Shown here: positions 1-64,000 of the stretch, one piece after another | How positions within the stretch are numbered: position 1 is the first letter of the stretch | Layout of the letters: every line of letters begins with the position of its first letter | Assembly (NCBI GenBank): GCA_965221125.1 | Contig: CBDCRW010000007.1 | Coordinates: 256,001 to 320,000 of the forward strand | DNA length: 64,000 nt | Source of the DNA: Alphaproteobacteria bacterium | GTDB taxonomy: Bacteria; Pseudomonadota; Alphaproteobacteria; UBA828 | Direction of reading: 5' to 3' | Program-made: the position numbers and the translations under genes | Notes under the pieces: model-generated | Seen by the model: only the letters and a program-made list of their open reading frames with translations | Database searches by the model: none | What the model was told of the DNA's origin: nothing

Positions 1-2
1 AG

Positions 3-269
3 ACCGTCATCCGGCGCAAGCTGAGCGCGGCGCTGGCGCCCAGCCGCCTCGACATCGTGGACGATTCCGGGCGCCACGCCGGCCACGTCGGCGCGCGGCC
101 CGAGGGCGAGACTCACTTCATCGTCGAGATCGCGTCCGCTCAGTTCGCGGGCCTCTCGCGCGTCGCCCGCCAGCGCCTGGTCCACAAGGTGCTCGAAGAC
201 GAGCTGCAGGACAGGGTCCACGCGCTCGCGCTGAAGACCGTGACGCCGGAGGAAGACTCCGCCGGGTAG
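3..269 (+). CDS. bolA: BolA family protein (5' end outside window)
   Basis: DDSGRHAGH...ETHF...SAQFAGLSRVARQRLVHKVL...VHALAL BolA signature. Confidence 0.9.
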   Translation, partial: TVIRRKLSAALAPSRLDIVDDSGRHAGHVGARPEGETHFIVEIASAQFAGLSRVARQRLVHKVLEDELQDRVHALALKTVTPEEDSAG

Positions 270-415
270 AGCGCGTCCGTCCTTGGACGGGCGCGCGACA
301 GGCCGCGACAGCGGCCCGCCGCGTATGCGGCGCGCCCGCGCAGGCGCTGGCCGAAGGCCAGCTGCCGTGAGCGATAAAGACTCGGAGCGTTTTCGTGCAA
401 GACGGAAACGCTCTG
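267..415. repeat. ~150-bp palindromic interspersed repeat (REP/MITE-like), copy 1
   Basis: Reverse complement aligns with 63866-64000; several hairpins; begins at the bolA TAG. Confidence 0.8.
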
Positions 416-427
416 ACTCGGGAGGCC

Positions 428-1357
428 TTACGCTGCCATCAGCGCTTCGACGTGGGCCGCGGCGCTGGCGCCCAGCGCGCGGAGGTCGTAGCCGCCTTCC
501 AGCGTGGAGACGACGCGGCCGTCGCAGAGCTCGCCTGCGAGGCGCACGAGTTCGGTCGTGATCCAGGTATAGTCGTCCTCCACCAGCTCCAGGTTCGCGA
601 GCGGATCGTCGCGGTGCGCGTCGAAGCCGGCCGAGATCAGGATCATCTCCGGCCGGTGCGCGCGGAGCGCCGGCAGCACGCGGCTCTCCATCGCGTCGCG
701 GAAGCCGGCCGAGCCCGTGCCGGCTGAGAGCGGCGCGTTGACGATGTTGCCGACGCCCGTCTCTCTCGCCGCTCCAGTGCCCGGATAAAGTGGGGACTGA
801 TGGGTGGACGCGAAGAAGAGATCGCCGTCCTTCTCGAACGCGGCCTGCGTGCCGTTGCCGTGATGGACATCGAAGTCGACCACGGCGACGCGCGTGAGCC
901 CGTGGCTGCGCCGCGCCCGCTCGGCGCCGATCACGACGTTGTTGAAAAGGCAGAACCCCATCGGCCGGCGCGGCTCGGCGTGGTGGCCGGGCGGGCGCAC
1001 CGCGCAGAAGGCGTTGTCCGCCTCGCCGCCCATCACCGCGTCCACCGCTGCGCTCACCGCGCCCGCCGCGCGCAGGGCGGCCTCGCCGGAGGCCGGCGAC
1101 ATGACCGTGTCGGCGTCGATCGCGACCCGCCCTTCGTCTGGCACGTTCTCGAGAATGGCGTCGACCAGCCGCTTGTCGTGCGCCCAGGCGATGCTCTCGG
1201 TCTCGCCGACCGGCGCCTCGCGGCGCTCGAGGTCGGCAAACGACTCGGCCGCGAGCGCCTTCTCGATCGCCCCGAGCCGCGCCCCCGATTCGGGGTGCTG
1301 CGCGCCGGGGTCGTGCTCCGCGCACACGGGATGGCTGTAGAAGACTGTCCTGGCCAC
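428..1357 (-). CDS. Histone deacetylase family (AcuC/AphA-like) amidohydrolase
   Basis: HPESGARL, RPPGHHA, GFCLFNN, DFDVHHGNGTQ, SAGFDAH, LEGGY motifs. Confidence 0.93.
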   Translation of the reverse strand: MARTVFYSHPVCAEHDPGAQHPESGARLGAIEKALAAESFADLERREAPVGETESIAWAHDKRLVDAILENVPDEGRVAIDADTVMSPASGEAALRAAGAVSAAVDAVMGGEADNAFCAVRPPGHHAEPRRPMGFCLFNNVVIGAERARRSHGLTRVAVVDFDVHHGNGTQAAFEKDGDLFFASTHQSPLYPGTGAARETGVGNIVNAPLSAGTGSAGFRDAMESRVLPALRAHRPEMILISAGFDAHRDDPLANLELVEDDYTWITTELVRLAGELCDGRVVSTLEGGYDLRALGASAAAHVEALMAA

Positions 1358-1504
1358 GGCCTCACCTCCTGCTGCGCGCAGCGTAGCACGGGCTCACGTC
1401 AGGCGTGGCCATATGCCGCTCGCGCAAATTTGAGCCGCATTGGGGCTGGACCTGCGCCCTTCTTATTCGCCACATTGGGGCCGGAAGATTCCAGGGAGAG
1501 ATCG

Positions 1505-2884
<1,380 letters not shown>

Positions 2885-2930
2885 CCCGGCGCCGCAGCGG
2901 CCGCGCCGGCCCGGCTCCGCGCCCGCGCGC

Positions 2931-3698
2931 TCAGGCGGCGGCGTGCGCGCGGATGGGGCCCTCGGCCCGCTGGTTGATCAGCTGGTCGAGGTAGGCGTTG
3001 CCGCTCTCGTCGATGTCGCCGGCAGCGCCCTGCCAGAGGATCGCGCCGTCGTGCAGCATCGCCAGCCGGTCGAAGCTCCGCCGCGCGATGCCCATGTCGC
3101 TCGTCACCGTGAGCGCCGTCGCGCCGGTCCGCGCGATGGCGTCCCGGATGAGGGTCACGATGGCGCCGGTGAGAATCGGGTCGAGGCCGGCGGTCGGGTC
3201 GTCGAGCACGAGGAAGCGGGGCTCGGCGCAGATCGCGCGGCCGAGCGCCACGCGCTTCTGCATGCCGCCGGAAAGCTCGGCCGGCGAGAGGTCGGCCACG
3301 TCCGGTCTCAGGCCGACGGCGACGAGAATCTCCATGGCCCGTTGCCTGGCGGCGCGCCGGGCCATGCCGTGGCCGTGGATCAGGGTGAAGGCCACGTTCT
3401 CCCACACGCTCAGGCTGTCGAAGAGCGCGTTCTGCTGGAACAGCACGCCGATGCCGCGCATCAGCTCTTCGAGCCCGCCCTTGTCGAGGGTTGCCAGGTC
3501 GGTGTCGCCGAAGCGGACGCTGCCGCCCTCCATCGGCAAGAGCCCGAGCAGGCACTTGAGCAGCACCGACTTGCCGCCGGACGAGGGGCCGACGAGCACG
3601 GTCGACTGCCCTTGCGGCACATCGAGATCGACTCCGCGCAGCACGGGCCTGCCGTCGAACGCCTTGACCACGCCGCGCGCCGTGACCGTAATGCTCAT
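2931..3698 (-). CDS. ABC transporter ATP-binding protein, MlaF/Mkl-like
   Basis: Walker A GPSSGGKS, FQQNALFDSL, LSGGMQKRV, DDPTAGLDP. Confidence 0.85.
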   Translation of the reverse strand: MSITVTARGVVKAFDGRPVLRGVDLDVPQGQSTVLVGPSSGGKSVLLKCLLGLLPMEGGSVRFGDTDLATLDKGGLEELMRGIGVLFQQNALFDSLSVWENVAFTLIHGHGMARRAARQRAMEILVAVGLRPDVADLSPAELSGGMQKRVALGRAICAEPRFLVLDDPTAGLDPILTGAIVTLIRDAIARTGATALTVTSDMGIARRSFDRLAMLHDGAILWQGAAGDIDESGNAYLDQLINQRAEGPIRAHAAA

Positions 3699-3765
3699 GG
3701 GCCGTCTCTAGCCCGGTTCTCTCCCCCATGTCACGGCCTGCGGCCAGCCAACGAGGTCTTCCACG

Positions 3766-5022
3766 ATGTCTGACGACACGCTGCTCGAACGCCGCCACCG
3801 GCTGCTCGGCGCCGGTGCGCCGCTCTTCTACGACCGCCCGCTCCACCTGGTGAGGGGGGAGGGGAGCAAGGTGTGGGACGGCGACGGCCGCGTCTATCTC
3901 GACGCCTACAACAACGTGCCGCACGTGGGCCACTGCCACCCGCACGTGGTGGAGGCGCTGGCGGACCAGGCCGCCCGCCTCAATCTCTCGACCCGCTACC
4001 TGGATGCGCGCATCCTCGACTACGGCGAGGCGCTGACCGCGACCTTCGCGGATGAGCTCTCCCGCGTCTCGCTCACGTGCTCGGGCACCGAGGCGAGCGA
4101 GCTTGCGCTCAGGATCGCCCGCGCGTGCACCGGCAACGAGGGCGTCATCGTCACCGACTTCTGCTACCACGGGAACTCCGCCGTGGTCGCCGGGCTCTGC
4201 ACCGCCTTTGCCACGCCCGAAGGCATCGACCCCAGGGTGCGCACCGTCAGGGTGCCCGAGGCCGAAGACGACGCAGACGAGGCCGCGGCCGAGGTCGAGG
4301 CCGCCATCGCTTCGATGGCCGAGGCCGGCATGAAGCCCGCCGCGATCTTCTTCGACACGATCTTCGCGACCGAGGGCATGCCGGCGGTGCCGGCCGGCTA
4401 CGTGGAACGCGCGGTGGCACTCACCCGCACGGCCGGCGGCCTCTACATCGCGGACGAAGTTCAGCCCGGCCTCGGGCGCACGGGCGCCGGCATGTGGGGG
4501 CACCAGCTCTACGACGCGGTGCCGGACCTCGTGACCCTCGGCAAGCCGCTCGGCAACGGCCATCCGCTGGCGGGCGTCGTCGCCCGCGCGGACCTGATCG
4601 ACGGGTTCGCGGCCAAGGCGATGTACTTCAACACCTTCGGCGGCAACCCGGTCTCCTGCGCGGTGGGGCACGCGGTGCTCGAGGTCATCGAGGAGGAGGG
4701 CCTCGTGGAGAACGCGCGCAGGGTGGGCGCGCGGCTGCACGAGGGCCTGTCCGCGCTCGGCAACAAGCACGCCATGATCGGCGCGCCACGCGGGCGGGGC
4801 TTCTTCACCGGCGTCCCCTTCCTCTCCAGCGAGGACGGCGAGACGCCGGCGCCGGCGCTCGCCAAGGCCGCGGTGAACGGGATGCGCGAGCGGGGCGTGC
4901 TGATCAGCCGCACCGGGCGCCACGACCATGTGCTCAAGATCCGCCCGCCCATGCCGTTCTCCGCCAAGGACGCGGATCAGCTTCTCGCCGCCCTCGACGA
5001 AACCCTCGATTCGCTGGCGTGA
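3766..5022 (+). CDS. Class III PLP aminotransferase (AGXT2L/phospho-lyase-like)
   Basis: YLDAYNNVPHVGHCH, IADEVQPGLGRTG, LGKPLGNG, YFNTFGGNPV. Confidence 0.88.
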   Translation: MSDDTLLERRHRLLGAGAPLFYDRPLHLVRGEGSKVWDGDGRVYLDAYNNVPHVGHCHPHVVEALADQAARLNLSTRYLDARILDYGEALTATFADELSRVSLTCSGTEASELALRIARACTGNEGVIVTDFCYHGNSAVVAGLCTAFATPEGIDPRVRTVRVPEAEDDADEAAAEVEAAIASMAEAGMKPAAIFFDTIFATEGMPAVPAGYVERAVALTRTAGGLYIADEVQPGLGRTGAGMWGHQLYDAVPDLVTLGKPLGNGHPLAGVVARADLIDGFAAKAMYFNTFGGNPVSCAVGHAVLEVIEEEGLVENARRVGARLHEGLSALGNKHAMIGAPRGRGFFTGVPFLSSEDGETPAPALAKAAVNGMRERGVLISRTGRHDHVLKIRPPMPFSAKDADQLLAALDETLDSLA

Positions 5023-6053
5023 CCGCGCCCGTGAGCGATTTCTACGGCCTGCCGCTCGACGAGCGGGCGGAGCGCCTGCGCGCGCTCGCGACCACGGCGC
5101 TCGTCCGCTGGGGCGTGCGCGACGGCGAGCCCGAGATGCTCAAGGTCCGCGAGAACGCCGTGTTCCGCGTGCAGACAGCGGACGGGCAGGACGCGGTGCT
5201 CCGCGTTCACCGCCACGATTACCACAGCGACGCGGCGCTCCGGTCCGAGCTTGCCTGGCTGGAGGCGCTGCACGCTGACGGCATCGCGGTGCCGGCGGTG
5301 ATCCCGAGCGCTGCCGGCGCGGCGTTCGAGACCGTGCAGGCTGCGGGCGTGCCGGAGCCCCGCCAGGTGGACATGCTCACCTGGATGCCTGGCGTCCCCA
5401 TCGGCACGATCGAGGAGGGGCTGAATCCCCAGATTGCGGACGTGCATGCGGTCTTCGAGGCCGTCGGGCGGCTCGCCGCGCGGCTCCACAACCAGACCGG
5501 CGCGTGGCCGCAGCCCGCCGGATTCATCCGCCATGCCTGGGACCGCGACGGGCTGGTCGGCCCCGAGCCGCTCTGGGGGCGGTTCTGGGAGGCTGCCGTG
5601 CTCGGCGCCGGGGAGCGCCGCCTGATCGACCGTGCCAGGGCGCAGGTCCACGACGAGCTCACCGCCTACGGCCGCCCGCCCCGGCGCTACGGCCTGATCC
5701 ACGCCGACCTCAACCTCGACAACATGCTCTTCGACGGCGAGCGGGTGATCGTGCTCGACTTCGACGACTGCGGCTTCGGCTGGCACCTCTTCGACCTGTC
5801 CACGGTCTGGACGCTGTTCCACGGCAGCGACCTCGCCGAGGCGATGCGGGCCGGCGTCGTCGCCGGCTACCGCCGCGAGCGCGACTTGCCGGACGAGGAG
5901 CTCGCCCACATGCCGCTCTTCGAGCTGGGCCGCGCGTTCAGCTATCTGGGCTGGGTCCACACGCGCTCGGAAACCGCGAGCGCGCAGGCGCTTGCGCACG
6001 AGGTCGCGGAACTGGTCTGCACCCTCGCGGAGGCGTACCTGCGCGGCAAGTAA
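5019..6053 (+). CDS. APH-like phosphotransferase (homoserine kinase type II / hydroxylysine kinase-like)
   Basis: ENAVF, LRVHR, IHADLNLDN, LDFDDCG; GTGA overlap with upstream gene. Confidence 0.85.
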   Translation: MTAPVSDFYGLPLDERAERLRALATTALVRWGVRDGEPEMLKVRENAVFRVQTADGQDAVLRVHRHDYHSDAALRSELAWLEALHADGIAVPAVIPSAAGAAFETVQAAGVPEPRQVDMLTWMPGVPIGTIEEGLNPQIADVHAVFEAVGRLAARLHNQTGAWPQPAGFIRHAWDRDGLVGPEPLWGRFWEAAVLGAGERRLIDRARAQVHDELTAYGRPPRRYGLIHADLNLDNMLFDGERVIVLDFDDCGFGWHLFDLSTVWTLFHGSDLAEAMRAGVVAGYRRERDLPDEELAHMPLFELGRAFSYLGWVHTRSETASAQALAHEVAELVCTLAEAYLRGK

Positions 6054-6062
6054 GCCGCGGGC

Positions 6063-7178
6063 CTACGGGAAAAGGGTGAGGACGCCGGTGTAGCCGTAGA
6101 GCCGGTTGTGCGAGATCTCGCCGTTGCAGAAGAAGCCCACCAGCGGCACGTCGCCGAGGGTGCGCTCGATCAGCCGCAGCTCCTCCGACGCCTCGCCGAA
6201 CATGTTGGGGCCGCGCGCGAGGCAGGTGAAGTAGAGCGCGCCGCGCGGCTCGGCGCCGGCCCGCCGCTTGACCGAATCGACCATGCGGCCGAGATCCTGC
6301 TCGGCGGCGTCCGCGTCCCGGCGGCAGAACTGCACCAGCGCGCCGCGCTCCACCAGCTCGCCGATGCCGATCAGCCCGCGGTCCACGTCGAAGCCCATGA
6401 TGTTGCGCACCAGGTAGTCGCCGGTGTCGCTGCCGGAGACGGGCAGGGCGGCGAAGATGAGGCCGCCGACGCGGCGCAGGTCTCCCGCCAGCTCCTCGCC
6501 GATCTCCTCCTTGAAGACGTCGAGCGCCGGGCGGCCGTCGAGTTCGACGATGACGTTGGCCTGGCAGTCGGTGATCTGGTGGCCCGGCCCGATCGGCATG
6601 CAGCTCTGGCTGAGCGCGGTGGCGACAGCGACGGATTCGGAGAGAAGCACGCCGGAGACTCCGCCCTCCGTCACTCCGCCCGCGATCTGGGCCGGCACCG
6701 CGCGCGACGACGAGAGGCCGCCCACCAGGAAGCCCTCCAGCTCGTCGGCGAGGTCGGCGACGATGTCGCCCGTCCGCTGGTTGCGCGGGTCCGCGTGGAC
6801 GATGCCGAAGCGGGCCGGCGCCCTGGCGATCCAGGCCCCGTTGTCGCGGCTGAACTCGCCGAGGTCGTCATGGATGGTCTCGAAGACCCGGTAGCTCGTC
6901 TGGTCGAGGTCGGCGATCATCACCGCGGCGGCGGGCTCGTCGAAGTACTCCCGCCCGGTGGCGCAGATGCCGATGCCGACCGAGCCCACCCACTCGTCGA
7001 TGCCGGTTGCGCGCTTGAGCCGGTCCAGCGCGGCCGGCAGGTGATCGCCGATCGCGTCGGTGACGTAGAGCATCCCGAGCCCGTTGTGCGGCAGCGTCGG
7101 CCCGAGCTTCTCGATGCAGGCCTCGATCGCGGCGTCGCCGCTCGGCCCGCCGGCATGGGCGTAGTGAAATCGCGTCAT
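6063..7178 (-). CDS. FIST N/C domain signal-transduction protein
   Basis: GSVGIGIC, SQSCMPIG, ELDGRPAL, DYLVRN, GFFCNGEI...LYGYTGV. Confidence 0.88.
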   Translation of the reverse strand: MTRFHYAHAGGPSGDAAIEACIEKLGPTLPHNGLGMLYVTDAIGDHLPAALDRLKRATGIDEWVGSVGIGICATGREYFDEPAAAVMIADLDQTSYRVFETIHDDLGEFSRDNGAWIARAPARFGIVHADPRNQRTGDIVADLADELEGFLVGGLSSSRAVPAQIAGGVTEGGVSGVLLSESVAVATALSQSCMPIGPGHQITDCQANVIVELDGRPALDVFKEEIGEELAGDLRRVGGLIFAALPVSGSDTGDYLVRNIMGFDVDRGLIGIGELVERGALVQFCRRDADAAEQDLGRMVDSVKRRAGAEPRGALYFTCLARGPNMFGEASEELRLIERTLGDVPLVGFFCNGEISHNRLYGYTGVLTLFP

Positions 7179-7227
7179 TCTCTGCGTCCCGGCGCCATGT
7201 CACGCGCGCAAGCGCCCAATGGTGCGC

Positions 7228-8571
7228 TCACGGGCGCGCCTCCTGCAAGCGGGCGGCGCACCAGGCGGCGGCCCGCAGCGTGGTTGCGTCGGCGCCGTAG
7301 CGCCCCACCACCTGGAGGCCGAGCGGCAGGCCGCCCACGGCAAGCACGGGAACGTTGACCGCCGGCACGCCGAGCATGGTCCAGAGCATGGTCTGCAAGC
7401 GGCTGCCGGTAAAGGCCAGGCCCTCCGGCGCGCCGCCGGGGGCGGCAGGGGTGAGCGCCGCATCGTAGGGCCGCATGGCCTGCTCGAAGGCGCGTCGCAT
7501 CGCGTCCGCCGCATCGAGCAGGGAGAGATAGGCATCGGCATCGATCGCCCGCCCGCCTTCGATGTGCGCGCGCACGACATCGGAAAGCCGGGCCTCGCCC
7601 CGCGCGACCCAGGCTGCGAACGCGTGGGCGACCTCGCGCCGCATGATGCCGAGATGCACGGCCCGCGCGTCCGCGAATTCCGGGCCGAGGGCAAGGGGCG
7701 CGGCGCCGAGCGCGGCCGCCGCATCCTCGTAGGCCGCCGCCGCCTCCGGCTCCACCTCGTTCCAGGCCGGCGCGCGCACGAATGCGAGGCGCGGTTGGCC
7801 GAGCGGCAGGGCGAGCGCTGCGGCGAGGCGGGTGGCGGCCCGGCCGGCGCAGGCCTGATCCAGCCCGTCGTTGCCCGAGAGCACGTCGATGCCGAGCGCC
7901 ACGTCCTCCGCCGAGCCCGCGAGCACGCCGACGTGGTCGAGCGTCCGCGCGAGCCGCGTGACCCCGGTACGCGGGATCGCCCCAAAACTCGGCTTCATGC
8001 CCCAGACGCCGCAGAACGCGGCCGGCCGCACCACGGAGCCTGCGGTCTGGCTGCCGAGCGCGAGCGGCACGCCGCCGGCGGCCACGGTCGCGGCCGAGCC
8101 CGAGGATGACCCCCCCGGCGTGTGCCCGAGCGCGTGCGGGTTGCGGGTCTCGTTGGCGGCGCCGCAGGCGAGCTCAGTGGTCACCGTCTTGCCCAGGATG
8201 AGCGCGCCGGCCGCGCGCAGGCGTCGCACGGCCGTGGCGTCCGCATCCGGCCTGCGGCCTGCGTCGAGCGGTGTACCGTTCTCTGTGGGCTGATCGGAGG
8301 TGTCGAAGATGTCCTTGACGGCGACGGGCACGCCCGCGAGCGCCCCGGCCGGGCCGGCGTCGTCGATCGCCCGCGCCTGCTCCAGCGCGTGTGCCGCATC
8401 GAGGTGGGCCCACGCGTGGACCTCCGATTCAGTCTCGGCGATGCGTGCCAGCGCCGCGGCGCAGGCCTCCGCCGCGCTCTCCCGTCCGGCGCGGACGTTG
8501 GCCGCGATATCGACCCCACGCGGGCATTTCGGCAGCGCCGGGGCCGCCCTCGCGCTTCCACTAGCCGTCAT
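7228..8571 (-). CDS. Amidase signature family protein
   Basis: GVPVAVKD, GKTVTTE, TPGGSSSGSA, GSQTAGSVVRPA. Confidence 0.9.
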   Translation of the reverse strand: MTASGSARAAPALPKCPRGVDIAANVRAGRESAAEACAAALARIAETESEVHAWAHLDAAHALEQARAIDDAGPAGALAGVPVAVKDIFDTSDQPTENGTPLDAGRRPDADATAVRRLRAAGALILGKTVTTELACGAANETRNPHALGHTPGGSSSGSAATVAAGGVPLALGSQTAGSVVRPAAFCGVWGMKPSFGAIPRTGVTRLARTLDHVGVLAGSAEDVALGIDVLSGNDGLDQACAGRAATRLAAALALPLGQPRLAFVRAPAWNEVEPEAAAAYEDAAAALGAAPLALGPEFADARAVHLGIMRREVAHAFAAWVARGEARLSDVVRAHIEGGRAIDADAYLSLLDAADAMRRAFEQAMRPYDAALTPAAPGGAPEGLAFTGSRLQTMLWTMLGVPAVNVPVLAVGGLPLGLQVVGRYGADATTLRAAAWCAARLQEARP

Positions 8572-8675
8572 CGCCGTCTCCTCGTCGCTCCGCCCTCTAG
8601 CCCAAGCATACAGCGGGGTCCCGGATGTTGCGCTGTTCCTTGGCAAGCCCTGCGGGCAGGGCTATAAGCCGGGGC

Positions 8676-9710
8676 ATGCTGGTCACCTTGGTCGACGACT
8701 CCATTCCGTTCAACGGGATGACACCGGCCTATCAACCCATCGGCGGCGCCGAGAAGGCGTTCGCCAGCCTGCCGGCGGCGCTCGCGCGCCAGGGCCACGT
8801 GGTGCGCGCGGTCAACCGGAGTCCGAACAGCCTGGGCTTCGAGAACGTGAGCTGGATCCACTGGGACGGCCGCAAGCCGCCCATCACCGAGGTGCTGATC
8901 GCCTTCCGCAAGCCGGCCCTGCTCGAGTTCACGCGGGCGACCAGGGCGCGTATCCTCTGGGTCACCGGGCCGCCGGACTACCTCCATCGCCCCGCGGTCC
9001 ACGAGGTGCTGAGCCGCACCGACGCCAAGCTCGTGTTCCTGGGCAACAAGCATTCCGAAGCGTATCGGACGGAGGGGGAGAACGCCGTCTACTACCGCTC
9101 CATCGCGCCCGGCGTGCGCGAGGAATACCGCAGCGGCGAAGAGATGTCGCCGGAGGAGCCGCCGACCGCGGTGGTGACCACGCACCCCAAGCACGATCTC
9201 GACTGGCTGCTGGATCTCTGGATCGAGCGGATCCGCCCCGAGGCGCCCAACGCCCAGCTGCAGGTCTATTCGGCCGCGTTCAAGCGCGCGCAGACGGGCG
9301 ATGCGCTGGCCGACGATCTCATGCCGGTCTTCGAGAAGGCCCGCGGTGCCGCCGATCACGGCGTGGTCATCATGGCGCCCGCCGGCGACAGGGACATGGC
9401 GAAGGCATATGCCCGGGCGCGGGTGCATCTCTATCCCGGCTCCGAGCGCGAGATGTACTGCTCGACTCTGGCGGAATCGCAGGCGGTCGGCCTGCCGGCG
9501 GTGGCCCGGCCCGTGGGCGCGGTGAAGGAGCGCTTCACCGATCGCCAGTCCGGCTTCCTCGCGCCCGACGACGATGCCTTCGTCGAGAACGCGCTCGCCA
9601 TGCTCAAGGACGACGAAGCCTTCGAGAAGGCGAGCAAGACGGCCCGGCGCACTGGCCGCAACCGGAGCTGGGATACCGCAGCAAGCGAGTTCGAGATGCT
9701 CTTCCGTTGA
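8676..9710 (+). CDS. GT-B (family 4-like) glycosyltransferase
   Basis: IGGAE N-terminus; YPGSEREMYCSTLAESQAVGLP (E-x7-E) motif. Confidence 0.8.
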   Translation: MLVTLVDDSIPFNGMTPAYQPIGGAEKAFASLPAALARQGHVVRAVNRSPNSLGFENVSWIHWDGRKPPITEVLIAFRKPALLEFTRATRARILWVTGPPDYLHRPAVHEVLSRTDAKLVFLGNKHSEAYRTEGENAVYYRSIAPGVREEYRSGEEMSPEEPPTAVVTTHPKHDLDWLLDLWIERIRPEAPNAQLQVYSAAFKRAQTGDALADDLMPVFEKARGAADHGVVIMAPAGDRDMAKAYARARVHLYPGSEREMYCSTLAESQAVGLPAVARPVGAVKERFTDRQSGFLAPDDDAFVENALAMLKDDEAFEKASKTARRTGRNRSWDTAASEFEMLFR

Positions 9711-9738
9711 ATATCGCCCTGGTCGCCGGACCGGGACC

Positions 9739-10395
9739 CTACATCACGCCGTATTTCTCCCAAGCCTCGGTGGTCGAGAGGCCGCCCTCGATCTCCCTGG
9801 CGATGATCGTTTCCATGCGGCGTTTTTCCAGCGCCTTCTCCACGCATTCCGCCGCGACCTCGCTCGGCACCACGAGCACGCCGTCGTCGTCGCCCACGAT
9901 CAGGTCGCCCGGCTTGACCGCAACCTCGGCGATCCGCACCGGCTCGCGGTAGGCCACCACCCGGCCCCGGCCGCGCTGGTCCTGTGCGTAGGAGCCGCGG
10001 GCGAAGACCGGCAGCGTCATCGCGCGAATCTCCCGCGAATCCCGCATGTAGCCGTCGAGCACGGCGCCAGCCGCACCCTGCGCCAGCGCGCGGGTAGTCA
10101 TCAGCTCGCCCCAGAGCGCGAAGGGCGGGGCGCCGGCGGCGGCGACGTACACCTCGCCCGCCCTGAGCGAATCGAGGGCCTCGAACATGAGGCCGAAGCT
10201 GTGGTCGTCCGGCGTGGCCGCGACCTCCAGCAGCGGCATCGCCCGGCCGGCGAGCCGCGCGCCCGGCACGGCCGGCTGAATGGCCGGCGGCAGGAACTGG
10301 TGGCGGCGGCCAAGGGTGTCGAGCACGTCGCCGAGCTGCGCGGTGGAGAGCTCCGTCCGCACCGTGGCGAGAAGCGTGTCGGGAACCTGGGTCAT
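9739..10395 (-). CDS. RraA/HMG aldolase family protein
   Basis: WGELM, GAVLDGYMRD, PGDLIVGDDDGVLVVP. Confidence 0.88.
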   Translation of the reverse strand: MTQVPDTLLATVRTELSTAQLGDVLDTLGRRHQFLPPAIQPAVPGARLAGRAMPLLEVAATPDDHSFGLMFEALDSLRAGEVYVAAAGAPPFALWGELMTTRALAQGAAGAVLDGYMRDSREIRAMTLPVFARGSYAQDQRGRGRVVAYREPVRIAEVAVKPGDLIVGDDDGVLVVPSEVAAECVEKALEKRRMETIIAREIEGGLSTTEAWEKYGVM

Positions 10396-11303
10396 GGCGT
10401 TTCTTCCTCCGGCGGGGTGGGGCGTTTGCGGCCGATCAGGGTCGCGATGACGGGATGGTAGCGCGCGCCCAGCCCGCTCGCGATGGCTTCGGCGAACAGC
10501 GCCTTGACCAGCGCGGCGCCCTCGGCGTCGATGCCTGATTCTTCAGCGATATCGAGCGCGTAGTCGAGATCCTTCATGGCGTAGGTGAGGGGGAAGGCGC
10601 CTTCGGGGAAGTGTTCCGGGAGGATCGCCTTCTTGCCGTGGTTCTGCAGCGCGAAGCTGTCGCCCGAGCTGCGGCCCACCGCCTCCAGGAAGGTCTCGGG
10701 CAGGATCCCCTGGCGGCGCGCGATGGCGAGGCCCTCGGCAAGCGCGCGGACGTTCTGAAAGAGGATCATGTTGTTGAGGATCTTCACCGCCTGTCCGCTG
10801 CCGACCGGCCCGCAGTGGGTCACGTCCTGGGCGATGTGGGCGAGCAGGGGGCGCAGCCGCGCGACCAGCGCCGCGTCGCCGCCCACCATGATGCTGAGCG
10901 TGCCGTCGATGGCGGCCTGGCGCGTGCGCGCGATCGGCGCATCGGCGAAGGCGATGCCGCGCGCGGCGAAGGCGCCCGCGATCTCGCGGGCGAGCGCCGG
11001 CGGGGCGGTGCTGGTGTCGACCACGGTGCGCCCAGGGGACACGTGCTCGATCAGCCCGCCGTCGCCGAGGCAGACCGCCCGCACCTCGCGGCCCGAGGGG
11101 AGCGAGAGGAAGATCAGATCGGCCGTCTGGGCGAGCGCCGCGACGGAGGGTGCAATTTCTGCGCCGTCCTCCGCGAGGCGGGCCAGCGGCGCGGGGTCGA
11201 GGTCGTAGGCCGCGACCGGCCCGTCGTGCTTGCGCGCGAGGTTGCGGCACATGGGCTCGCCCATGACGCCCGTGCCGATGAAGCCGATGCGCTCGGCCGT
11301 CAT
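10392..11303 (-). CDS. 3-hydroxyisobutyrate/tartronate semialdehyde dehydrogenase family
   Basis: GFIGTGVMG, DAPI, LSIMVGG, GSGQAVKILNN. Confidence 0.88.
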   Translation of the reverse strand: MTAERIGFIGTGVMGEPMCRNLARKHDGPVAAYDLDPAPLARLAEDGAEIAPSVAALAQTADLIFLSLPSGREVRAVCLGDGGLIEHVSPGRTVVDTSTAPPALAREIAGAFAARGIAFADAPIARTRQAAIDGTLSIMVGGDAALVARLRPLLAHIAQDVTHCGPVGSGQAVKILNNMILFQNVRALAEGLAIARRQGILPETFLEAVGRSSGDSFALQNHGKKAILPEHFPEGAFPLTYAMKDLDYALDIAEESGIDAEGAALVKALFAEAIASGLGARYHPVIATLIGRKRPTPPEEETP

Positions 11304-12814
11304 CGGTCGCGGCCCTCACGAGCGAACAGGGCGGCGCCGGCGCCGGCGAGGCGGCCGAAGACCGCGCCAGAGACCAGGCCCGTGCCGCCCGGATAGTTGC
11401 CGTAGAAGAGCCCGCCCACCAGCTCGCCCGCGGCGAAGAGGCCGGGGATCGGCGCGCCCGAGACCGCCTGCACCCGCGCCTCCGGGTCGATGGCGAGCCC
11501 GCCGAAGGTAAACGTAATCCCGCAGGTGACGGCATAGGCCTCGAAGGGCGGCGTCTCGATCCGGTTGGCCCAGTTGGATTTTTGGGGGGCGATGCCGCGC
11601 GTGCCGCGGCCGTCCTTCACCGTCGGGTCGAAGGGCACCTGCGTCATCACGGCGTCGTTGTAGGCCCGCACGGTCTCGAGGAAACGCGCGCCGTCGATGC
11701 CCTCCATCCGCGCGGCGAGACCCTCCAGCGTGTCCGCCTTCGCCCTGGTCACCTGGCGGATGCGGTACTCGTCCCGCAGCAGGTGCGTCACCTGCGAGTC
11801 GAACACCTGCCACGCGACCTGTCCGGGCTGCTCCAGCACCCGGCGGCCGTAGGCGGCGTAGGTGTAGTTCCGAAAATCCGCGCCCTCGTCGACGAAGCGC
11901 TCGCCCGCCGCGTTGACGACGATCGCGAAGGGGTAGCTGTGCTTCTGGAAGCCGTCGCCCACGGAAAGGTCGCCGAAGGCGGGCGCGTTCCGGTCCCAGG
12001 CTACTGCGTGGCAGCCGGACCAGTGGCCGGCTGGCATCGCGCCGGCTTCCAGCGCCATGCGGATGCCGTCGCCCTGGTTGAAGCGGGTGCCGCGCACCTT
12101 GGCGAGGTCCCAGCCCGGCCCGAGATAGCGCGCGCGCCACGCGGCGTTGGCCTCGAAGCCGCCGCAGGCGAGCACCACCGCGGGCGCCCGGACTTCGACC
12201 GTGCGCCCCTCGATTCGCGCGCGGACGCCACGCACGCCGGCGTCGTCGGTAACGAGCGAGAGGGCCTGCGCCCGGTAGTGGACGGCGACACCCGCTTCCG
12301 CCGCGGCCTTGTAGAGCGCGGCGACGAGGCCGGGCCCCCCGCCCCAGGCCTCGACCGCAAGCCCGCCCCAGAAGCGGAAGCGGCCGTCCTCTCGCTTGAA
12401 AGCCTGGCGGCCGTAGCTCGGCTGCAGGCGCACGCCCTTCTCGCGCAGCCACAGCAGGGTCGGGTGGCTGCGCGTCACAAGCTGCTCGACCAGGTCCGGC
12501 TCGGCGCGGTACTGGGTGAGCCGCGCCATGTCGTCGTAGTAGTCGGCCTCGGTGTAGGCGCCGAAGTCGGTCTCCGCCAGCTCGCGGTCGGAGAGGTCGG
12601 GCATCAGCGCACGCAGCGCTTCCGCCCCGTCGAAGACCACCCGCATGGCGCCGGCGGTGTACGTGCTGTTGCCGCCGCGCTCCTCCTCCGGCGCGGCTTC
12701 GAGCAGAGCCACGCGGGCGCCGCCCTCGGCCGCGGCGAGCGCTGCCGTGAGCGCGGCGTTGCCGCCGCCCACGACCGCGACATCGGCCGCCAGCGTCTCG
12801 CCCATTCCATTCAT
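11300..12814 (-). CDS. tcuA: FAD-dependent tricarballylate dehydrogenase-like oxidoreductase
   Basis: VVGGGNAAL, GGNSTYTAGA, CGGFEAN, RFVDEG, GITFTFGGL, NYPGGTGL. Confidence 0.8.
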   Translation of the reverse strand: MNGMGETLAADVAVVGGGNAALTAALAAAEGGARVALLEAAPEEERGGNSTYTAGAMRVVFDGAEALRALMPDLSDRELAETDFGAYTEADYYDDMARLTQYRAEPDLVEQLVTRSHPTLLWLREKGVRLQPSYGRQAFKREDGRFRFWGGLAVEAWGGGPGLVAALYKAAAEAGVAVHYRAQALSLVTDDAGVRGVRARIEGRTVEVRAPAVVLACGGFEANAAWRARYLGPGWDLAKVRGTRFNQGDGIRMALEAGAMPAGHWSGCHAVAWDRNAPAFGDLSVGDGFQKHSYPFAIVVNAAGERFVDEGADFRNYTYAAYGRRVLEQPGQVAWQVFDSQVTHLLRDEYRIRQVTRAKADTLEGLAARMEGIDGARFLETVRAYNDAVMTQVPFDPTVKDGRGTRGIAPQKSNWANRIETPPFEAYAVTCGITFTFGGLAIDPEARVQAVSGAPIPGLFAAGELVGGLFYGNYPGGTGLVSGAVFGRLAGAGAALFAREGRDR

Positions 12815-12890
12815 GCGGCAGGGTTCATGTCGGGATCATCCCGGTTGACGGCGGTCGACGCTGGCGCCATTTGTGTTGTATCGTGTCAAC

Positions 12891-13142
12891 ATGCCTCGGG
12901 CCAAGCATCCGAAGCAGGAGGTCGAGAGTGCCCTACGCGATGCCGAACGTGCCGGTTGGACCGTAACGCCGACTCGCGCCGGGCATCGCTGGGGCGTGGC
13001 GACATGCGGCGTGGCGGGTCCGTCCGCTTGTCAGATATCAATCTGGTCCACGCCCCGCAACACCGGCAACCACGCCAGGCAGTTGCGGCGATTCATCGCG
13101 CGCTGCCCGCATACGGGGGCCGAGCGATCGGGAGACGGCTGA
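12891..13142 (+). CDS. Small HicA-like putative toxin
   Basis: 83 aa, GHRWG and SIWSTPRN...HAR motifs; upstream of an HTH gene. Confidence 0.55.
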   Translation: MPRAKHPKQEVESALRDAERAGWTVTPTRAGHRWGVATCGVAGPSACQISIWSTPRNTGNHARQLRRFIARCPHTGAERSGDG

Positions 13143-13143
13143 C

Positions 13144-13704
13144 ATGTCCACGTTTCACTTCACGCTGATCGTCGAGGGACCGGACCTTCAGGATGCGGCG
13201 TGCATCGACGCGCTGTTCGAGGCCGGGTGCGACGACGCGGCCATCGGCCGGAGCGACGGAGTCCAGTTCGTCGACTTCGACCGGGAGGCAGGCACGCTCG
13301 ACCGGGCCATCCTGTCGGCAGTGGACGACCTGGAGACGCTGGCAGGCGTCGAGGTCGTGCGCATCGCCGACGCCGGTCTTGCGTCTCTGGCGGATATCGC
13401 CGCCCGCCTCGGCCGCACACGGGAGAGCGTTCGATTGCTGGTGAGCGGTGCGCGCGGCCCCGGCGGGTTTCCCAAGCCGGTCACCGACCCGCGCGGCCGC
13501 TATCGGCTGTGGCGCTGGTCCGACGTGGAGCGCTGGTGCGTGGAAGAGCTGGGCGAGGCGCTGCCGATTTCGCAGGACGACGTCACGGCGGCCATCAGCG
13601 CCGCGCTGGAACTCCGCCATTTTCGCCGTGCAAAGGCGCCCGCAAGCCCGGTCACGCTGCGGGAGCTAGTCGGCATCGAGGAGCAGCGGGCGTCTTCGGA
13701 ATAG
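13144..13704 (+). CDS. DNA-binding protein, putative antitoxin
   Basis: LFEAGCDDA...DFDREA N-domain plus HTH LADIAARLGRTRESVRLL...FPKP. Confidence 0.65.
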   Translation: MSTFHFTLIVEGPDLQDAACIDALFEAGCDDAAIGRSDGVQFVDFDREAGTLDRAILSAVDDLETLAGVEVVRIADAGLASLADIAARLGRTRESVRLLVSGARGPGGFPKPVTDPRGRYRLWRWSDVERWCVEELGEALPISQDDVTAAISAALELRHFRRAKAPASPVTLRELVGIEEQRASSE

Positions 13705-13779
13705 GGGCGCCGAGCGCGGCGTGAGCCTTCCGCGAAGGGCCGGTGTACTATCCCGCCAGCCATGCACGGGAGGGACCGA

Positions 13780-13835
13780 ATGAGCGCAGCCGCAGCCGAG
13801 GGAAATCAGTCCGCGTCCGAGCTTCGCCTAGTGTG
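13780..13835 (+). pseudogene. Displaced 5' end of the flavin oxidoreductase gene
   Basis: GGGAGG RBS, ATG, MSAAAAEGNQSASELRLV joins in frame to RLVWEPLEIG at 52091. Confidence 0.75.
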
Positions 13836-14123
13836 CACTATTATTGACGGTCAGTAGGCGAAAACACTGTGACGTAAGGGTCGCTTGTTCCTCCTGTATC
13901 GGGATTACGCTACAATGGGTTAGGATCGATGTCAAGGACAGATGAAGCGGGGTTGGAGAACACATGGGCTGATCCTGTGTCTCTGGGGAGTTGCACGAGG
14001 GGAACCGGGTTGTGGTGTTTGCTGTGGAGCACTGGTATGGTTCTGATGATGGACATGGACCTCTCTGCGAGGACACAATGGCGGCATATATTATCGGGCG
14101 CGAGGAACGCCATAGGAATATAT

Positions 14124-14168
14124 TGACATATTCCAGTATGTCACGGAGCTGCGTGTCTCTGTGGTTTC
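14124..14168 (+). other. Candidate oriT
   Basis: TGACATA-N6-TATGTCA inverted repeat then GCTGCGTGTCTCTGTGGT, resembling MOBF nic sites; upstream of RHH genes. Confidence 0.4.
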
Positions 14169-14193
14169 GGGGCCCTACGGACGGCTGCCCGCG

Positions 14194-14556
14194 ATGAGGG
14201 AGGATGCCGGCGGACGCCGCCAGCGCGCGGTCATGGCCACCGATGCGGAGTGGGAGCGGATCGGCCGGGCGGCTGCGGCGAGCGGCATGGACCTGTCGCG
14301 CTTCGTGATCCATCGCGCTCTTGATCGGGAGCCTCTGCCGCCGGAGGTCCTGCGCCGGGCGGTGCGCGAGATGCTGGTGCTGTCCAGACTGGAGGAAAGG
14401 CGGCTGCGCGGGGCGGGCGCCGGTGCGGCCTGGGAGGACGCCTGCGACGCGGTGGACGAATGGATCGACCGCGAGGGCATGCTCGACCGGCTCACCGATC
14501 CAGGTGCTGCGAACCGCTGGAAGGCGGCGGGGTCGACCGGGGAGGACCGATCGTGA
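14194..14556 (+). CDS. Ribbon-helix-helix (MobC/TrwA-like) protein 1
   Basis: RAVMATDAEWERIGRAAAASGMDLSRFV. Confidence 0.65.
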   Translation: MREDAGGRRQRAVMATDAEWERIGRAAAASGMDLSRFVIHRALDREPLPPEVLRRAVREMLVLSRLEERRLRGAGAGAAWEDACDAVDEWIDREGMLDRLTDPGAANRWKAAGSTGEDRS

Positions 14557-14864
14557 CTGAGGAGCCTGCGCGGCCCCTAAGACGTCAGCGGAGCCTGCAC
14601 TGCAAGCCGGCTGAACAGGCGATGATCCGGGAGCGCGCTGAGGCGGCGGACAAGACCGTGTCGCGCTATATTCTGGAGCTCGCGCTCGCCGACGATCCGG
14701 ACCGCCATCCCCTGGTGCTGACGGAAGCGGAACAGGTGGAGCAGAGGGACGGGGTACGGGAGTTGCAGGCATTCGTAAGGGCTCTGCGGCGCGAGCTTCC
14801 GGGGGGCAGCGGGCTCAGCCTGCTGAGCGCGATCTCCGTCCTTGCGCGGGAGCGTTCGTCGTGA
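14553..14864 (+). CDS. Ribbon-helix-helix protein 2
   Basis: RSLHCKPAEQAMIRERAEAADKTVSRYI; GGAGG RBS; GTGA overlap. Confidence 0.65.
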   Translation: MTEEPARPLRRQRSLHCKPAEQAMIRERAEAADKTVSRYILELALADDPDRHPLVLTEAEQVEQRDGVRELQAFVRALRRELPGGSGLSLLSAISVLARERSS

Positions 14865-15433
14865 GACGGACGCGGCGTCGGCGGAAGGCGCGCCGGCCGA
14901 GCCGGCACATCTCGATCTCGGCGACGGACGCGGATTGGGAGGTGGTTCGCAGCAACGCGGAGCGGCGCGGCCTGTCGATCGCGCGCTACCTGCTGGAGCT
15001 GGTGGAACGGGACAGTGAGGAAGAGGACGCAGGTCCCGAACTGGCGCTTGCCAAGGAAGAGCAGCGTGAGCAGCTGGAGGCGCTGCAGGAGGTCCGCGCG
15101 CTGATGCTGGAGGCGGAGGCGGAGGATGCAGGTCCGCTTGTACGCGATATGCAGGAGCGGATCGCGGTGATGTTCGCAGCCTGGGCGTCTGCGATGGCCG
15201 GGTCGGGCCGCTCGGAGGAGCTGCGGCTGGCGCTCGCCTCGGTGCTTGGCGAGGAGCGGGCGCGTATCGCTGCGGCCTCGGTCGTACCAACCTCGGTCGT
15301 ACCAACCTCGGTTGTGCCGGCCTCGGCCGCGGTCTCGACCGCGGTCTCGACCGAGGCGCCGGCCGCGCAGCAGGAGGTCGCGCCTCAGGCCCCTGACGGG
15401 GAGACGGACCCCGGCCAGGACCGCCTGCTGTGA
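14861..15433 (+). CDS. Ribbon-helix-helix protein 3
   Basis: ISISATDADWEVVRSNAERRGLSIARYL; GTGA overlap. Confidence 0.65.
   Translation: MRRTRRRRKARRPSRHISISATDADWEVVRSNAERRGLSIARYLLELVERDSEEEDAGPELALAKEEQREQLEALQEVRALMLEAEAEDAGPLVRDMQERIAVMFAAWASAMAGSGRSEELRLALASVLGEERARIAAASVVPTSVVPTSVVPASAAVSTAVSTEAPAAQQEVAPQAPDGETDPGQDRLL
15276..15353 (+). repeat. In-frame tandem repeats (15-bp CCTCGGTCGTACCAA and 12-bp GCGGTCTCGACC)
   Basis: Encodes SVVPT-SVVPT-SVVPA and AVST-AVST. Confidence 0.8.
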
Positions 15434-15641
15434 GGCGCTCACCATGTGCGCCGCCGGCATGAACGAGGTGCGCGAGGCCGACCGAACTAGGAGAAAGATG
15501 GCGTGATGGCGCGATGCGGCGGCAGAAGAAAAGGGGAACGCCACAGGCCTGCGAAGGGGAGACGGATTCCCGCCGGGAAAGGTGTCCGTGAGACGGCCTC
15601 CATGTGCGCCGCTGGCATGAATGAGGTGCACGAGGTGGACC
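15430..15641 (+). repeat. Pair of ~50-bp imperfect direct repeats (15430-15483, 15587-15641)
   Basis: CCATGTGCGCCGC(C/T)GGCATGAA(C/T)GAGGTGC(G/A)CGAGG twice. Confidence 0.8.
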
Positions 15642-16037
15642 ACACGAGGGGACAATTGGCGTGACTGCTGTTGTTTTCCGGTCTAGCCGGATAGAAGCAC
15701 GGGTTTTTTTCTCACTTTGATTGGTTGGTGGATTTCCCGGGATGGTGGCCGAGTGCGGGAAGGACGCTGCCTGCGGCATTTTTTTGATCCTCAGCAGAAT
15801 CCTCATTGCTGTTGAAGCTGTGGAGCGGTGGGCGCGAGATCGGCGAGTGTGGTCAGGCGGTGGGCAAGCGCCAGCTTGTCCACGGGCTGTCCACACGGTC
15901 CGCAGGACGCCGATCGGTCCGCAGGACGCGTCCACGGCTCCACAGCTTGGCGGCGGCGGGGAGCGTCCGTAATCTTGGCCTCTCACTGAACGACAAAGAG
16001 AGGCCCGGGGGACGGAACTCCCGCCGGGCCAGGGCCG

Positions 16038-16673
16038 GTGCAGCTTCGCTACGAAACGGGGCTCACCAGCGAGGAATACGTTAAGACCGAGGCGTGGCGC
16101 GACGCAAGGCTTGAGCGCTGCCCGAATCACCCGCACGGCGGATGTTCTGTGGCAAGCCACGGCACCTACGAGCGGAAGACCCCGCCCGGCGCAAGGGTTC
16201 CTCGCTGGTATTGCCGTGAGAGCCATACGACCATCGGCCTGCTGGCCGACTGTCTGGCGGCGCGGCTGCCGGGCACGCTCGATGCGCTGGAAGCGGTTGT
16301 TGTCGTGGCGGAGGAGGCCGGCAGCCTGGAGGAGGCAGCGGACGAGGTGCGCTGCCCCGAGGACGAGGACGCCATCGAGCTTCCCGGCGCCGTGCGTTGG
16401 ATCCGCCGCAGGCTGAAGCTTGTGCACGACGCGCTTGTGCGCGTCATCGGCCTGATCCCCGACCTGCTCGCGGGCTGCGCGCCCACCATGAGCGCGGTGC
16501 GCGAGCGTCTGAAGAGCGACAGCGCGTTGATGGAACTGCGCGGCCTGGTCGCCGGGCAGCTCCGGACGCTACCCGCGCCTCTGGGCTTCCAACCCCACGG
16601 CATCGACGTGGGGAATCGCAAACCGCAGTTCCAACAACGGGCGGGGCCGGACCCGCCGCCGGAGAGTTCGTAG
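16038..16673 (+). CDS. Transposon accessory protein (Zn-ribbon + HTH, DUF6431-like)
   Basis: CPNH...HGTYERK...RWYC...TIGLL..CLA; directly upstream of transposase. Confidence 0.65.
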   Translation: MQLRYETGLTSEEYVKTEAWRDARLERCPNHPHGGCSVASHGTYERKTPPGARVPRWYCRESHTTIGLLADCLAARLPGTLDALEAVVVVAEEAGSLEEAADEVRCPEDEDAIELPGAVRWIRRRLKLVHDALVRVIGLIPDLLAGCAPTMSAVRERLKSDSALMELRGLVAGQLRTLPAPLGFQPHGIDVGNRKPQFQQRAGPDPPPESS

Positions 16674-16718
16674 CGTGACGATCCCGGGGCCAGGGAGTCC
16701 CTGAACGAGGATCGCACC

Positions 16719-18047
16719 ATGAACAGCTCAGACGACGACCTTCGCCAACAGATCGCGCTCTTCCGATACGACGTCATCGCCGATCTGGTGCATCTGCCCG
16801 TGGGTGCACCGGGTGCCGGCGCGATGATGCGCGCCAAAGCCGAGAAGACCTACACGATCCCCGGAACCACCAGGACCCGGGTCGCCGCCGAGACCATGCG
16901 GCGCTGGATCAAGGACTACCGCTACGGCGGCTTCGACGCGCTCTACCCCAAGCCCCGCACCGACCGGGGGAAGCCCCGGCGGCTGCCGCCCGAGGTCGCC
17001 GAGCGCCTCATCGCGCTGAAGACCGAGAACGACGCATTGTCGGTTCGCGCCATCATCCAGAAGGTCAAGGAGGAGGGTATCGACCACCCGCTCGCCTCGT
17101 CCACCGTGCACCGCCTCTTCAGCCGCGAGGGCCTGTTCGACAAGAAGCCGCCCGACGGGGCGGATCGCCGCCGCTTCGCCTTCCGGCATGCCGGCGAGAT
17201 GTGGATGAGCGACGTCATGCACGGACCCAAGGTCCGGCACGGCCGAACCCGGCGCAAGACCTACCTGATCGCCTTCATCGACGACGCCACCCGCGTCATC
17301 CCGTTCGCCGCCTTCGCCATGGCGGAGAACACTGCGGCGTTCCTGCCGGTGTTCAAGGACGCGCTGATCCGGCGCGGCCTCCCGGCCCGCTTGTACGTCG
17401 ACAACGGAAGCGCCTACCGCTCCCGTCATCTCTCCCTGGTCTGCGCCAGGCTCGGCGTTGCGTTGATTCACGCAAGGGCGTTCCAGCCAGCGGGAAAGGG
17501 TAAGATCGAGCGCTTCTTCCGCACCCTCCGGGCCGGCTGGCTCCGCCACCTCGGCGATGACGTCGACAGCCTGGAGGCGCTCAACCGCAGCCTCTGGGCC
17601 TGGATCGAGGGGGAGTATCACAACAGCCCGCATCGTGGCCTCGACGAGGGGCGCACCCCGCTTGAGCAGTGGGCGCTGGCCTCGGCCGGCGTGCGCTATC
17701 CCGACGCCACCATGGACCTCGACGATCTGTTCCTCTTCGAGGCCAGGCGCCGTGTCTACAAGGACCGCACCGTTAGTCTGAACGGCCGCGTCTACGAGGT
17801 CGACGCCCTCCTGGTGGGTCAGAACGTCATCCTGCGCTACGACCCGGCCGCGCCGCCCTCGCGCCCTCTCGACGTGGTCCATGACGGCAAGCCGGCCGGC
17901 AAGGCCAGCCCTCTCGACGCCTACGCCAATACCGCCGTCAGGCGCACCTACCCGGCCAGGGAGATCGAGGCCGAAGATCCGGCGCCCGAGCCTCCGCCCT
18001 CGCCGCTGGCCATGCGCAACCTCAAGGACAAGAAGGAGGACGAGTGA
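16719..18047 (+). CDS. DDE transposase (rve core, Mu-transposase C-terminal domain)
   Basis: WMSDVMHG, AFIDDATR, LYVDNGSAY, KGKIERFF, RRVYKDRTVSLNG. Confidence 0.9.
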   Translation: MNSSDDDLRQQIALFRYDVIADLVHLPVGAPGAGAMMRAKAEKTYTIPGTTRTRVAAETMRRWIKDYRYGGFDALYPKPRTDRGKPRRLPPEVAERLIALKTENDALSVRAIIQKVKEEGIDHPLASSTVHRLFSREGLFDKKPPDGADRRRFAFRHAGEMWMSDVMHGPKVRHGRTRRKTYLIAFIDDATRVIPFAAFAMAENTAAFLPVFKDALIRRGLPARLYVDNGSAYRSRHLSLVCARLGVALIHARAFQPAGKGKIERFFRTLRAGWLRHLGDDVDSLEALNRSLWAWIEGEYHNSPHRGLDEGRTPLEQWALASAGVRYPDATMDLDDLFLFEARRRVYKDRTVSLNGRVYEVDALLVGQNVILRYDPAAPPSRPLDVVHDGKPAGKASPLDAYANTAVRRTYPAREIEAEDPAPEPPPSPLAMRNLKDKKEDE

Positions 18048-18847
18048 TGTACCTGCGCCACTTCGCCTTCACCCGCCTGCCCTTCGAGACCCCGGCAGAG
18101 ACCGACGAGCTGTTCGAGTCCAACGCGCGCCGCGAGGCCGAGGCCAGGCTCGGCCACCTCATCGACCTGCGCGGCATCGGCCTGCTCACCGGCGAGGTGG
18201 GCTCCGGCAAGACCACCGTGTGCCGGCATCTGACCGCGCAGCTTCATCCAGGCCTCTACCGGGTCCACTACGTCTCGCTGACCACGGGCAACGTGCTCGA
18301 CATGTACAAGGCGATCGCGTGGGAGATCGGCCTGCCCATCGAGCGCTCCCGCGCCTCGGCCTATCAGGCCATCCGAAACGAGATCTCCCGCCTCGTCACC
18401 GAGGCCAAGCAGCTGCCGGTCCTCGTCATCGACGAGGCCCATCATCTGCGCAACGACGTCCTTGAGGACCTGCGCCTGCTCACCAACTTCGCCATGGATG
18501 CAGAGCAGCGCCTGTGCCTCGTCCTCGTCGGTCTGACCGAGCTCAGGCGCCGCCTGGCCATGGCCATGCACGAATCCCTCAGCCAGCGCCTCGTCGTCCG
18601 CCACCACCTGAGCGGTCTCGACCGCGACGAGGTCGACGCTTACATCAAGCACCGCCTCAGGCTCGCGGGATGCGAACTGCCGCTGTTCGAAGAGCCCGCC
18701 GTCGAGGCCCTGTTCCAGGGCGCGCGCGGCCTGCCGCGCCAGATCAACCGCATCGCCCACTACGCGCTCTCCGCCGCCGCTCTCGACGAGGCGAGGACCG
18801 TCAGTGCCGACCACCTGCAGCACGCGCTCGAGGAACTGCGGCCATGA
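18044..18847 (+). CDS. ExeA/MuB/TnsC-like AAA+ ATPase
   Basis: GEVGSGKTT, VIDEAHHL, LVLVG, GLPRQIN. Confidence 0.88.
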   Translation: MMYLRHFAFTRLPFETPAETDELFESNARREAEARLGHLIDLRGIGLLTGEVGSGKTTVCRHLTAQLHPGLYRVHYVSLTTGNVLDMYKAIAWEIGLPIERSRASAYQAIRNEISRLVTEAKQLPVLVIDEAHHLRNDVLEDLRLLTNFAMDAEQRLCLVLVGLTELRRRLAMAMHESLSQRLVVRHHLSGLDRDEVDAYIKHRLRLAGCELPLFEEPAVEALFQGARGLPRQINRIAHYALSAAALDEARTVSADHLQHALEELRP

Positions 18848-19884
18848 CCGGCTTCCCGACCCGCGCCCCGATCGAGCTGGAGGAGCGGCCGCGCGAGCAG
18901 CAATGGCTGGTGGACACGCTATGGGGCGAGCAGGCCGTCGGCATCGTCGGCGGCGAGCCGAAGTGCGGCAAGTCCATCCTGGCGCTGGACCTCGCGGTCG
19001 CAGTCGCCGCCGGCGTCCCATGCCTGCGGCACTTCGCCCCGGCCCGGCCTGGCCCGGTCCTGCTGTTCGCCGCAGAAGACGCCGGCCACCTCGTGCGCAA
19101 GCGCCTGCAGGGGATCGCCCGCGCCGCAGGCGCCCGCTTCGAGACCCTCGACATCGCCGTCATCGACGTGCCCACACTGCGCCTCGACCATCTCGACGAC
19201 CGCCGCCGCCTGCAGCAGACCGTGGAGCGCATCGCACCGCGCCTCGTGGTCCTCGACCCCCTGGTCCGCCTGCACGGCGTGGACGAGAACACGGTTGCGG
19301 ACGTCGCCCCGATCCTCGGCTTCCTGCGCGACCTGCAACGCCGCTTCGAGACCGCCGTCCTCCTCGTCCACCACGCCCGCAAGAGCGGGGCCACGAGGCC
19401 GGGGCAGGCCCTGCGGGGCAGCAGTGAGCTGCACGCCTGGGGGGACTCGAACCTCTACCTGCGCCGCCGGGACCGGCAGACCCTCATGACCGTCGAGCAT
19501 CGCGCCGCACGCGGTCTCGACGACATCGAGATCGAGCTCAAGGAAGACGGAGAGGAGCCCTCCTTCCGGCTGCGCCAGCCGCCCACGGCCGGCGGCGGGG
19601 CGCCTCAGCCCGAAACACCCGAATGCCGCGTTCTCAAGGCGCTCGCCGACGCCGGGGCGCCGCTCTCGCAACGCCAGATCCGGGAACGCGCCGCGACCCG
19701 GCACAAGACCGTCGGCGTAATCTTGCAAAAGCTCGTCCAGGAGGGTCGCGTCGCGCGCAACGCCGAGGGCGGCTACAGCGTCGTCGCAGGCGCAGCGGAC
19801 AAGCGGGCGGCGGCCGCCGCCGCCAACGGCAGCAGTCGGCCGCAGGCCCCGCGGTTCCCGGAGCCCGGTTCCGCCAACGCCTAG
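18844..19884 (+). CDS. RecA-fold AAA_25 / RepA-like helicase with C-terminal wHTH
   Basis: GGEPKCGKS, AAED, VVLDPL, LVHHARK, LRGSSELHAW; ATGA overlap. Confidence 0.8.
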   Translation: MTGFPTRAPIELEERPREQQWLVDTLWGEQAVGIVGGEPKCGKSILALDLAVAVAAGVPCLRHFAPARPGPVLLFAAEDAGHLVRKRLQGIARAAGARFETLDIAVIDVPTLRLDHLDDRRRLQQTVERIAPRLVVLDPLVRLHGVDENTVADVAPILGFLRDLQRRFETAVLLVHHARKSGATRPGQALRGSSELHAWGDSNLYLRRRDRQTLMTVEHRAARGLDDIEIELKEDGEEPSFRLRQPPTAGGGAPQPETPECRVLKALADAGAPLSQRQIRERAATRHKTVGVILQKLVQEGRVARNAEGGYSVVAGAADKRAAAAAANGSSRPQAPRFPEPGSANA

Positions 19885-20232
19885 GGGTTCGAGCCGGAAC
19901 CGCCGTCGGGAACCACCCTTCCCCAACGGTCCGGAAGGCGCTGCGCCTCCACCGGGATACTACGTCAGGTGAGCGGCCAGTCCGTGGCCGGAAGCTTGCT
20001 TCAGGCCATGGCAGCACTTCGTCGTGTGGACGGTGGCGAGTCACCCGAAGGGCCGAAGCGAAGCGCAGGAGCGGCGCAGCCGCTTGACGCGCCGACGGCC
20101 GCGCGACACCTCGTCAGCTCTCCTCAAGCACCAGTCCAAACCTCAATCAGACAGCGACCCCGGACCGCCCGCAGAGACCATGAGCTCCTACGCTTCGATC
20201 CGGAAAAGACCGAGCAATCTGGGAAATCAGGG

Positions 20233-21685
20233 GGTTGTGTCCCCAGACGTGGTGTAGGAGCTCCCGCTACCCCCGGTAGCTGTGGGTAACCGGCTTGGCG
20301 CCGCGACCGCCCTCGAGTCTGGTGGCGCCAAGCCGGTTATCCACAGCGGGGTGGCCATCGCGGTTCCGGTTTAGGGTTTGGGTGAATCCGAATCGACCCG
20401 AGCCTAAGGAGAACCACGATGACCGATGACAAGCTTACCCTGCGGACGCTGTTGGAGAAGAGCTCTGACGCCGATCTGCTGCGTGAGATGATCGCCTTCT
20501 CTGCGCAGCGCCTTATGGAGCTGGAAGTCGAGGGCCTGACCGGCGCCGAGCATGGCGCGCGGACGCCGGAGCGGATCAACCAGCGCAACGGCTACCGCGA
20601 TCGGCCTTGGGAGACCCGGGCCGGCACGGTCGACCTGAAGATTCCGAAGCTCAGGAAGGGGAGCTACTTCCCCGGCTTCCTGGAGCCCCGACGGACGGCG
20701 GAGAAGGCGCTCACGGCGGTGATCCAGGAGGCCTACATCCAGGGGGTATCGACCCGCTCGGTCGACGAACTGGTTCAGGCCATGGGCATGAGCGGGATAT
20801 CGAAGAGCCAGGTCTCGCGCCTTTGCGGGGAGATAGACGACAAGATCCGCAGCTTCCTCGACCGCCCGCTCGAAGGCGACTGGCCCTATCTCTGGCTGGA
20901 TGCGACTTACGTGAAGGTGCGCGAGGCCGGGCGCATCGTCCCGGTCGCGGTCACCGTGGCCGTCGCGGTCAACGACCAGGGCCGGCGCGAGATCCTCGGC
21001 ATGGCGATCGGCGCCTCCGAGGCCGAGACCTTCTGGACCGAGTTCCTGCGCTCGCTGACCAGGCGCGGCCTGCGCGGCGTGCAGCTGGTGATCTCCGACG
21101 ACCACAAGGGCCTGAAGGCCGCCACCACCCGGATCCTCGGCGCCACCTGGCAGAGATGCCGCGTCCACTTCATGCGCAACCTGCTGGCCCATGCCGGCAA
21201 GCAGGGCCGGCGCGTCGTCTCCGCCTTCGTCGCCACCGCCTTCGCCCAGGACGATGCCGAGGCCGCTGCCGCCCAGTGGCGCCTGATCGCCGACCAGCTC
21301 AGGCCCAAGGCCTCCAAGCTGGCGGCCCTCATGGACGAGGCCCAGCACGACGTCCTCGCCTACATGAGCTTCCCCAAGGAGCACCGGGTCAAGCTTCACT
21401 CGACCAACCCGCTCGAACGCGTCAACGGCGAGATCAAGCGACGCACCAACGTCGTCGGCATCTTCCCCAACGAGGACGCCATCACCCGCCTCGTCGGCGC
21501 CGTGCTGCTCGAGCAGAACGACGAATGGACCGTCGGAAGGAGGTACATGACGCTGGAATCGATCGCTCCCCTGAGCGACAATCCCACGATCAAGCTGTCC
21601 GCTGTGGCAGCCTGAATAACCCGGCCCTACCCGCCGGATGCCGCGTAAAGCGCGACGCTCTTACACCACTCCTCGGGACACGATC
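20233..21685 (+). mobile_element. IS256 family element
   Basis: TIRs GGTTGTGTCCCCAGACGTGGTGTA / TACACCACTCCTCGGGACACGATC; 8-bp TSD AATCAGGG (20225-32, 21686-93). Confidence 0.93.
20419..21615 (+). CDS. IS256 (Mutator) transposase
   Basis: [47 protein letters not shown]. Confidence 0.95.
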
Positions 21686-21737
21686 AATCAGGGCAGCGAT
21701 CACGTCAAATAATCTGGGAGATTCGGCGTCAAATAAC

Positions 21738-22409
21738 GTGCGAAACAACACTGCAGAGGGCGACGGCAAGAGCGGGCGGACGGGCCAGCCGGACTTGCTG
21801 GCAAGCCTGCCGCCGGAAGGGCCACCCGCTTCGCCACCAGCGCCCGGTATCGATCCTGCCGTGGTCGAGGAATTGCTCACCGAAGTGCGAGAACTGCGGG
21901 AACAGGTGGCCGGACTGAAGGAAGCGGTAGCCGCCGCGCGGCCCGCGCCAGGGCCTGAGGCGGTACCTGAGGTGCTGACGCAGGAGGCTCTCGAGGCCTG
22001 GGGCGACAACTTCTTGGCCCGCGTGGCCGAGATCGCGCGAGCCGAGGCCGCGCCAAGGGGCGACGCGGCGGCGACCGTCGCAGCCCATGCCGCCAAGATC
22101 GAGGAAGCGGCGGCGAAGGCGGCAGCGGCGGCAGACCGTGTCGACCGGGGTATGGCGACTACCGCGGACCGGGTCGCGGCCGAGATCGAGGGGGCCGTGA
22201 CCAGAATCGAAAAGGGCCTTGCGGCGACGCGCTCCCAGGTCATCGAGCATTCCGGTTCGATCCGTGGGCTTCTCTATGACGTCCTCACGCAAACGGCTGG
22301 ACCGAAGTTCGGCCTGAAGACGCTTCTTGTGGGCCTGATCGTCCTGATCTTCGGCATGCTGATCGAGAGCCGCGCGCACTTGCTCTACAAATGGCTGTGG
22401 TCCGGTTGA
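21738..22409 (+). CDS. Coiled-coil protein with C-terminal TM helix upstream of relaxase (start uncertain)
   Basis: Open frame with Ala-rich coiled coil and LLVGLIVLIFGMLI tail. Confidence 0.55.
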   Translation: MRNNTAEGDGKSGRTGQPDLLASLPPEGPPASPPAPGIDPAVVEELLTEVRELREQVAGLKEAVAAARPAPGPEAVPEVLTQEALEAWGDNFLARVAEIARAEAAPRGDAAATVAAHAAKIEEAAAKAAAAADRVDRGMATTADRVAAEIEGAVTRIEKGLAATRSQVIEHSGSIRGLLYDVLTQTAGPKFGLKTLLVGLIVLIFGMLIESRAHLLYKWLWSG

Positions 22410-22496
22410 GCCGGCGGCGTCCCGCCTCTCCGCTCCGGCGTCCCGTCTCCCTGCGTCCGCCGCGCACCGACGCGCCCATGCGTGGGGCCTGAGCCG

Positions 22497-25400
22497 ATGG
22501 TCGCCACGGTGGTGGAGCTCCGCTCGTCCGCCATGGCGGTGACCTATTACGAGCGCGACGGCTACTACGCAAAGAACGACCCCGAGCACCGCCAGGCGAG
22601 CTTCTGGTACGGGGACGCGGCGAAGGCGCTGGGGCTCAAGGCCCATGTGCGTCCCTCGCGCTTCGAATCGGTGCTGTCGGGATACGTGCCGGGGACGGAC
22701 CTGCGTCTCGGCCGGATGCGCGAGGGGGAGCACGATCACCGGCCCGGCTGGGACATCACCCTGTCGGCTCCGAAGTCGGTATCGCTGGAGGCGCTGGTGA
22801 TGGGAGACCGCCGGGTGATCCGGGCTCACGACGAGGCGGTGCGCGCGACGCTGGCGTTCGTGGAGGCGGAGCTTCTTCAGACCCGGGGCTGGGACCCCGC
22901 GACCAGGCGCCGTCCCCGGGTGCAGGCGGAGGGCATGGTGGTGGCGGGGTTCCGTCATCTCGCGAGCCGCGACCAGGACCCGCAGCTGCACACTCACTGC
23001 GTGCTGGCCAACATGACGCGGAATGCCTCAGGCGAGTGGCGGAGCGTGGAGCCGACGAAGATCCGCCGCAGCGAGAAGCTGATCGGAGCATTTTACCGGA
23101 ACGAGCTCGCGCTGCGTCTCCAGGCTTTGGGTATGGCCGTCTCGCCGACCCTGGTGGGACGGGTGCCGGGGTTCGAGCTCGCGGGCTACGACCGCGCCTT
23201 CCTGGACGCGTTCTCGGGCAGGCGCCGCGAGATTCTCGCGTACCTGGAACGCCAGGACCTGTCCTATACGGCGAAGCACACGCAGATGGCGGCGCTGCAC
23301 ACGCGCCGGCGCAAGGAGGACAAGGGCCTTGCGGACCTGGTGCCGGAATGGCGCGCGCGGGCGCGGGCGCTGGGTCTGGTCCGGGAGAAGACGGCCCTCA
23401 GGCCGCCCCGCCCGCTCGACCCGGTGACCGGCGAGCGGGTGGGGTTGCCGCACGTGCCCCCACCCGACCTGCCGGCCAACGAGATCCGCAGCCTGAAGCG
23501 TGCGCCGGCGCTGCCGAAGCTGCCGGAGCAGCCCAGCAATGACATTGCCGAACGCGCGGGCACGCGTCCCGAGCCCTCCCGCTCACCGGCGCCGGCGGAG
23601 CTGTCGCAGGAGCCCGAGCGGGGCGTCCTGGAGGCGGTGGCGCGGGCTGTGGCGCACGTTGCTGAGAGGCGCACCGCGATCCCGGAGGCCGAGATCCGGG
23701 CGGTGGCGCTGGGCCATGCGCCGGGGCGCTACACCCTGGCCGAGGTCGACGGGGCGATCGCACGGCTGGTGTCCGGCGGCGAGCTGATCGAGGCGGAACG
23801 CCGGGGCATGGACCGGGCCTTCGTCACCGACCGGGCGGTGAAGGCCGAACGCCAGGTGCTGGCGTCGATGCGGGCGGGGCGCTCACGGGGAATGGCGCTG
23901 GCCGGCGCGGATGCCGTCGAGGTGCGGCTCGACGCGTCGCGTCTCACCAAGGGCCAGAGGGAGGCGGTCCGCACGGTGCTGCTGTCGAACGATCTCACGG
24001 TCGGCGTGCAGGGCCACGCCGGGAGCGGCAAGACCACCATGCTGAGGGAGGTGAAGGCGCTTCTCGGGGACAGGACGATACAGGGCCTTGCGCCCTCTGC
24101 CGCCGCCGCACGGGTTCTCGCCAGGGAGGCGGACATCCCCTCACGGACGCTGCAGCACTTCCTGACCCGCTTCAACGATCTCTCGGACCCGGCGCGGCTG
24201 GCGCGGGGCCGGGAGGAGTACGGGGGCGCGGTGCTGGCGGTGGACGAGGCCTCGATGATCGACACCGTGCGCATGGAGGCGCTGCTGCGCATCGCGCGCG
24301 ATCTGAATGTGGCGCGTGTCGCGCTGGTGGGCGACACGGCGCAGCTGAGGGGGGTGGATGCTGGAGAACCCTTCCGTCTGCTGCAGAAGGCGGGCATGGC
24401 GACGGCGACCATGGACGAGGTGCTGCGCCAGCGCGACCCGGCGCTGCGCGCGACGGTAGGCCGCGTCAGGGAGGGGGAGCCGGGCGCGGCGATCGCGGCG
24501 CTGGGCAACCGGGTGCGCGAAGTGCGGCGCGAGGAGCTCGGCATCGAGGCGGCGCGGCGCTGGCTCGCGCTGGCGCCTGTGCAGCGGGCGGACACCCTGA
24601 TCCTCGCGCCGACGCACGCCATTCGCCGGCAGGCGAACGAGGCGGCGCGCGAAGGGCTCGCGGAGGAAGGGGTCTTGCGGGGCCGCACGCTCGCCGTCGA
24701 CCGCCTGGTAAATCGGCGGCTCACCCGCGCGCTGGCCTCCGACATACGGAGCTACGAGCCCGGCGACACTATAGTGTTCCACCGCGACGTCTTCGGCTGC
24801 CGCGTCAACGACGTCTGCACCGTGATGGGCCACGACGGCGGCAGGGTCGTACTGGCGCATGCGGACGGCGAGCGCCGGTTCCGGCCCTCGGGCAATGCGG
24901 CGCGCTATCTGGGCCTCTACGACACCGAGCGGATCGAGCTGCGCGCCGGCGACCAAATCCGCTGGACGCGCAACCGCAAGGCCCCGCCCGCCCGCGGCAG
25001 GCATCCCCAGGCACCGGACCTGGTCAATGGCGGCGAGGCGAAGATCGTGGAGATCGGCTATGAGCGGGTGCGCTTCCGCGAGGGCGGCCGGGAGTTCGGC
25101 CTCTCGCTTACCGACCCACAGCTGCGCCATCTCGATCATGCGTACTGCTCCACCGTGCATTCTGCGCAGGGCCGGACGGCGCGGGCGGCGATCGCGGTGC
25201 TGGACGCGGGCGGCTGGGTCGACCGCGAGCTGTTCCATGTCGAGCTCAGCCGGGTCTCGGAAGAGTTCCTGCTGCTGACCGACGACCGCGACGCGCTCAT
25301 CGAGAGCATGGCATACGACCGGAGCGAGGACGGTGCGCTGGAGGCGCTGGGGATCGACCTTTCCGAGCCCCCCGTGGTGGACCCCGAAGAGTTCACGGCG

Positions 25401-27356
25401 CTGGCGGCGGACTGGCGGGCACTTCTGCGGAAGAGCGAGGAGACGAACACGATTCCATTTTTCCTGTCGGGCTACCGGGACACGATGGCCCAGGCTGCGG
25501 CGCTCGCGCAGATCGAGGATCTGCCGGAGGACATGCGCCGCCTCACCGACACCATGCTGGCGAAACACGAGGAGCATCTTGCGCATGACCGGGAAGTGCA
25601 GGGCCTCGTCGAGGGCATCCGGGACCATTGGCGGCGCTGGCCGGAGTTGGGCTGGGCGGCCTCCGCGCAGGGCGTGCCTGTAGAGAAACTTCCCGCACAC
25701 GCTGCCTGGCGCGAGGAAGGGGCGGCGCTCCTGGAGGCGGGCCGCAGCCTGGTGGAGGCGGAGGGCGGGGCGGCCCACCGCGTGGCGGCACACCATGAGG
25801 TGGTACACCGCCAGGTGGTACACCGCCAGGTGGTACACCGCGATGTGGCCCACCACCTCCATGCCATGCCGGGCGGGCGCGCCGGTCTGGAAGACGCCGT
25901 CGTTATGCTTGAACGCACGCGGCTCCTCGACGATGCCGGGCGCTTCGAACGCGCGTGGCACGCGCTTCGCGAGCGAGCGACGGAGAGCGTCGTCCCGGAG
26001 ATTTACGCGCCGGGCTACCGGCAGGTGGCGGCGCTTGGCCAAAAGCTCGTGCTCGCCGATCAGGGGCTCGATGAGCGCGCGCAGCGCGCGGTGGCGGAAT
26101 GGCGGGAGATCGGTACGGCGCAGAGGGCGCTGGCGGAAGAGGTGCGCGCCCTGCCCGGCCGTATCGCGGCGTGGCTGTCAGCGGACCTGCCGCAGGACGA
26201 GCCCGGCGGGCTCGATCCTGACCATCCCGTGCGGCAGTCCTGGCGCGGGGAAGGCGCCAGGATGCAAGCCATGGCCGGGGACATGCTGCGCCCCGAAGAC
26301 GCCCACGCGCCCTACCTGGACGCCGAACCGGGCGGGCGCGAGGCTGTCCGGCAGGCGGCCGAAGAGGTCGCCGACGCGCTCCGGCACGACGGCTACCGGG
26401 CATTCGGGTGGCTGACGAAGGAGGTGAACCGGCAGGCGCAAGAAACCCGGACCGAAGCGTTCCACGTGCCGCGCTACGGCGAGCTGGTCGCACAGGCCGA
26501 GGCGCTCTCCGTGCAGGCGGCGCTGCCGGCGCGCACGCAGGAGGTCGTCGCATCATGGCTCGGCTACCATGCCAGGTGCGAACCGCTCTGCCGGCAGATC
26601 CGGGAATGGCCCGCACTGCTGGACGCGCTCACGGCGGACTGCCCCGAACGTCCCGCGAGGCTCGACGCCCTGACTGACTGGCGGCAGCGGGCGGAGCCCC
26701 TGCTCGCCGAGGCCCGAACGATGATGGCGGAGGACGCCCCTCACGCGCCCCATCTGGACGCCATTCCGGGCGAGCGCAAGGCGCTGGCCGAGGGAACGGG
26801 CCGCCTCGACCGCGCGCTGATCGAGGTCGAGGCGCGGGAGACGGTCGTGCTGTCATCGGTCGTACAGAAGTGGGCTAACGAGACGGGCGGGATCGGCTTC
26901 GACAGCCGCGCCTATGACGCGCTGATGGAGCGCGCGCGTTCTCTCGATGCCAGGCCGCATCTGCCGGAGGATTTGCGCGGCACGGTCGACGGCCTTCTCG
27001 CCAGGGACGAACGCTGGGCGCTCGACAGGGATCGGGTCCAAGCATTCCTCGTGCGGGCCGCGGAGTTCGAGCGCGCGCGGAACGCTCTGACGCAGATGGA
27101 CGTCACGACCAACTCGTTCGAGGAGCGTCGACAGGCCCGGCAGGACTGCGAGCGGAAAGAGAAGGAGGTTCTCGACGAAGCGGTGGCAATCAGGAAGAAC
27201 ATGCCGCAACACGAGCTCGCCGCTCATCTGGCCGCCGCCGGCGCAGGCTCGGACACGGTCCGTGAGCGCGAAGAGGAGATCCGCAACAGGATCGCCCGGG
27301 AACAGGAAAGGCAGGCCGCCCTGCGAATGAGCCGCGACCGGGGAATGTCGATGTAG
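22497..27356 (+). CDS. trwC: MOBF/TrwC-type conjugative relaxase-helicase
   Basis: YYERDGYY, DITLSAPKSVS, HLASRDQDPQLHTH, GHAGSGKTT, DEASM, HAYCSTVHSAQGRT. Confidence 0.9.
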   Translation: MVATVVELRSSAMAVTYYERDGYYAKNDPEHRQASFWYGDAAKALGLKAHVRPSRFESVLSGYVPGTDLRLGRMREGEHDHRPGWDITLSAPKSVSLEALVMGDRRVIRAHDEAVRATLAFVEAELLQTRGWDPATRRRPRVQAEGMVVAGFRHLASRDQDPQLHTHCVLANMTRNASGEWRSVEPTKIRRSEKLIGAFYRNELALRLQALGMAVSPTLVGRVPGFELAGYDRAFLDAFSGRRREILAYLERQDLSYTAKHTQMAALHTRRRKEDKGLADLVPEWRARARALGLVREKTALRPPRPLDPVTGERVGLPHVPPPDLPANEIRSLKRAPALPKLPEQPSNDIAERAGTRPEPSRSPAPAELSQEPERGVLEAVARAVAHVAERRTAIPEAEIRAVALGHAPGRYTLAEVDGAIARLVSGGELIEAERRGMDRAFVTDRAVKAERQVLASMRAGRSRGMALAGADAVEVRLDASRLTKGQREAVRTVLLSNDLTVGVQGHAGSGKTTMLREVKALLGDRTIQGLAPSAAAARVLAREADIPSRTLQHFLTRFNDLSDPARLARGREEYGGAVLAVDEASMIDTVRMEALLRIARDLNVARVALVGDTAQLRGVDAGEPFRLLQKAGMATATMDEVLRQRDPALRATVGRVREGEPGAAIAALGNRVREVRREELGIEAARRWLALAPVQRADTLILAPTHAIRRQANEAAREGLAEEGVLRGRTLAVDRLVNRRLTRALASDIRSYEPGDTIVFHRDVFGCRVNDVCTVMGHDGGRVVLAHADGERRFRPSGNAARYLGLYDTERIELRAGDQIRWTRNRKAPPARGRHPQAPDLVNGGEAKIVEIGYERVRFREGGREFGLSLTDPQLRHLDHAYCSTVHSAQGRTARAAIAVLDAGGWVDRELFHVELSRVSEEFLLLTDDRDALIESMAYDRSEDGALEALGIDLSEPPVVDPEEFTALAADWRALLRKSEETNTIPFFLSGYRDTMAQAAALAQIEDLPEDMRRLTDTMLAKHEEHLAHDREVQGLVEGIRDHWRRWPELGWAASAQGVPVEKLPAHAAWREEGAALLEAGRSLVEAEGGAAHRVAAHHEVVHRQVVHRQVVHRDVAHHLHAMPGGRAGLEDAVVMLERTRLLDDAGRFERAWHALRERATESVVPEIYAPGYRQVAALGQKLVLADQGLDERAQRAVAEWREIGTAQRALAEEVRALPGRIAAWLSADLPQDEPGGLDPDHPVRQSWRGEGARMQAMAGDMLRPEDAHAPYLDAEPGGREAVRQAAEEVADALRHDGYRAFGWLTKEVNRQAQETRTEAFHVPRYGELVAQAEALSVQAALPARTQEVVASWLGYHARCEPLCRQIREWPALLDALTADCPERPARLDALTDWRQRAEPLLAEARTMMAEDAPHAPHLDAIPGERKALAEGTGRLDRALIEVEARETVVLSSVVQKWANETGGIGFDSRAYDALMERARSLDARPHLPEDLRGTVDGLLARDERWALDRDRVQAFLVRAAEFERARNALTQMDVTTNSFEERRQARQDCERKEKEVLDEAVAIRKNMPQHELAAHLAAAGAGSDTVREREEEIRNRIAREQERQAALRMSRDRGMSM
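25798..25842 (+). repeat. 3x 15-bp tandem repeat AGGTGGTACACCGCC in relaxase
   Basis: Encodes VVHRQ-VVHRQ-VVHRD. Confidence 0.85.
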
Positions 27357-27742
27357 GGAAGTATAGCTAAGGGCTCACCGCGACAGTTGATCTTATGTAT
27401 CCAATACTATAGTTTCAGTCCCGCAACATCAATCAAGCTCGCTTTACTAGGACGTGTACTCACTAACGTGGCAGCTGCTTGAATGCATGAGGTTTTCATC
27501 AGCTGGTCGGTTGAGACACATTTGGGAAAATCATTGTTTGAACAGAACTTTCTGCAGTAACGAGTACAGAACCTTAGGTTGCCCGCTGAATACGACAGCC
27601 TTTACCCGGTGCTAGGTAGCTCCCCACGCTTGGCGATTAAGTGGATCTTTTGCTATTCCTGAGTGACACTGCAACACGGCCCGCGCCGACGATCTCAACT
27701 AACATGGAAGTGATGAAGAATGCATACCCGTAAGTGCCCACA

Positions 27743-28348
27743 ATGAAGTTTCCAAGAACGGACAATGTCTTGCCCGCACGCCGCACGGCCACGAACAACG
27801 CCAGTTACTACCAAGACCTACATGAGACGTCCGAAGGATACCAGAATAATAACTGGCTTGTTGGAGAAAGACTCCTTCTGGAAATGACTTGTGGGAGGAC
27901 TGTCATCGAGATCGGTTGCGGAAACGGGCGGTTTTTGAGGGAAGCGTCCAAGATCGCCAGGAGTGTCCACGGCATCGATTGGGCGATCAGCTCATGTATG
28001 GACGGGTTACCTCCGAATGTAACTTTCTCCCAGGCGGATTTGTTGTCAGAACCGATCCCGAAAGCAGATGTTCTTTGCTCAGGCGACGTGCTGGAGCACT
28101 TCCCCGAGGACGTACTGGATGCGCTAATCGAAAAAATATTGCTTGCGGCACCCCTTCAATATCACGTCATTGCGTGCTTTGACGACAACCACAGCCATTT
28201 GACGATCAAGAAGCCGGATTGGTGGTTGCGCAGGTTCCAGGAGATCGGAAACCGGAAATTCCATTGCGAGTCGCGTTACAGAAAACGCAAACGCATTTTC
28301 GGACGCAATCGGCAAATTGCAATAGTCTACTCGCCAGGGGTGATTTAA
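27743..28348 (+). CDS. Class I SAM-dependent methyltransferase (lower-GC cargo)
   Basis: VIEIGCGNG, GID, DVLEHFPE. Confidence 0.8.
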   Translation: MKFPRTDNVLPARRTATNNASYYQDLHETSEGYQNNNWLVGERLLLEMTCGRTVIEIGCGNGRFLREASKIARSVHGIDWAISSCMDGLPPNVTFSQADLLSEPIPKADVLCSGDVLEHFPEDVLDALIEKILLAAPLQYHVIACFDDNHSHLTIKKPDWWLRRFQEIGNRKFHCESRYRKRKRIFGRNRQIAIVYSPGVI

Positions 28349-28726
28349 CGAACGTGCAGCGCTTGTATTCTTGGATGGTCAAGAAATTGGTCCCGATTAT
28401 CTGATGGGCGTTGGTGGGAACACTTCCATCCACATGAGAGGACTGGCTCAATCGAATTATTGCGATCTTACCTCCCTTACAGACCGGGCGTAATCTACAT
28501 GTCTCGCATGAGGTTCGGCAGTTATGGGAATTTCGGCTGTGGCTCTCTTTCGGGCGACATAGTCTCCGCATTGAAACCGAGGATCGCCAGGTCGATCTCT
28601 TTCGGCAAAGCATCTGTCAGCGATAGTGCTACACCCTACGTGCTCTTCGATCCCGTAATAATCGCTCTCCTAAATTGGTTGTTCTTCCTTGCTCAATTAT
28701 TCTATTTTTCTGAGAACATGGAACCC

Positions 28727-29269
28727 TTACTTGACTCTGATGATGAAAATTACTTCATGGTACGGTGGCACTAGGTCAATCTCTTGGCCTGGAATCGTCC
28801 CTTCCGAAATCAGAGGGTGCCACTGGTTGCTTCCCCAGCCTTGATTACGTTCCGGTCCGCCAACAGGGTGCCGTGTGACCGGGTCATTCACCCACCCAGT
28901 ACCGTAGACTTGGATGCTCAGGTTCTCAATGACATGAGACAGTCGACCTCCCGTAGTCTCGACATCAGGGTGTTCACCTCTCAAAAAGCGACCTCTCAAA
29001 TCAGGAGTGCCATTGGTACCATCGCATACCGCCCAGCCTTCTGGCAGTTCTCCTGATTCTGCTGTCCGATGCCAAGCAACTATCGTCCCTAAAGGGAGTA
29101 GTCTAGTTATGTGTGCAGGGACAGCTTTCTGCATTGCAGCATCTATTTTGGCGTCAATCTCTTCACCGATACCGTGCGCTCGACTCTCAACAGTAATCCC
29201 CCAGCCGACAATACCGGCGATGATGGTGCCCAAGACGACCATCTCCGTGAGGCTAAGATTGAAACGCAT
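28727..29269 (-). CDS. Membrane-anchored protein with phage tail-collar-like domain
   Basis: N-terminal TM; PLGTIVAW...LPEGWAVCDGTNGTPDLRGRFLRG...PPYHEVIFIIRV. Confidence 0.7.
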   Translation of the reverse strand: MRFNLSLTEMVVLGTIIAGIVGWGITVESRAHGIGEEIDAKIDAAMQKAVPAHITRLLPLGTIVAWHRTAESGELPEGWAVCDGTNGTPDLRGRFLRGEHPDVETTGGRLSHVIENLSIQVYGTGWVNDPVTRHPVGGPERNQGWGSNQWHPLISEGTIPGQEIDLVPPYHEVIFIIRVK

Positions 29270-29401
29270 AACTTATCTCCTTTATTACGTAGGTAGGTTG
29301 AAGTAGGACGGAGGCGTTTTTCTGCTCAGCACAGTTGCATCAACCTCCACAAGGCCATAATCGCCGGGTTCACCACTTCTCGCAAGCCTGTGGTCCGCGG
29401 T

Positions 29402-29528
29402 ATGTGCGTTGTGGCGTTTTTTGACAGCACGACGCTGATCTTTGGCGGCCGGATATCGACTGCCCGACCTCCACCGGGTGAGCAGAATGCAGCGCTTTGA
29501 CGCGAGAATGGGACATTACGGGAACATG
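29402..29528. repeat. Isolated IS-end remnant homologous to 41479-41605
   Basis: ATGTGCG(T/C)TGTGGCGTTTTT...GCTGATCTTTGGCGG...GCAGAATGCAGCG...ACGGGAACATG shared. Confidence 0.75.
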
Positions 29529-29537
29529 ATGACACAG

Positions 29538-30312
29538 ACGGCGAAGCACACGCAGATGGCGTCGCTTCACACGCGCCGGCGCAAGGAGGACAAGGGTCTC
29601 GCGGACTTGGTGCCGGAATGGCGCGAACGGGCGCGGGCACTGGGGCTGGTCCGGGAGAAGACGGCCCTCGCGCCGTCCCGGCCGCTCGACCCGGTGATTG
29701 GGCGAGCGGGTGACTGTGCCGCGTGTGCCCGCGCCCCGACCTGCCGGCCAACGAGATCCGCAGCCTGAAGCGCGCGCCGGCGCTGCCGAGGCTGCCTCGT
29801 GACGACGTTGCCGCGTTGGCGGGGGTGAACCCCACGCACCCTCGCTCTCCGGCGCCGGCGGAGCTGTCGCAGGAGCGCGCGCAAGGCGTCCTGGAGGCGG
29901 TGGCGCGTGCGGTGACGCACGTTGCGGAGAGGCGCACCGCGATCCCGGAGGCCGAGATCAGGGCGGTGGCGCTGGGCCATGCGCCGGGGCGCTACACCCT
30001 GGCCCAGGTCGACGCGGCGATCGCACGGCTGGTGTCCGGCGGCGAGCTGATCGAGGCGGAACGCCGAGGCATGGACCGGGCCTTCGTCACCGACCGGGCG
30101 GTGAAGGCCGAACGCCAGGTGCTGGCGTCGATGCGGGCAGGACGGGGCAAGGGAGCGGCGCTTGCCGGCGCGGATGCCGTCGAGGCGCGGCTCGGGGCGT
30201 CGCGTCTCACGCAGGGCAAGAGGGAGGCGGTCCGCACGGTGCTGCTGTCGAACGATCTCACGGTCGGCGTGCAGGGCCATGCAGGCAGCGGAAAGACCAC
30301 CATGCTGAGGGA
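29538..30312 (+). pseudogene. Internal fragment of a second trwC-like relaxase (copy of 23268-24049)
   Basis: Near-identical to the relaxase from TAKHTQMA to GKTTMLR; frameshifted and truncated at both ends. Confidence 0.88.
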
Positions 30313-30355
30313 CCGTGCATGCTCATTCCCTTGGCGGTTGCGCCATAAAGTTGAA

Positions 30356-31381
30356 TCTGCTTATCCGTGACACTCCGTCAGAAGGAGCGTATGTTCTCAG
30401 TATGTTCCTTAGGCGGAGGTCACGCATATGGCGTTCAAGGTGGCATCGCGCGTGCGCGGGATGAGCGACGAGGCCTTTCGCAAGGCCTTCGGCAGAGAGG
30501 AGCAGTGCCGCGCGGCGCTGGTCCGGCAGCGCTGGCCCGACGGCTTCGTCTGTCCCGCTTGCGGCCATCGCGGGCATTGTGAGCTGGCGGGCCGGGGGCT
30601 CTATCAGTGCAACCGCTGCAAGAGGCAGACCTCGCCCACGGCGGGCACCATCTTCCATTCGACCAAGCTGCCGCTGACACTGTGGTTCGCGGCCATCCAC
30701 CTGATCGTGACGGCGAAGAACGGCGTCTCGTCGGTGGAACTCGGCCGGCGGCTGGGGGTGAAGCAGCCGACGGCCTGGGCCATGAAGCACAAGATCATGG
30801 CGGTGATGGCCCGGCGCGAGGGCGAGACGCGGCTCTCGGGACGGGTGGAGATGGACGACGCCTATCTCGGCGGCAGGCGTTCCGGTGGCAAGCGGGGCCG
30901 GGGTGCAGCCGGCAAGACGCCCTTCGTCGCCGCAGTCTCGACCGGCCCCGAGGGGCGCCCGCGCAAGCTGAAGCTGTCGCCGGTCAGAGGCTTCCGCAAG
31001 CGCGAGATCGCGCGCGGCGCACCGCGCTGGCTGGCGCCCGGATCGGAGGTCGTGACAGACGGCCTCGGCTGCTGGAACGCGTTCGACGAGGGTGCTTACA
31101 GCCATCGGGCGATCCGCACCGGCGCAGGCCCCAAGGCGGCTCGCGTGACCGCGTTCAAATGGGTCAACACAACGCTGGGCAACATCAAGAGCGCGATCAC
31201 AGGGACCTACCGCAAGATCGGCCCCGACCATGCCGAGCGCTACCTCGCCAGCTTCGCCTGGCGCTACAACCGGCGCTATCAACTCCAGACCATGATCCCG
31301 CGATTCGTCCATAGCGCCGCACGAACCGACCCGATGCCCTATCAGATCCTCGTCGCAGGATGAGGATCAGGGATAAGCAGG
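30356..31381 (+). mobile_element. IS1595 family element
   Basis: TIR CTGCTTATCC / GGATAAGCAG; flanking direct repeat AAGTTGAA(T). Confidence 0.88.
30428..31363 (+). CDS. IS1595 transposase
   Basis: RWPDGFVCPAC Zn ribbon, AGTIFHSTKLPL, VEMDDAYLGG, VVTDG, WRYNRR. Confidence 0.92.
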   Translation: MAFKVASRVRGMSDEAFRKAFGREEQCRAALVRQRWPDGFVCPACGHRGHCELAGRGLYQCNRCKRQTSPTAGTIFHSTKLPLTLWFAAIHLIVTAKNGVSSVELGRRLGVKQPTAWAMKHKIMAVMARREGETRLSGRVEMDDAYLGGRRSGGKRGRGAAGKTPFVAAVSTGPEGRPRKLKLSPVRGFRKREIARGAPRWLAPGSEVVTDGLGCWNAFDEGAYSHRAIRTGAGPKAARVTAFKWVNTTLGNIKSAITGTYRKIGPDHAERYLASFAWRYNRRYQLQTMIPRFVHSAARTDPMPYQILVAG

Positions 31382-33379
31382 AAGTTGAATGCCCGCGTCA
31401 CGGCTCAGGTTCGTGGCGATGATCCTGACCAAGAACACCGCCGCTGTAGTGACTCCATGATCTCTCACGGCTCGCCGTTATCGCACCGTCCCGCCTCTCG
31501 AATCGTGCAGGCCGGGGCGCGCCTGGCAGCGTCCAGTCACGATAGACTTGTCAGGCGGCGAGCAGGCCGAGCGAAACCGATGGAGAGAGGCGCACCATTT
31601 CTCCGTCGACACTCCCACGGTAGAATTCGATGGGTGGTTGTCAGGGAAAGGACGAAGGGACATGCATTGTGCCCGGAACGCTCTGCTTGTTTTGACTCTG
31701 CTTGCTGCATCGTGGACCCTCACCACTCCGCTTGACGCGCGAGACCTGCAAGTTGTCGAGGCAGACCCTCCATCCGAAGTGGTACAGGAGGCCCAGGCCT
31801 TGCTGACGGCGCTGGGCTACGAGCCCGGTTCGACCGAAGACGGCTCCTGGAACGAACGCCTTTCGACAGCCTATCTCGCTTTCCTTCGCGACGTCGCTTT
31901 TCCGCCATCGAAGGTGCTTACGCCGCTGGGTCTACGCCGTCTTCGCGAGGTGGCTCAGTCTGAGGGCGTGGCAGGCGCCTGGGCATCCAATGAGACAGTA
32001 CCGACTCAAGATTCTGATCGACTGCACCGCGCGGTGATTGCAGGAGATATTGAGGGCGTACGCACACATCTTTCGGGTGGGGCACCAGTCGACGGTCGGG
32101 ACGGCCAGGGCTGGACGCCCCTGATGCACGCAGCAAACAAGGGCTACGTGCTCCTGGTCGAAATGCTGCTTCGATCCGGCGCGTCGCCGGACGTCAGGGC
32201 GGCGGACGGAGCGACGGCGCTGTTCATCGCGACCATCAACGCGCACCCCGAGGCGATCGCCCTGTTGATGCGGGCGGGAGCGTCGGTTTCGATCAGGGGC
32301 CCACGGGGCCTGACGGCGGTTGACGTGGCACGACTGGTCTACGGCGAGAAGAAGGAGCAACGTCCCGTCCCAGACGACGCGGAGGTGCACGCGCTTCTTG
32401 CGGGAATGACCTGGGCGGAGGCAATAAAGGAGACGGTGGCCGGACTAAGGGCCAAGCAGCAGGCCGACCCGCCGGAGTCCCGGCCGCAACAGGGAGCCGA
32501 GCGACAAGATGTGGAGCAGGAAGTTTCTTTGGCGGCCCCATCTACCGTGGATACGGAAGCGGTCGAGGCCGCATTGGCCTTGACGCACGAACAGCGCGTG
32601 TCAGTCCAGAAGGCCTTGTCCGACCTGGGGTTCGACGTTGGTTCGGCAGACGGCCTGTTCGGGCAACGCACACGCTCCGCAATCAGAGAATGGCAGTTGT
32701 CCAGGGGTGGCAACTCGACGGGTTATTTGCATTCTGATGAGGTCAAGATGCTGCTGGCGGAGGAGGAGGCAACTGCTCGCCTAGCAGAGGAGGCCGCCCG
32801 TAAACGCGCGGCGGAGGAGGCAGAGTGGAAGCGCTTGGCGGAGGAGGCTGCACGTAAACGGGAGACGATGCGTCCCGGTCGAGCATTCCGAGACTGCCCT
32901 GACTGTCCGGAGATGGTGGTCGTGCCAGCAGGCTCATTCATGATGGGCTCGCCGATGTCGGAACAGGATCGGATCAGCAACGAAGGCCCGCGGCACCGGG
33001 TGACGATCCCCGAGCCGTTCGCGGTGGGCAAGTACGAGGTGACGTTCTCGGAGTGGGATGCGTGTGTGGCGGCGGGAGGCTGCAACGGTCATCGGCCCGA
33101 CGATGCAGGCTGGGGCCGCGGGCAGCGCCCTGTGATCAACGTGAACTGGCAGGACGCAAAGGCCTTTGTTGCATGGCTATCTCGAAGAACGGGAGAGCGG
33201 TACCGCCTGCTATCGGAGGCGGAGTGGGAGTATGCGGCGCGGGCAGGGACGAGCACCCGCTACTGGTGGGGCAATGAAGTCGGCCGGGCGGCGAGGCGCA
33301 AGAACGTTAGGAAAACCGTACCAGTAGGTTCGTATTCGCCGAATCCATTCGGTTTACACGATGTTCACGGCAATGTCGC

Positions 33380-35469
33380 CAGGAACATTTTTTAGTCATG
33401 GCTGAGAGGGCGGGATGACCGAGAGCGGGCAGGCTTGGGCCGATGAAGGTCCTGGCCGAGCTTGGCTGGGCGGCTGCATGGGGTCCGCGGGGGCCGGTAG
33501 GGCTCGGTTTTCGGGCTCGCCGGGCAAAGCGATCCCGCCGCGCCGTTCGACGGCGCGTCCCGTCGCGCTCTGCGACGCGGTTACGCCCGCAGGATCATGC
33601 AGCGGGCGCGATCAGGATCGCGTCGAGAGCCTCCTGGGCGCGGGCGGCATAATGCCGGTTGGCCTCGGGCAGGAAGCGGAAGCGCCCGTCGCAGCGCACG
33701 ATGGCGATGGCCGCGTTGGTCAGGCAGGAGAGATTGCGCGGCAGGTGGCGCACGTACGCCCGGCAGCGGTCTTCGTCATAGGTGAAGTCGCGCACGTAGT
33801 GCAGCCGGTTCTCGATGTGCCAGTGATTGCGGACCAGAGCCAGAAGCTCCTCGGGCCCGGCGCGGTCTGCGCCGAGCGAGGTCAGGCTCCAGGTCACCTC
33901 GACGCTGCGCTCGCCGGTCTTGAGGATCTCGCGCTCGCGTTCGATGCGCATCGCCTGGCGGCGTCCGTGAAGGTTGGCGTAGCCGTCCCATTCGGCAGCG
34001 GAGAGGTCGACGACGGCGCAGCGGCGGCGCTCGATGCGGCCATGGCCCTTGTCGACGGTTTCGTGCCAGGGCGCGTCGGAGAAGTCGATCGCCTTGAGGT
34101 CTTCGAGGATGGTCTCCTGATTGTCCTTCACCGCGGTGACCACGTAGTCGGCGCGACGCCCGAGCAGGCAGCGCGCGGTCTCGTGCTGGGCGTGCATCGC
34201 ATCGAGGGTGACGGTCCGGCCTGCGAGGTCGAGACTGCTGGAGAGTTCGCGCACGGCGGGGATCTCGTTGCTCTTTCTATCGACCTCGACCTGTCCCAGG
34301 ACCATGCCGGTCTTGTGCACCAGCGCCGCGACCATCATGCGCCGCCCGTCTTCGGTCTGCTTCGAGGCGCCGCGCAGGTCCTTTCCGTCCATGGCGACCG
34401 GGGCGTGCGCGCCGTCGTGCTGGCCGGTCCACCGGCCGATGGCGTTGTCCAGCGTCTCCGGCGGCAGGGCGGCGAGGATGTTGTGGAAGGTGGTGATCGC
34501 GGGCGCGGTGTAGCGCTTCTTCGAAGGGCTCCAGAACGCGCCGACCGCCTCGAGCTGCTCCTGCGAGAGCAGGGCGGCGAACTGGGCGAAGGCTGTCGAG
34601 CCCCGGTAGCCGGCAAGGCGGGCGGCGACGGCAACCGCCAGCACGGTCTTCAAGGGATAGCGCTTGCCCCGGGCATGGCGGCACTCGGGCACCTCGCCCA
34701 GGCACTCGAACAGGCTGCGCAGCCGGGGCGCCGTCATCGGCTCGCTGTGTTGCTCGGCGTTCCAGTTCGCCGGGATCTCGGCCCGGCTCAGCGCTTCGGC
34801 GGCGCCATCGCTAAGTTCGAACACGAAGACCTCCTTGGGCTGGCCGTGGTGGCGCCAGCGCGGAGCAGCTCCGGGGTCACGGGCAAAGCCGCGCGTCATC
34901 CCCAGCGAGCGCCAGTTCGACGCGCGGTAGCAGGTGCCGGCGAAGCGCGCGGGATCGACGAAGGTCTCGGCCAGGAGCGCCGGGTATCCATGCACCGCCT
35001 GGGTGTCCGCAGACAGCCGCCGCAGGCTCAGCCCCAGAACCCGCGAGGCCAGGTTGGGAACCCGCTCAGGCGTCAGGATCACGAAGCGCGAGTTGTTCGC
35101 GATCAGATGCAGGCGCCGGAACTGCTGCTCCGCCGACCAGCCGATCCAGCGGTCGCGCGCGGCCAGCTTGAACGCGCCCGGCTGCCAGCCGATCAGGGCG
35201 AGCCAGGTCTCGCCATGCACCGCGACATGGCGCAGCCCCTTGCCGACGACGCCGTGGAATCGCAGGTAGTGGTGCTCCTCCACCAGCCGGTCCCAGCGCC
35301 GGTGCTCCCGCGCGCCCCAGGTCGGGCGCACCGTGACCGCACGCAGATCAATGGACGAATCCAGGCCCGGCAACGTCGCCATGGCCGCTACACTGCCACA
35401 GCGAAAACGAAATGACCAGCGCCGCGATCACCTCACGCCGCTCGCCGGGCGGACAAAAAACGAGCCCTG
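33380..35469 (-). mobile_element. ISAs1 family element
   Basis: Ends CAGGAACATTTTTTAGTC / GACAAAAAACGAGCCCTG; 10-bp TSD GCAATGTCGC. Confidence 0.9.
33595..35382 (-). CDS. ISAs1 transposase with N-terminal DUF4338 domain
   Basis: HHYL...RDRWIGW...NNSRF...NLASRVL...ETFVDP..GTCYRASNW; then DGKDLRG, KSNEI, DAMHAQ, HWHIENRLHYVRD. Confidence 0.88.
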   Translation of the reverse strand: MATLPGLDSSIDLRAVTVRPTWGAREHRRWDRLVEEHHYLRFHGVVGKGLRHVAVHGETWLALIGWQPGAFKLAARDRWIGWSAEQQFRRLHLIANNSRFVILTPERVPNLASRVLGLSLRRLSADTQAVHGYPALLAETFVDPARFAGTCYRASNWRSLGMTRGFARDPGAAPRWRHHGQPKEVFVFELSDGAAEALSRAEIPANWNAEQHSEPMTAPRLRSLFECLGEVPECRHARGKRYPLKTVLAVAVAARLAGYRGSTAFAQFAALLSQEQLEAVGAFWSPSKKRYTAPAITTFHNILAALPPETLDNAIGRWTGQHDGAHAPVAMDGKDLRGASKQTEDGRRMMVAALVHKTGMVLGQVEVDRKSNEIPAVRELSSSLDLAGRTVTLDAMHAQHETARCLLGRRADYVVTAVKDNQETILEDLKAIDFSDAPWHETVDKGHGRIERRRCAVVDLSAAEWDGYANLHGRRQAMRIEREREILKTGERSVEVTWSLTSLGADRAGPEELLALVRNHWHIENRLHYVRDFTYDEDRCRAYVRHLPRNLSCLTNAAIAIVRCDGRFRFLPEANRHYAARAQEALDAILIAPAA

Positions 35470-35972
35470 GCAATGTCGCAGAGTGGGTAGAGGACTGCTA
35501 CAACGACAGTTATGCAGGAGCACCGTCAGATGGGAGTGCCTGGAATACTGGAGACTGCCGCAAGCGGGTAGTGCGTAATGATGGTGGAGTTTACGGTCCC
35601 AGATACATGCGCTCTGCGCGCCGCGCTGAACCCCACTCAAACTTAATGACTTCCGGCATGTCTGATCTCGGATTCCGAGTTGCCCGGACACTCGCTCCAT
35701 GAGTCCTTACCTCTTTCCGGGTGTGGCGGCGGAGCCCCTGGTCTACTTTACGTGCTTTGTTTGCAAGCGAAACGACAAGAGTTCCTACTATAAGCCGCAA
35801 TATAGGCGGTCCTGGCTCAGATTTTTTTTCGTTATGACTTCCAGCTTGCACAGCATCGAGTTCCGGTATGATCCGGACACTTGAGGCCGTATTGGGGGGG
35901 TGAGGGAATTGAAACAATAGAAGTACTCCTATAGTTTCCCGATCAAGAAGGTCAGAGTTCGAAATATCAAGG

Positions 35973-37628
35973 TTAATTTCTCACTGTCTCCCCTCGATTA
36001 GCAATACAAAATTCCTCGAACCTGCCCGACGGAATACTCGGATCGTAGGTCGATGATACCCTTCGCGGTGCCCGCTGGCGGCAAGCCAATCCGGGACTGC
36101 AGGTATGGCCGCGTTCGAAGGTCACGCCGGGACTGCTCTTGCATTGTGCCGAAAATTCAGTGCACTCGCTCGGGTCGTCTAGCGTATACTCCACGCAGAT
36201 TGAGCCTTGCCTGCACGTTATCCTGCATCGGTCATCATCGGGTTCCATCGATTCACGGGTGTTCGCCTCCATCCGAACCTCAGCAGCTTCAGGTTGATCC
36301 CTTGGTGGTTGTTCGGCCGTTTCCTCTATACGCTTGGCCCAACAGCGCTCGTCGTTATCGGGATTTACGCTTCCAACAAACTCTATCGAGTGCTTACCAG
36401 ACGGTTCGTAACCCCAACGGATATCGCGACGCATTGTGCGCCCCGGCCAAACGCCTCCCCAGAGATACTCATAATGCTTCACATTCGGATTGTTAAGCTC
36501 AACAAAGGCTTTCGCGGAAATCCGATGATCGCACACATTCTTGTACATGAGCTGAAGGTAGCGAGAGCCGTCGTTGGACTTTCCTTCAACGCAATGCTTC
36601 CCGGCAACCCAACATCCCTCACTGTCTGGATCAAGTACATTTTCGTTAGCCGGCTCAATCTCGTAATCCGTTCGCACGCCGGTCTCCCGCGCCGGACTAT
36701 CCGCAGTTTCCCGCTCTTGCGCGGGCGGTACTGCGGCGGCCTGCTCGCGGAGTTCGGCTTCGTATTCGGCTCTGCGTCGGTCAAGGGCTTCGATCCTGGC
36801 CTCGTAGTCGCCGCTCTCGGATTCCCAGCCCCGGTCCTTGACGCCGGACGATGTCGCCAAGATTTCGTCGAGCCCCTTCAGGGTCTTGTCGTAGCGCTGA
36901 TGGGCCTCGGACGCTTCGGTCTTTTGGCTGATTGCACCGAGCGCTTCCGCCTCTTCCCGCGTGAGATAGCCCGATGCCTCCAGTCCCTTCGCAGACTGCC
37001 AGTCCCATATGGCCGCCCGCGTCTTGGGGCCAAACAAGCCGTCAGCGGGGCCGGGGTCGAAGCCGAGCGCGACAAGACCCCGTTGCACCTGTGAGCGCTG
37101 CTCACGGGAAAGCGACTCTTCGCGTGCTCCCACGGCTTTCTTCTGTGCTTCCGCTCGCTGGTTGTCGGCGTCTGATTCAATAGCCGCGTGAACACGCTCG
37201 CTACCAGACCATCTGCTCGCTTTCCCACCGGAACTGGCGCACTGCGACCCCACTACGGTGCATCCCGATCCCCCATTGGCCTCGCAAAGTTGCAGGGCAC
37301 GCGCCTCGGCCTGAGCTTGCGTCATCGCGCTCCTTGCTTGGCCGCGGCCGTACTGATCCAGTACAAGAGCACCGCAACCGTTCTGAAACCAAACGCGCTT
37401 TACGCAGTTCGTGCCACCGTCGGCGCGGCAGGCGTTCAGCGCAGCGGCGATTGCTTCATCCTTGGCGATGTAGTTCCAAGCGAAGCCGTATGCGACGAAC
37501 TCTCCGTAGGCGTCCAGGCCGACGGCGATAGAGCCATGAGTGGTATCCTGTGCGCGGGCCGGATCAACCTCCACCAGCGCGGGTAGCACGATTCCGCAGG
37601 CTGCCAAACATGCGACAATCGCCTTCAT
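35973..37628 (-). CDS. Secreted DUF4189 + PG-binding protein with unique Cys-rich C-terminus
   Basis: Signal peptide, YGFAWNY...C...WFQNGCGAL, GFDPGPADGLFGPKTRAAI. Confidence 0.75.
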   Translation of the reverse strand: MKAIVACLAACGIVLPALVEVDPARAQDTTHGSIAVGLDAYGEFVAYGFAWNYIAKDEAIAAALNACRADGGTNCVKRVWFQNGCGALVLDQYGRGQARSAMTQAQAEARALQLCEANGGSGCTVVGSQCASSGGKASRWSGSERVHAAIESDADNQRAEAQKKAVGAREESLSREQRSQVQRGLVALGFDPGPADGLFGPKTRAAIWDWQSAKGLEASGYLTREEAEALGAISQKTEASEAHQRYDKTLKGLDEILATSSGVKDRGWESESGDYEARIEALDRRRAEYEAELREQAAAVPPAQERETADSPARETGVRTDYEIEPANENVLDPDSEGCWVAGKHCVEGKSNDGSRYLQLMYKNVCDHRISAKAFVELNNPNVKHYEYLWGGVWPGRTMRRDIRWGYEPSGKHSIEFVGSVNPDNDERCWAKRIEETAEQPPRDQPEAAEVRMEANTRESMEPDDDRCRITCRQGSICVEYTLDDPSECTEFSAQCKSSPGVTFERGHTCSPGLACRQRAPRRVSSTYDPSIPSGRFEEFCIANRGETVRN

Positions 37629-37734
37629 AGTTCACCCTCCCCCTATTGCAACGGCACGCCTATAGCAGCTTATGCAAGGTGACAGTCAACGCAACGCAAC
37701 AGCAAGCGCTCCAGGCTGGCCGGTACGGGCCGTG

Positions 37735-38208
37735 GTGCTGTCGGGAGAGAGGCGCTGATCGGCGTGAAGGATTGCGAGACGAAGCAGGTTGCGCTGGCCC
37801 ATGTCGGCAACACCGAAGCGATCACCTTGGGAAACTTCGTCGCGCTGCACGCCAAGTTCGGCGCGAGGGTCTATACCGACGAGAGCGCGACCTTGCAACA
37901 TCCTCAATCCGTGGTACGACCACGAGAGCGTCAACCACAGCGTGAAGGAATACGTTCGCGGGATGGCTCATAGCAACGGCGTGAAGAGCTTCTGGGCGAT
38001 GATGAATCGCGGAATCGTCGGCACCTACCACAAGCTGTCGCCGAAGCACCTGCATCGGTACGCAGCGGAGTTCGCTGGCCGGCACAACCTGCGGGAGAAA
38101 GACACGTTGGCGCAGATGGGCGAACTGGCGGCGGGGATGGTCGGGAAGCGGCTAACTTACGCCGACCTGATCGCCGATAACGGGCTGCCGAGCGCAGCGA
38201 GGTCATGA
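37735..38208 (+). pseudogene. IS1595 (ISXO2-like) transposase fragment
   Basis: VYTDE then frameshift to HESVNHSVKEYVRG..HSNGVKSFW...HLHRYAAEF. Confidence 0.8.
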
Positions 38209-38664
38209 CTGGAGAAGAGCTGACTTTGACCCCGGAAGAGGTCAACTATAGTCTTGGCCCGCGCTACGTTGTCGGGCTAAGGATTGCGTGAGTTGGTGAA
38301 GATGATTCACGTGATCAATCGCACCCTGAACACGATCATCACCGACAAATGGACGAAGCACCTCAAGAACACGATCCCGCAGTTCTGTAGCAGTCCCGCC
38401 TTCGCACATCATCCCAACTAGCAGAATCTCGATTCCGGCAACGCGCGCGATTATCTGGTTGAAGGCGTCAACAACGCCTCCTAGATTCCCAGATCGTTGA
38501 TCTCAACGTCCGTCATCACTCTCCCCCTCCACAAAGCGAAGCCTCCGCCCGTAGGGCAGCACAGGAGGCGTGAGGCGCTCCACTCAATCCGCCGAAGCCA
38601 TCTCCGACGGTTCATGTGGAGATGCGCCCGCAACAGGAATTCGAGCGTCGTTGCGGATATTCTG

Positions 38665-39027
38665 TCAAGCGCCATATTCCACAGCACGCAGGGGAGGAAG
38701 TTGTGTTTCGAATTGCAACGTGATCTTTTGTATTTCTGATTCAGAATGCTCCGCCTCTCCGCCAAGCGTGACTATTATGAGATCAAAGAACCCACCGCTC
38801 CTGGTAGATTCCTCCACTACGAAGTTCAACTCCAGTTCCAATCCCTTTGCATAGAAGAGTGCAGGACGCTCCTGGTCGTTTAGTCGGTTCTCGGCTTCGG
38901 CGAGTTCGGCACGGACCTGTGCAATTAAATCTGCAACGCGCAGCTTGGGCTCATCTTGCGCGCTGGCAGGCAGCGCGACGACACTGAACGCCTTGGCCAG
39001 TGCGATAGCAGCGATGAGTTTCTTCAT
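38665..39027 (-). CDS. Signal-peptide-bearing Trypco2-like domain protein
   Basis: LIAQVRAEL...LELELNFVVE...GG...IVTLGG...QKITLQF. Confidence 0.6.
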   Translation of the reverse strand: MKKLIAAIALAKAFSVVALPASAQDEPKLRVADLIAQVRAELAEAENRLNDQERPALFYAKGLELELNFVVEESTRSGGFFDLIIVTLGGEAEHSESEIQKITLQFETQLPPLRAVEYGA

Positions 39028-39132
39028 GGTCATTCCTCCCTGGTAGCGCTCCGCAGCTTTGCGAGCCGACTTGATCCCTTTGTCCTTCATTCCAGTCGCC
39101 CCTCGTGGTTGGATTGACCGCCATGCCTTGCT

Positions 39133-39378
39133 TCAGCGAATGCCGAGGAAAATCCCGTGAGTCTCAAGCATGTCGGGAGTCGGACTTAACCCGCGATCGC
39201 GGTGCGATTTCCCTCCCCTAGGCGATTTCCGTGTTGCCTTGTCGTACCTGTCCCATTTCGCGTTGTGTCTTTCCAAGATATTAATGGCATTACAAACGAT
39301 ATTTTTGCACGCGCTCGCCGGTGTTGGCGCGATCAGCATCAGTCCGCAAACCGCGAGCGCTGCGATCACCGTCTTCAT
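39133..39378 (-). CDS. Small secreted protein
   Basis: MKTVIAALAVCGLMLIAPTPASA signal peptide. Confidence 0.5.
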   Translation of the reverse strand: MKTVIAALAVCGLMLIAPTPASACKNIVCNAINILERHNAKWDRYDKATRKSPRGGKSHRDRGLSPTPDMLETHGIFLGIR

Positions 39379-39414
39379 GGCCTTGCCCCCTGGGCGGGCG
39401 CGGTTCGGCTGTAC

Positions 39415-39985
39415 TCGTCGAACCAGCGGGTGCTGCACCCGGTGCGGCAGGTTCCCGCCCGAGCCTGGCCTCAAGCTGTGCGGGCCCTGCGGCGAGAAGC
39501 GGCGCGCCGCCGAGAAGGCACGCCGCGCCCGGGCCAGGCAGCAAAACCTGCCCTACGCCGGCCGCGATCCCGAAACGACGCGCCGCGCCGACCGTGCCAG
39601 GGACAGGCAGCGGCGACGGGAACGCAGGGATGCGGGCCTCTGCACGACCTGCGGACGCCGCCGGCCCGCCGATGGCCGTTCTGTCTGCGAGCCGTGCCGC
39701 GAGGAGCAGCGCGCGATCGAGCGCCAGCGATACGCTGCCCGTTGTGCTGCCGGCCGATGTGTGCGGTGCAGGCAACCGGCATTCCGCGGGTCGTCCCGCT
39801 GCGGCCGGTGCGCCGTGCTCGAAGCGGAGCGCACGTCGCCCGAGCGCAGGAAGGCGGTCAACAGGAAGCGATACGCCAGACGCAGGGTGCAAGGGATATG
39901 CGTGGATTGCTCGAGTCCCGCTGCCGGCTCTGCGCGTTGTCCGGACTGCGCCCGGCGCTCCAATTCGCGCGCCCCCGAACCTCAC
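39415..39985 (+). pseudogene. Arg-rich protein with four CxxC...CxxC Zn-finger repeats (ends uncertain)
   Basis: CTRC..CGPC, CTTC..CEPC, CVRC..CGRC, CVDC..CPDC separated by Arg-rich helices. Confidence 0.6.
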
Positions 39986-40323
39986 CGCCTGCACTCACGC
40001 CTTCCGCATCATTGTCGAGCACGAAGAGAATTTGGTTGTGGATGTCAATCTTGGCGAGCCCCTGCGCGAATCGCACGAGGCTGGCGAGCAGCTCGCCGAG
40101 CCGAGCTGGTGAACGATTGGAGCGAGAGTGTCCGATGCACGCACGCTACGGCCTGCGGCGAAGATGCCGCCGAGCGGCTTGGGACCCCACCCATGCACTG
40201 TTACGAAAATTGCTGGTCGCGGGTCACCATCAGGTAGATCATGCAAGTTCTTGGGCCGTGGAGACAACTACAACACTCGTTGGCCATCCGGGCCGGGCGG
40301 CCGCGGGAATTGGGAGCACTCCG

Positions 40324-40713
40324 ATGAAATACACGACTATCTCGGTTTCTGTCATAGCGGTTCTATTGTCTGCACTCGCTTTGGGATATTCCATCCATTC
40401 GAGTGAGAGAGCACGAGAGTGTGAATTTCGATACAGGACTTACGACAGGCTAAGTGAGCTTTCTCGTTACACGCAGAGAGAGGAAGCACGCCAGATGCAA
40501 TGTAGGCCGTTTTTCGAGAGGCAGAATAGCGATCAAGTCGACAGTATTTCAGAAGAAGTAAAAGAGATTTGTGCCGATTTAATAGTCAGAACTGAAGCAG
40601 ATATTACCAAGTCAAAGTGGGAATTGGAACTGTACAGAGTCAGCTTTGAACCAACCAAACTATCCGAAGTCATGACGTTATCCGACGAAGCTACCAACGA
40701 ATACAAGAAATGA
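40324..40713 (+). CDS. Hypothetical protein with N-terminal TM/signal (low GC)
   Basis: GGGAG RBS; MKYTTISVSVIAVLLSALALGY. Confidence 0.6.
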   Translation: MKYTTISVSVIAVLLSALALGYSIHSSERARECEFRYRTYDRLSELSRYTQREEARQMQCRPFFERQNSDQVDSISEEVKEICADLIVRTEADITKSKWELELYRVSFEPTKLSEVMTLSDEATNEYKK

Positions 40714-41184
40714 ACAAGGGGTCAAGAGGTAGATATCTGGAACCTCGGGAACTGGATCAAACAGTTTGTTTCCGTCTTGCAATCCGTCGCGACGTTTAGG
40801 GGAAAGATGATCCTTCTCGTCAAAAGCGCCATGGAAACTACCGCGGAGAGCATTCGAAGTCGATGTCGTTAGCTCAGAAGAATGCCCGAGACCGAGCTCA
40901 ACTGTTTTGTAAGGTGCTCGAGCATTTGTATTGGTTCAGTTGGCAAAATGCAGGCATCGTCTTGCTATCGCTGTCTCAAGGCAGGCCGAGGTGATGGCAG
41001 GTCGCCGAGCTTCATGAAACAGCAGCAGGAAGAGAGATTCAAGGGGATTCTGGCGGTCTGAACTTCAACCGGAATACACCTTAACCGAGCCGCCAGCCTG
41101 TCCGAAAAAGCGGCGCCAGCTCACCGCCTGTGCCCGGCAACATCGAAGCCAGCAACAGTCGCACCGTTGGGGCGAGATTACGGG

Positions 41185-41424
41185 CTATAGCAGCTTGATC
41201 AACGCGACCACGATGCCGGCTTGTGCAATCGCGAGGGCGACCATGCGCCAAGTCATACGTGCCTCAAGTGCAGCGATTTCGGCTCGCAGGTCTGCCTTGG
41301 TTGCCAAGCCCTCAATGACGGCATCGCGGACGGTATCCGTGATGGCCTCGGCTTCGGTCTGACCGATCCCCGCCTCGGTAAGCGCCTTGACGGCCGCGTG
41401 AGTGTCGAATGTGGCGCTCGGCAT
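41185..41424 (-). CDS. DUF1640/CCDC90-like small coiled-coil TM protein
   Basis: FDTHAAVKAL..AG....AEAI...LATKADL...C-terminal TM. Confidence 0.75.
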   Translation of the reverse strand: MPSATFDTHAAVKALTEAGIGQTEAEAITDTVRDAVIEGLATKADLRAEIAALEARMTWRMVALAIAQAGIVVALIKLL

Positions 41425-41469
41425 GGCGGCACGATAGCCCGAATATCTCTAAAGCACCACAGGAGCTCT

Positions 41470-42935
41470 TAGAGAGGAATGTGCGCTGTGGCGTTTTTCG
41501 ACAGCGCACCGCTGATCTTTGGCGGTCGGATATCGACTGCCTGATCCCAGCCGGGCGAGCAGAATGCAGCGATTCGACGTGAGATTGGAACGCTACGGGA
41601 ACATGGCGGCACGGGTGGCCGCGGCTTGCCCTCCGCTGGCAGGCGGCCGGGTTGAGCGGCGATGTCGGAGATCGGACAAGGCGTCAGCCGGTGTCGAGGT
41701 ACGGCACCGCACCGACCAGCGAGCGCATCCGCTCCGCGTGCCCGGCACGCACCTGCCCGAGGGCCAGCGCCATCATCACCGCCAGCGCCAGCCCGACGCG
41801 GGTCTTCATCTTGGCGCCCGCGGATGTAGTGGGTCTCGAAGTTGAAGCTATTGTCGAGGCGGCCGTTGATTCTCTCTAATCGCAGAGCGTCGGTTGTAGC
41901 CACGCCGCCAGGACGGGCTGCCCCACGGTGTCGGGGTGAAGATGCGCCGGTCGTGCTTGTCGAGGTCGATGCGCACGATGCGGCCGTACTCGCCAGGCTC
42001 CACGCCGCCCGCCCGGTGGCACGCCTCGCTGCCCGCGCAGTCGAAGCCGAAGGCTGCCGCCGGGCAGCGGTACTTGATGGTGCCGCAGACGCCGCGGTCG
42101 GCCTCGAAGCTCTGATAGGCCATGGCGCGGACCTCGCCGGTCTGGGGGCGGACGCAGGACACGCGGCCGCGCTCGTCGTGAACGACGACGTCGGCACGAT
42201 CGGGGAACAGCGCCCGCGTGATCGGCTTCGTCGGGTCATAGTCGGGCTCCTCCTTCTCGGCCTTCCACATCAAGCGCGTGTCGATCAGCGGTCGGATGGT
42301 CCATTTGTCCCAGAGCAGCTTCTTCTATGGGGCGTTGTCGAGACCGCGGTCGGCGCTAAAGTCGTCGCAGCGCTCGACCATCTCCGGCGCTTTCGCGAAC
42401 AGGGTCTCCAGCATCTTGGGCAGCATCTTGATCTCCGAGTGCGACGCCCGCGTCACCTCGAAGGCCACCGGGATCTCGTAGTGGGTGTCGGCGATCAGGT
42501 GAAGGCCGTAGCCGAACCATGACTTCACCTTCTTCCAGATCTTGCCGGTCCTGGCGTCCACCCCGCTCGTCTCGTGCTTGCCCCAGTCGGCGTCGGGGTC
42601 CGAGGTCTTCCCCTTGTCCTCGGCAACCCGGCCCGTCGAGTGGCTCTCGATCGCCTTGCCGTCGTAGCCGAGATGGCGGCCGAAGTCCGGCACTTCCTCG
42701 AAGAGCGATGCGCGCAGGCTTTCGAGCATTGCGGACACCAGGCCGCGCTCCTTCTCAAGCAGCACGACGCGCCCCAGGAAGCGCGAGAAGTTCCAGTGGC
42801 TGGGCACTGTCGAGCGCACCTGCGCTGGATGCGTCACGACGCTTGTCCCCTCGGTTTGCTCCCGCAGTTCCGTCACGGGTGCGCTCTGGAAAGGCAGAGG
42901 GTCGAACCCGCAAGTCTCAGTGCCCACGCGCGTGC
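41470..42935 (-). pseudogene. Degenerate DDE transposase (IS1182/IS5-like) with its end
   Basis: DGKAIES, DPDADWG, WFGYGLHLIAD, ADRGLD, YNRRSAI in shifted frames. Confidence 0.8.
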
Positions 42936-43100
42936 GTTGACCGGCCGCTTCAGTCCGCGGTAAAGTGAGGAACGCCACCCGATGGTGGGAAGCGTTCCTA
43001 TCGCGAAGGTTTCCGGCCTTGCGACAGCCGATCAGGCCATTCTCATTGCGGCATGCCGTCCGGCTTGGCAACCCTTCGTCTGAGAGCAGGGAGCCCGGGC

Positions 43101-43289
43101 ATGACTGAGCAGTTGAAAGCAGGGGAGACGACTGAGGTTTCCGCAGAAGTTGCCGAGTTCCTCAACCACATTTCTGGCTTGGCGGACAAGATAGTTCCAG
43201 TTGGAATGTCGGCGGGATTGTGGATCAATGGCTGCTATTACGAGCGGGACACTGACGGCAATTGGCGGGCCACTCGCTGTTACGCCTGA
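43101..43289 (+). CDS. Small hypothetical protein (62 aa)
   Basis: AGGGAG RBS, ATG; no recognised family. Confidence 0.45.
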   Translation: MTEQLKAGETTEVSAEVAEFLNHISGLADKIVPVGMSAGLWINGCYYERDTDGNWRATRCYA

Positions 43290-43602
43290 ACTCAGGACTA
43301 TCCCACGCTCCCCGATTTGGAATGATCGGACTGCGTTCGGTCGATTTTGGGTGTTGCGGCTCACGCTCGGCAGCGCAATGCGCGGACTCACGGCTCTGGG
43401 TTGGGTCGAGACGTCGGCTTGACCGCAAGGTGCTTCGGTTCCGACAGACCTGCGGTGAGGAGCCCACCGCGATTGAGGTAGCGGTGCGGATCGGATGGCG
43501 TGGTGGTGCTCAGGGAGAAAGGATCGCGGCGAAGGCGGCGTCCTTGCGCTGGAGCGCGAAGTGCCGGGTAGCGGAGGCGATGCAGTCGAAGATTTCCCCA
43601 TG

Positions 43603-43630
43603 ATATCCGATAATCTCCCTTATCGGACGC
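43603..43630. other. Candidate tyrosine-recombinase crossover site
   Basis: TCCGATAA-TCTCCC-TTATCGGA: perfect 8-bp arms, 6-bp spacer. Confidence 0.55.
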
Positions 43631-43647
43631 CATGTGTGCGGTGTATA

Positions 43648-43680
43648 GGTCCCCATGGGCCGGTCCCCATGGGCCGGTCC
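43648..43680. repeat. Tandem 14-bp repeat GGTCCCCATGGGCC
   Basis: About 2.4 copies, each with palindrome CCCATGGG. Confidence 0.75.
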
Positions 43681-43922
43681 GCCGGTCCCGGTCCTGGAAC
43701 AATCGCAATGGACACCTGGCCGTGCTGCGGCCTGAGCCAAGTCGACCTTGTGAGACTCGCGGCGAGCCGATGACCGCCGGCGCGCTTGCCGTCCGCCCGG
43801 AAGCGACGAATTCGGCCCCGCGCCGGCCCGTATCCCGGCCAGTTTCGGCGATAAGGCCGTTCCGGGCTATATGGGGGGGGATCCAAATCGGCCCGCGCGC
43901 GCTGACGGGGCTTACAAGGGCG

Positions 43923-44126
43923 CTAGTGGGCGTCCCTCGGATACAAAAGGGCTATGACGCCTACCAGTATCGGAATCACGGCGGCAGCGGTTGGCGCAAC
44001 CCCTATGTTGATTTTGCCGCTTCCATCGGGCCGCACGTCGATTTTGCACGCGGCTTCCTTCAAAGCAGCCTGGACCTTTGCACCATCCTCAAAGGTCAAA
44101 GTCGAACCATCAAGGTTGATCTGCAT
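43923..44126 (-). CDS. Small membrane protein
   Basis: GGGAGG RBS; C-terminal AVIPILVGVIALLY. Confidence 0.45.
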   Translation of the reverse strand: MQINLDGSTLTFEDGAKVQAALKEAACKIDVRPDGSGKINIGVAPTAAAVIPILVGVIALLYPRDAH

Positions 44127-44242
44127 GTTTCCACCCTCCCTTGTGGTTCGGCCATGCTGTCATGGCGCGCCCGCTTGGTCGAGCGCGAGCGGCGCGACGG
44201 CGCCCCCGTGGCATTCTGTGGGCATCGGGCTATAGTGCGGAC

Positions 44243-44437
44243 ATGGGCGACAAGGACTATGCCGACCTCGCAGCGAAGGTGGCGGCCTTGTAGGAACGCA
44301 TGAACACCCGGCAAGCGGAGTACAAGACGGATATCGCGCACCTGGAGGCGGCGAACAGCAAGCGCCACGTCCAACTTATTGCCGTCGTTCTGGCCGCGCT
44401 TGCGCTCGCGGTTGGCCTTATCAAGTTCCTGCCCTAG
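44243..44437 (+). pseudogene. Small coiled-coil/TM protein with internal TAG
   Basis: MGDKDYADLAAKVAAL*ERMNTRQAEYKTDIAHL...VLAALALAVGLIKFLP; TATAGT 6 nt before ATG. Confidence 0.55.
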
Positions 44438-44584
44438 CCGGCGCCCATGGCCGCACCCTCAATCGAGCTCAAATCGGCGCCTGCATCGCCGGTGAAAGCC
44501 GCTCACACCGATGCAAGCTGGCGCTTGCGGTGAGCGGCGCGTATCCGCATCGCGCCGTCCTGTCCTCGTGGCGGGCGCTTGGTG

Positions 44585-45868
44585 CTAATGGGAGATAACA
44601 TCGACTCGTTCGCAGCCGCTAGAGAATTCCGGGGAAAACCCATCCGCGTGGTGGCAATGAAAGATGTAAGTGTGGAAGGGGTTGCGCGTCTCCCAACGTC
44701 CGTGCATTAAGCCATCTACATAAGGGCCTTTGAAGGTCAGGAAACCTCCGCTATGCCAGCGCACACTCCCCACCCAATACCCGTGTCTCACGCCATCCAC
44801 GTAATGGCCTTCTTGAGTTCCTTCCACCTTATCTTCGCCGGTGTGCCCTTGGTAACGAAGAACCCAAAGGCCCTGCATCTTGCCTTCAACGAGCTCCCCG
44901 GAATCGCTGACAAACGAGGTCTCCCAGTTATATTCCAACTTGCCCTTTCCGTGGGCTGTGTTGTGTTGACAACTCCCGGACCATGTGACTTGATCCTTGC
45001 GATGATCTGAAAACAAACGCGGAAAGAAAAACACGCAATCCTGGCGGTTAGCAATTTCCTTCCAACAACCGGAGTCGTCGGGCGCAAGTTCCTCCAGGTC
45101 GCTACATCGTGGAAAGTGAAGCACTACGTTCTGCTGACCGGATGGTTCCGGTGCACTTTCCCCGCGTGTTTGATCGCCTGCCGGCTCGTTTTGGTCTCCG
45201 GCCTCTCTACTGATTGCGCCGAGCGCCTCGCCTTGTTCCGCCGTGAGATAGCCCGTTGCCTCCAGCCCTTTCGCTTCCTGCCAATCCCATATGGCTGCCC
45301 GCGTCTTAGGGCCGAATAGACCGTCGGCAGGGCCGGTGTCGAAGCCGAGCGCGGCAAGGCCCTGTTGCACCTGTACGCGCTGCTCGCGGGTGAGCGACTC
45401 GTCCGGTGTCCGCACGGCTTCCGCCGGCACTTCCGCCTTCGCGAGAATGGGTTTGCTGCCGGACCACGTGTCAGCATTTTCCATGGTGACGCATGTAGAG
45501 GCCACCACGGCGCATCCCGATCCTCCGTGGTCCTCGCACTCTCGCACGGCCCGCGCCGCCGCCGCTTCCGGCGTCATCCCGCCATTTGCTCCAAAGATGC
45601 CGTACTGATCTATTGCGAGAGCGCCGCAACCGTTCCGGACCCAACTAACCTCAACGCAGTCCGTGCCCCCGGCGGCACGGCAAGCGTTCAGCGCAGCCAC
45701 TTTCGCGTCGTCTTTGTCATAGTTGAACGCAAAGCCATATGCGATCGACTCGCCGTAAGCCGTGTTGCCGGCGGCGATGGAGCCAAACTCATTCTGTGCC
45801 GCTGCCGGACCGGCTGCCATCGCCAGGCCGCCGACCGCAACCGCAATAGCAGCGATCATCGTCTTCAT
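44585..45868 (-). CDS. Secreted DUF4189 + PG-binding protein with MORN-like C-terminus
   Basis: Paralog of 35973-37628 up to EALGAIS; WSGSC..AHGKG, GHYVDGVRHGYW, GPYVDGLMHGRW. Confidence 0.78.
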   Translation of the reverse strand: MKTMIAAIAVAVGGLAMAAGPAAAQNEFGSIAAGNTAYGESIAYGFAFNYDKDDAKVAALNACRAAGGTDCVEVSWVRNGCGALAIDQYGIFGANGGMTPEAAAARAVRECEDHGGSGCAVVASTCVTMENADTWSGSKPILAKAEVPAEAVRTPDESLTREQRVQVQQGLAALGFDTGPADGLFGPKTRAAIWDWQEAKGLEATGYLTAEQGEALGAISREAGDQNEPAGDQTRGESAPEPSGQQNVVLHFPRCSDLEELAPDDSGCWKEIANRQDCVFFFPRLFSDHRKDQVTWSGSCQHNTAHGKGKLEYNWETSFVSDSGELVEGKMQGLWVLRYQGHTGEDKVEGTQEGHYVDGVRHGYWVGSVRWHSGGFLTFKGPYVDGLMHGRWETRNPFHTYIFHCHHADGFSPEFSSGCERVDVISH

Positions 45869-45982
45869 GTCTGATCCTTCCCGTTGCCCGTGGCGATGCT
45901 CGCACCCCGACAGACAGGCCGTCAATGTGGCACACTCCCGGATCACGGCCCGCCGGGGCGGGCTTGCAAGGGGGGAACGGAC

Positions 45983-46212
45983 ATGAGGGCATTGATTGCG
46001 GCGCTCGCGCTCGGCGGGCTAGCGATGGTGACCGTAGCAGGTGACGCCTTGGCGCACGACTGCACGACTGTTTCAGTTGGCACAAGGATATGAAGTATGG
46101 AAAGAATGCGACCCGTTTTGTGACGTGGACGCAGGATCAAAATGCAGAGATTTGGGCTAAGTGCCATTGCTCCGGCCAAGCGAATTGTGAGTGGAAAGAG
46201 TTCAAGCGGTGA
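45983..46212 (+). pseudogene. Secreted Cys-rich peptide frameshifted by an 8-bp duplication
   Basis: CACGACTG-CACGACTG at 46055-70; removing one copy gives a 73-aa ORF ending CHCSGQANCEWKEFKR. Confidence 0.65.
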
Positions 46213-46231
46213 TAACCGGCCGCGACTCCCC

Positions 46232-47164
46232 CTAGAGATACCGTAGCGCCTCGCCGGCAGCCTCATTCCGCGTGTAGCGCGCGACCATCCGGGTCGTAGA
46301 CCATCGGCCCTGCCGCATGACGGCCGCAGCCGGAGCGCCGTTCCGCGTCATGCGTTGCGCTATGCCGACGCGGCCGGAATGCCCGGTGAAGCCGTCGCCG
46401 AGGCCGGCCGCCTTCGCAGCCGCGGCGATCCGGCGCGCAATCTGTCTGTCGCCGAGGCCGAAAACGCGATCCGGGCTGCCCCATCCGCCGCGTGTCGCGA
46501 GCCGGTCTAGATCGGCCATCGCCTCGCGCGTGAGCGCGACAACCGCACCCTCGCCAGCCTGATCCGTCTTTGACCGGGCGATGGTGGCGCGCCCGGACCC
46601 GTCCGCTTGCGGCTCGATATCGGCCCATGCGAGCGCTGCGGCTTCCGAGCGCCGCAAGCCCGCGTCTGCCACAACCGAGACAATCGCCATGGTGAGCACG
46701 TCGGCTGGCGTATCGGCCTCGCCATTGAGGCTGCCCCGGATCGCGGCGACGGCTTCGGCCGTGAGCGCTGCGGCCTGGCGCGGCCCGGCGCCGGCCTCGG
46801 CGGCCTGGCGCGCGAATCCCTGCATGGCGGTTTTCACGACGCGATCCGCGCACGGGTTGGCGTGATCGGCCAGGCGGTGCGCTTCGCCGATAGCGGCGAC
46901 GGCCATGCGGAGCGTCGCCATGCCGGCGCCGGCCTCGGCGCGGCTCGCGAGATACGCGGCGACGGCCCCGGCTTCGGCCGGGAGCTCGGCAGTGCCATGG
47001 GTTTCGGCCCAGGCGACCCAGGCCCGCCATGCGGAGCGGTAGGCGCGTCGCGTCGCGGGCGCCTTCGAGGCCGCGAGGGCGCTTTCGAGGCGCGCGCGTG
47101 TGGCCCCGTCGATTGCGGCGGGAGCGCCGGGCAAACTGCCCGTGTAAACGGCGAGTTTCGACAT
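46232..47164 (-). CDS. Cre/TnpS-like tyrosine recombinase
   Basis: ATRRAYRSAW N-domain, GLRRSE, RSKTDQ, GHSGRVG, GRW...MVARY. Confidence 0.88.
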   Translation of the reverse strand: MSKLAVYTGSLPGAPAAIDGATRARLESALAASKAPATRRAYRSAWRAWVAWAETHGTAELPAEAGAVAAYLASRAEAGAGMATLRMAVAAIGEAHRLADHANPCADRVVKTAMQGFARQAAEAGAGPRQAAALTAEAVAAIRGSLNGEADTPADVLTMAIVSVVADAGLRRSEAAALAWADIEPQADGSGRATIARSKTDQAGEGAVVALTREAMADLDRLATRGGWGSPDRVFGLGDRQIARRIAAAAKAAGLGDGFTGHSGRVGIAQRMTRNGAPAAAVMRQGRWSTTRMVARYTRNEAAGEALRYL

Positions 47165-47167
47165 GGC

Positions 47168-47683
47168 CTATCCTCCGAAAGTAAGCGCGCCGGGGCAGCC
47201 GGCATCCGGGCAACGCGCGGGGCCGCTGGCCGTCGCGCGGGCGATCCATGCCCGCGCCATGCGCAGCGTGAGGCCGCACGTGCCGCATTCGCCCTTCACC
47301 ATCCGGGGCGATTGCTTTGGGCGATCCGCCGGCCGAGCGGCAAGCGCGACGTGGCCCGCCGGGAACGGCCCGAGCGTATCGACGATGATGTGAAGGTGCG
47401 CTGGCACGTCCGCGAGCGGACAATTGCGGCGCGCCTTGCTCGGCTTGCCTATCAGCCCGATGGCGCGGGCCGCTTGCGAAAAGTCCCGGCGATGGCCCCG
47501 AATGCCTGCGGCGTGAACGAGCTCATGCGCGACGGTGCCGACGATCCGCCAGGGTTCATCGGCCCGGTGCCGGAACGAAACAGTCACTTCCGCGAGGCCG
47601 TCCGAAACGGCCGCCCGCTGGTAGGCGACTCCGGCGATCCGCGCGTCGCAGTACGCCGCTCCGATCCGCAGGGGCGGCCATCG
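47168..47683 (-). pseudogene. SprT-like metalloprotease, 5'-truncated by IS110 fragment
   Basis: AHELVHAAGIRGH...F and C-terminal ECGTCG...CP. Confidence 0.65.
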
Positions 47684-47685
47684 TC

Positions 47686-47972
47686 ATGCCCGGCGGCACG
47701 AAGATCACCTCGAAGCCCGTGCGCTCCAGCGTCTCGTAGACCGGTATCCGGTAGACCGAGTTCAACTCCATCGCCACCTTCGTCACGCCGCACGACGCCA
47801 GCCACGCCACCATCTCCTCCAGATCGCGGGTGAAGGCGCCGAACGAGCGCACCGGTTTCTCGGTCCGCTCCGGATCGACCGCCACGAAGTGCCGGTCCTT
47901 GCCAGTGTCGATCCCGGCGCAGCTGCGGTTGACCACCTTCAGGCCCTGGGCACGTCTCTTCTTGCGTGCCAT
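47686..47972 (-). pseudogene. IS110 transposase N-terminal fragment
   Basis: CAGIDTGKDRHFVAV...VAMELNSVY. Confidence 0.8.
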
Positions 47973-48242
47973 GCAACGTCCTCCCAGACTTCATTGCCAT
48001 CGCCAGTGGGGAGGAATCATCCTCGAAGTCCCATTCTCTTGAACAAGGTCGCGGGAAACCCGCGCCATCAGTGATCGGAGCCCACGCAATGATTCACACC
48101 AAGCTCTTGACATCAACCACCCCATTACGGACATGTGCGCACTTTAGGAAATTAATCTCGGCAAAGATCGATCAAGCTCCAATTGCCGGTGTCACTCTTT
48201 TCCTACATACCCTAAACGGTTCGACTTAGCAGGAGTCAAGAC

Positions 48243-48842
48243 ATGCCGGAGGACAACAAGTCGCGCAGATCGCATCTCGTCGATATAGCGAAAATGCCAC
48301 ATCCACATTGGGCATCATGGTGCGCTCTCCTGGTATCTGTTGTTACCGCCTTTGTTCTGATTTGGCAGGGATGGGAAACAAGGTCGTTTTACCGAAAAAG
48401 CTTAGTACCGCTCGTCAATCCCTTTATTACCGATAGCACGCTTAAGGAGGAATTGGGAATTTTCCTGCAAAACAACGGCGGTGGTCCGGGATTTGTCACC
48501 ATTAATGAAACCCTTCTAGATAACGAGGCTATTAGCTTGAAGGAGGTGATTGACCAGATGCAAAGTGATGGAGTCATCGAACAGACGAGTAAGAATAAGG
48601 CTGTTCGCAGAGCAAAGAACGAAACATTCGCGATGCACGCTGGTAGAGTCGTTCCTCTGATGGTGTTTCCGACTTCAATCGTAAAAGTCGATAGTTACGA
48701 CGACGCAGTAAAATTTCAATCTCTCATTCATAAAAGAATAAATATCAAATTTACTGTGTGTTCAGTGTATGGAGAATGCGTGCAGTTATGTACTGCTCAA
48801 AACTGTAAAGATGCCCAACAGTTGGGGAGCGCCTCCAGATAG
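48243..48842 (+). CDS. Hypothetical membrane-anchored protein (low GC)
   Basis: AGGAG RBS; TM segment; LQNNGGGPG; C-terminal CSVYGEC. Confidence 0.7.
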   Translation: MPEDNKSRRSHLVDIAKMPHPHWASWCALLVSVVTAFVLIWQGWETRSFYRKSLVPLVNPFITDSTLKEELGIFLQNNGGGPGFVTINETLLDNEAISLKEVIDQMQSDGVIEQTSKNKAVRRAKNETFAMHAGRVVPLMVFPTSIVKVDSYDDAVKFQSLIHKRINIKFTVCSVYGECVQLCTAQNCKDAQQLGSASR

Positions 48843-48944
48843 AGAGCGATCAATGTCTTTCTGTAATCGCGTTCGTCAGTTAGTGTTCTGTTCTCGTAAT
48901 TCATACGATTGTGCGGGTTCTTCGACTCGGGCACTGTGAAGCGG

Positions 48945-49120
48945 TGGTCCGTTGAGATCAAACTGAGTGGGGGCGAGCGTAGCGAGTTGGAACGCCTAGC
49001 GCGGGACTGGAAGGTTTGGCGGGTGCTGTCGGATCGGGCGCACATCGTGTTACTGGAAGACCGAGGGGGTGAGCAACGTTCAGATTGCCAACACGCTCGG
49101 CATCAACAATCTCACGGGGA
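48945..49120 (+). pseudogene. IS630-like transposase HTH fragment
   Basis: IKLSGGERSELERLAR...RAHIVLL then GVSNVQIANTLG. Confidence 0.55.
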
Positions 49121-49240
49121 GTATCCCGTTGACTCAGTAAGGCGGTGATTTTACCCTCTTTAGGCAGTAGCGTGACCGGGAGCGGTGCGACGAAGTCCGA
49201 ACTGGATGGTTGCACATCCTGACGACGAGGGAGAAACACT

Positions 49241-49651
49241 ATGAGCAGGCTCGTCAGTGCTATCGCCATCGTTCCTGTTATTGTGGGATTTTGTTTGGCA
49301 AGTGGAACCCACGGTCAAGAGTTTGATTTACCTACCCCATATGACCAACCGCCGAGCACTGCAGTGCCGTGGATTTTCGAGCCACCGTATTCATTCCCAG
49401 GATTCCCCTCAGACCTGACAGATGAACAACTGGCGATTTTGGAGGGTTGGGGATTCAATTGGGGTGATTTTGGTCAGGGGATTTACGAGGGGTTCAAGAA
49501 CTGTTTTTCTCCCACTCATACCTGCGAGTTCGAAGGGGTGCATTCATCTGGTGGTGCGGTGAGCGTTCAGTATGGAACACGGAAGATCTGTGACTGCAGT
49601 GTAGGATTGACCTGCGAATGGGCCACCGAGGTGAGCACAGATGACGAATAA
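49241..49651 (+). CDS. Secreted Cys-rich protein
   Basis: Signal peptide; C-terminal CFS..H...CDCSVGLTCEW. Confidence 0.65.
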   Translation: MSRLVSAIAIVPVIVGFCLASGTHGQEFDLPTPYDQPPSTAVPWIFEPPYSFPGFPSDLTDEQLAILEGWGFNWGDFGQGIYEGFKNCFSPTHTCEFEGVHSSGGAVSVQYGTRKICDCSVGLTCEWATEVSTDDE

Positions 49652-49668
49652 AGAGCTGGAGGCCGAAG

Positions 49669-50841
49669 TTAAGAGCACGTGGAGTCAGTTGGCAAAGCTG
49701 ATCGCACAGCCAACTCCCGCGCGATGGAGGTGCCGATGCGCTCCGCCGCGGCCTCGGTCTCGCGGTCGCCGACGTGGGCATAGCGCAGCGTCATGCTAGG
49801 ACACTTGTGGCCAAGCAGGCGCGAGACCACCGGCAACGGAACGCCCTGCAGAACGGCATGGCTGGCGACCGTATGCCGAAGGTCATGAAGACGCACGTCC
49901 TCGATCCCGGCCTCCCTGCGCACCGCGTACCAGAGCGGCAGATCGGAGCACAGCGGCCGCCCCAGATCGAGCGGCGAGGGAAAGACCCAGGGGCTGTTAG
50001 ACCGCGGCTGCCGCTCAAGGATGGCGCGGGCCGGCGCATTCAGCAGCACCTGTCTCGGCCCGGTCTTGGCGTCGACGAGGTTGACGGTGTCCCCGTCCAC
50101 GTCCTGTCGGCGCATGGTCACGATCTCGCTCTTGCGGCAGCCGGTCAGCAGCAGCAGGCGGATGATGTCCGCCTGTTGCGCGCGCGAGGCCCGGTCTCCG
50201 GCATGGCGGTCCAGCGCGCGGTGAAGGCGGCCGATCTCTTCGCAAGACAGGAAGCGGGTGAGCTTGGGTCGGGGGTTTCGCTTGATGCCGTGCGTGGGGT
50301 TGGTATCGAGGTAGCCGCAGTCGATCGCATGGTTCAGGATCTGGCGGAGCACGTTCAACGCACGATTGGCCCCGCCGGGCGCGGTCCTGCTGTACTCGTC
50401 GAACCAGCGGGTCACGGCGATCCGGCCGATCCGGTCCAGCGGCATCGGGCCGAAGGCCGGAAGCAGGAGCCCGTTCAGGACCAGGCGTACACCCTTTTGC
50501 GTCGACGGCTTGCATGTGTCGAACCGCGCCTGCGCCGGACCGGCGACGAAGTCTGCGAAGGTCGGGACCGGTCCGCGTTCCGGCCTTCCGCCGGGTGGCG
50601 CGGTTTCGATTTCGAGGCACCGCGCACGCGCTTCCCCGACGCCCATGAGTGCGGCAGGTCCGAGAGTGATCCTGCGCGCGCCGCCCTCGCCCTTTCGGCA
50701 ATACACGAAGCTGCGGTGTCCCGACGGGCGGACGCGGACGCCGAGGCCCGCAAGGCGCGTGTCCCGAACCGTATACTCGCGCGCCGCCGGCTTCAGCCGG
50801 GCGACATTGGCGTCGGTCAGTCGCTGCCTCTTCGCGGCCAT
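49669..50841 (-). CDS. Tyrosine integrase B (arm-binding N-domain)
   Basis: GLGVRVRPSG, TGCRKSE, DAKTG, LHDLRH, LLGH...TLRY. Confidence 0.92.
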   Translation of the reverse strand: MAAKRQRLTDANVARLKPAAREYTVRDTRLAGLGVRVRPSGHRSFVYCRKGEGGARRITLGPAALMGVGEARARCLEIETAPPGGRPERGPVPTFADFVAGPAQARFDTCKPSTQKGVRLVLNGLLLPAFGPMPLDRIGRIAVTRWFDEYSRTAPGGANRALNVLRQILNHAIDCGYLDTNPTHGIKRNPRPKLTRFLSCEEIGRLHRALDRHAGDRASRAQQADIIRLLLLTGCRKSEIVTMRRQDVDGDTVNLVDAKTGPRQVLLNAPARAILERQPRSNSPWVFPSPLDLGRPLCSDLPLWYAVRREAGIEDVRLHDLRHTVASHAVLQGVPLPVVSRLLGHKCPSMTLRYAHVGDRETEAAAERIGTSIARELAVRSALPTDSTCS

Positions 50842-50844
50842 GGC

Positions 50845-51969
50845 TTATCCCTCCAGTGCGGCGCCGACGATGTCGGCCGCCTCGCGCACCAGGGTGTCGG
50901 ACAGATGGGTGTATTTCAGCGTCGTCGCCGGATTGCGGTGCCCGAGGAGACGGCCGATGGTCAGCACAGTCTCGCCCTGCGCGAGTGCCATGCTGGCGTA
51001 CGTGTGCCGGCAATCGTGAAGGCGGACGTCGGACAGACCGGCTTCCGCTCTGACGCGGTGCCAGAATTTGCCGAGCGTCACCGCGTGCACGAAGCCGTCC
51101 GTCCGCGGCGAGGGGAAGATCCAGGTTGCCGTGCGAGGTAGTCCGTCGAGGATCGCGCGCGCGGGGGACGAGAGCCAGACCGCGCGCGGCCCGACCTTGC
51201 TATCGCGCAGGAACAGCTTGCCCTCGCGGTAGTCGCGCCATTTGAGCGAGACGATCTCTCCCTTGCGGCATCCGGTGAGCAGGAGCAGCCGTACGATCGC
51301 CACGGCCTGCGGATTATTGGCCTCGTGGCGCGTCAGCACTTCGCCCAGCCGGCGCATCTCCGCCACCGACAGGAAGCGCTCCCGGCCCTGGCGGCGGTAG
51401 CGCTTGATGCCGGCGCACGGGTTGGTGCCCTCGGGCCGATAGCCGTAGACCTCGGCCTGGGTCATGATGACCGAGAGGACCGGAGCCGAGCGGTCGGCCG
51501 CCACCGGGGTCTCATGGAGAGAGGTGAACCATTGCCGGACGTCGCTCGCGGCGATGTCTGCGATGGGGCGCCCCTCGAACCAGGGCAGGATCTGGTTCTT
51601 GTAGTAGCCCCGGTTGACGTAGAGCGTCGAGGGCTTCCAGTTCCGGGCGTAGCGGCGGAAGACTTCTTCTGCGACCGTCTCGAAGGCGACGTCCGCGGGT
51701 GCTGCGGTCTCGTCGCCGTTACCGTTGCGGATCGCGGCCAGCAGGGTCCTGGCCCGGCTGCGGGCTTCGTCCAGGTCGATGGCCCCGGCCTGGCCGACGA
51801 TCTTCCAGAACCGCCGCCCGTTGTGCTGGCTGTGGATGAAGTAGCGTCTGGCGCCCGAGGTCAGGACCCTTACGCCGAAGCCCTTGAGTTCCCGGTCGCG
51901 CACGTCGTAAGCGGACTTGCGGGGCTTGAGCGCATCGATCCGGCGCTCGCTGAGGCGAACCATCGCCAT
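50845..51969 (-). CDS. Tyrosine integrase A (arm-binding N-domain)
   Basis: GFGVRVLTSG, TGCRKGE, DSKVG, LHDCRH, LLGH...TLKY. Confidence 0.92.
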   Translation of the reverse strand: MAMVRLSERRIDALKPRKSAYDVRDRELKGFGVRVLTSGARRYFIHSQHNGRRFWKIVGQAGAIDLDEARSRARTLLAAIRNGNGDETAAPADVAFETVAEEVFRRYARNWKPSTLYVNRGYYKNQILPWFEGRPIADIAASDVRQWFTSLHETPVAADRSAPVLSVIMTQAEVYGYRPEGTNPCAGIKRYRRQGRERFLSVAEMRRLGEVLTRHEANNPQAVAIVRLLLLTGCRKGEIVSLKWRDYREGKLFLRDSKVGPRAVWLSSPARAILDGLPRTATWIFPSPRTDGFVHAVTLGKFWHRVRAEAGLSDVRLHDCRHTYASMALAQGETVLTIGRLLGHRNPATTLKYTHLSDTLVREAADIVGAALEG

Positions 51970-52084
51970 TGACATTCCTCCTGCGTTCCGTTGCAGCCGG
52001 GGCGAAATCGGGGATCGATTCCGTGTCCTCCGGCAAGATCAGGAGGAAAAAAAGCAACTCTATGTCAGCATGTTAGAACCGTAG

Positions 52085-54097
52085 GTGCGCCGTCTGGTGT
52101 GGGAGCCGCTGGAGATCGGCTCCACCCGCGTGAAGAACCGGATCATGATGACCGCCCAGACCACGCTCTTCGGCAGGGACAACGTCCTCGGCGACCGCCA
52201 CATCGAGTTCTTCCGGGAGCGCGCGAAGGGCGGTGCCGCGCTCTTCATCACCGAGCAGCAGGCCGGCCACCGCATCAGCAAGGGCTCGTTCTTCGAAGGC
52301 TGCTCGGCGTGGGAGAAGAGCGCCATTCCCCAGTACGCCAAGCTCGCCGACGCGGTGCACGCGCACGGCGCGCGGCAGTTCGTCCAGCTCTTCGGCTGCG
52401 GCGTGCACGACAAGGGCACCATGATCATGGACGAGTGGCACCCGCTCTGGGGCGTCTCCAAGATGCCCTCGATCGTGCACCACGAGATGCCGATGGTCAT
52501 GGAGCAAGAGCACGTCGACGACGTGGTCAAGGGCTTCGCGGAGTCGGCGCTCAACGTGAAGGTTGCGGGCTGCGACGGGGTGGAACTGCACGCGGCGCAC
52601 AGCTACCTGCTCGGCCAGTTCCTGAGCCCCGCCTTCAACGACCGCACGGACCGTTACGGCGGCTCGGTCCGCAACCGCTGCCAAGTCCTGCTCGAGATCG
52701 GCGAAGCGATCCGCGCGCAGGTGGGCGACGACTTCACCGTCGGCGTCCGCATCTCCTTCGACGAGTTCATGGGCGACGCCGGGATCACGCCGGACCAGTC
52801 CGAGGAGCAGCTCGAGGTGCTCTCCACCAGCGGCCTCTTCGACTTCTTCAACATCTCGGGCGGCGGCTACTACACGCTGCACCGGGCCGTCTCGCCCATG
52901 AACGTCGAGAACGGCTTCATGCTGCCCTTCGCGAGGCGCGCCAAGGCGGTGGTGGGCAACCGCGCCAAGGTCTTCGCCGTTGGGCGGATCATCGACCTGC
53001 AGCAGGCGGAGCGTGCGCTCGCCTCGGGCGATACCGACATGGTCGCGATGACCCGCGCGCAGATGGCCGAGCCGCACCTCATCAAGAAGACCCGCGAGGG
53101 GCGGCAGAAGGAGATCCGCCGCTGCATGGGCGCGAACGAGTGCGTCGCTCGCCTCTTCGACAACCGGCAGGTGACGTGCGCGGTCAACCCGAGTGTCGGC
53201 CGCGAGGCGCGCTGGGGCAGCGAGACGCTGAAACGCGTGGCGCCCGAGGACGAGAAATCCATCATCGTCGTCGGCGGCGGCATCGCCGGTATGAAGACGG
53301 CCGCCGTCGCGGGCAGCCGCGGCCATCGGGTCGTGCTGCTGGAGCGCGAGGAGCGGCTCGGCGGCCACGTCAACCTGCTGATGGCGCTGCCCACGCGCAA
53401 GGAGTGGTCCACCGCCATTGACAACCTCGCCCGCGCCATGGAGGTCGCCGGCGTGGACGTGCGGCTCGGCGCAGAAGCGACGCCCGATACGATCGAGCGC
53501 GAGACGCCCGATGCCGTGGTCGTCGCCACCGGCGCGCGCTGGGACTGCAACGGCCGCAGCCAGTTCCGCCCTGGCAGCCCGCGCCTCCCCGGCACGGAGC
53601 AGGAGAACGTGATCGACGTCGGCACTGCCACGGAGCGGGCGCTCGCGGATGCGGGCGCGCTCGGGCAGCGGGTCGTGATCCTGGAGGAGACCGGCTTCTA
53701 CCTGCCTCTGGGCCTCGCCGAGATCCTGGCGGCAGGCGGTGCAGACGTGGAGATCGCGACGCCCCGCGCCATGGTGGGCGAGGATGCGATGCGCACCCTC
53801 GACCTCTCGTACGTGATGCCGCGGCTGGAGGAAGCCGGCGTGCGCTGCAGCGGGCACATGAACGCAGAGAAGATCGAGGGCAGTACGGTCCACCTCCGCT
53901 CGGTCTGGGGCACGCAGACGCGCGTCATCGAGGGCGTGAACACCGTTGTCATCTCGATGCTGCGCTCGCCCGACGACGCGCTCTACCGGGCGCTGGAAGG
54001 GCGCGTCGCGGAGCTGCACCGGGTCGGCGACGTGGTGGCCCCCCGCCGCCCGATCCAGTCCATGTACGAGGGCGAGGAGCTCGGCCGCGCGCTCTGA
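52085..54097 (+). CDS. NADH:flavin oxidoreductase (OYE/TMADH-FadH-like), native 5' end displaced
   Basis: KNRIMM, ERAKGG, ELHAAHSYLLGQFLSP, RTDRYGGS, CMGANEC, VVGGGIAG. Confidence 0.9.
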   Translation: MRRLVWEPLEIGSTRVKNRIMMTAQTTLFGRDNVLGDRHIEFFRERAKGGAALFITEQQAGHRISKGSFFEGCSAWEKSAIPQYAKLADAVHAHGARQFVQLFGCGVHDKGTMIMDEWHPLWGVSKMPSIVHHEMPMVMEQEHVDDVVKGFAESALNVKVAGCDGVELHAAHSYLLGQFLSPAFNDRTDRYGGSVRNRCQVLLEIGEAIRAQVGDDFTVGVRISFDEFMGDAGITPDQSEEQLEVLSTSGLFDFFNISGGGYYTLHRAVSPMNVENGFMLPFARRAKAVVGNRAKVFAVGRIIDLQQAERALASGDTDMVAMTRAQMAEPHLIKKTREGRQKEIRRCMGANECVARLFDNRQVTCAVNPSVGREARWGSETLKRVAPEDEKSIIVVGGGIAGMKTAAVAGSRGHRVVLLEREERLGGHVNLLMALPTRKEWSTAIDNLARAMEVAGVDVRLGAEATPDTIERETPDAVVVATGARWDCNGRSQFRPGSPRLPGTEQENVIDVGTATERALADAGALGQRVVILEETGFYLPLGLAEILAAGGADVEIATPRAMVGEDAMRTLDLSYVMPRLEEAGVRCSGHMNAEKIEGSTVHLRSVWGTQTRVIEGVNTVVISMLRSPDDALYRALEGRVAELHRVGDVVAPRRPIQSMYEGEELGRAL

Positions 54098-54186
54098 ATT
54101 GTCGGAGGCGGGAGCCGTCCGTTTTGCGCTTGCGCGCGCCTGTCGGCGCTATTGATTCCGCGCGCCTGTCGGCGCGACCGGCCGGC

Positions 54187-55719
54187 CTACTCCGCCGCGC
54201 GCTGGCTGAGCCGCGACTGCAGCGCGGCGCAGAGGGTGCGCAGCACTTCGAGGCGGGCATGGCGCTTGTTGTTGCCGGGCACCAGGGTCCACGGCGCGTC
54301 CGCCGTGCTGGTGCCCGCGATCATGTCGTTGGCCGCATCCTCGTAGGCGTCCCACTTCGCGCGGTTGCGCCAGTCCTCCTCGGTGAGCTTCCAGCTCTTG
54401 TAGGGGTTCTCCTTGCGGGCGAGGAAGCGCCGCTCCTGCTCGTCCTTGTCGATGTGCAGCCAGAACTTCATCAGCAGCGTGCCGTGGCTGATGATCTGCT
54501 CCTCGAAGTCGCGGATCTCGGCGTAGGCGCGCCGCCATTCCGCCTCGGTCGCGAAGGATTCGACGCGCTCGACCAGGAGGCGGCCGTACCAGCTACGGTC
54601 GAAGACCGCGACTTGCCCGTCCTCGGGCAGCCTGCGCCAGAAGCGCCAGAGGTAGTGATGGGCGCGCTCCTCGTCGCTCGGCGCGCTCACCTGGTGCACG
54701 CGGTAGCTGCGCGCATCCAGCGCCGAGACCATGCGCCGGATGGCGCCGCCCTTGCCGCCCGCATCCCACCCTTCGAAGACCAGCACCACCGAGAGCCCGT
54801 GCAGGAGGTTCTGCGCGGCGAGCCAGTAGAGATCGGCCCTGAGCCGCGCCATCGACTTGTCGTAGGCCTTGCGGCCCACGGCCTTGCTCTGGTCGATGGT
54901 GGTGAGCGGCTTGACCTGCCGCACCGTGGCGCCCACCACGGCCGGGCTCGCGACCGGCGGCCGGGCGCGGAAGCCTGCGTCCGGCGGGGGCAGGCCGGCG
55001 AGGCGGGCGTCCAACGCGCGCCGCACCATCCCCAGCACGGTGATCGAGCGGTAGCGCGCATGGCGGCCGTCGACCACGAGCCACGGCGCCTCGGCCGTGC
55101 TCGTGCTGGTGATGATGTGCTCGGCGGCATCGTTGAACTGGTCGTAGCGGTGCCAGTTGCGCCAGTCCCACTGCGAGATGCGCCAGTGGTCGCGCGGGTG
55201 CTTCTGCAGCGCCTCCAGCCGCTTCTGCTGCGCCTCGCGGTCGAGGTGCATCCAGAACTTGAGGATCAGCGCGCCGTCGTCGGCGAGCGTTCGCTCGAAC
55301 GCCGCGATGCGCGAGAGCCGGCGGTCGAGCGCGCTCGGCCCGATGCGCCCGTAGGCGCGGTCGAGCAGGGGCGCGGAATACCAGGCGCTGAGGAAGAGCC
55401 CGAAGCGCCCCTGCGCCGGCAGGTCGCGCCAGTAGCGCCAGAACTCCGGCCGCTGGCCTTCCTCCTCCGTGAGCCGGTCGTAGGCGTGGGTGACGATGCG
55501 GCGCGGATCGAGCCATTCCGTGAGCAGGTTGACCGTCTCGCCCTTGCCCCCGCCGTCGACGCCGGCGAACAGCACGATGACCGGAAAATCCGCTTCCGCG
55601 AGCGCGCGCTGCGCCTCCACCAGCGCGACCCGGAGCGCGGCCGCCTCTTCCTCGAACGCGGACTTGGAAATCTCGCGCGCCCGTTCGCGCTCCACTTCTT
55701 CGAATACCCGAGCGCTCAT
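54187..55719 (-). CDS. pap: Polyphosphate:AMP phosphotransferase (two-domain PPK2)
   Basis: GVDGGGKG and EGWDAGGKGG P-loops; FDRSWYGR. Confidence 0.9.
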   Translation of the reverse strand: MSARVFEEVERERAREISKSAFEEEAAALRVALVEAQRALAEADFPVIVLFAGVDGGGKGETVNLLTEWLDPRRIVTHAYDRLTEEEGQRPEFWRYWRDLPAQGRFGLFLSAWYSAPLLDRAYGRIGPSALDRRLSRIAAFERTLADDGALILKFWMHLDREAQQKRLEALQKHPRDHWRISQWDWRNWHRYDQFNDAAEHIITSTSTAEAPWLVVDGRHARYRSITVLGMVRRALDARLAGLPPPDAGFRARPPVASPAVVGATVRQVKPLTTIDQSKAVGRKAYDKSMARLRADLYWLAAQNLLHGLSVVLVFEGWDAGGKGGAIRRMVSALDARSYRVHQVSAPSDEERAHHYLWRFWRRLPEDGQVAVFDRSWYGRLLVERVESFATEAEWRRAYAEIRDFEEQIISHGTLLMKFWLHIDKDEQERRFLARKENPYKSWKLTEEDWRNRAKWDAYEDAANDMIAGTSTADAPWTLVPGNNKRHARLEVLRTLCAALQSRLSQRAAE

Positions 55720-55928
55720 CTCCCTCCCCGTGGAGGGCCGTCCTCGCTCGATCACGGGGACGCACACCCTCCCATGCGGCAGGCGGCCTCTCCGGGCTCG
55801 TCCTACACGCTCCGGTTATAACGGTATTACGGTGCTGCGAAGATTACGACAGGGATTTCGGACGGGTTCGTTTCGTGCCCGGCCCTCCTGGAGAGGAACC
55901 GGCCGAGCGCCGGGCCTGAGCGATACGC

Positions 55929-56375
55929 CTACTGCTCGGGCTGCTCGACCGTGCTCTTCCTGAGCGTGATGACGTTGCGGTCGTCGCTCCGCTCGTAAGT
56001 CATCTCGTCCATCATCTGCTGCACGAGAAAGAGCCCGAGCCCGCCGAGCGCGCGCTCTTCGATCGTCGCATCGAAATCGGGCGCCCGTTCCGTCGAGGAG
56101 TCGAAGGGCCGGCCGTCGTCCACGATCGTCACCACGAGCGATTCGCCCTCGACGCGGAACGTGAGGTCGATCCGATGCTCCGCGTCGTCGTCGTAGCCGT
56201 AGCTGATGGTGTTGGTCAGGATCTCGTCGATCGAGAGATTGACCGCGTAGGCGACCGGCGCGGCAATCCCCTGCGCTTCGCAGAACGCATCGACCTTCTC
56301 GGCTGCGGCACCGATCTCTCGCAGGTCGTTGATCAGCGACAGCTCCAGGATGCCGTCGGTATCGCCAGTGCTCAT
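55929..56375 (-). CDS. RsbW-like anti-sigma factor / HATPase
   Basis: DEILTNTISYGY, DDGRPFD, GGLGLFLV..MMD. Confidence 0.88.
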   Translation of the reverse strand: MSTGDTDGILELSLINDLREIGAAAEKVDAFCEAQGIAAPVAYAVNLSIDEILTNTISYGYDDDAEHRIDLTFRVEGESLVVTIVDDGRPFDSSTERAPDFDATIEERALGGLGLFLVQQMMDEMTYERSDDRNVITLRKSTVEQPEQ

Positions 56376-56582
56376 CGGCCAAACGCGTCGCGGTGCCCGC
56401 AGGGCTTCGTCTCGACCTGCATCGCGCTCACCTTTACGCCCATTCGGCGGAAACCGCCACGCGGATTCGTGCGGCTGCTGCCGCCGTCACTTGATCGAAC
56501 CCGCCCTCGCGTCGCACACTTGCGGCTGAGCGAACGGGCCGAGCGCGCATTCGCGCGGTCGCAAACGGGGAGGAACGCCTGA

Positions 56583-57929
56583 ATGTCCAACGACGCCGAA
56601 GCTGCGCTGCTCGATCGAGACCGCGCACACCTGCTCCATCCGCTGCACAGCCAGGCCACCCATTCCACGGGCAAGGTCTGGGTCGGAGGCGAGGGGGCCT
56701 TCCTCGTCGATGCGAACGGGGACCAGTACATCGACGGCCTCTCCGGCCTCTGGAACAACACCGCCGGCAACGGCTGCCGCGATCTGATCGAGGCAGGGAG
56801 CAAGCAGCTCGCCGAGATGGCCTATGCGTCAGGCTACGCGGGCAGCTCCAACCCGCGGGCGATCGAGCTTGCGGAGAAGCTGGCCCGCATCACCTACTCC
56901 AACATCAACCACTTCTACTTCACCTCGGGCGGCGGCGAGGCGACCGACAGCAACATCAAGATGGCCCGCTACTACTGGAAGCTGAAGGGCCAGCCTGAGA
57001 AGACCAAGGTCATCTCCCGCATCTGGGGCTATCACGGCGTCACGCTGGCCGCGATGTGCGCGACCGGCATGAGCATCTACTGGCCGATGTTCGAGCCACG
57101 CATGCCGGGCTTCGTCCACATCCCGAGCCCCTATCCCTACCGCTACGAGGCGCCGGAGGGCGCGGAGAGCCAGGGCATCGCCGCGGCGGACGAGCTGGAG
57201 AAGGCGATCCTCGCCGAGGGGCCGGAGACGGTCGCCATGTTCATCGCCGAGCCGGTGCAGGGCGGCGGCGGCGTGATCCCGCCCCAGCCCGACTACTTCC
57301 CGCGCATCCGCGAGATCTGCACCAAGTACGACGTGCTGATGGTTGCGGACGAGGTCATCACCGGCTTCGGGCGCACCGGCACGATGTTCGGCCTGCAGCA
57401 CTGGGGCGTCGAGCCCGACATGATCCAGTTCGCCAAGGCCATCACCTCCGGCTACTTCTCCCTCGGCGGCATCGGGATCAGCGACGAGATCGCCAACACC
57501 ATGCACGAGAGCGGCAAGCCCTGGATGCACGCCTATACCTACAGCGCGCACCCCACCGGCTGCGCCATCGGCTGCGCCATGATCGACCTGATCGAGCGGG
57601 AGGATTTCCCCGGCCAGGCGGCGGCCAAGGGCAAGCGCCTGCTGGTCGGCCTCAAGGACGCGCTCGCCGACCACCCGAACGTCGGCGACATCCGCGGGCT
57701 CGGGCTCATGTGCGCGGTCGAGTACGTGAAGGACCGCGAGACCAAGGAGAGCTTCGATCCCGCCGACGGCGTCGCCGCCAGGATCAACGCCGAGGCGGTC
57801 TCGCGCGGGCTCTTCAGCCGCTTCCGGCCGGACGTCTACATGGTCGCGCCGCCGATCGTCATCGACGACGAGACCATCGACCGGATGGTGGAGATCACCG
57901 CCGAGTCGACCCGCGTCGTCCTCGGCTGA
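56583..57929 (+). CDS. Class III omega-aminotransferase
   Basis: IDGLSGLWN, GYHG, AEPVQGGGG, DEVITGFGRTG, AKAITSGY. Confidence 0.9.
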   Translation: MSNDAEAALLDRDRAHLLHPLHSQATHSTGKVWVGGEGAFLVDANGDQYIDGLSGLWNNTAGNGCRDLIEAGSKQLAEMAYASGYAGSSNPRAIELAEKLARITYSNINHFYFTSGGGEATDSNIKMARYYWKLKGQPEKTKVISRIWGYHGVTLAAMCATGMSIYWPMFEPRMPGFVHIPSPYPYRYEAPEGAESQGIAAADELEKAILAEGPETVAMFIAEPVQGGGGVIPPQPDYFPRIREICTKYDVLMVADEVITGFGRTGTMFGLQHWGVEPDMIQFAKAITSGYFSLGGIGISDEIANTMHESGKPWMHAYTYSAHPTGCAIGCAMIDLIEREDFPGQAAAKGKRLLVGLKDALADHPNVGDIRGLGLMCAVEYVKDRETKESFDPADGVAARINAEAVSRGLFSRFRPDVYMVAPPIVIDDETIDRMVEITAESTRVVLG

Positions 57930-57945
57930 GAGCGGCGGGCAGGCC

Positions 57946-59277
57946 GTGGCGGGGTCGGACCGCCCCGACTCGCGACCAGCCATCGACTGGGAGGCGCCCG
58001 CGTTCCTGGACGCGGGCGCGCTGGATGGCGAGCTGCGCCGCGTCGCCGGCGTCTGCCACACCTGCCGCCGCTGCGAGGATCTCTGCGAGAGCTTCCCCCG
58101 CCTCTTCGACCTGATCGACGGCGGAGGCGGGGTCGACACGCTGCCGAGCGACGCGTTCGAGAGCGTGGGCGCGGCGTGTACGCTCTGCGACATGTGCTAC
58201 CCGGTCTGCCCCTACACGCCGCCGCACGTCCACGCGGTGGATTTTCCCGCCCTGATGATGCGCCAGCGGGCGCACGCCTTGCGCGACGGCAAGGTCGGCG
58301 CGGCCGAGCGGGCGCTGGGCGAGACCGACCGCAACGGCCGGCTGCTGGGCGCCATCGCCCCGCTCGCCAACTGGGCGGCGCAGCGCGGCAACGGACTCAC
58401 CAGGCCGCTCATGGAGGCGGTCGCCGGCATTCACCGCGACGCGGCGCTGCCCCGCTTCCATGTCCGCACCTTCGGCCGGCAGGCCGCCGAGAGCCCGCCT
58501 CCGGTCGATGCCGGAGCGCCGGCTGCGGGGCGCAAGGCGGTGCTCTATTCCACCTGCTTCGTCGAGTACAACAATCCGGGGATCGGCCGCGCCGCGCGGG
58601 CTGTGCTCGCGAAGAACGGGGTCGAGACCGAGGTCGTCTACGACGAATGCTGCGGGATGCCGCAGTTGGAGCGGGGCGACATCGCCGAGGTCTGCCGCCG
58701 CGCCCGTAGCGTCGCCGCCTCGCTCGGCGTCTGGATCGAGCGCGGCTATGACGTGATCGCTCCCATCCCCTCCTGCGCCCTGATGATGAAGACGCTCTGG
58801 CCGCTCCACCTGCCCGACGACGAGGCAGTGGCGTGCCTCGCCCGGCACACGAAGGACGTTTCCGAGTACGTCATCGACATCGCCCGGAGCGAGGGCCTGG
58901 CCCACGGCATGGCCCCGCTCGACGGCGACGTGGCCCTGCACCAGGCGTGCCACGCGCGAGCGCAGGACATCGGCGCCAAGGCTGCGGTCATGCTGCGCAT
59001 GATCCCGGAGTGCAACGTGCTGGTGATGCAGCGCTGCGCCGGCCACGGCGGCACCTGGGGCGTGATGAAGCGCAACTTCGAGACCGGCATGAAGGTGGGC
59101 GAGCCGGTCATCCGCCAGGCGGCTGAGAGCGGGCGCGCCTTCATCGCCTCCGAGTGTCCGCTCGCCGGCGATCACATCGTGCAAGGGATGGAGCGGCACG
59201 GCACGGGCCGTGCTGCGCCGGCGCGCGCTCACCACCCCATCGAGCTGATGGCGATGAGCTATGGCATCGACGCCTGA
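57946..59277 (+). CDS. GlpC/Hdr-related Fe-S oxidoreductase
   Basis: CHTCRRCEDLC, CTLCDMCYPVCP, CCGMP, CHARAQ, CAGHGG. Confidence 0.85.
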   Translation: MAGSDRPDSRPAIDWEAPAFLDAGALDGELRRVAGVCHTCRRCEDLCESFPRLFDLIDGGGGVDTLPSDAFESVGAACTLCDMCYPVCPYTPPHVHAVDFPALMMRQRAHALRDGKVGAAERALGETDRNGRLLGAIAPLANWAAQRGNGLTRPLMEAVAGIHRDAALPRFHVRTFGRQAAESPPPVDAGAPAAGRKAVLYSTCFVEYNNPGIGRAARAVLAKNGVETEVVYDECCGMPQLERGDIAEVCRRARSVAASLGVWIERGYDVIAPIPSCALMMKTLWPLHLPDDEAVACLARHTKDVSEYVIDIARSEGLAHGMAPLDGDVALHQACHARAQDIGAKAAVMLRMIPECNVLVMQRCAGHGGTWGVMKRNFETGMKVGEPVIRQAAESGRAFIASECPLAGDHIVQGMERHGTGRAAPARAHHPIELMAMSYGIDA

Positions 59278-59692
59278 CGCAACCCTCGACCCCCGTACGG
59301 CCGCGACGCTGACGGCGATGGCGCGCGTGCTCTATCCCCACGATTCCCTGGACGATGGCTTCTACCGCCGGGTGGTCGACATCGTGGCGGCGAGCGCGGA
59401 CGCCGCGCAGCGCGCGCTTCTGGCAGACGGCGCTGCGGCGCTGGACCAGGCTGGGGGCCGCGCCTTCGTCGATCTCGAAGAGAAGGAGAAGCTCGCCGCG
59501 CTCCAGGCGATCGAGGGCTCGCCCTTCTTCGAGGCCATGCGGGCGGCGACGGCCCGCTACCTCTACGACGACCGGGCGCTTTGGGCGCGCTTCGGCTACG
59601 AGGGCGCGTCCTCCCACCTCGGCGGCTACATCGAGCGCGGCGTCGACGACATCGACTGGATCACCGAGGCCGACGTGGAGGCGGGCCGATGA
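59261..59692 (+). CDS. Gluconate 2-dehydrogenase subunit-3-like partner
   Basis: YPHD, FGYEGASS..GGYI.RG; adjacent to GMC gene. Confidence 0.7.
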   Translation: MASTPDATLDPRTAATLTAMARVLYPHDSLDDGFYRRVVDIVAASADAAQRALLADGAAALDQAGGRAFVDLEEKEKLAALQAIEGSPFFEAMRAATARYLYDDRALWARFGYEGASSHLGGYIERGVDDIDWITEADVEAGR

Positions 59693-61293
59693 TCGCTCCG
59701 CACCGCGACGACGACGACATCCCCGCCGTCACCTACGACCTGAACGACGACGGCGTCGTCGTCATCATCGGCTCGGGCGCGGGCGGCGGGACCATCGCCG
59801 ACGAGCTGACGCGGCGCGGCATCGACGTGGTGGTGCTGGAGGCCGGCCCCCGCTTCAAGATGAGCGACATCGTCAACGACGAGTGGGCGATGTACGACCG
59901 CCTCACCTGGAAGGACACGCGCGCCTGCACCGGCGCCTCGCCCATCGCCCGCGACTACCCGACGGCGCCGACCTGGACCTGCAAGGGCGTGGGCGGCACC
60001 ACGCTCCACTGGGCGGCCATGTGCCCGCGCGGGCTGCCCTACGAGTTCAGGACGCGCTCGACCTACGGCGAGGTCGACGGCGCCGACGTGGCCGACTGGC
60101 CCTTCGACTACGAGGAGATCGAGCCCTTCTACCGCGAGGCCGAGAGCAAGATGGGCGTCAGCGGGCGGGGCAACACGCCGCAGCACCGGGGCAACAACAA
60201 CTACCGGGTCATGGCGCTCGGCGCGAAGCGCATGGGCTACACCGACTACGGCATCAACAACGTCGCCATCAACGCGGTGCCGCGCGACGGGCGCAACGCC
60301 TGCGACCAGATCGGCTTCTGCATGCAGGGCTGCAAGTCGGGCGGCAAGTGGTCCACCTTCGTCTCGGAGCTGCCGCGCGCGGAGGCGACCGGCCGCTGCG
60401 AGATCCGCACGCGCTGCATGGCGCTCCGCATAGAGCACGACGAGCGCGGCTGCGCGAGCGGCGTGCTCTATGCCGACGCGGCGGGGCAGCACCACCTGCA
60501 GAAGGCGCGGCTGGTCTGCGTCGCGGCCAACTCCATCGAGACCGCGCGGCTGCTGCTCAACTCCGAATCGAGCGCGTGGCCGGACGGTCTCGCCAACGGC
60601 TCGGGCATGGTCGGCAAGCACTACATGCGCCACACGACGGCCTACATGTACGCAGAATTCCCGCAACCTGTGCGCATGTACCGCGGCATGGTCTGCTCCG
60701 GCATCATCCACGACGAGGCGCGGCACGACCCCGCCCGCGGCTTCGCCGGCGGCTTCCTCTACGGCACCATCGGCCTCGGCCTCCCCTTCTTCGCGGCCTT
60801 CCTCAGTCCGGGCCGCTGGGGCCGCGATTATGCGAGCTGGATCGAGGCGTATGAGCGCATCGCGGGCTTCTTCATGAACGGCGAGGATATGGCGATCGCC
60901 ACCAACCGGGTGACGCTGCACCCGAGCGAGAAGGACCAGCACGGGCTGCCGATCCCGAGCCTGCACCTCGACGATCATCCCAACGACCTCGCCATGAAGC
61001 GCTACGGCTACCGCAACGGCATCGCGCTCCTGGAGGCGGCGGGTGCGACCCGCGTCTTCTGCTCGCCGCCGCTGCCGGTCTCGCACAATCTCGGCACCTG
61101 CCGCATGAGCACCGATCCGGATTCCGGCGTGATCGACCGCTGGGGCCGGAGCCACGAGGTCCCCAACCTCTTCGTCTCCGACGGCAGCCAGTTCACCTCG
61201 TCCTTGGCCGGCAACCCGACGCTCACCATCGTCGCCCTTGCGCTGCGCCAGGCAGGCCACATCGCGCGCCAGATGAGCCGCGGGGATCTCTGA
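59689..61293 (+). CDS. GMC oxidoreductase
   Basis: IGSGAGGG, VGGTTLHW, CDQIGFCMQGC, HNLGTCRM, NPTLTI. Confidence 0.92.
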   Translation: MIAPHRDDDDIPAVTYDLNDDGVVVIIGSGAGGGTIADELTRRGIDVVVLEAGPRFKMSDIVNDEWAMYDRLTWKDTRACTGASPIARDYPTAPTWTCKGVGGTTLHWAAMCPRGLPYEFRTRSTYGEVDGADVADWPFDYEEIEPFYREAESKMGVSGRGNTPQHRGNNNYRVMALGAKRMGYTDYGINNVAINAVPRDGRNACDQIGFCMQGCKSGGKWSTFVSELPRAEATGRCEIRTRCMALRIEHDERGCASGVLYADAAGQHHLQKARLVCVAANSIETARLLLNSESSAWPDGLANGSGMVGKHYMRHTTAYMYAEFPQPVRMYRGMVCSGIIHDEARHDPARGFAGGFLYGTIGLGLPFFAAFLSPGRWGRDYASWIEAYERIAGFFMNGEDMAIATNRVTLHPSEKDQHGLPIPSLHLDDHPNDLAMKRYGYRNGIALLEAAGATRVFCSPPLPVSHNLGTCRMSTDPDSGVIDRWGRSHEVPNLFVSDGSQFTSSLAGNPTLTIVALALRQAGHIARQMSRGDL

Positions 61294-61376
61294 CCGCCCG
61301 TACCTCTCCGCTATGGCCGCGCTGCGCCATTCGGGTTATCCCGGCACGAGACGCTCACGCATCACGGGAGGAGAGC

Positions 61377-61787
61377 ATGGCGACGGTCGCGATGGTGGAG
61401 TACGACGACGCCACGCCGGAGGTCCGCGCGGTCTATGACGACATCATGGAGACCCGCAAGACCGACTGGATCAACAACTTCTGGAAGGTGCTGGCCAACG
61501 ATCCGCCGACCCTGAGGCGGACCTGGGAAAGCATCAAGCAGGTGATGGCGCCCGGCGCGCTCGACCCGCTGACCAAGGAGCTGATCTACGTCGCGGTCAG
61601 CGCCACCAACGGCTGCGAGTACTGCATCCGCTCCCACACCGCAGGCGCGCGGCGGCAGGGGATGACCGACGCCATGCTGGTCGAGTTGATGGCGGTGGTC
61701 GGCATGGCGAACGAGACCAATGCGCTCGCCAACGGCTACGCCGTCGATGTCGATGCTGCGTTCATGCGCGAGCCCGAGCGGAACTGA
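61377..61787 (+). CDS. Carboxymuconolactone decarboxylase/AhpD family
   Basis: KELIYVAVSATNGCEYCIRSH. Confidence 0.9.
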   Translation: MATVAMVEYDDATPEVRAVYDDIMETRKTDWINNFWKVLANDPPTLRRTWESIKQVMAPGALDPLTKELIYVAVSATNGCEYCIRSHTAGARRQGMTDAMLVELMAVVGMANETNALANGYAVDVDAAFMREPERN

Positions 61788-61823
61788 ACGCGATTCGAAC
61801 CGGGGCGCCCCGCGGGCCGGTGC

Positions 61824-62351
61824 TCAACTGGCGACGGCGTCGCCCTCCAGGTAGCGCTTGGGCCAGGCGATGCCCTGCCAGGTCTGGATGCGCACCGGGT
61901 CGAGGCGGATCAGCCAGCGCTTCCAGCTCATGGTGGGCTCCAGGTAGCTCGGGCCGTTCTCGCCGTAATAGCGGATCGACATGGTGCGGGCGACCTCTAC
62001 CCAGCGCCCGCCCACGCAGGGCCGCTCCACGATCGCCGCCTCGCACTGCGCGAGGAAGCGGCGCTGCACGCCGGCATCCGTCTCCTCGTCGGCGGCCGAC
62101 GATTCGTCGATGGTGACGGCGCAGCGGGGCCGGGCCTCCAGGTGGTGCGCCCAGGCCGAGCGCGCGCGCGGCACGACCCAGAGCGCGGAGCCGTCCCACT
62201 GGTACCAGCAGGGCACGACGTAGGGCCACGCGTTCTCGTCGAGGCAGGCGACGCGGGCGAGGAAGGGTTCTTCCAGAAAGGCGTCCACCTCGTCCGCGCT
62301 CATCCTGCCGATCTTGCCGCGCCAGCTCTCGTCGCTCTCGTTCGCGCTCAT
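61824..62351 (-). CDS. Pyridoxamine 5'-phosphate oxidase family protein
   Basis: ARVACLD..WPYVVPCWY...PRCAVTID. Confidence 0.8.
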   Translation of the reverse strand: MSANESDESWRGKIGRMSADEVDAFLEEPFLARVACLDENAWPYVVPCWYQWDGSALWVVPRARSAWAHHLEARPRCAVTIDESSAADEETDAGVQRRFLAQCEAAIVERPCVGGRWVEVARTMSIRYYGENGPSYLEPTMSWKRWLIRLDPVRIQTWQGIAWPKRYLEGDAVAS

Positions 62352-62373
62352 CGCATCCTCCTCGTCCGCCGGG

Positions 62374-63402
62374 CTAGCTCCCGTCTTCCGCATCGGCGCC
62401 GAGGTGGAACAGGCAGTCGCCGCGCTCCACCCGCCCCGGCACGCGCTTGCAGACCACGAGTCCCGTCTCGTCGAAGCGAACCTCGGTCGGCTCCCGCCAC
62501 GGCGTCTCCGGCGTGTGGATCAGGCCCGCGAGCTGGCCCTTCTCCACCTCGTCGCCGAGCTCGACCACGGGCTCGAACAGGCCGTCCTCGCTGGCGTAGG
62601 TGAAGAATTCCCACGATTCGGCGGTGAGCAGGCGGGGTGCTGCCGCCGGCTCCTCGTCGTCGTCCACCGGGCCGTGCCAGACGCCGACGTGGCGGAGCAC
62701 GCGGCGCACGCCCGCCTCGCAGATGCGCAGGCACTCGGGCGTGACCGTGCCGCTGCCCCCCATCTCGGTCCCGAAGGCGACCACGCCGCGGGCGATCGCC
62801 GCCCGCATGTTGGTGCCGCCCACGCCGCGCACCGCGGGGAAGAGGAAGCCGTAGGGCGCGCCGAAGACCCGGCCCAGCTCGATGATCCTGGCCTGCAGGT
62901 CGGCCGGCATCGCCGAATCGCGCAGCACCAGGGAGGGCAGGTACATGAGCGAGCTGCCGCCGGAATGGAGATCCATCATGTAGTCCGCGCGCGGCGTGAG
63001 CTCGCTGTCGATGTAGTGCGCGAGCATCTCGGTCGGCCTGCCGTCGTGCTTGCCGGGGAACACGCGGTTCAGGTTCAGCTCGTCGATGGGCGAGGTCCTG
63101 AGCCCCGCCTTCGCGGCCGGGTAGTTGGCCATGGGCAGGATGATGATGCGGCCCGTGACGTCGGCAGGCTCCAGGGTGCGGATCAGCCTGGTGAGCGTCA
63201 CCTGCCCCTCGTACTCGTCGCCGTGCACGCCGGACGTGAGCAGCACCGTCGGCCCATCGCCGTTCCTGATGCAGACGAGCGGCACCGGCAGCCAGCCGTA
63301 GGCCGAGCGGTGGACGGAGTGCGGCAGGCGCAGGTGGTCGCACTGCTTGCCGTCGCGGTCGAAATCGATCTGCGTACTCAGCCGCGTGGCCGTCTCTTCC
63401 AT
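62374..63402 (-). CDS. Succinylglutamate desuccinylase/aspartoacylase (DoeB-like deacylase)
   Basis: GVHGDEYEG, NLNRVFPG, DLHSGG, EMGG. Confidence 0.88.
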   Translation of the reverse strand: MEETATRLSTQIDFDRDGKQCDHLRLPHSVHRSAYGWLPVPLVCIRNGDGPTVLLTSGVHGDEYEGQVTLTRLIRTLEPADVTGRIIILPMANYPAAKAGLRTSPIDELNLNRVFPGKHDGRPTEMLAHYIDSELTPRADYMMDLHSGGSSLMYLPSLVLRDSAMPADLQARIIELGRVFGAPYGFLFPAVRGVGGTNMRAAIARGVVAFGTEMGGSGTVTPECLRICEAGVRRVLRHVGVWHGPVDDDEEPAAAPRLLTAESWEFFTYASEDGLFEPVVELGDEVEKGQLAGLIHTPETPWREPTEVRFDETGLVVCKRVPGRVERGDCLFHLGADAEDGS

Positions 63403-63544
63403 GGTGCCGCTCCCCGATTGCTCCTGTCGGCGGCCAGTCTGCCCGCTCCGGGGCGCCGGCGGCAATGGCTGCGCGCGCCTCGCGGTTTGACGCGGGGCGC
63501 CGGCGCCGCCAGTCTCCCGCACGAAGCCAGACGGGAGGAACGGC

Positions 63545-63868
63545 ATGGCACTCTACGAGATGAGGACGTACACGATACAGGTTGGCAAGCTCCCCGAGGT
63601 CGTCGGGCACTATCGCGACGAAGGCTGGCCGGTGCTGGAGAGCGAAGGTTTTGGCGCCAATCTGGTCGGCTATTTCGTTGCCGACACGGGCACCATCAAC
63701 CGGCTGGTGCATATCTGGAAGTTCGACGACGATGCCGCGCGCCGGGCGCACTGGACGCGGCTCTTCCAGAGCGAGGCGTTCATGCAATTCGCCGGCAAGG
63801 TCCGCCCGTCGGTGCTGACGCAGGAGGTCGTTCTGCTGAACGAGGCTCCCTTCGGCCCGCACCCCTAG
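63545..63868 (+). CDS. NIPSNAP family protein
   Basis: YEMRTY, GYF...GTINRLVHIW. Confidence 0.88.
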   Translation: MALYEMRTYTIQVGKLPEVVGHYRDEGWPVLESEGFGANLVGYFVADTGTINRLVHIWKFDDDAARRAHWTRLFQSEAFMQFAGKVRPSVLTQEVVLLNEAPFGPHP

Positions 63869-64000
63869 ATCGTTTCCGTGTTGCACGGAAACGATCTGAG
63901 TCTTTATCGCTCACGGCAATCGGCCTTCGGCCGATGCCTGCGCGAGCGCGCCGCATGCGCGGCGGGCCGCGGTCGCGGCCTGTCGCGCGTCCGTCATTGA
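63866..64000. repeat. Palindromic interspersed repeat, copy 2 (inverted, runs off window)
   Basis: AGATCGTTTCCGTG-TTG-CACGGAAACGATCT...; reverse complement of 285-415. Confidence 0.8.

Follow-up and report, generated by a model that had tools for sequence, protein, structure and literature searches.

An integrative mobilizable element of ~38.3 kb, riddled with IS, interrupts the 5' end of a FadH/old-yellow-enzyme (OYE)-family flavoenzyme gene in the window, the 64,000-nucleotide stretch of DNA analysed here. We propose, with a probability of about three in four, that it entered by conservative site-specific integration, that its tandem integrases Int1 and Int2 would be guided to the target by a short core, and that the damage to the gene is collateral. 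The earlier note on this DNA had described a site-specific island at this position with both junctions readable, and that description holds. It also took the target to be undescribed: in the literature searched, supplementary tables and island databases aside, no paper names an OYE/FadH gene as such a site.

The island splits the gene within codons 16-19

The native start of the flavoenzyme gene is orphaned at the left junction. A GGGAGGG ribosome-binding site (RBS, 13768-13774) and the ATG at 13780 open MSAAAAEGNQSASELRLV, which continues into foreign DNA (CTIIDGQ*) and ends at TAG 13855-13857. The whole feature (13768-13857, plus strand) comprises the native RBS and a 25-codon ORF that opens with the native ATG and first 18 codons, recognised by the same RBS/ATG/MSAAAAEG..LRLV arrangement in 12 relatives. 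From 52079, the right junction reads CCG TAG GTG CGC CGT CTG GTG TGG GAG, with its first GTG at 52085. The attL core CGCCTAGTGTG (13825-13835; codons 16-18 and two bases of codon 19) and the attR core CGTCTGGTGTG (52091-52101; placed by reading the junction and comparing relatives) are identical at 9 of 11 positions and in the same codon phase, both mismatches being synonymous third positions (CGC/CGT, CTA/CTG). They fall within codons 16-19 of the gene. The orphan start, the resumed frame and the repeats reported earlier are all there in the sequence.

Between the cores lie 38,255 bp of mosaic, island-specific DNA (13836-52090), absent in 14 of 20 same-genus genomes; GC content is 0.48-0.63 in parts of the island at 27-50 kb, against ~0.70-0.73 in the flanks. 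The source genome is a metagenome-derived assembly with an estimated contamination of 5.8%. Metagenome contigs from other studies also diverge at the 52090-52101 boundary.

In those 14 genomes the two flanks abut on one contig, their matches overlapping by ~11 bases (12 read directly; G001 and G013 by coordinates only). All 12 that were read have an uninterrupted gene, running from ATG through MSAAAAEG to LRLVWEPLEIGSTRVKNRIM, with a GGAGG RBS ahead and MSAAAAEGNQSASELRLVWEPLEIG as its beginning. The abutting flanks and the intact gene point to site-specific insertion, not chance; both comparisons that the earlier note had proposed, for adjacent flanks and for the MSAAAAEG extension in relatives, came out in its favour. 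The attL variant CGCCTAGTGTG is also the empty attB of G018 and G041. Of the remaining genomes, G006 and G015, which represent two other species and are not the nearest relatives of the present genome, have related islands at the identical position. In G012 the gene lies behind a different upstream region, and G009, G016 and G017 lack the OYE orthologue. The gene is uninterrupted in 14 of the 17 genomes possessing it.

A mobilizable element eroded by IS

Three consecutive NikA-like ORFs (ribbon-helix-helix mobilization accessory; 14161-14556, 14460-14864 and 14861-15433, spanning 14161-15433, plus strand) match Pfam PF21983 with E values of 2.9e-5, 5.6e-6 and 4.4e-3, all at or below the gathering score. 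An intact MOBF relaxase-helicase of 1624 aa (22482-27356, plus) joins a TrwC domain (PF08751, E = 8e-76) to an AAA_30 helicase and reaches 257 bits with NCBIfam MobF NF041492 (cutoff 100). Coupling-protein and type IV secretion families are both absent from the Pfam hits to the 67 ORF translations of the scan, and no recombination directionality factor was identified for the island.

Transposition genes are abundant; transposase genes, fragments included, number at least five. By domain match, a rve/Mu-transposase-C protein (16719-18047, plus) is followed by an AAA_22/TniB-like ATPase (18044-18847, plus); an IS256-family (Mutator-type) transposase lies at 20419-21615 (plus; PF00872, E = 7e-122). 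A second-relaxase remnant, comprising the end of a TrwC domain and the start of AAA_30 (29442-30370, plus), is disrupted by an IS1595 transposase gene (30428-31363). An ankyrin/peptidoglycan-binding/FGE-sulfatase-domain gene (31548-35702, plus) is split into 31548-33395 and a tail at 35412-35702 by a DruA-domain/DDE_Tnp_1 transposase gene (33595-35382, minus). A third tyrosine-recombinase-like ORF, weaker and unrelated to the Int pair (46232-47164, minus; PF00589, E = 1.9e-14), adjoins an IS110 fragment (47556-47972). Given this heavy IS erosion and the relaxase remnant, the island may no longer be mobile.

The right end of the island, adjoining the junction, is occupied by two P4-type tyrosine integrases, Int1 (376 aa, 50845-51975, minus) and, 3 nt downstream, Int2 (390 aa, 49669-50841, minus). 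Domain search gave each a complete R-K-H-R-H-Y set, and Int2 an Arm-DNA-bind_3, a central and a catalytic domain; the two are ~38% identical. Near-full-length homologues of Int1 stand at 34 loci; at 25 of them a near-full-length Int2 homologue lies 6-41 nt downstream. Of the nine exceptions, eight are accounted for by a contig end, an insertion, fragmentation or an Int2 too divergent to score; the last is a single outlier, 31% identical. Across these related sequences the identities of Int1 and Int2 co-vary with r = 0.98, and the catalytic residues are retained in 26/26 Int1 and 25-26/26 Int2. As judged from these alignments, the integrases co-diverge as pairs; no third or fourth conserved gene follows them in the family. 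Hosts of the family are marine, sponge- or coral-associated Alphaproteobacteria.

The eroded content could suggest an old, immobile insertion, the three occupied OYE sites descending from one ancestral event with precise loss in most lineages. The transposase genes, the split cargo gene and the truncated relaxase agree with this, as does the match between G006 and G015 in integrase DNA (91.9%) and host gene (92.6%). We consider it improbable: the three carriers fall in three clades of the OYE gene tree, each with closer empty-site relatives, and the present genome and G015 share 94.3% identity in Int1 DNA, compared with 88.4% in the host gene. The two integrases, the relaxase and the two ends of the island all remain intact. 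The right ends of the G006 and G015 islands are ~90% identical to the present one, whereas left ends and cargo differ, and contigs of other metagenome studies link the same right end to different flanks. These sequence comparisons indicate that the three occupied sites are separate acquisitions.

Conserved ends and variable cores

The right island end (51976-52090) contains a subterminal repeat (~52037-52074) and the end motif AGAACCGTAGGTGCGC (52075-52090), and is conserved in the family. The family motif reads ACCG-N-AGGTGCG, 6-7 variable bases and GGTGT: the first part is present in 32/32 loci, whatever the flank, and GGTGT in 31/32. Local alignment of the left end with the reverse complement of the right end placed an inverted copy of the subterminal repeat, ..TGACGTAAGGGTCGC-TTGTTCCTCCTG.., at 13863-13900 (plus strand); the repeats also occur in G015 and G006. 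The dyad GTGCGC-N8-GTGCAC, likened earlier to an integrase core site, can be written for the present island but is not conserved in sister elements, where its right half becomes GTAAGA (G015), GTGACA (G006, L149) or GTGCAG (the C6 element of the present genome).

The cores of the direct repeats match at 9/11 positions in the present island, 10/10 in G015 and 11/11 in G006. The C6 element (C6:182281-238654) has a perfect direct repeat, TAGGCGGTGT, at a site empty in five relatives. The host gene of the L029 element (Int1 93%) encodes an IS630-type transposase, and its uninterrupted copies have CGGCGGGTGTG; an attL in that genome carries CGTCGGGTGTG, while its OYE site, CGCCTAGTGTG, three mismatches from the element core, is empty. 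Since attL and attR of L029 are 241 kb apart and inverted, this may not be a single simple insertion. For the L032 element (Int1 92%), of which only attR and attB are seen, the core is CTGATGGTGTT and the target CTGAATGTGTT; the OYE site of that genome is empty as well. In the two informative cases, attL holds the foreign core variant and attR the local variant.

In these few elements, near-identical integrases thus appear to use different cores matching different targets; the literature searched holds no description of a two-integrase family of this kind. The family is prolific and seems to pick its targets by their match to the short 11-base core. Classical lambda-type integrases disfavour heterology in the overlap; the two core mismatches of the present island imply either that heterology is tolerated or that exchange is confined to GTGTG. 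Besides transposase genes and intergenic DNA, the family inserts in a tRNA and in genes for PhyH, TauD, a phage portal and a coupling protein. Several sibling elements, in the present and related genomes, cut their gene in mid-domain: the break falls near codon 116 of the 290 in PhyH, at profile position 106/267 in TauD, at 200/489 in the phage portal and at 95/387 in TrwB (coupling protein).

Consequences for the flavoenzyme

From the island GTG, the flavoenzyme ORF spans 670 aa (52085-54097, plus; PF00724, E = 3e-59, and PF07992), its native part beginning inside the attR core; with TIGR03997 it scores 578 bits, below the cutoff of 793. The island form has 652 native codons after the in-frame GTG of the element end (VRRLVWEPLE...), and the native promoter, RBS and first 18 codons are left behind at attL. 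Residues 4-6 of this form mark the start both of the Pfam domain and of the fold in solved homologues, and the catalytic fold is wholly retained.

Might the island make good the damage, in the manner of dusA islands? Its GTG at 52085 would then be a working start served by an outward promoter, MRRLV would replace a dispensable 18-residue tail, and integration would be neutral for the host. All three OYE-site islands offer an in-frame GTG; the native tail is variable in sequence and length among the 12 relatives and lies outside the fold. In 13/13 genomes the ORF, 1998 nt long when counted from the W codon, is intact and without decay, and dN/dS is unchanged (0.087-0.129 in pairs including the three island bearers, 0.062-0.136 in empty pairs). 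The reports on GInt and dusA islands describe transcription into, or replacement of, the target 5' end (PMC5385486, PMC4482086). Against this reading, the motif of all 32 family ends includes both the GTG and the TAG ahead of it: being conserved whatever the flank, they would match the frame by a one-in-three accident. The substitute GTG after an in-frame TAG, and its want of a clear RBS, had been noted correctly, but it is no adaptation to this gene. There is no Shine-Dalgarno sequence within 15 nt of the GTG; AGGAGG at 52042, 37 nt upstream, is not an evident RBS and forms an arm of the inverted repeat found at both island ends. A crude scan of the right end found no outward sigma-70-like promoter, the ATG of an upstream mini-ORF is missing in G006, and sibling elements destroy their targets. 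We regard restoration as possible but doubtful. With no evident promoter or RBS, expression of the gene is probably weak or abolished for as long as the island stays in place; the undecayed state of the gene fits continued function as well as recent insertion.

The earlier note had further suggested a switch. A domesticated island would keep the enzyme off until conditional excision restored the gene, as with the sigK skin element or the comK prophage. Precise excision would indeed rebuild the exact native frame, which keeps the idea conceivable, though unneeded; both integrases are intact, and the OYE site has been used repeatedly within the genus. We nonetheless hold it to be very unlikely. 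The many family targets make target identity look incidental, siblings cut genes in mid-domain, relaxase and IS debris are typical of a selfish mobilizable element, and most same-genus genomes with the gene have it uninterrupted. Neither an outward promoter nor a regulatory or host-physiology link was found. Collateral damage is the reading we prefer: as the GTG/TAG motif is family-wide, the dyad unconserved and sibling targets cut midway, the disruption looks like a by-product of integration and no regulatory device.

Proposed mechanism and relation to known systems

We now propose that the attachment site of the element recombines with the 11-bp CGYCTRGTGTG (R-L-V-W) at codons 16-19 of the flavoenzyme gene. 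Int1 and Int2 would act jointly on a site made of ACCG-N-AGGTGCG, 5-6 variable bases and GGTGT(G), and target choice would largely reflect identity to 10-11 core bases. Recombination with an imperfectly matching site would change the core, which would explain how 92-93% identical integrases come to lie at different targets.

Other islands in protein genes, such as SXT/R391 in prfC, also integrate at the 5' end and supply a new one from the element. Unlike the present element, these self-conjugative islands carry just one integrase and keep to one fixed target.

The dusA-specific islands and prophages (PMC4482086, Farrugia et al. 2015) place a tyrosine integrase at the junction and target the 5' end of another FMN-binding TIM-barrel enzyme gene; the native 5' end is displaced, element sequence is substituted and excision restores the gene. 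They differ in target and in having one integrase instead of two in tandem. Their replacement is a tailored copy of the 5' end, whereas here a family-wide end motif provides the start; and they remove and replace a barrel strand, whereas here the loss is confined to an N-terminal tail outside the fold.

The GInt elements (2017, PMC5385486) come close: a multi-integrase operon at one end, divergent from the adjoining target 5' end, and 10-11-nt imperfect direct repeats at the flanks. Resolution of mismatched overlaps in GInt yields attachment-site variants that shift integration frequency and specificity, the same logic as we infer for the present family. GInt requires ginABCD, three recombinase-like genes and a small helix-loop-helix gene, where only two integrases are conserved here, both with P4-type arm-binding domains. 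It is described as non-mobilizable, in contrast to the relaxase-bearing elements here, and the marine, sponge- or coral-associated hosts of the present family set it apart too.

Integrative elements that circularize with a strand bias (SEs), together with Tn554 (PMC10214605, Idola et al. 2023), share two catalytically complete tyrosine recombinases, imperfect terminal inverted repeats as their substrate, and a short variable spacer, brought along from the site occupied before and left at one particular junction. SEs are organised as intA-tfp-intB-srap with one large recombinase, are confined to Gammaproteobacteria and leave no empty site, and Tn554 uses TnpA, TnpB and TnpC; the present family has a pair of P4-type integrases, similar in size and with no gene between them, and relatives commonly show the site empty.

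Island junctions and empty sites

At the left junction, a ribosome-binding site (GGGAGGG, 13768-13774) and an ATG at 13780 encode MSAAAAEGNQSASELRLV, after which the frame runs into the unrelated CTIIDGQ and stops at 13855-13857. The right junction reads CCG TAG GTG CGC CGT CTG GTG TGG GAG CCG..., where translation from the GTG at 52085 gives VRRLVWEPLEIGSTRVKNRIMM. The junction repeats, CGCCTAGTGTG (13825-13835) and CGTCTGGTGTG (52091-52101), are equal at 9 of 11 positions and lie in the same codon phase; both mismatches fall on synonymous third positions. Read directly, the letters are as the earlier note had claimed: an orphan start that runs into island DNA, a flavoenzyme N-terminus resuming at 52091, and repeats in phase. 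GC content is about 0.70-0.73 in the flanks and 0.48-0.63 across parts of 27-50 kb. No tRNA gene was found at either island junction; elsewhere in the window, ARAGORN calls a 'tRNA-???' of 97 nt at 5248-5344, its anticodon having two bases (gc), probably falsely.

We searched 40 related genomes with the left (12900-13835) and right (52085-53100) flanks. Both lie on one contig, overlapping by about 11 bases, in 14 of the 20 same-genus genomes (G001-G005, G007, G008, G010, G011, G013, G014 and G018-G020). In G006 and G015 the flanks are on separate contigs, G012 has the gene with a different upstream region, and G009, G016 and G017 are without an orthologue. Twelve of the 14 empty sites were read directly, G001 and G013 being assigned by coordinates only. 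All twelve show an uninterrupted gene behind GGAGG-N5-7-ATG, with an N-terminal tail of 16-18 residues (for example MSAAAAEGNQSASELRLV, MSAAVVGRDRPASDLSLV or MSTTAAEGKGSELRLV) followed by the invariant LVWEP(L/M)EIG. Their attB variants are CGTCTGGTGTG (five sites), CGTCTGGTCTG (two), and CGCCTAGTGTG, CGCCTGGTGTG, AGTCTGGTGTG, AGCCTGGTGTG and AAGCTGGTGTG (one each). Insertion is thus supported: the relatives have adjacent flanks, an intact gene and the N-terminal extension, so that neither observation named beforehand as speaking against it (no extension, no adjacent flanks) was made. Likewise, a full-text literature search, with supplementary tables and island databases outside its scope, returned no paper describing an OYE/FadH gene as an attachment site, in line with the earlier suggestion.

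Gene content of the island

Scanned against Pfam and NCBIfam, the 67 ORF translations include, at the left end, three consecutive NikA-like ORFs (14161-15433; weak matches, at or below gathering score), which overlap or abut and may represent a mobilization accessory gene in triplicate or an array broken by frameshifts. Beyond them, the scans detect a transposase/ATPase pair (16719-18847), an AAA_25 protein, an IS256-type transposase, an intact MOBF relaxase-helicase of 1624 aa (22482-27356; NCBIfam MobF 257 bits, cutoff 100), a methyltransferase, a second relaxase remnant interrupted by an IS1595 transposase gene, two DUF4189/peptidoglycan-binding genes and an IS110 fragment. An ankyrin/peptidoglycan-binding/FGE-sulfatase gene is split by a DruA-domain DDE transposase gene; in this 595-aa ORF (33595-35382, minus strand), a Druantia DruA-like domain (PF14236, E = 2e-21) is found together with DDE_Tnp_1-associated and DDE_Tnp_1 domains. 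The right end carries Int2 (49669-50841) and Int1 (50845-51975), both on the minus strand, with 115 nt between the pair and attR; a third recombinase-like ORF, unrelated to them, lies 2.5 kb away behind an IS fragment.

None of the 67 translations matched a type IV secretion or coupling-protein family; several have no family match at all, so the absence of type IV secretion genes is unproven. With integrases at the element end, att repeats and a MobF relaxase without detected mating-pore genes, the island is, by its sequence, an integrative mobilizable element, heavily eroded by insertion sequences.

A tandem pair of P4-type integrases

Int1 and Int2 are both P4-type, with arm-binding (PF13356), central (PF14659/PF22022) and catalytic (PF00589) domains. 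The residues R, K, H-x-x-R, H and Y are complete in both window proteins, and all six are kept in 26 of 26 Int1 and 25-26 of 26 Int2 family sequences. Scanning one genome per species with Int1 yielded 74 loci. Where the Int1 homologue is near full length (34 loci), a near-full-length Int2 homologue follows 6-41 nt downstream in 25. As for the other nine, L030, L042, L043 and L056 end with their contig at or within Int2, L035 has an insertion in Int2, L046 and L065 keep only Int2 fragments, L059 is too divergent for Int2 scoring, and L071 is a 31%-identical singleton. The identities of Int1 and Int2 covary among these related loci (r = 0.98), and in the window the two genes are separated by 3 nt, without another gene in between. 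Judged by this co-occurrence, the integrase pair is a unit.

Among the ORFs at 16 loci (Pfam and tblastn), no conserved third or fourth gene follows Int2; a short conserved DNA stretch occurs in four loci only. GinC/GinD, Tfp/Srap or an excisionase as the gene after Int2 were dropped as candidates, no protein being common to the 16 loci.

The 4.6-Mb genome that holds the window has about ten tandem P4-type pairs. Five belong to the Int1/Int2 family, including the window's; the Int1 proteins of the other four are about 61% identical to it, and five further pairs are more distant (about 40% identity). Examples lie at C4:444538-446786, C2:4543-6788, C3:9172-11378, C6:236289-238535, C4:213569-215923, C7:62865-65234, C5:9097-11417, C7:17979-20341 and C4:11805-14157, and several single-copy P4-type integrase genes are also present. 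Such elements, at least five of the family plus five tandem pairs that are more distantly related, make up a large share of one symbiont genome. In the full-text literature search, again with supplementary tables and island databases outside its scope, no paper turned up that describes P4-type integrases in tandem pairs of this kind.

Conserved element ends

Element ends were compared at 32 loci with sequence upstream of Int1 and an Int1 identity of at least about 45%; the other 42 of the 74 were left out as incomplete, truncated at a contig end or distant, or for lacking a recognisable motif at 40-48% identity. The motif ACCG-N-AGGTGCG stands at each of the 32 right ends; after it come 6-7 variable bases, GGTGT (in 31 of 32) and unrelated flanking DNA. 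The GTG at 52085, like the TAG that precedes it, lies within this family-wide motif, so neither is tailored to the flavoenzyme gene. The earlier note had seen in this GTG a substitute start supplied by the island, preceded by an in-frame TAG and without a clear ribosome-binding site: the letters are present and no Shine-Dalgarno sequence precedes the codon, but its role as a gene-specific substitute falls away, the motif standing at 32 of 32 family ends. Nor does the imperfect dyad GTGCGC-N8-GTGCAC, proposed as an integrase core site, hold up; it rests on a window-specific CAC after the core, and its right half is unconserved in four sister left ends.

A block of about 40 nt (CAGGAGGAA..GCAAC..GTCA..TGTT), which includes an AGGAGG at 52042, has an inverted copy near the left end (13863-13900). 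Inverted blocks are likewise found near both ends of the G015 and G006 islands, and such blocks are probably arm-type binding sites. As ribosome-binding site of the truncated gene, the AGGAGG was rejected as a primary reading, since it stands 37 nt away from the GTG and recurs, mirrored, at the left end. We also dropped a mini-ORF (ATG 52070 to TAG 52082-84) coupled to the GTG, its ATG being found in G015 and absent from G006. Outside the window, a right-end-like sequence at C7:523032-523080 of the same genome (nhmmer E = 5e-7) has no adjoining integrase match and is possibly a remnant end.

Repeated use of the flavoenzyme site

In G006 and G015, each flank enters island DNA at the same nucleotide as in the window, within one base. 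Their right ends, integrase genes included, are about 90% identical to the window's; the left ends are unlike (CACTATTATT in the window, AAGAACCTAT in G015, ACAACCTATG in G006) and the cargo differs among the three. The repeats of the G015 island are CGTCTGGTGT/CGTCTGGTGTG; in G006, CGTCGGGTGTG stands at both ends. A tree built from the first 1 kb of the flavoenzyme gene puts the carriers at three places, each beside empty-site genomes: the window genome with G020 and G007, G006 with G011, G018 and G008, and G015 near G005. Between the window genome and G015, Int1 DNA is 94.3% identical and the host gene 88.4%. Separate acquisitions are the simpler reading of these comparisons; it is possible that the occupied sites are instead what precise loss in other lineages has left.

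Contigs from public sequencing runs contain related right ends. In a metagenome from another study (X4), a 386-nt contig bridges 51988-52374 with 9 differences, and contigs of two further runs (X5 and X18) share the right end to 52090 or 52101 before entering other DNA. X18 is a coral metatranscriptome library, its 184-nt contig covering 51990-52101 with 5 differences up to the core and showing unrelated sequence beyond it; an RNA library thus contains the end of a sibling element, DNA carry-over being possible. For the likely source sample, none of the contig matches listed bridges 52090.

Diversity of family targets

Of the 74 loci, L031 and L056 alone lie next to the flavoenzyme gene; these are the G006 and G015 junctions. 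Flanking ORFs at other junctions were classified by Pfam. Family members lie close to the 3' end of a DDE_3 transposase gene (L029) and of a cytochrome b561 gene (L033), within a TrwB coupling-protein domain (L035, profile position 95/387), a phage portal gene (L040, 200/489), two TauD genes (L053, 106/267; L050, 37/267), an isochorismatase gene (L051, 132/175) and an rve domain (L055), at a tRNA 3' end (L065), and in intergenic DNA (L038, L041 and L043). In the window genome itself, a second element (C6:182281-238654) is flanked by a perfect TAGGCGGTGT repeat and cuts a PhyH dioxygenase gene of 290 codons near codon 116; five relatives have this site empty, and the core-plus-end string is also found in G041. 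The flanks of another (about C4:444344-472863) are adjacent in five relatives, its intergenic junction being too diverged to define a repeat. As the family does not spare its targets, hitting a dispensable flavoenzyme tail looks like luck. The same diversity counts against the proposal that the island is a regulated switch of the gene, which we consider highly improbable.

At L030, the flank resembles the left end of a further element, or else a junction of attP-like or tandem type, rather than a chromosomal target: at L030:3230-3330, what looks like a family left end is joined via a core to a right end. In L128 (G011:C3, about 7600), an L030-type left end meets another right end (..GCACCTAAGGGTGCG TCG GGTGTG AGATAG..). 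Both junctions could be attP-like, from circular or tandem elements. Comparison of a relative's locus (L115, positions 3796-3940) with the whole genome also brought up a dispersed repeat of about 145 nt that looks REP- or MITE-type, with 75-95% identical copies at 262-416 (C7:256262-256416) and 63849-64000 (C7:319849-320011) of the window and at more than 50 other places in the genome.

Fate of the flavoenzyme gene

The host protein has the two-domain FadH/OYE architecture (PF00724, residues 6-343; PF07992, residues 392-635); with TIGR03997, the mycofactocin-system FadH/OYE oxidoreductase 2, it scores 578 bits, below the cutoff of 793. Among solved structures, NCR, trimethylamine dehydrogenase, histamine dehydrogenase and 2,4-dienoyl-CoA reductase are its best relatives; thermophilic OYEs also belong to the solved relatives aligned. 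The alignments set in at residues 3-18 of the solved relatives and at query residues 4-6, and the Oxidored_FMN profile begins at residue 6 of the island form. On these alignments, the island removes only a variable tail outside the fold.

The native promoter, ribosome-binding site and start are now 38 kb away, and the adjoining island genes are opposite in orientation. A crude scan of 51700-52300 detected no sigma-70-like promoter; promoter and terminator scans covering both ends gave nothing promoter-like at the right and weak matches only at the left. Counted from the W codon, an intact ORF of 1998 nt is present in 13 of 13 genomes, and island-bearing pairs have dN/dS values (0.087-0.129) inside the span of empty pairs (0.062-0.136); this absence of decay fits continued function as well as recent insertion. 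That the island end restores expression of the gene strikes us as rather unlikely. Beside this and the switch, there is the reading to which we incline, that the gene is silenced or weakly expressed as a by-product of the insertion.

Target choice and a proposed shifting core

Direct repeats at both ends could be compared in four elements and are identical at 9/11, 10/10, 11/11 and 10/10 positions, which implies that each incoming element bore a near-copy of the target's 10-11 bases. In L029 (Int1 93% identical), attR reads CGGCGGGTGTG, as do uninterrupted copies of the IS630-type target, and an attL in that genome joins the other part of an IS630-type copy to CGTCGGGTGTG and a family-type left end. 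The flavoenzyme site of that genome (CGCCTAGTGTG) has three mismatches to the element core and is empty. The L029 attR (G041:C12:35372-35394, plus strand) and the sole matching attL (G041:C12:276804, minus strand) are 241 kb apart and inverted, an arrangement suggestive of inversion between copies of the element or between att sites. In L032 (Int1 92%), represented by attR and attB only, the core is CTGATGGTGTT against CTGAATGTGTT in the target, and the flavoenzyme site (CGCCTGGTGTG) is again empty. A GAGCTTC motif, tried as a shared left-arm target, precedes the core at the OYE site and the L032 target, but not at the L029 target (GGCATTC/GGCACTC), and was rejected.

In the window and in L029/L149, the variant matching the local or closest-relative attB is at attR and the foreign one at attL; the closest empty-site relative of the window genome, G020, has CGTCTGGTGTG. 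These are two informative cases, too few to establish polarity.

We now propose, at a probability of roughly 35%, that Int1 and Int2 form an obligate two-subunit P4-type recombinase whose target is set mainly by the element's own 11-bp core (five freely variable bases plus GGTGTG), and that this core is rewritten at each recombination with a near-match. Site choice would be directed by the near-match between element core and target bases. On this view the family would be a natural, reprogrammable integrase system, moving from one gene to another, unrelated one with proteins more than 90% identical, at about ten pairs per genome in a marine-symbiont lineage. Nature provides a series in which co-inherited, catalytically complete integrases, 92-93% identical, belong to elements at different sites, each site matching the element's own five variable core bases. 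If the core rule is true, it explains how site-specific elements change target without protein change, and offers a compact system for testing the reprogramming of integrase targeting via the core alone, of practical interest for genome engineering.

Comparison with known systems

Like dusA islands, the element is inserted at the 5' end of a protein-coding gene; its target gene is different, an Oxidored_FMN/Pyr_redox_2 gene instead of dusA. Insertions of the prfC type at 5' ends work in the same way as the flavoenzyme event, and in elements such as skin/sigK, a split gene is restored by excision under the control of host development or environment. Since 5'-end islands in protein-coding genes are already known, the single insertion is ordinary and adds one target gene to the list.

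GInt elements carry a ginABCD operon of three recombinase-like genes and a small fourth gene, all required (PMC5385486). The Int1/Int2 family resembles them in its att-site logic, with imperfect direct repeats of 10-11 nt and attachment-site variants, a kind of variation that alters specificity in GInts, but has only two conserved integrase genes and no ginABCD set. Strand-biased circularizing elements (SE) have the order intA-tfp-intB-srap and Tn554 the order tnpA-tnpB-tnpC, according to PMC10214605. Here no gene lies between Int1 and Int2 and no conserved small gene follows, so that neither gene set is present; the spacer polarity described for SE and Tn554 resembles the pattern of attL and attR variants in our two cases. 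Set beside these systems, the two-integrase family with its shifting core is the part worth following, and is more useful than the single flavoenzyme insertion.

Follow-up and report, generated by a model that had tools for sequence, protein, structure and literature searches.

A recently active four-gene DDE transposon of the Tn6049 kind with a predicted RepA-like helicase-type ATPase in its fourth slot

Why should a small transposon that encodes a DDE transposase and an AAA+ partner carry a second ATPase of the helicase type? The question is raised by a locus within a window of 64,000 nucleotides (the whole stretch of DNA that was analysed) from an alphaproteobacterium, for which an initial annotation had proposed a four-gene, Mu-like transposon of a poorly characterised class, the fourth gene serving replication or target selection. 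The four genes (g1 to g4, Table 1) do lie on one strand, coordinates and Pfam domains bearing out a DDE transposase with Mu C-terminal domain, an ATPase and an AAA_25 protein, and the last three overlap at their stop and start codons as had been described, by 4 bases each (GTGA between g2 and g3, ATGA between g3 and g4). The extent of the unit was defined by comparing 20 copies in the 4.58-Mb host genome. The full element measures 4,621 bp with the ends TGTTGTTT...AAACAACA; the sequence shared by the copies is 100% identical, the start at 15669 is common to all 20, and the flanks diverge from that base outward. The element begins with TG and ends with CA, and its terminal inverted repeat comprises only 8 bp (TGTTGTTT). 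A perfect 5-bp target duplication borders 15 of the 20 copies, and in two further copies the flanks are swapped across a 40-kb inversion, which accounts for their imperfect duplications; the window copy is flanked as actgc|element|ctgca. The unit is a real, recently active, autonomous four-gene DDE transposon, Mu- or Tn552-like as claimed with its AAA+ partner, and g4, which lies inside the ends of all 20 filled sites as had been anticipated, is an integral part of the element and not a stray neighbour. Such a number of identical copies goes far beyond chance, making up about 2% of the host genome. The 40-kb inversion can be explained equally well by replicative transposition within one molecule and by ordinary recombination between two inverted copies.

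The boundaries first assigned to the unit require correction. The left end had been placed at 15672 and is 3 bp off in the copy comparison, and the right end, placed at 20216, is wrong, the true end being 21750 with an IS256-family element interrupting the window copy at 20233. This insertion splits the window copy 57 bp short of its right end and is bordered by an 8-bp duplication, AATCAGGG (20225-20232 and 21686-21693). As the IS256-family insertions in the window copy and in one other copy (C5) are 23 bp apart they are independent, and an origin of both copies from transposition of one already-interrupted element was rejected. The imperfect inverted ends of the initial annotation do not mark the tips either: the match TTTTCCGG, on which its coordinates suggest it was based, is 6 bp away from one tip and 83 bp away from the other. 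Further terminal features are the word GATTTCCC, found 63 bp from the left and 62 bp from the right tip, and two direct repeats of the TATTTGAC type, read on the complementary strand, in the last 57 bp.

Table 1. Features of the window copy of the transposon (window positions)
Feature	Position	Strand	Remark
Left target duplication, window copy	15665..15668		ctgc; 4 bp in this copy, 5 bp in the majority
Left terminal inverted repeat TGTTGTTT	15669..15676	+	same start in all 20 copies
Left non-coding arm, 369 bp	15669..16037	+	arm sequence comparison
g1, 211 aa, DUF6431-like putative zinc-ribbon protein with helical, weakly HTH-like domain	16038..16673	+	profile match, invariant Cys/His
g2, 442-aa DDE transposase (HTH_32, rve, Mu-transpos_C)	16719..18047	+	Pfam domains
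g3, 267-aa AAA_22 ATPase, ExeA/GspA-like, weakly MuB/TniB-like	18044..18847	+	start overlaps g2 stop
g4, 346-aa AAA_25 RecA-fold ATPase with C-terminal winged helix (RepA/DnaB-like)	18844..19884	+	start overlaps g3 stop
Swappable slot-4 module (g4 plus ~310 bp non-coding)	18848..20194	+	sole part not shared with closest small-ORF relative
Hairpin with four GGTTCC/GGAACC words over g4 stop codon; candidate protein-binding site	19853..19914	+	word density, DNA fold
Conserved structured motif, core GTCACCCGAAGGGCCGNAGCGNAGCG ... CTTGAC in variable stem	19990..20110	+	21 pairs, 9 with compensatory changes
Nested IS256-family element, 1,453 bp	20233..21685	+	14 identical genome copies; transposase 20419-21615; not part of transposon
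Final 57 bp of element, ending AAACAACA	21694..21750	+	copy comparison
Right target duplication, window copy	21751..21754		ctgc

What do the three genes upstream of g4 encode? In g2 the rve and Mu-transpos_C domains score 41.9 and 31.6 bits, both over the cut-off, the triad D165, D228 and E264, a DD(35)E arrangement, is kept in 59 of 59 relatives, and the nearest solved relative is TnsB (7svw, E 5e-7). The product of g3 matches AAA_22 strongly, reaches 169 bits with an ExeA/PEP-CTERM-ATPase-like model, which is under that model's cut-off, and 20.8 bits with TniB (cut-off 22.4), and has MuB as nearest solved relative (8xvb, E 1e-3). For g1, previously described as a Zn-ribbon/HTH protein, no Pfam or NCBIfam match is found even at E 10. 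The zinc-ribbon part of that description stands, since C28, C36, H41 and C59 are invariant among 30 homologues and the g1 family matches DUF6431 proteins including Tn6049 orf1 in a profile comparison (hhalign probability 95.4%, E 1.9e-8); the HTH part is recovered only weakly. An AF2 model of g1 (pLDDT 86) has no Foldseek match at E<=0.001, and its best Z in VIA is 4.5, with weak HTH-like entries and none for TniQ. In agreement with the initial annotation, the four proteins have no match to the TnsA, TniQ or resolvase families in Pfam. Among relatives the three-gene core is retained down to about 46% transposase identity, and a core with DUF6431 annotation at about 39%.

The fourth protein matches AAA_25 with E 9e-37, and its MarR-type winged helix reaches 24.8 bits, under the Pfam cut-off of 27. 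Its closest solved relative is the hexameric helicase RepA of RSF1010 (1g8y, E 9.6e-10), its Walker A, Walker B and other motifs do not vary among 25 sequences, and the top fold matches of a moderately confident model (pLDDT 63.5) are DnaB, KaiC and RadA. g4 therefore combines what defines a RepA/DnaB-type helicase, namely a RecA-fold core, Walker A and B, downstream motifs and kinship to a solved helicase, and by kinship its product is a RepA-like helicase-type ATPase, as had been suggested from the start. Helicase action is only its predicted function, as KaiC and RadA share the AAA_25 fold. Values of dN/dS between 0.08 and 0.40 in 15 of 15 pairs indicate that g4 is under purifying selection. 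A fused AAA_22+AAA_25 protein (P0004) was considered as evidence for interaction and rejected, as its junction near the g3 end is frameshift-like and a single contig provides the only such sequence; the long ORF in L115 is probably an over-extended call too.

Is such a gene a regular component of these transposons? Of 447 confirmed relatives 80 were retrieved, and the occupants of the fourth position (slot 4) were counted over 79 loci, with 32 classifiable genomes. By their labels the closest relatives span six phyla (Pseudomonadota, Acidobacteriota, Gemmatimonadota, Spirochaetota, Verrucomicrobiota and Myxococcota). The family is annotated just as 'DDE-type integrase' and 'AAA family ATPase', and its copies fragment assemblies into short repeat contigs. 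The co-occurrence of all four genes implied by the initial annotation does not hold: most homologous elements lack the AAA_25 gene, which occupies slot 4 in 8 of the 79 loci and 6 of the 32 genomes. The other genomes have a small ORF (16), a Toprim/DUF3991 gene (9) or a RepB primase gene (1) in this place. Several genomes contain multiple copies of elements made up of three genes plus small ORF; as g4 plays no part in the movement of most relatives, it is dispensable for the family. The Toprim/DUF3991 genes lie within elements delimited by copy comparison, and their label as primases comes from Pfam domains alone, the proteins having no solved relative by sequence. The RepB-type gene is enclosed in a 3,817-bp element (L090) with TGTT...AACA ends and a 5-bp duplication, and its product matches RepB' of RSF1010 (3h20) with E 1e-12. 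The small acidic ORFs end in tails that contain QL[SDAP]LF in 5 of 15 cases, QxxLF in 7 of 15 and an acidic ...[PD][FY] end in 13 of 15, against means of 0.01-0.12 in shuffles; the motifs are short and the ORFs mutually homologous, so that these counts are not independent. As QLSLF is given as the consensus beta-clamp motif (PMC4549789, in part) and DDDIPF as the SSB tail (PMC5872125, in part), the tails resemble a clamp-binding motif plus the SSB tail.

Given this distribution, g4 might be regarded as passenger cargo acquired from a plasmid or integrative element and without a role in transposition, of benefit to itself or to the host and acting for example in replication interference, defence or winged-helix regulation. 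Its presence in a minority of loci would fit such an origin, as would the sharp boundaries of the slot-4 module: the closest small-ORF relative (L016) aligns only to positions 1-3179 (86%) and 4527-4621 of the element. Moreover, AAA_25 proteins of the size of g4 form a large family, with 478 representatives at E<=1e-30, rising to 6,654 at E<=1e-10. However, the start of g4 overlaps the stop of g3 exactly where the fourth gene of the relatives is located, the three larger occupants of slot 4 all carry replication-type domains (AAA_25, Toprim/DUF3991, RepB primase), the gene is under apparent purifying selection, and the element carries no further cargo. AAA_25 also recurs in slot 4 of a distant lineage: an element of the true Tn6049 lineage (L034; orf1 40%, transposase 55% and ATPase 60% identical to those of Tn6049) has an AAA_25 gene 45% identical to g4, while its transposase is 26% identical to g2. 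We therefore consider the cargo origin unlikely.

In the non-coding DNA around g4, the words GGTTCC/GGAACC occur 4 times in 62 bp over the g4 stop codon as compared to 0.37 per kb genome-wide, the DNA fold of this hairpin amounts to -18 kcal/mol, and it is conserved among g4-type relatives. The structured motif further downstream had no Rfam match, 10 further loci included, and Rfam returned nothing over the whole element beyond chance microRNA-like rows; folded as RNA, the whole right arm did no better than shuffles (z 0.37). In 55 of 59 testable metagenome loci the structured motif occurs without g4, which speaks against a site dedicated to g4. It is also found beside unrelated genes, a point in favour of g4 being cargo.

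How could a helicase-type ATPase take part in transposition? On balance, we lean towards the reading that the element is an active, autonomous transposon of the Tn6049 kind whose slot 4 couples Mu-type transposition to replication. The transposase g2 would cut the 3' ends only and join them to a staggered target, assisted by g1, either as a regulator or as a protein that binds DNA at the ends, and by g3 through target capture and activation, as in the case of MuB and TnsC. Since the element encodes no second nuclease of the TnsA type, replication or repair of the branched Mu-type intermediate would be required, and it is the occupant of slot 4 that would supply the link to replication. In most relatives the small acidic protein could recruit host factors via an end that resembles a clamp motif and an SSB tail, a primase-type protein occupies the slot in other lineages, and in the lineage of the window the RepA-like helicase may be loaded where the ends resemble a fork and thereby make the element accessible to the host polymerase, its loading possibly being guided by the winged helix and by the hairpin sites that travel with g4. 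As no resolvase is encoded, cointegrates would be resolved by host recombination. Of the two roles first offered for the fourth gene, replication is strengthened by the Toprim/DUF3991, RepB', small-ORF and recurrent AAA_25 occupants of slot 4.

The other proposed role, target selection, looks less likely because a weak CCNGG-like preference in the duplication is all that the 20 insertion sites have in common. Dedicated target selectors are encoded next to the ATPase in Tn7 and Tn5053; tnsD and tnsE are treated by Benler et al. (PMC8649781, in part). g4 could likewise be a target selector or immunity factor that plays a TnsE/TniQ-like role by another fold, its winged helix steering the element to replicating or conjugating DNA or to particular structures. 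The clamp-motif-like tails of the small slot-4 ORFs would suit such steering, as would the surroundings of the window copy, which lies between a weak NikA/TraJ-like ORF and the TrwC relaxase gene of a conjugative element. Primases in slot 4 of other elements fit replication better than targeting, and taken with the sparse site preference they make a selector rather improbable. The orientation of the copies relative to local GC skew, itself weak, is the same in 11 and opposite in 9 cases.

Kinship to plasmid proteins suggests still another possibility, that the slot-4 module turns the excised or circular element into a short-lived, IncQ-like replicon that combines a gene for a helicase or primase with hairpin origin-like sites. 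g4 and the slot-4 protein of L090 would then represent two parts of the IncQ replication set, and hairpin-rich DNA does accompany g4. Yet each element has one of three IncQ functions and no initiator, a tblastn search of 72,556 plasmid records with g4 gave no match, and every copy observed is an integrated one with target duplications, which makes this a very remote prospect.

It is quite possible, if somewhat less likely than not, that Tn6049-type elements are an extensive and so far overlooked branch within the Mu/Tn7 superfamily, characterised by a slot dedicated to replisome coupling in which a clamp/SSB-mimicking adaptor, a primase and a helicase can replace one another. The variant with the helicase would then supply the strand-transfer intermediate with a fork-opening enzyme of its own and make replication independent of the host restart machinery. 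Detailed knowledge of how the branched Mu-type product is passed on to replication is confined to phage Mu, in which host restart proteins carry out this step. An adaptor/primase/helicase slot in a widespread family of small transposons would be a natural series of variants for dissecting this hand-over, and a replication-coupling slot would explain bursts to 20 identical copies in very different bacteria.

Which known systems does the element resemble? The order on one strand of a zinc/DUF6431 protein, an rve transposase, an AAA+ ATPase ('gspA') and a fourth ORF overlapping the ATPase stop is that of Tn6049, which also has ends starting with TG, short inverted repeats and direct repeats of 4-5 bp (PMC4739549, in part). 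Both are multi-copy in their hosts, Tn6049 with 12 copies in Cupriavidus metallidurans CH34 (PMC2864759, in part); Tn6049 is also found on the Pseudomonas aeruginosa plasmid pHS87a. The relation is distant: the transposase of Tn6049 is 26% identical to g2 (E 2e-24) and its ATPase 28% identical to g3 (E 2e-14), and its orf1 is related to g1 only by profile comparison. Tn6049 measures 3.5 kb and has a 90-aa acidic fourth ORF, in contrast to the 4.6 kb and the 346-aa AAA_25 protein of the window element, which thus falls outside the Tn6049-type size and lacks a small (~70-90 aa) acidic fourth ORF. Since it has 4,621 bp and this protein in slot 4 it is called a variant, and by sequence kinship it is a variant, with a distantly related core, of a named and unstudied kind. 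The ancestral and commonest form is the ~3.4-kb element of the Tn6049 kind, and the window element is therefore not an unknown transposon class. Tn6049's transposition module "could not be categorized" (PMC6210171, in part), and the parts of the Tn6049 literature covered (PMC6210171, PMC4739549, PMC2864759; original description and supplements aside) mention no helicase or primase variant. Literature searches judged by title and abstract gave nothing related for DUF6431 or for transposons with AAA_25 and transposase; one for DUF3991 with transposase found none, and one for Mu transposase C-terminal, AAA_22 and DDE transposons nothing related.

Beyond Tn6049, a Mu-transpos_C DDE transposase with an AAA+ partner just downstream, TG...CA termini and a 5-bp duplication are shared with the MuA/MuB module of phage Mu, with Tn552 and with the TnsB-TnsC (TniA-TniB) modules of Tn7 and Tn5053. 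The element differs from these by having no TnsA, TniQ/TnsD, TnsE or resolvase and a DUF6431-like protein upstream instead, and they have no counterpart of the replication-type gene in slot 4. It is not Tn7-like, as g1-g4 include no Pfam match to a TnsA endonuclease or a TniQ/TnsD-family selector, nor of the Tn5053/Tn402 type, as the 4,621 bp hold no genes for TniQ or the resolvase TniR with its res site. Assignment to IS481 fails with 201.9 bits for g2 against an NCBIfam cut-off of 224 and with four genes in place of the single gene of an IS, and assignment to IS21 with 43.1 bits against a cut-off of 160 and no IstB_IS21 match of g3. For slot 4 itself the nearest likeness is to the IncQ plasmid RSF1010, g4 matching RepA and the L090 protein RepB', with an extra C-terminal winged helix in g4 as compared to RepA. 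In RSF1010, however, RepA and RepB' are plasmid replication proteins that work with the initiator RepC at an origin, whereas here one such protein stands alone within a DDE transposon.

The host assembly (4.58 Mb, 7 contigs) holds 20 copies of the element that are 100% identical over shared sequence, and the transposon accounts for ~2% of the genome. Comparison of the flanks of these 20 copies places the start of each at TGTTGTTT; in uninterrupted copies another 57 bp follow the position where the window copy is broken, up to the terminus AAACAACA, giving by copy comparison a full length of 4,621 bp with a terminal inverted repeat of 8 bp only. A perfect 5-bp target duplication surrounds 15 of the 20 copies, with a weak CCNGG-like preference among these 15; in one further copy the 5-bp duplication contains a single mismatch, and two, the window copy among them, have a 4-bp duplication. 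Two copies on host contig C4 (671960-676580, minus strand; 716887-721507, plus strand) each show the 5-bp flank of the other, swapped across 40 kb, so the intervening segment must have been inverted; this fits intramolecular replicative transposition and recombination between the two copies equally well. The element is a real and recently active mobile element. The initial annotation had misplaced its ends, as follows from the copy comparison and from an IS256-family insertion nested in the window copy: the left end was 3 bp off, and the right end lies at 21750, beyond the insertion. The IS256-family element is present in 14 identical copies in the genome, three of which have each entered a separate copy of the transposon, close to one of its ends in every case (about positions 4541, 4564 and 172-179 of the element), so that the transposon looks like a preferred target. 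The window copy sits in the transfer region of a conjugative element. On its two sides lie a weakly NikA/TraJ-like ORF and a gene for a 1,624-aa TrwC-type relaxase/helicase, and the 267 bp to its left have an 81% identical paralogue on another host contig.

The four genes of the element, g1 to g4, form a unit on one strand with four-base overlaps at both the g2/g3 and g3/g4 junctions, in agreement with the initial annotation, whose observation that TnsA, TniQ and a resolvase are absent also holds, as none of the four proteins matches these families. The domains HTH_32, rve and Mu-transpos_C of g2 all exceed the Pfam cut-offs, and its DDE triad (D165, D228, E264) is conserved in 59/59 relatives; its best NCBIfam model is IS481 (201.9 bits, below the cut-off of 224) and its nearest solved relative by sequence TnsB (E 5e-7). 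g3 contains an AAA_22 domain (E 6e-27), scores 169 bits against an ExeA-like PEP-CTERM ATPase model, under that model's cut-off, and has MuB as its nearest solved relative by sequence (E 1e-3). For g1 no Pfam or NCBIfam match was found up to E 10, and a fold search with its confident predicted model (pLDDT 86) gave no clear counterpart among solved structures; a profile built from 30 g1 homologues matches DUF6431 proteins, including orf1 of the transposon Tn6049, with a probability of 95.4%.

g4 carries an AAA_25 domain (E 9e-37) and a MarR-type winged helix (24.8 bits, under the Pfam cut-off of 27), and its nearest solved relative by sequence is the hexameric helicase RepA of RSF1010 (1g8y, E 9.6e-10). 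Its AF2 model is of moderate confidence (pLDDT 63.5), with DnaB, KaiC and RadA as best fold matches (E 1e-9 to 1e-8). The 25 sequences compared, 48-92% identical to g4, show no variation in Walker A, Walker B or further motifs, and dN/dS is 0.08-0.40 in 15/15 pairs among six elements. The family is large: 7,882 of the 8,000 scored candidates fall at E<=0.001, the best 120 of these 8,000 being 69-92% identical to g4, and AAA_25 relatives at E<=1e-30 comprise 478 representatives after 50% clustering. A tblastn search of the plasmid collection with g4 gave no match.

Coordinates of features in the window, the host genome (G000) and related loci
Feature	Location	Strand	Remarks
g1	16038-16673	+	211 aa
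g2	16719-18047	+	442 aa
g3	18044-18847	+	267 aa
g4	18844-19884	+	346 aa
Hairpin of four GGTTCC/GGAACC words	19853-19914		across g4 stop codon; kept in g4-type relatives
Structured motif	19990-20110		core 20040-20100; invariant core GTCACCCGAAGGGCCGNAGCGNAGCG ... CTTGAC
IS256-family element	20233-21685		1,453 bp; 8-bp duplication; inserted 57 bp from transposon's right end
Other IS256-family insertions in transposon copies	G000 C5:~758404; G000 C6:~196405
NikA/TraJ-like ORF	14861-15433
Relaxase/helicase gene	22482-27356
Paralogue of left flank	G000 C6:183859-184125
Slot-4 small ORF	L093:5234-5506		clamp/SSB-like tail
Paralogue of RepB-primase gene (L217)	G002:C62:38417-39216
Adjacent Spirochaetia elements	L034:6077-9604; L034:10209-14294		opposite orientation

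A scan with g2, using one genome per species, confirmed 447 relatives, of which 80 were kept, yielding 79 loci that span 98% to 34% transposase identity; g1, g2 and g3 are found together by tblastn down to about 46%. The initial annotation had made its proposal dependent on an AAA_25 gene in most homologous elements, and this expectation failed: g4 follows g3 in only 8/79 loci, from 6 genomes (L014, L015, L017, L025, L027, L028, L073, L056). What occupies the position after the ATPase gene (slot 4) in the others? Counted by genome, leaving out loci that are too short, lack a clear ORF or have only ~45-60-aa F-ending ORFs (a distant Desulfobacterota clade), 32 genomes have a classifiable slot. 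It holds an AAA_25 gene in 6, a small ORF of 68-90 aa in 16, a DUF3991 + Toprim_2 protein of 268-312 aa in 9 and a RepB_primase protein in one. Copy comparison gives 3,303-3,528 bp for small-ORF elements and 4,215-4,339 bp for Toprim elements, with the Toprim genes inside the element bounds. The RepB-primase element (L090), bounded by TGTT...AACA and a 5-bp duplication (CGGAG), measures 3,817 bp and occurs with two different left flanks; its slot-4 protein matches RepB' of RSF1010 (3h20/3h25) at E 1e-12. A paralogue with 70% identical DNA at another place in the same genome may be the source of the gene. In the closest small-ORF relative (L016) the match to the window element is limited to positions 1-3179 and 4527-4621, so the swapped module corresponds to window 18848-20194.

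In a transposase tree of 59 rows, built by a quick method with SH-aLRT as sole support, the small-ORF rows enclose a single starred clade of five AAA_25 rows, and the only other AAA_25 row (L027) lies nearby on unstarred branches. The Toprim rows are more basal, and all slot labels together need 13 changes. A Spirochaetia genome (L034) contains two superfamily members side by side, of which one belongs to the window lineage and has a small ORF, and the other belongs to the Tn6049 lineage and has an AAA_25 gene. For the latter, on the other strand, identity to the Tn6049 proteins is 40% for orf1, 55% for the transposase and 60% for the ATPase. Although this transposase shares only 26% identity with g2, the AAA_25 protein in slot 4 shares 45% with g4, so that the same pairing is found again in lineages that split deeply.

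The g4 module also has non-coding parts. The GGTTCC repeats of the stop-spanning hairpin encode the conserved C-terminal residues RFP.PGS of g4, and a site at the DNA level seems to constrain the end of the protein. The structured motif downstream combines a variable hairpin with a variable closing stem rich in compensatory changes and has no match in Rfam; over the whole motif, 9 of 21 predicted pairs show compensatory changes in 35 sequences. In the host genome it is confined to the 20 transposon copies. Metagenomes contain at least 120 such stretches, 80 of which were taken (L094-L173); among the 59 with enough upstream DNA, g4 precedes the motif in four, and the neighbours are diverse (IS66, rve, RecD2, terminase, housekeeping genes). 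Since it occurs mostly without g4 and beside diverse genes, the motif is an independent, widespread structured element and not a dedicated g4 site.

A helix of the W(T/S)PEQA type and an acidic tail are common to the small ORFs. QL[SDAP]LF occurs in 5/15 and QxxLF in 7/15, and 13/15 terminate in [PD][FY] after an acidic run, against mean counts of 0.01-0.12 in shuffles, although these counts are not independent because the ORFs are homologous to one another. QLSLF is given as the full consensus beta-binding motif (PMC4549789) and DDDIPF as the SSB C-terminal motif (PMC5872125), and the tails look, from their sequence, like a beta-clamp motif plus SSB tail. Such tails, in which a candidate clamp motif (QLxLF) precedes an acidic, SSB-like ...PF terminus, close the small fourth ORFs of Tn6049-type elements (L016, L018, L031, L040, L058 and others).

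The element is an active DDE transposon of the Tn6049 type whose operon includes, inside the element ends, the gene for a RepA-like ATPase. It has genes for neither a second nuclease nor a resolvase, and the occupants of slot 4 in successive lineages are replication-type proteins or a replisome-like adaptor. The most likely role of slot 4 is to connect the product of Mu-type strand transfer with replication, a step in which g4 would act as the helicase. That g4 is missing from most relatives, yet replication-type alternatives fill its slot, supports the replication idea rather than opposing it. With such a succession of occupants, it is unlikely that the slot-4 gene is plain cargo, and less likely still that it serves target selection, the other role initially proposed; that slot 4 provides for a transient replicon, RepA- and RepB'-like proteins notwithstanding, is very improbable.

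The poorly characterised class suspected by the initial annotation is indeed unstudied, but the family already has a name. In the literature searched, which did not extend to the original Tn6049 description or supplements, no description of helicase/primase variants of Tn6049-type elements was found. Tn6049 is reported to measure 3.5 kb, with 12 copies in CH34 and a 'gspA' ATPase in all of them (PMC2864759), and to have 12-bp imperfect inverted repeats starting with TGTG and 4-bp direct repeats (PMC4739549); its module for transposition is described as one that 'could not be categorized' (PMC6210171). On plasmid pHS87a it encodes a 181-aa 'transposase' and a 479-aa rve transposase, followed by a 277-aa AAA ATPase whose stop codon is overlapped by a 90-aa ORF, and plasmid relatives of g2 (~39% identity) show the gene order DUF6431 protein, DDE transposase, ATPase. 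With 26% identity between g2 and the Tn6049 transposase (E 2e-24) and 28% between g3 and the Tn6049 ATPase (E 2e-14), the core of the element belongs, judged by sequence similarity, to the Tn6049 kind.
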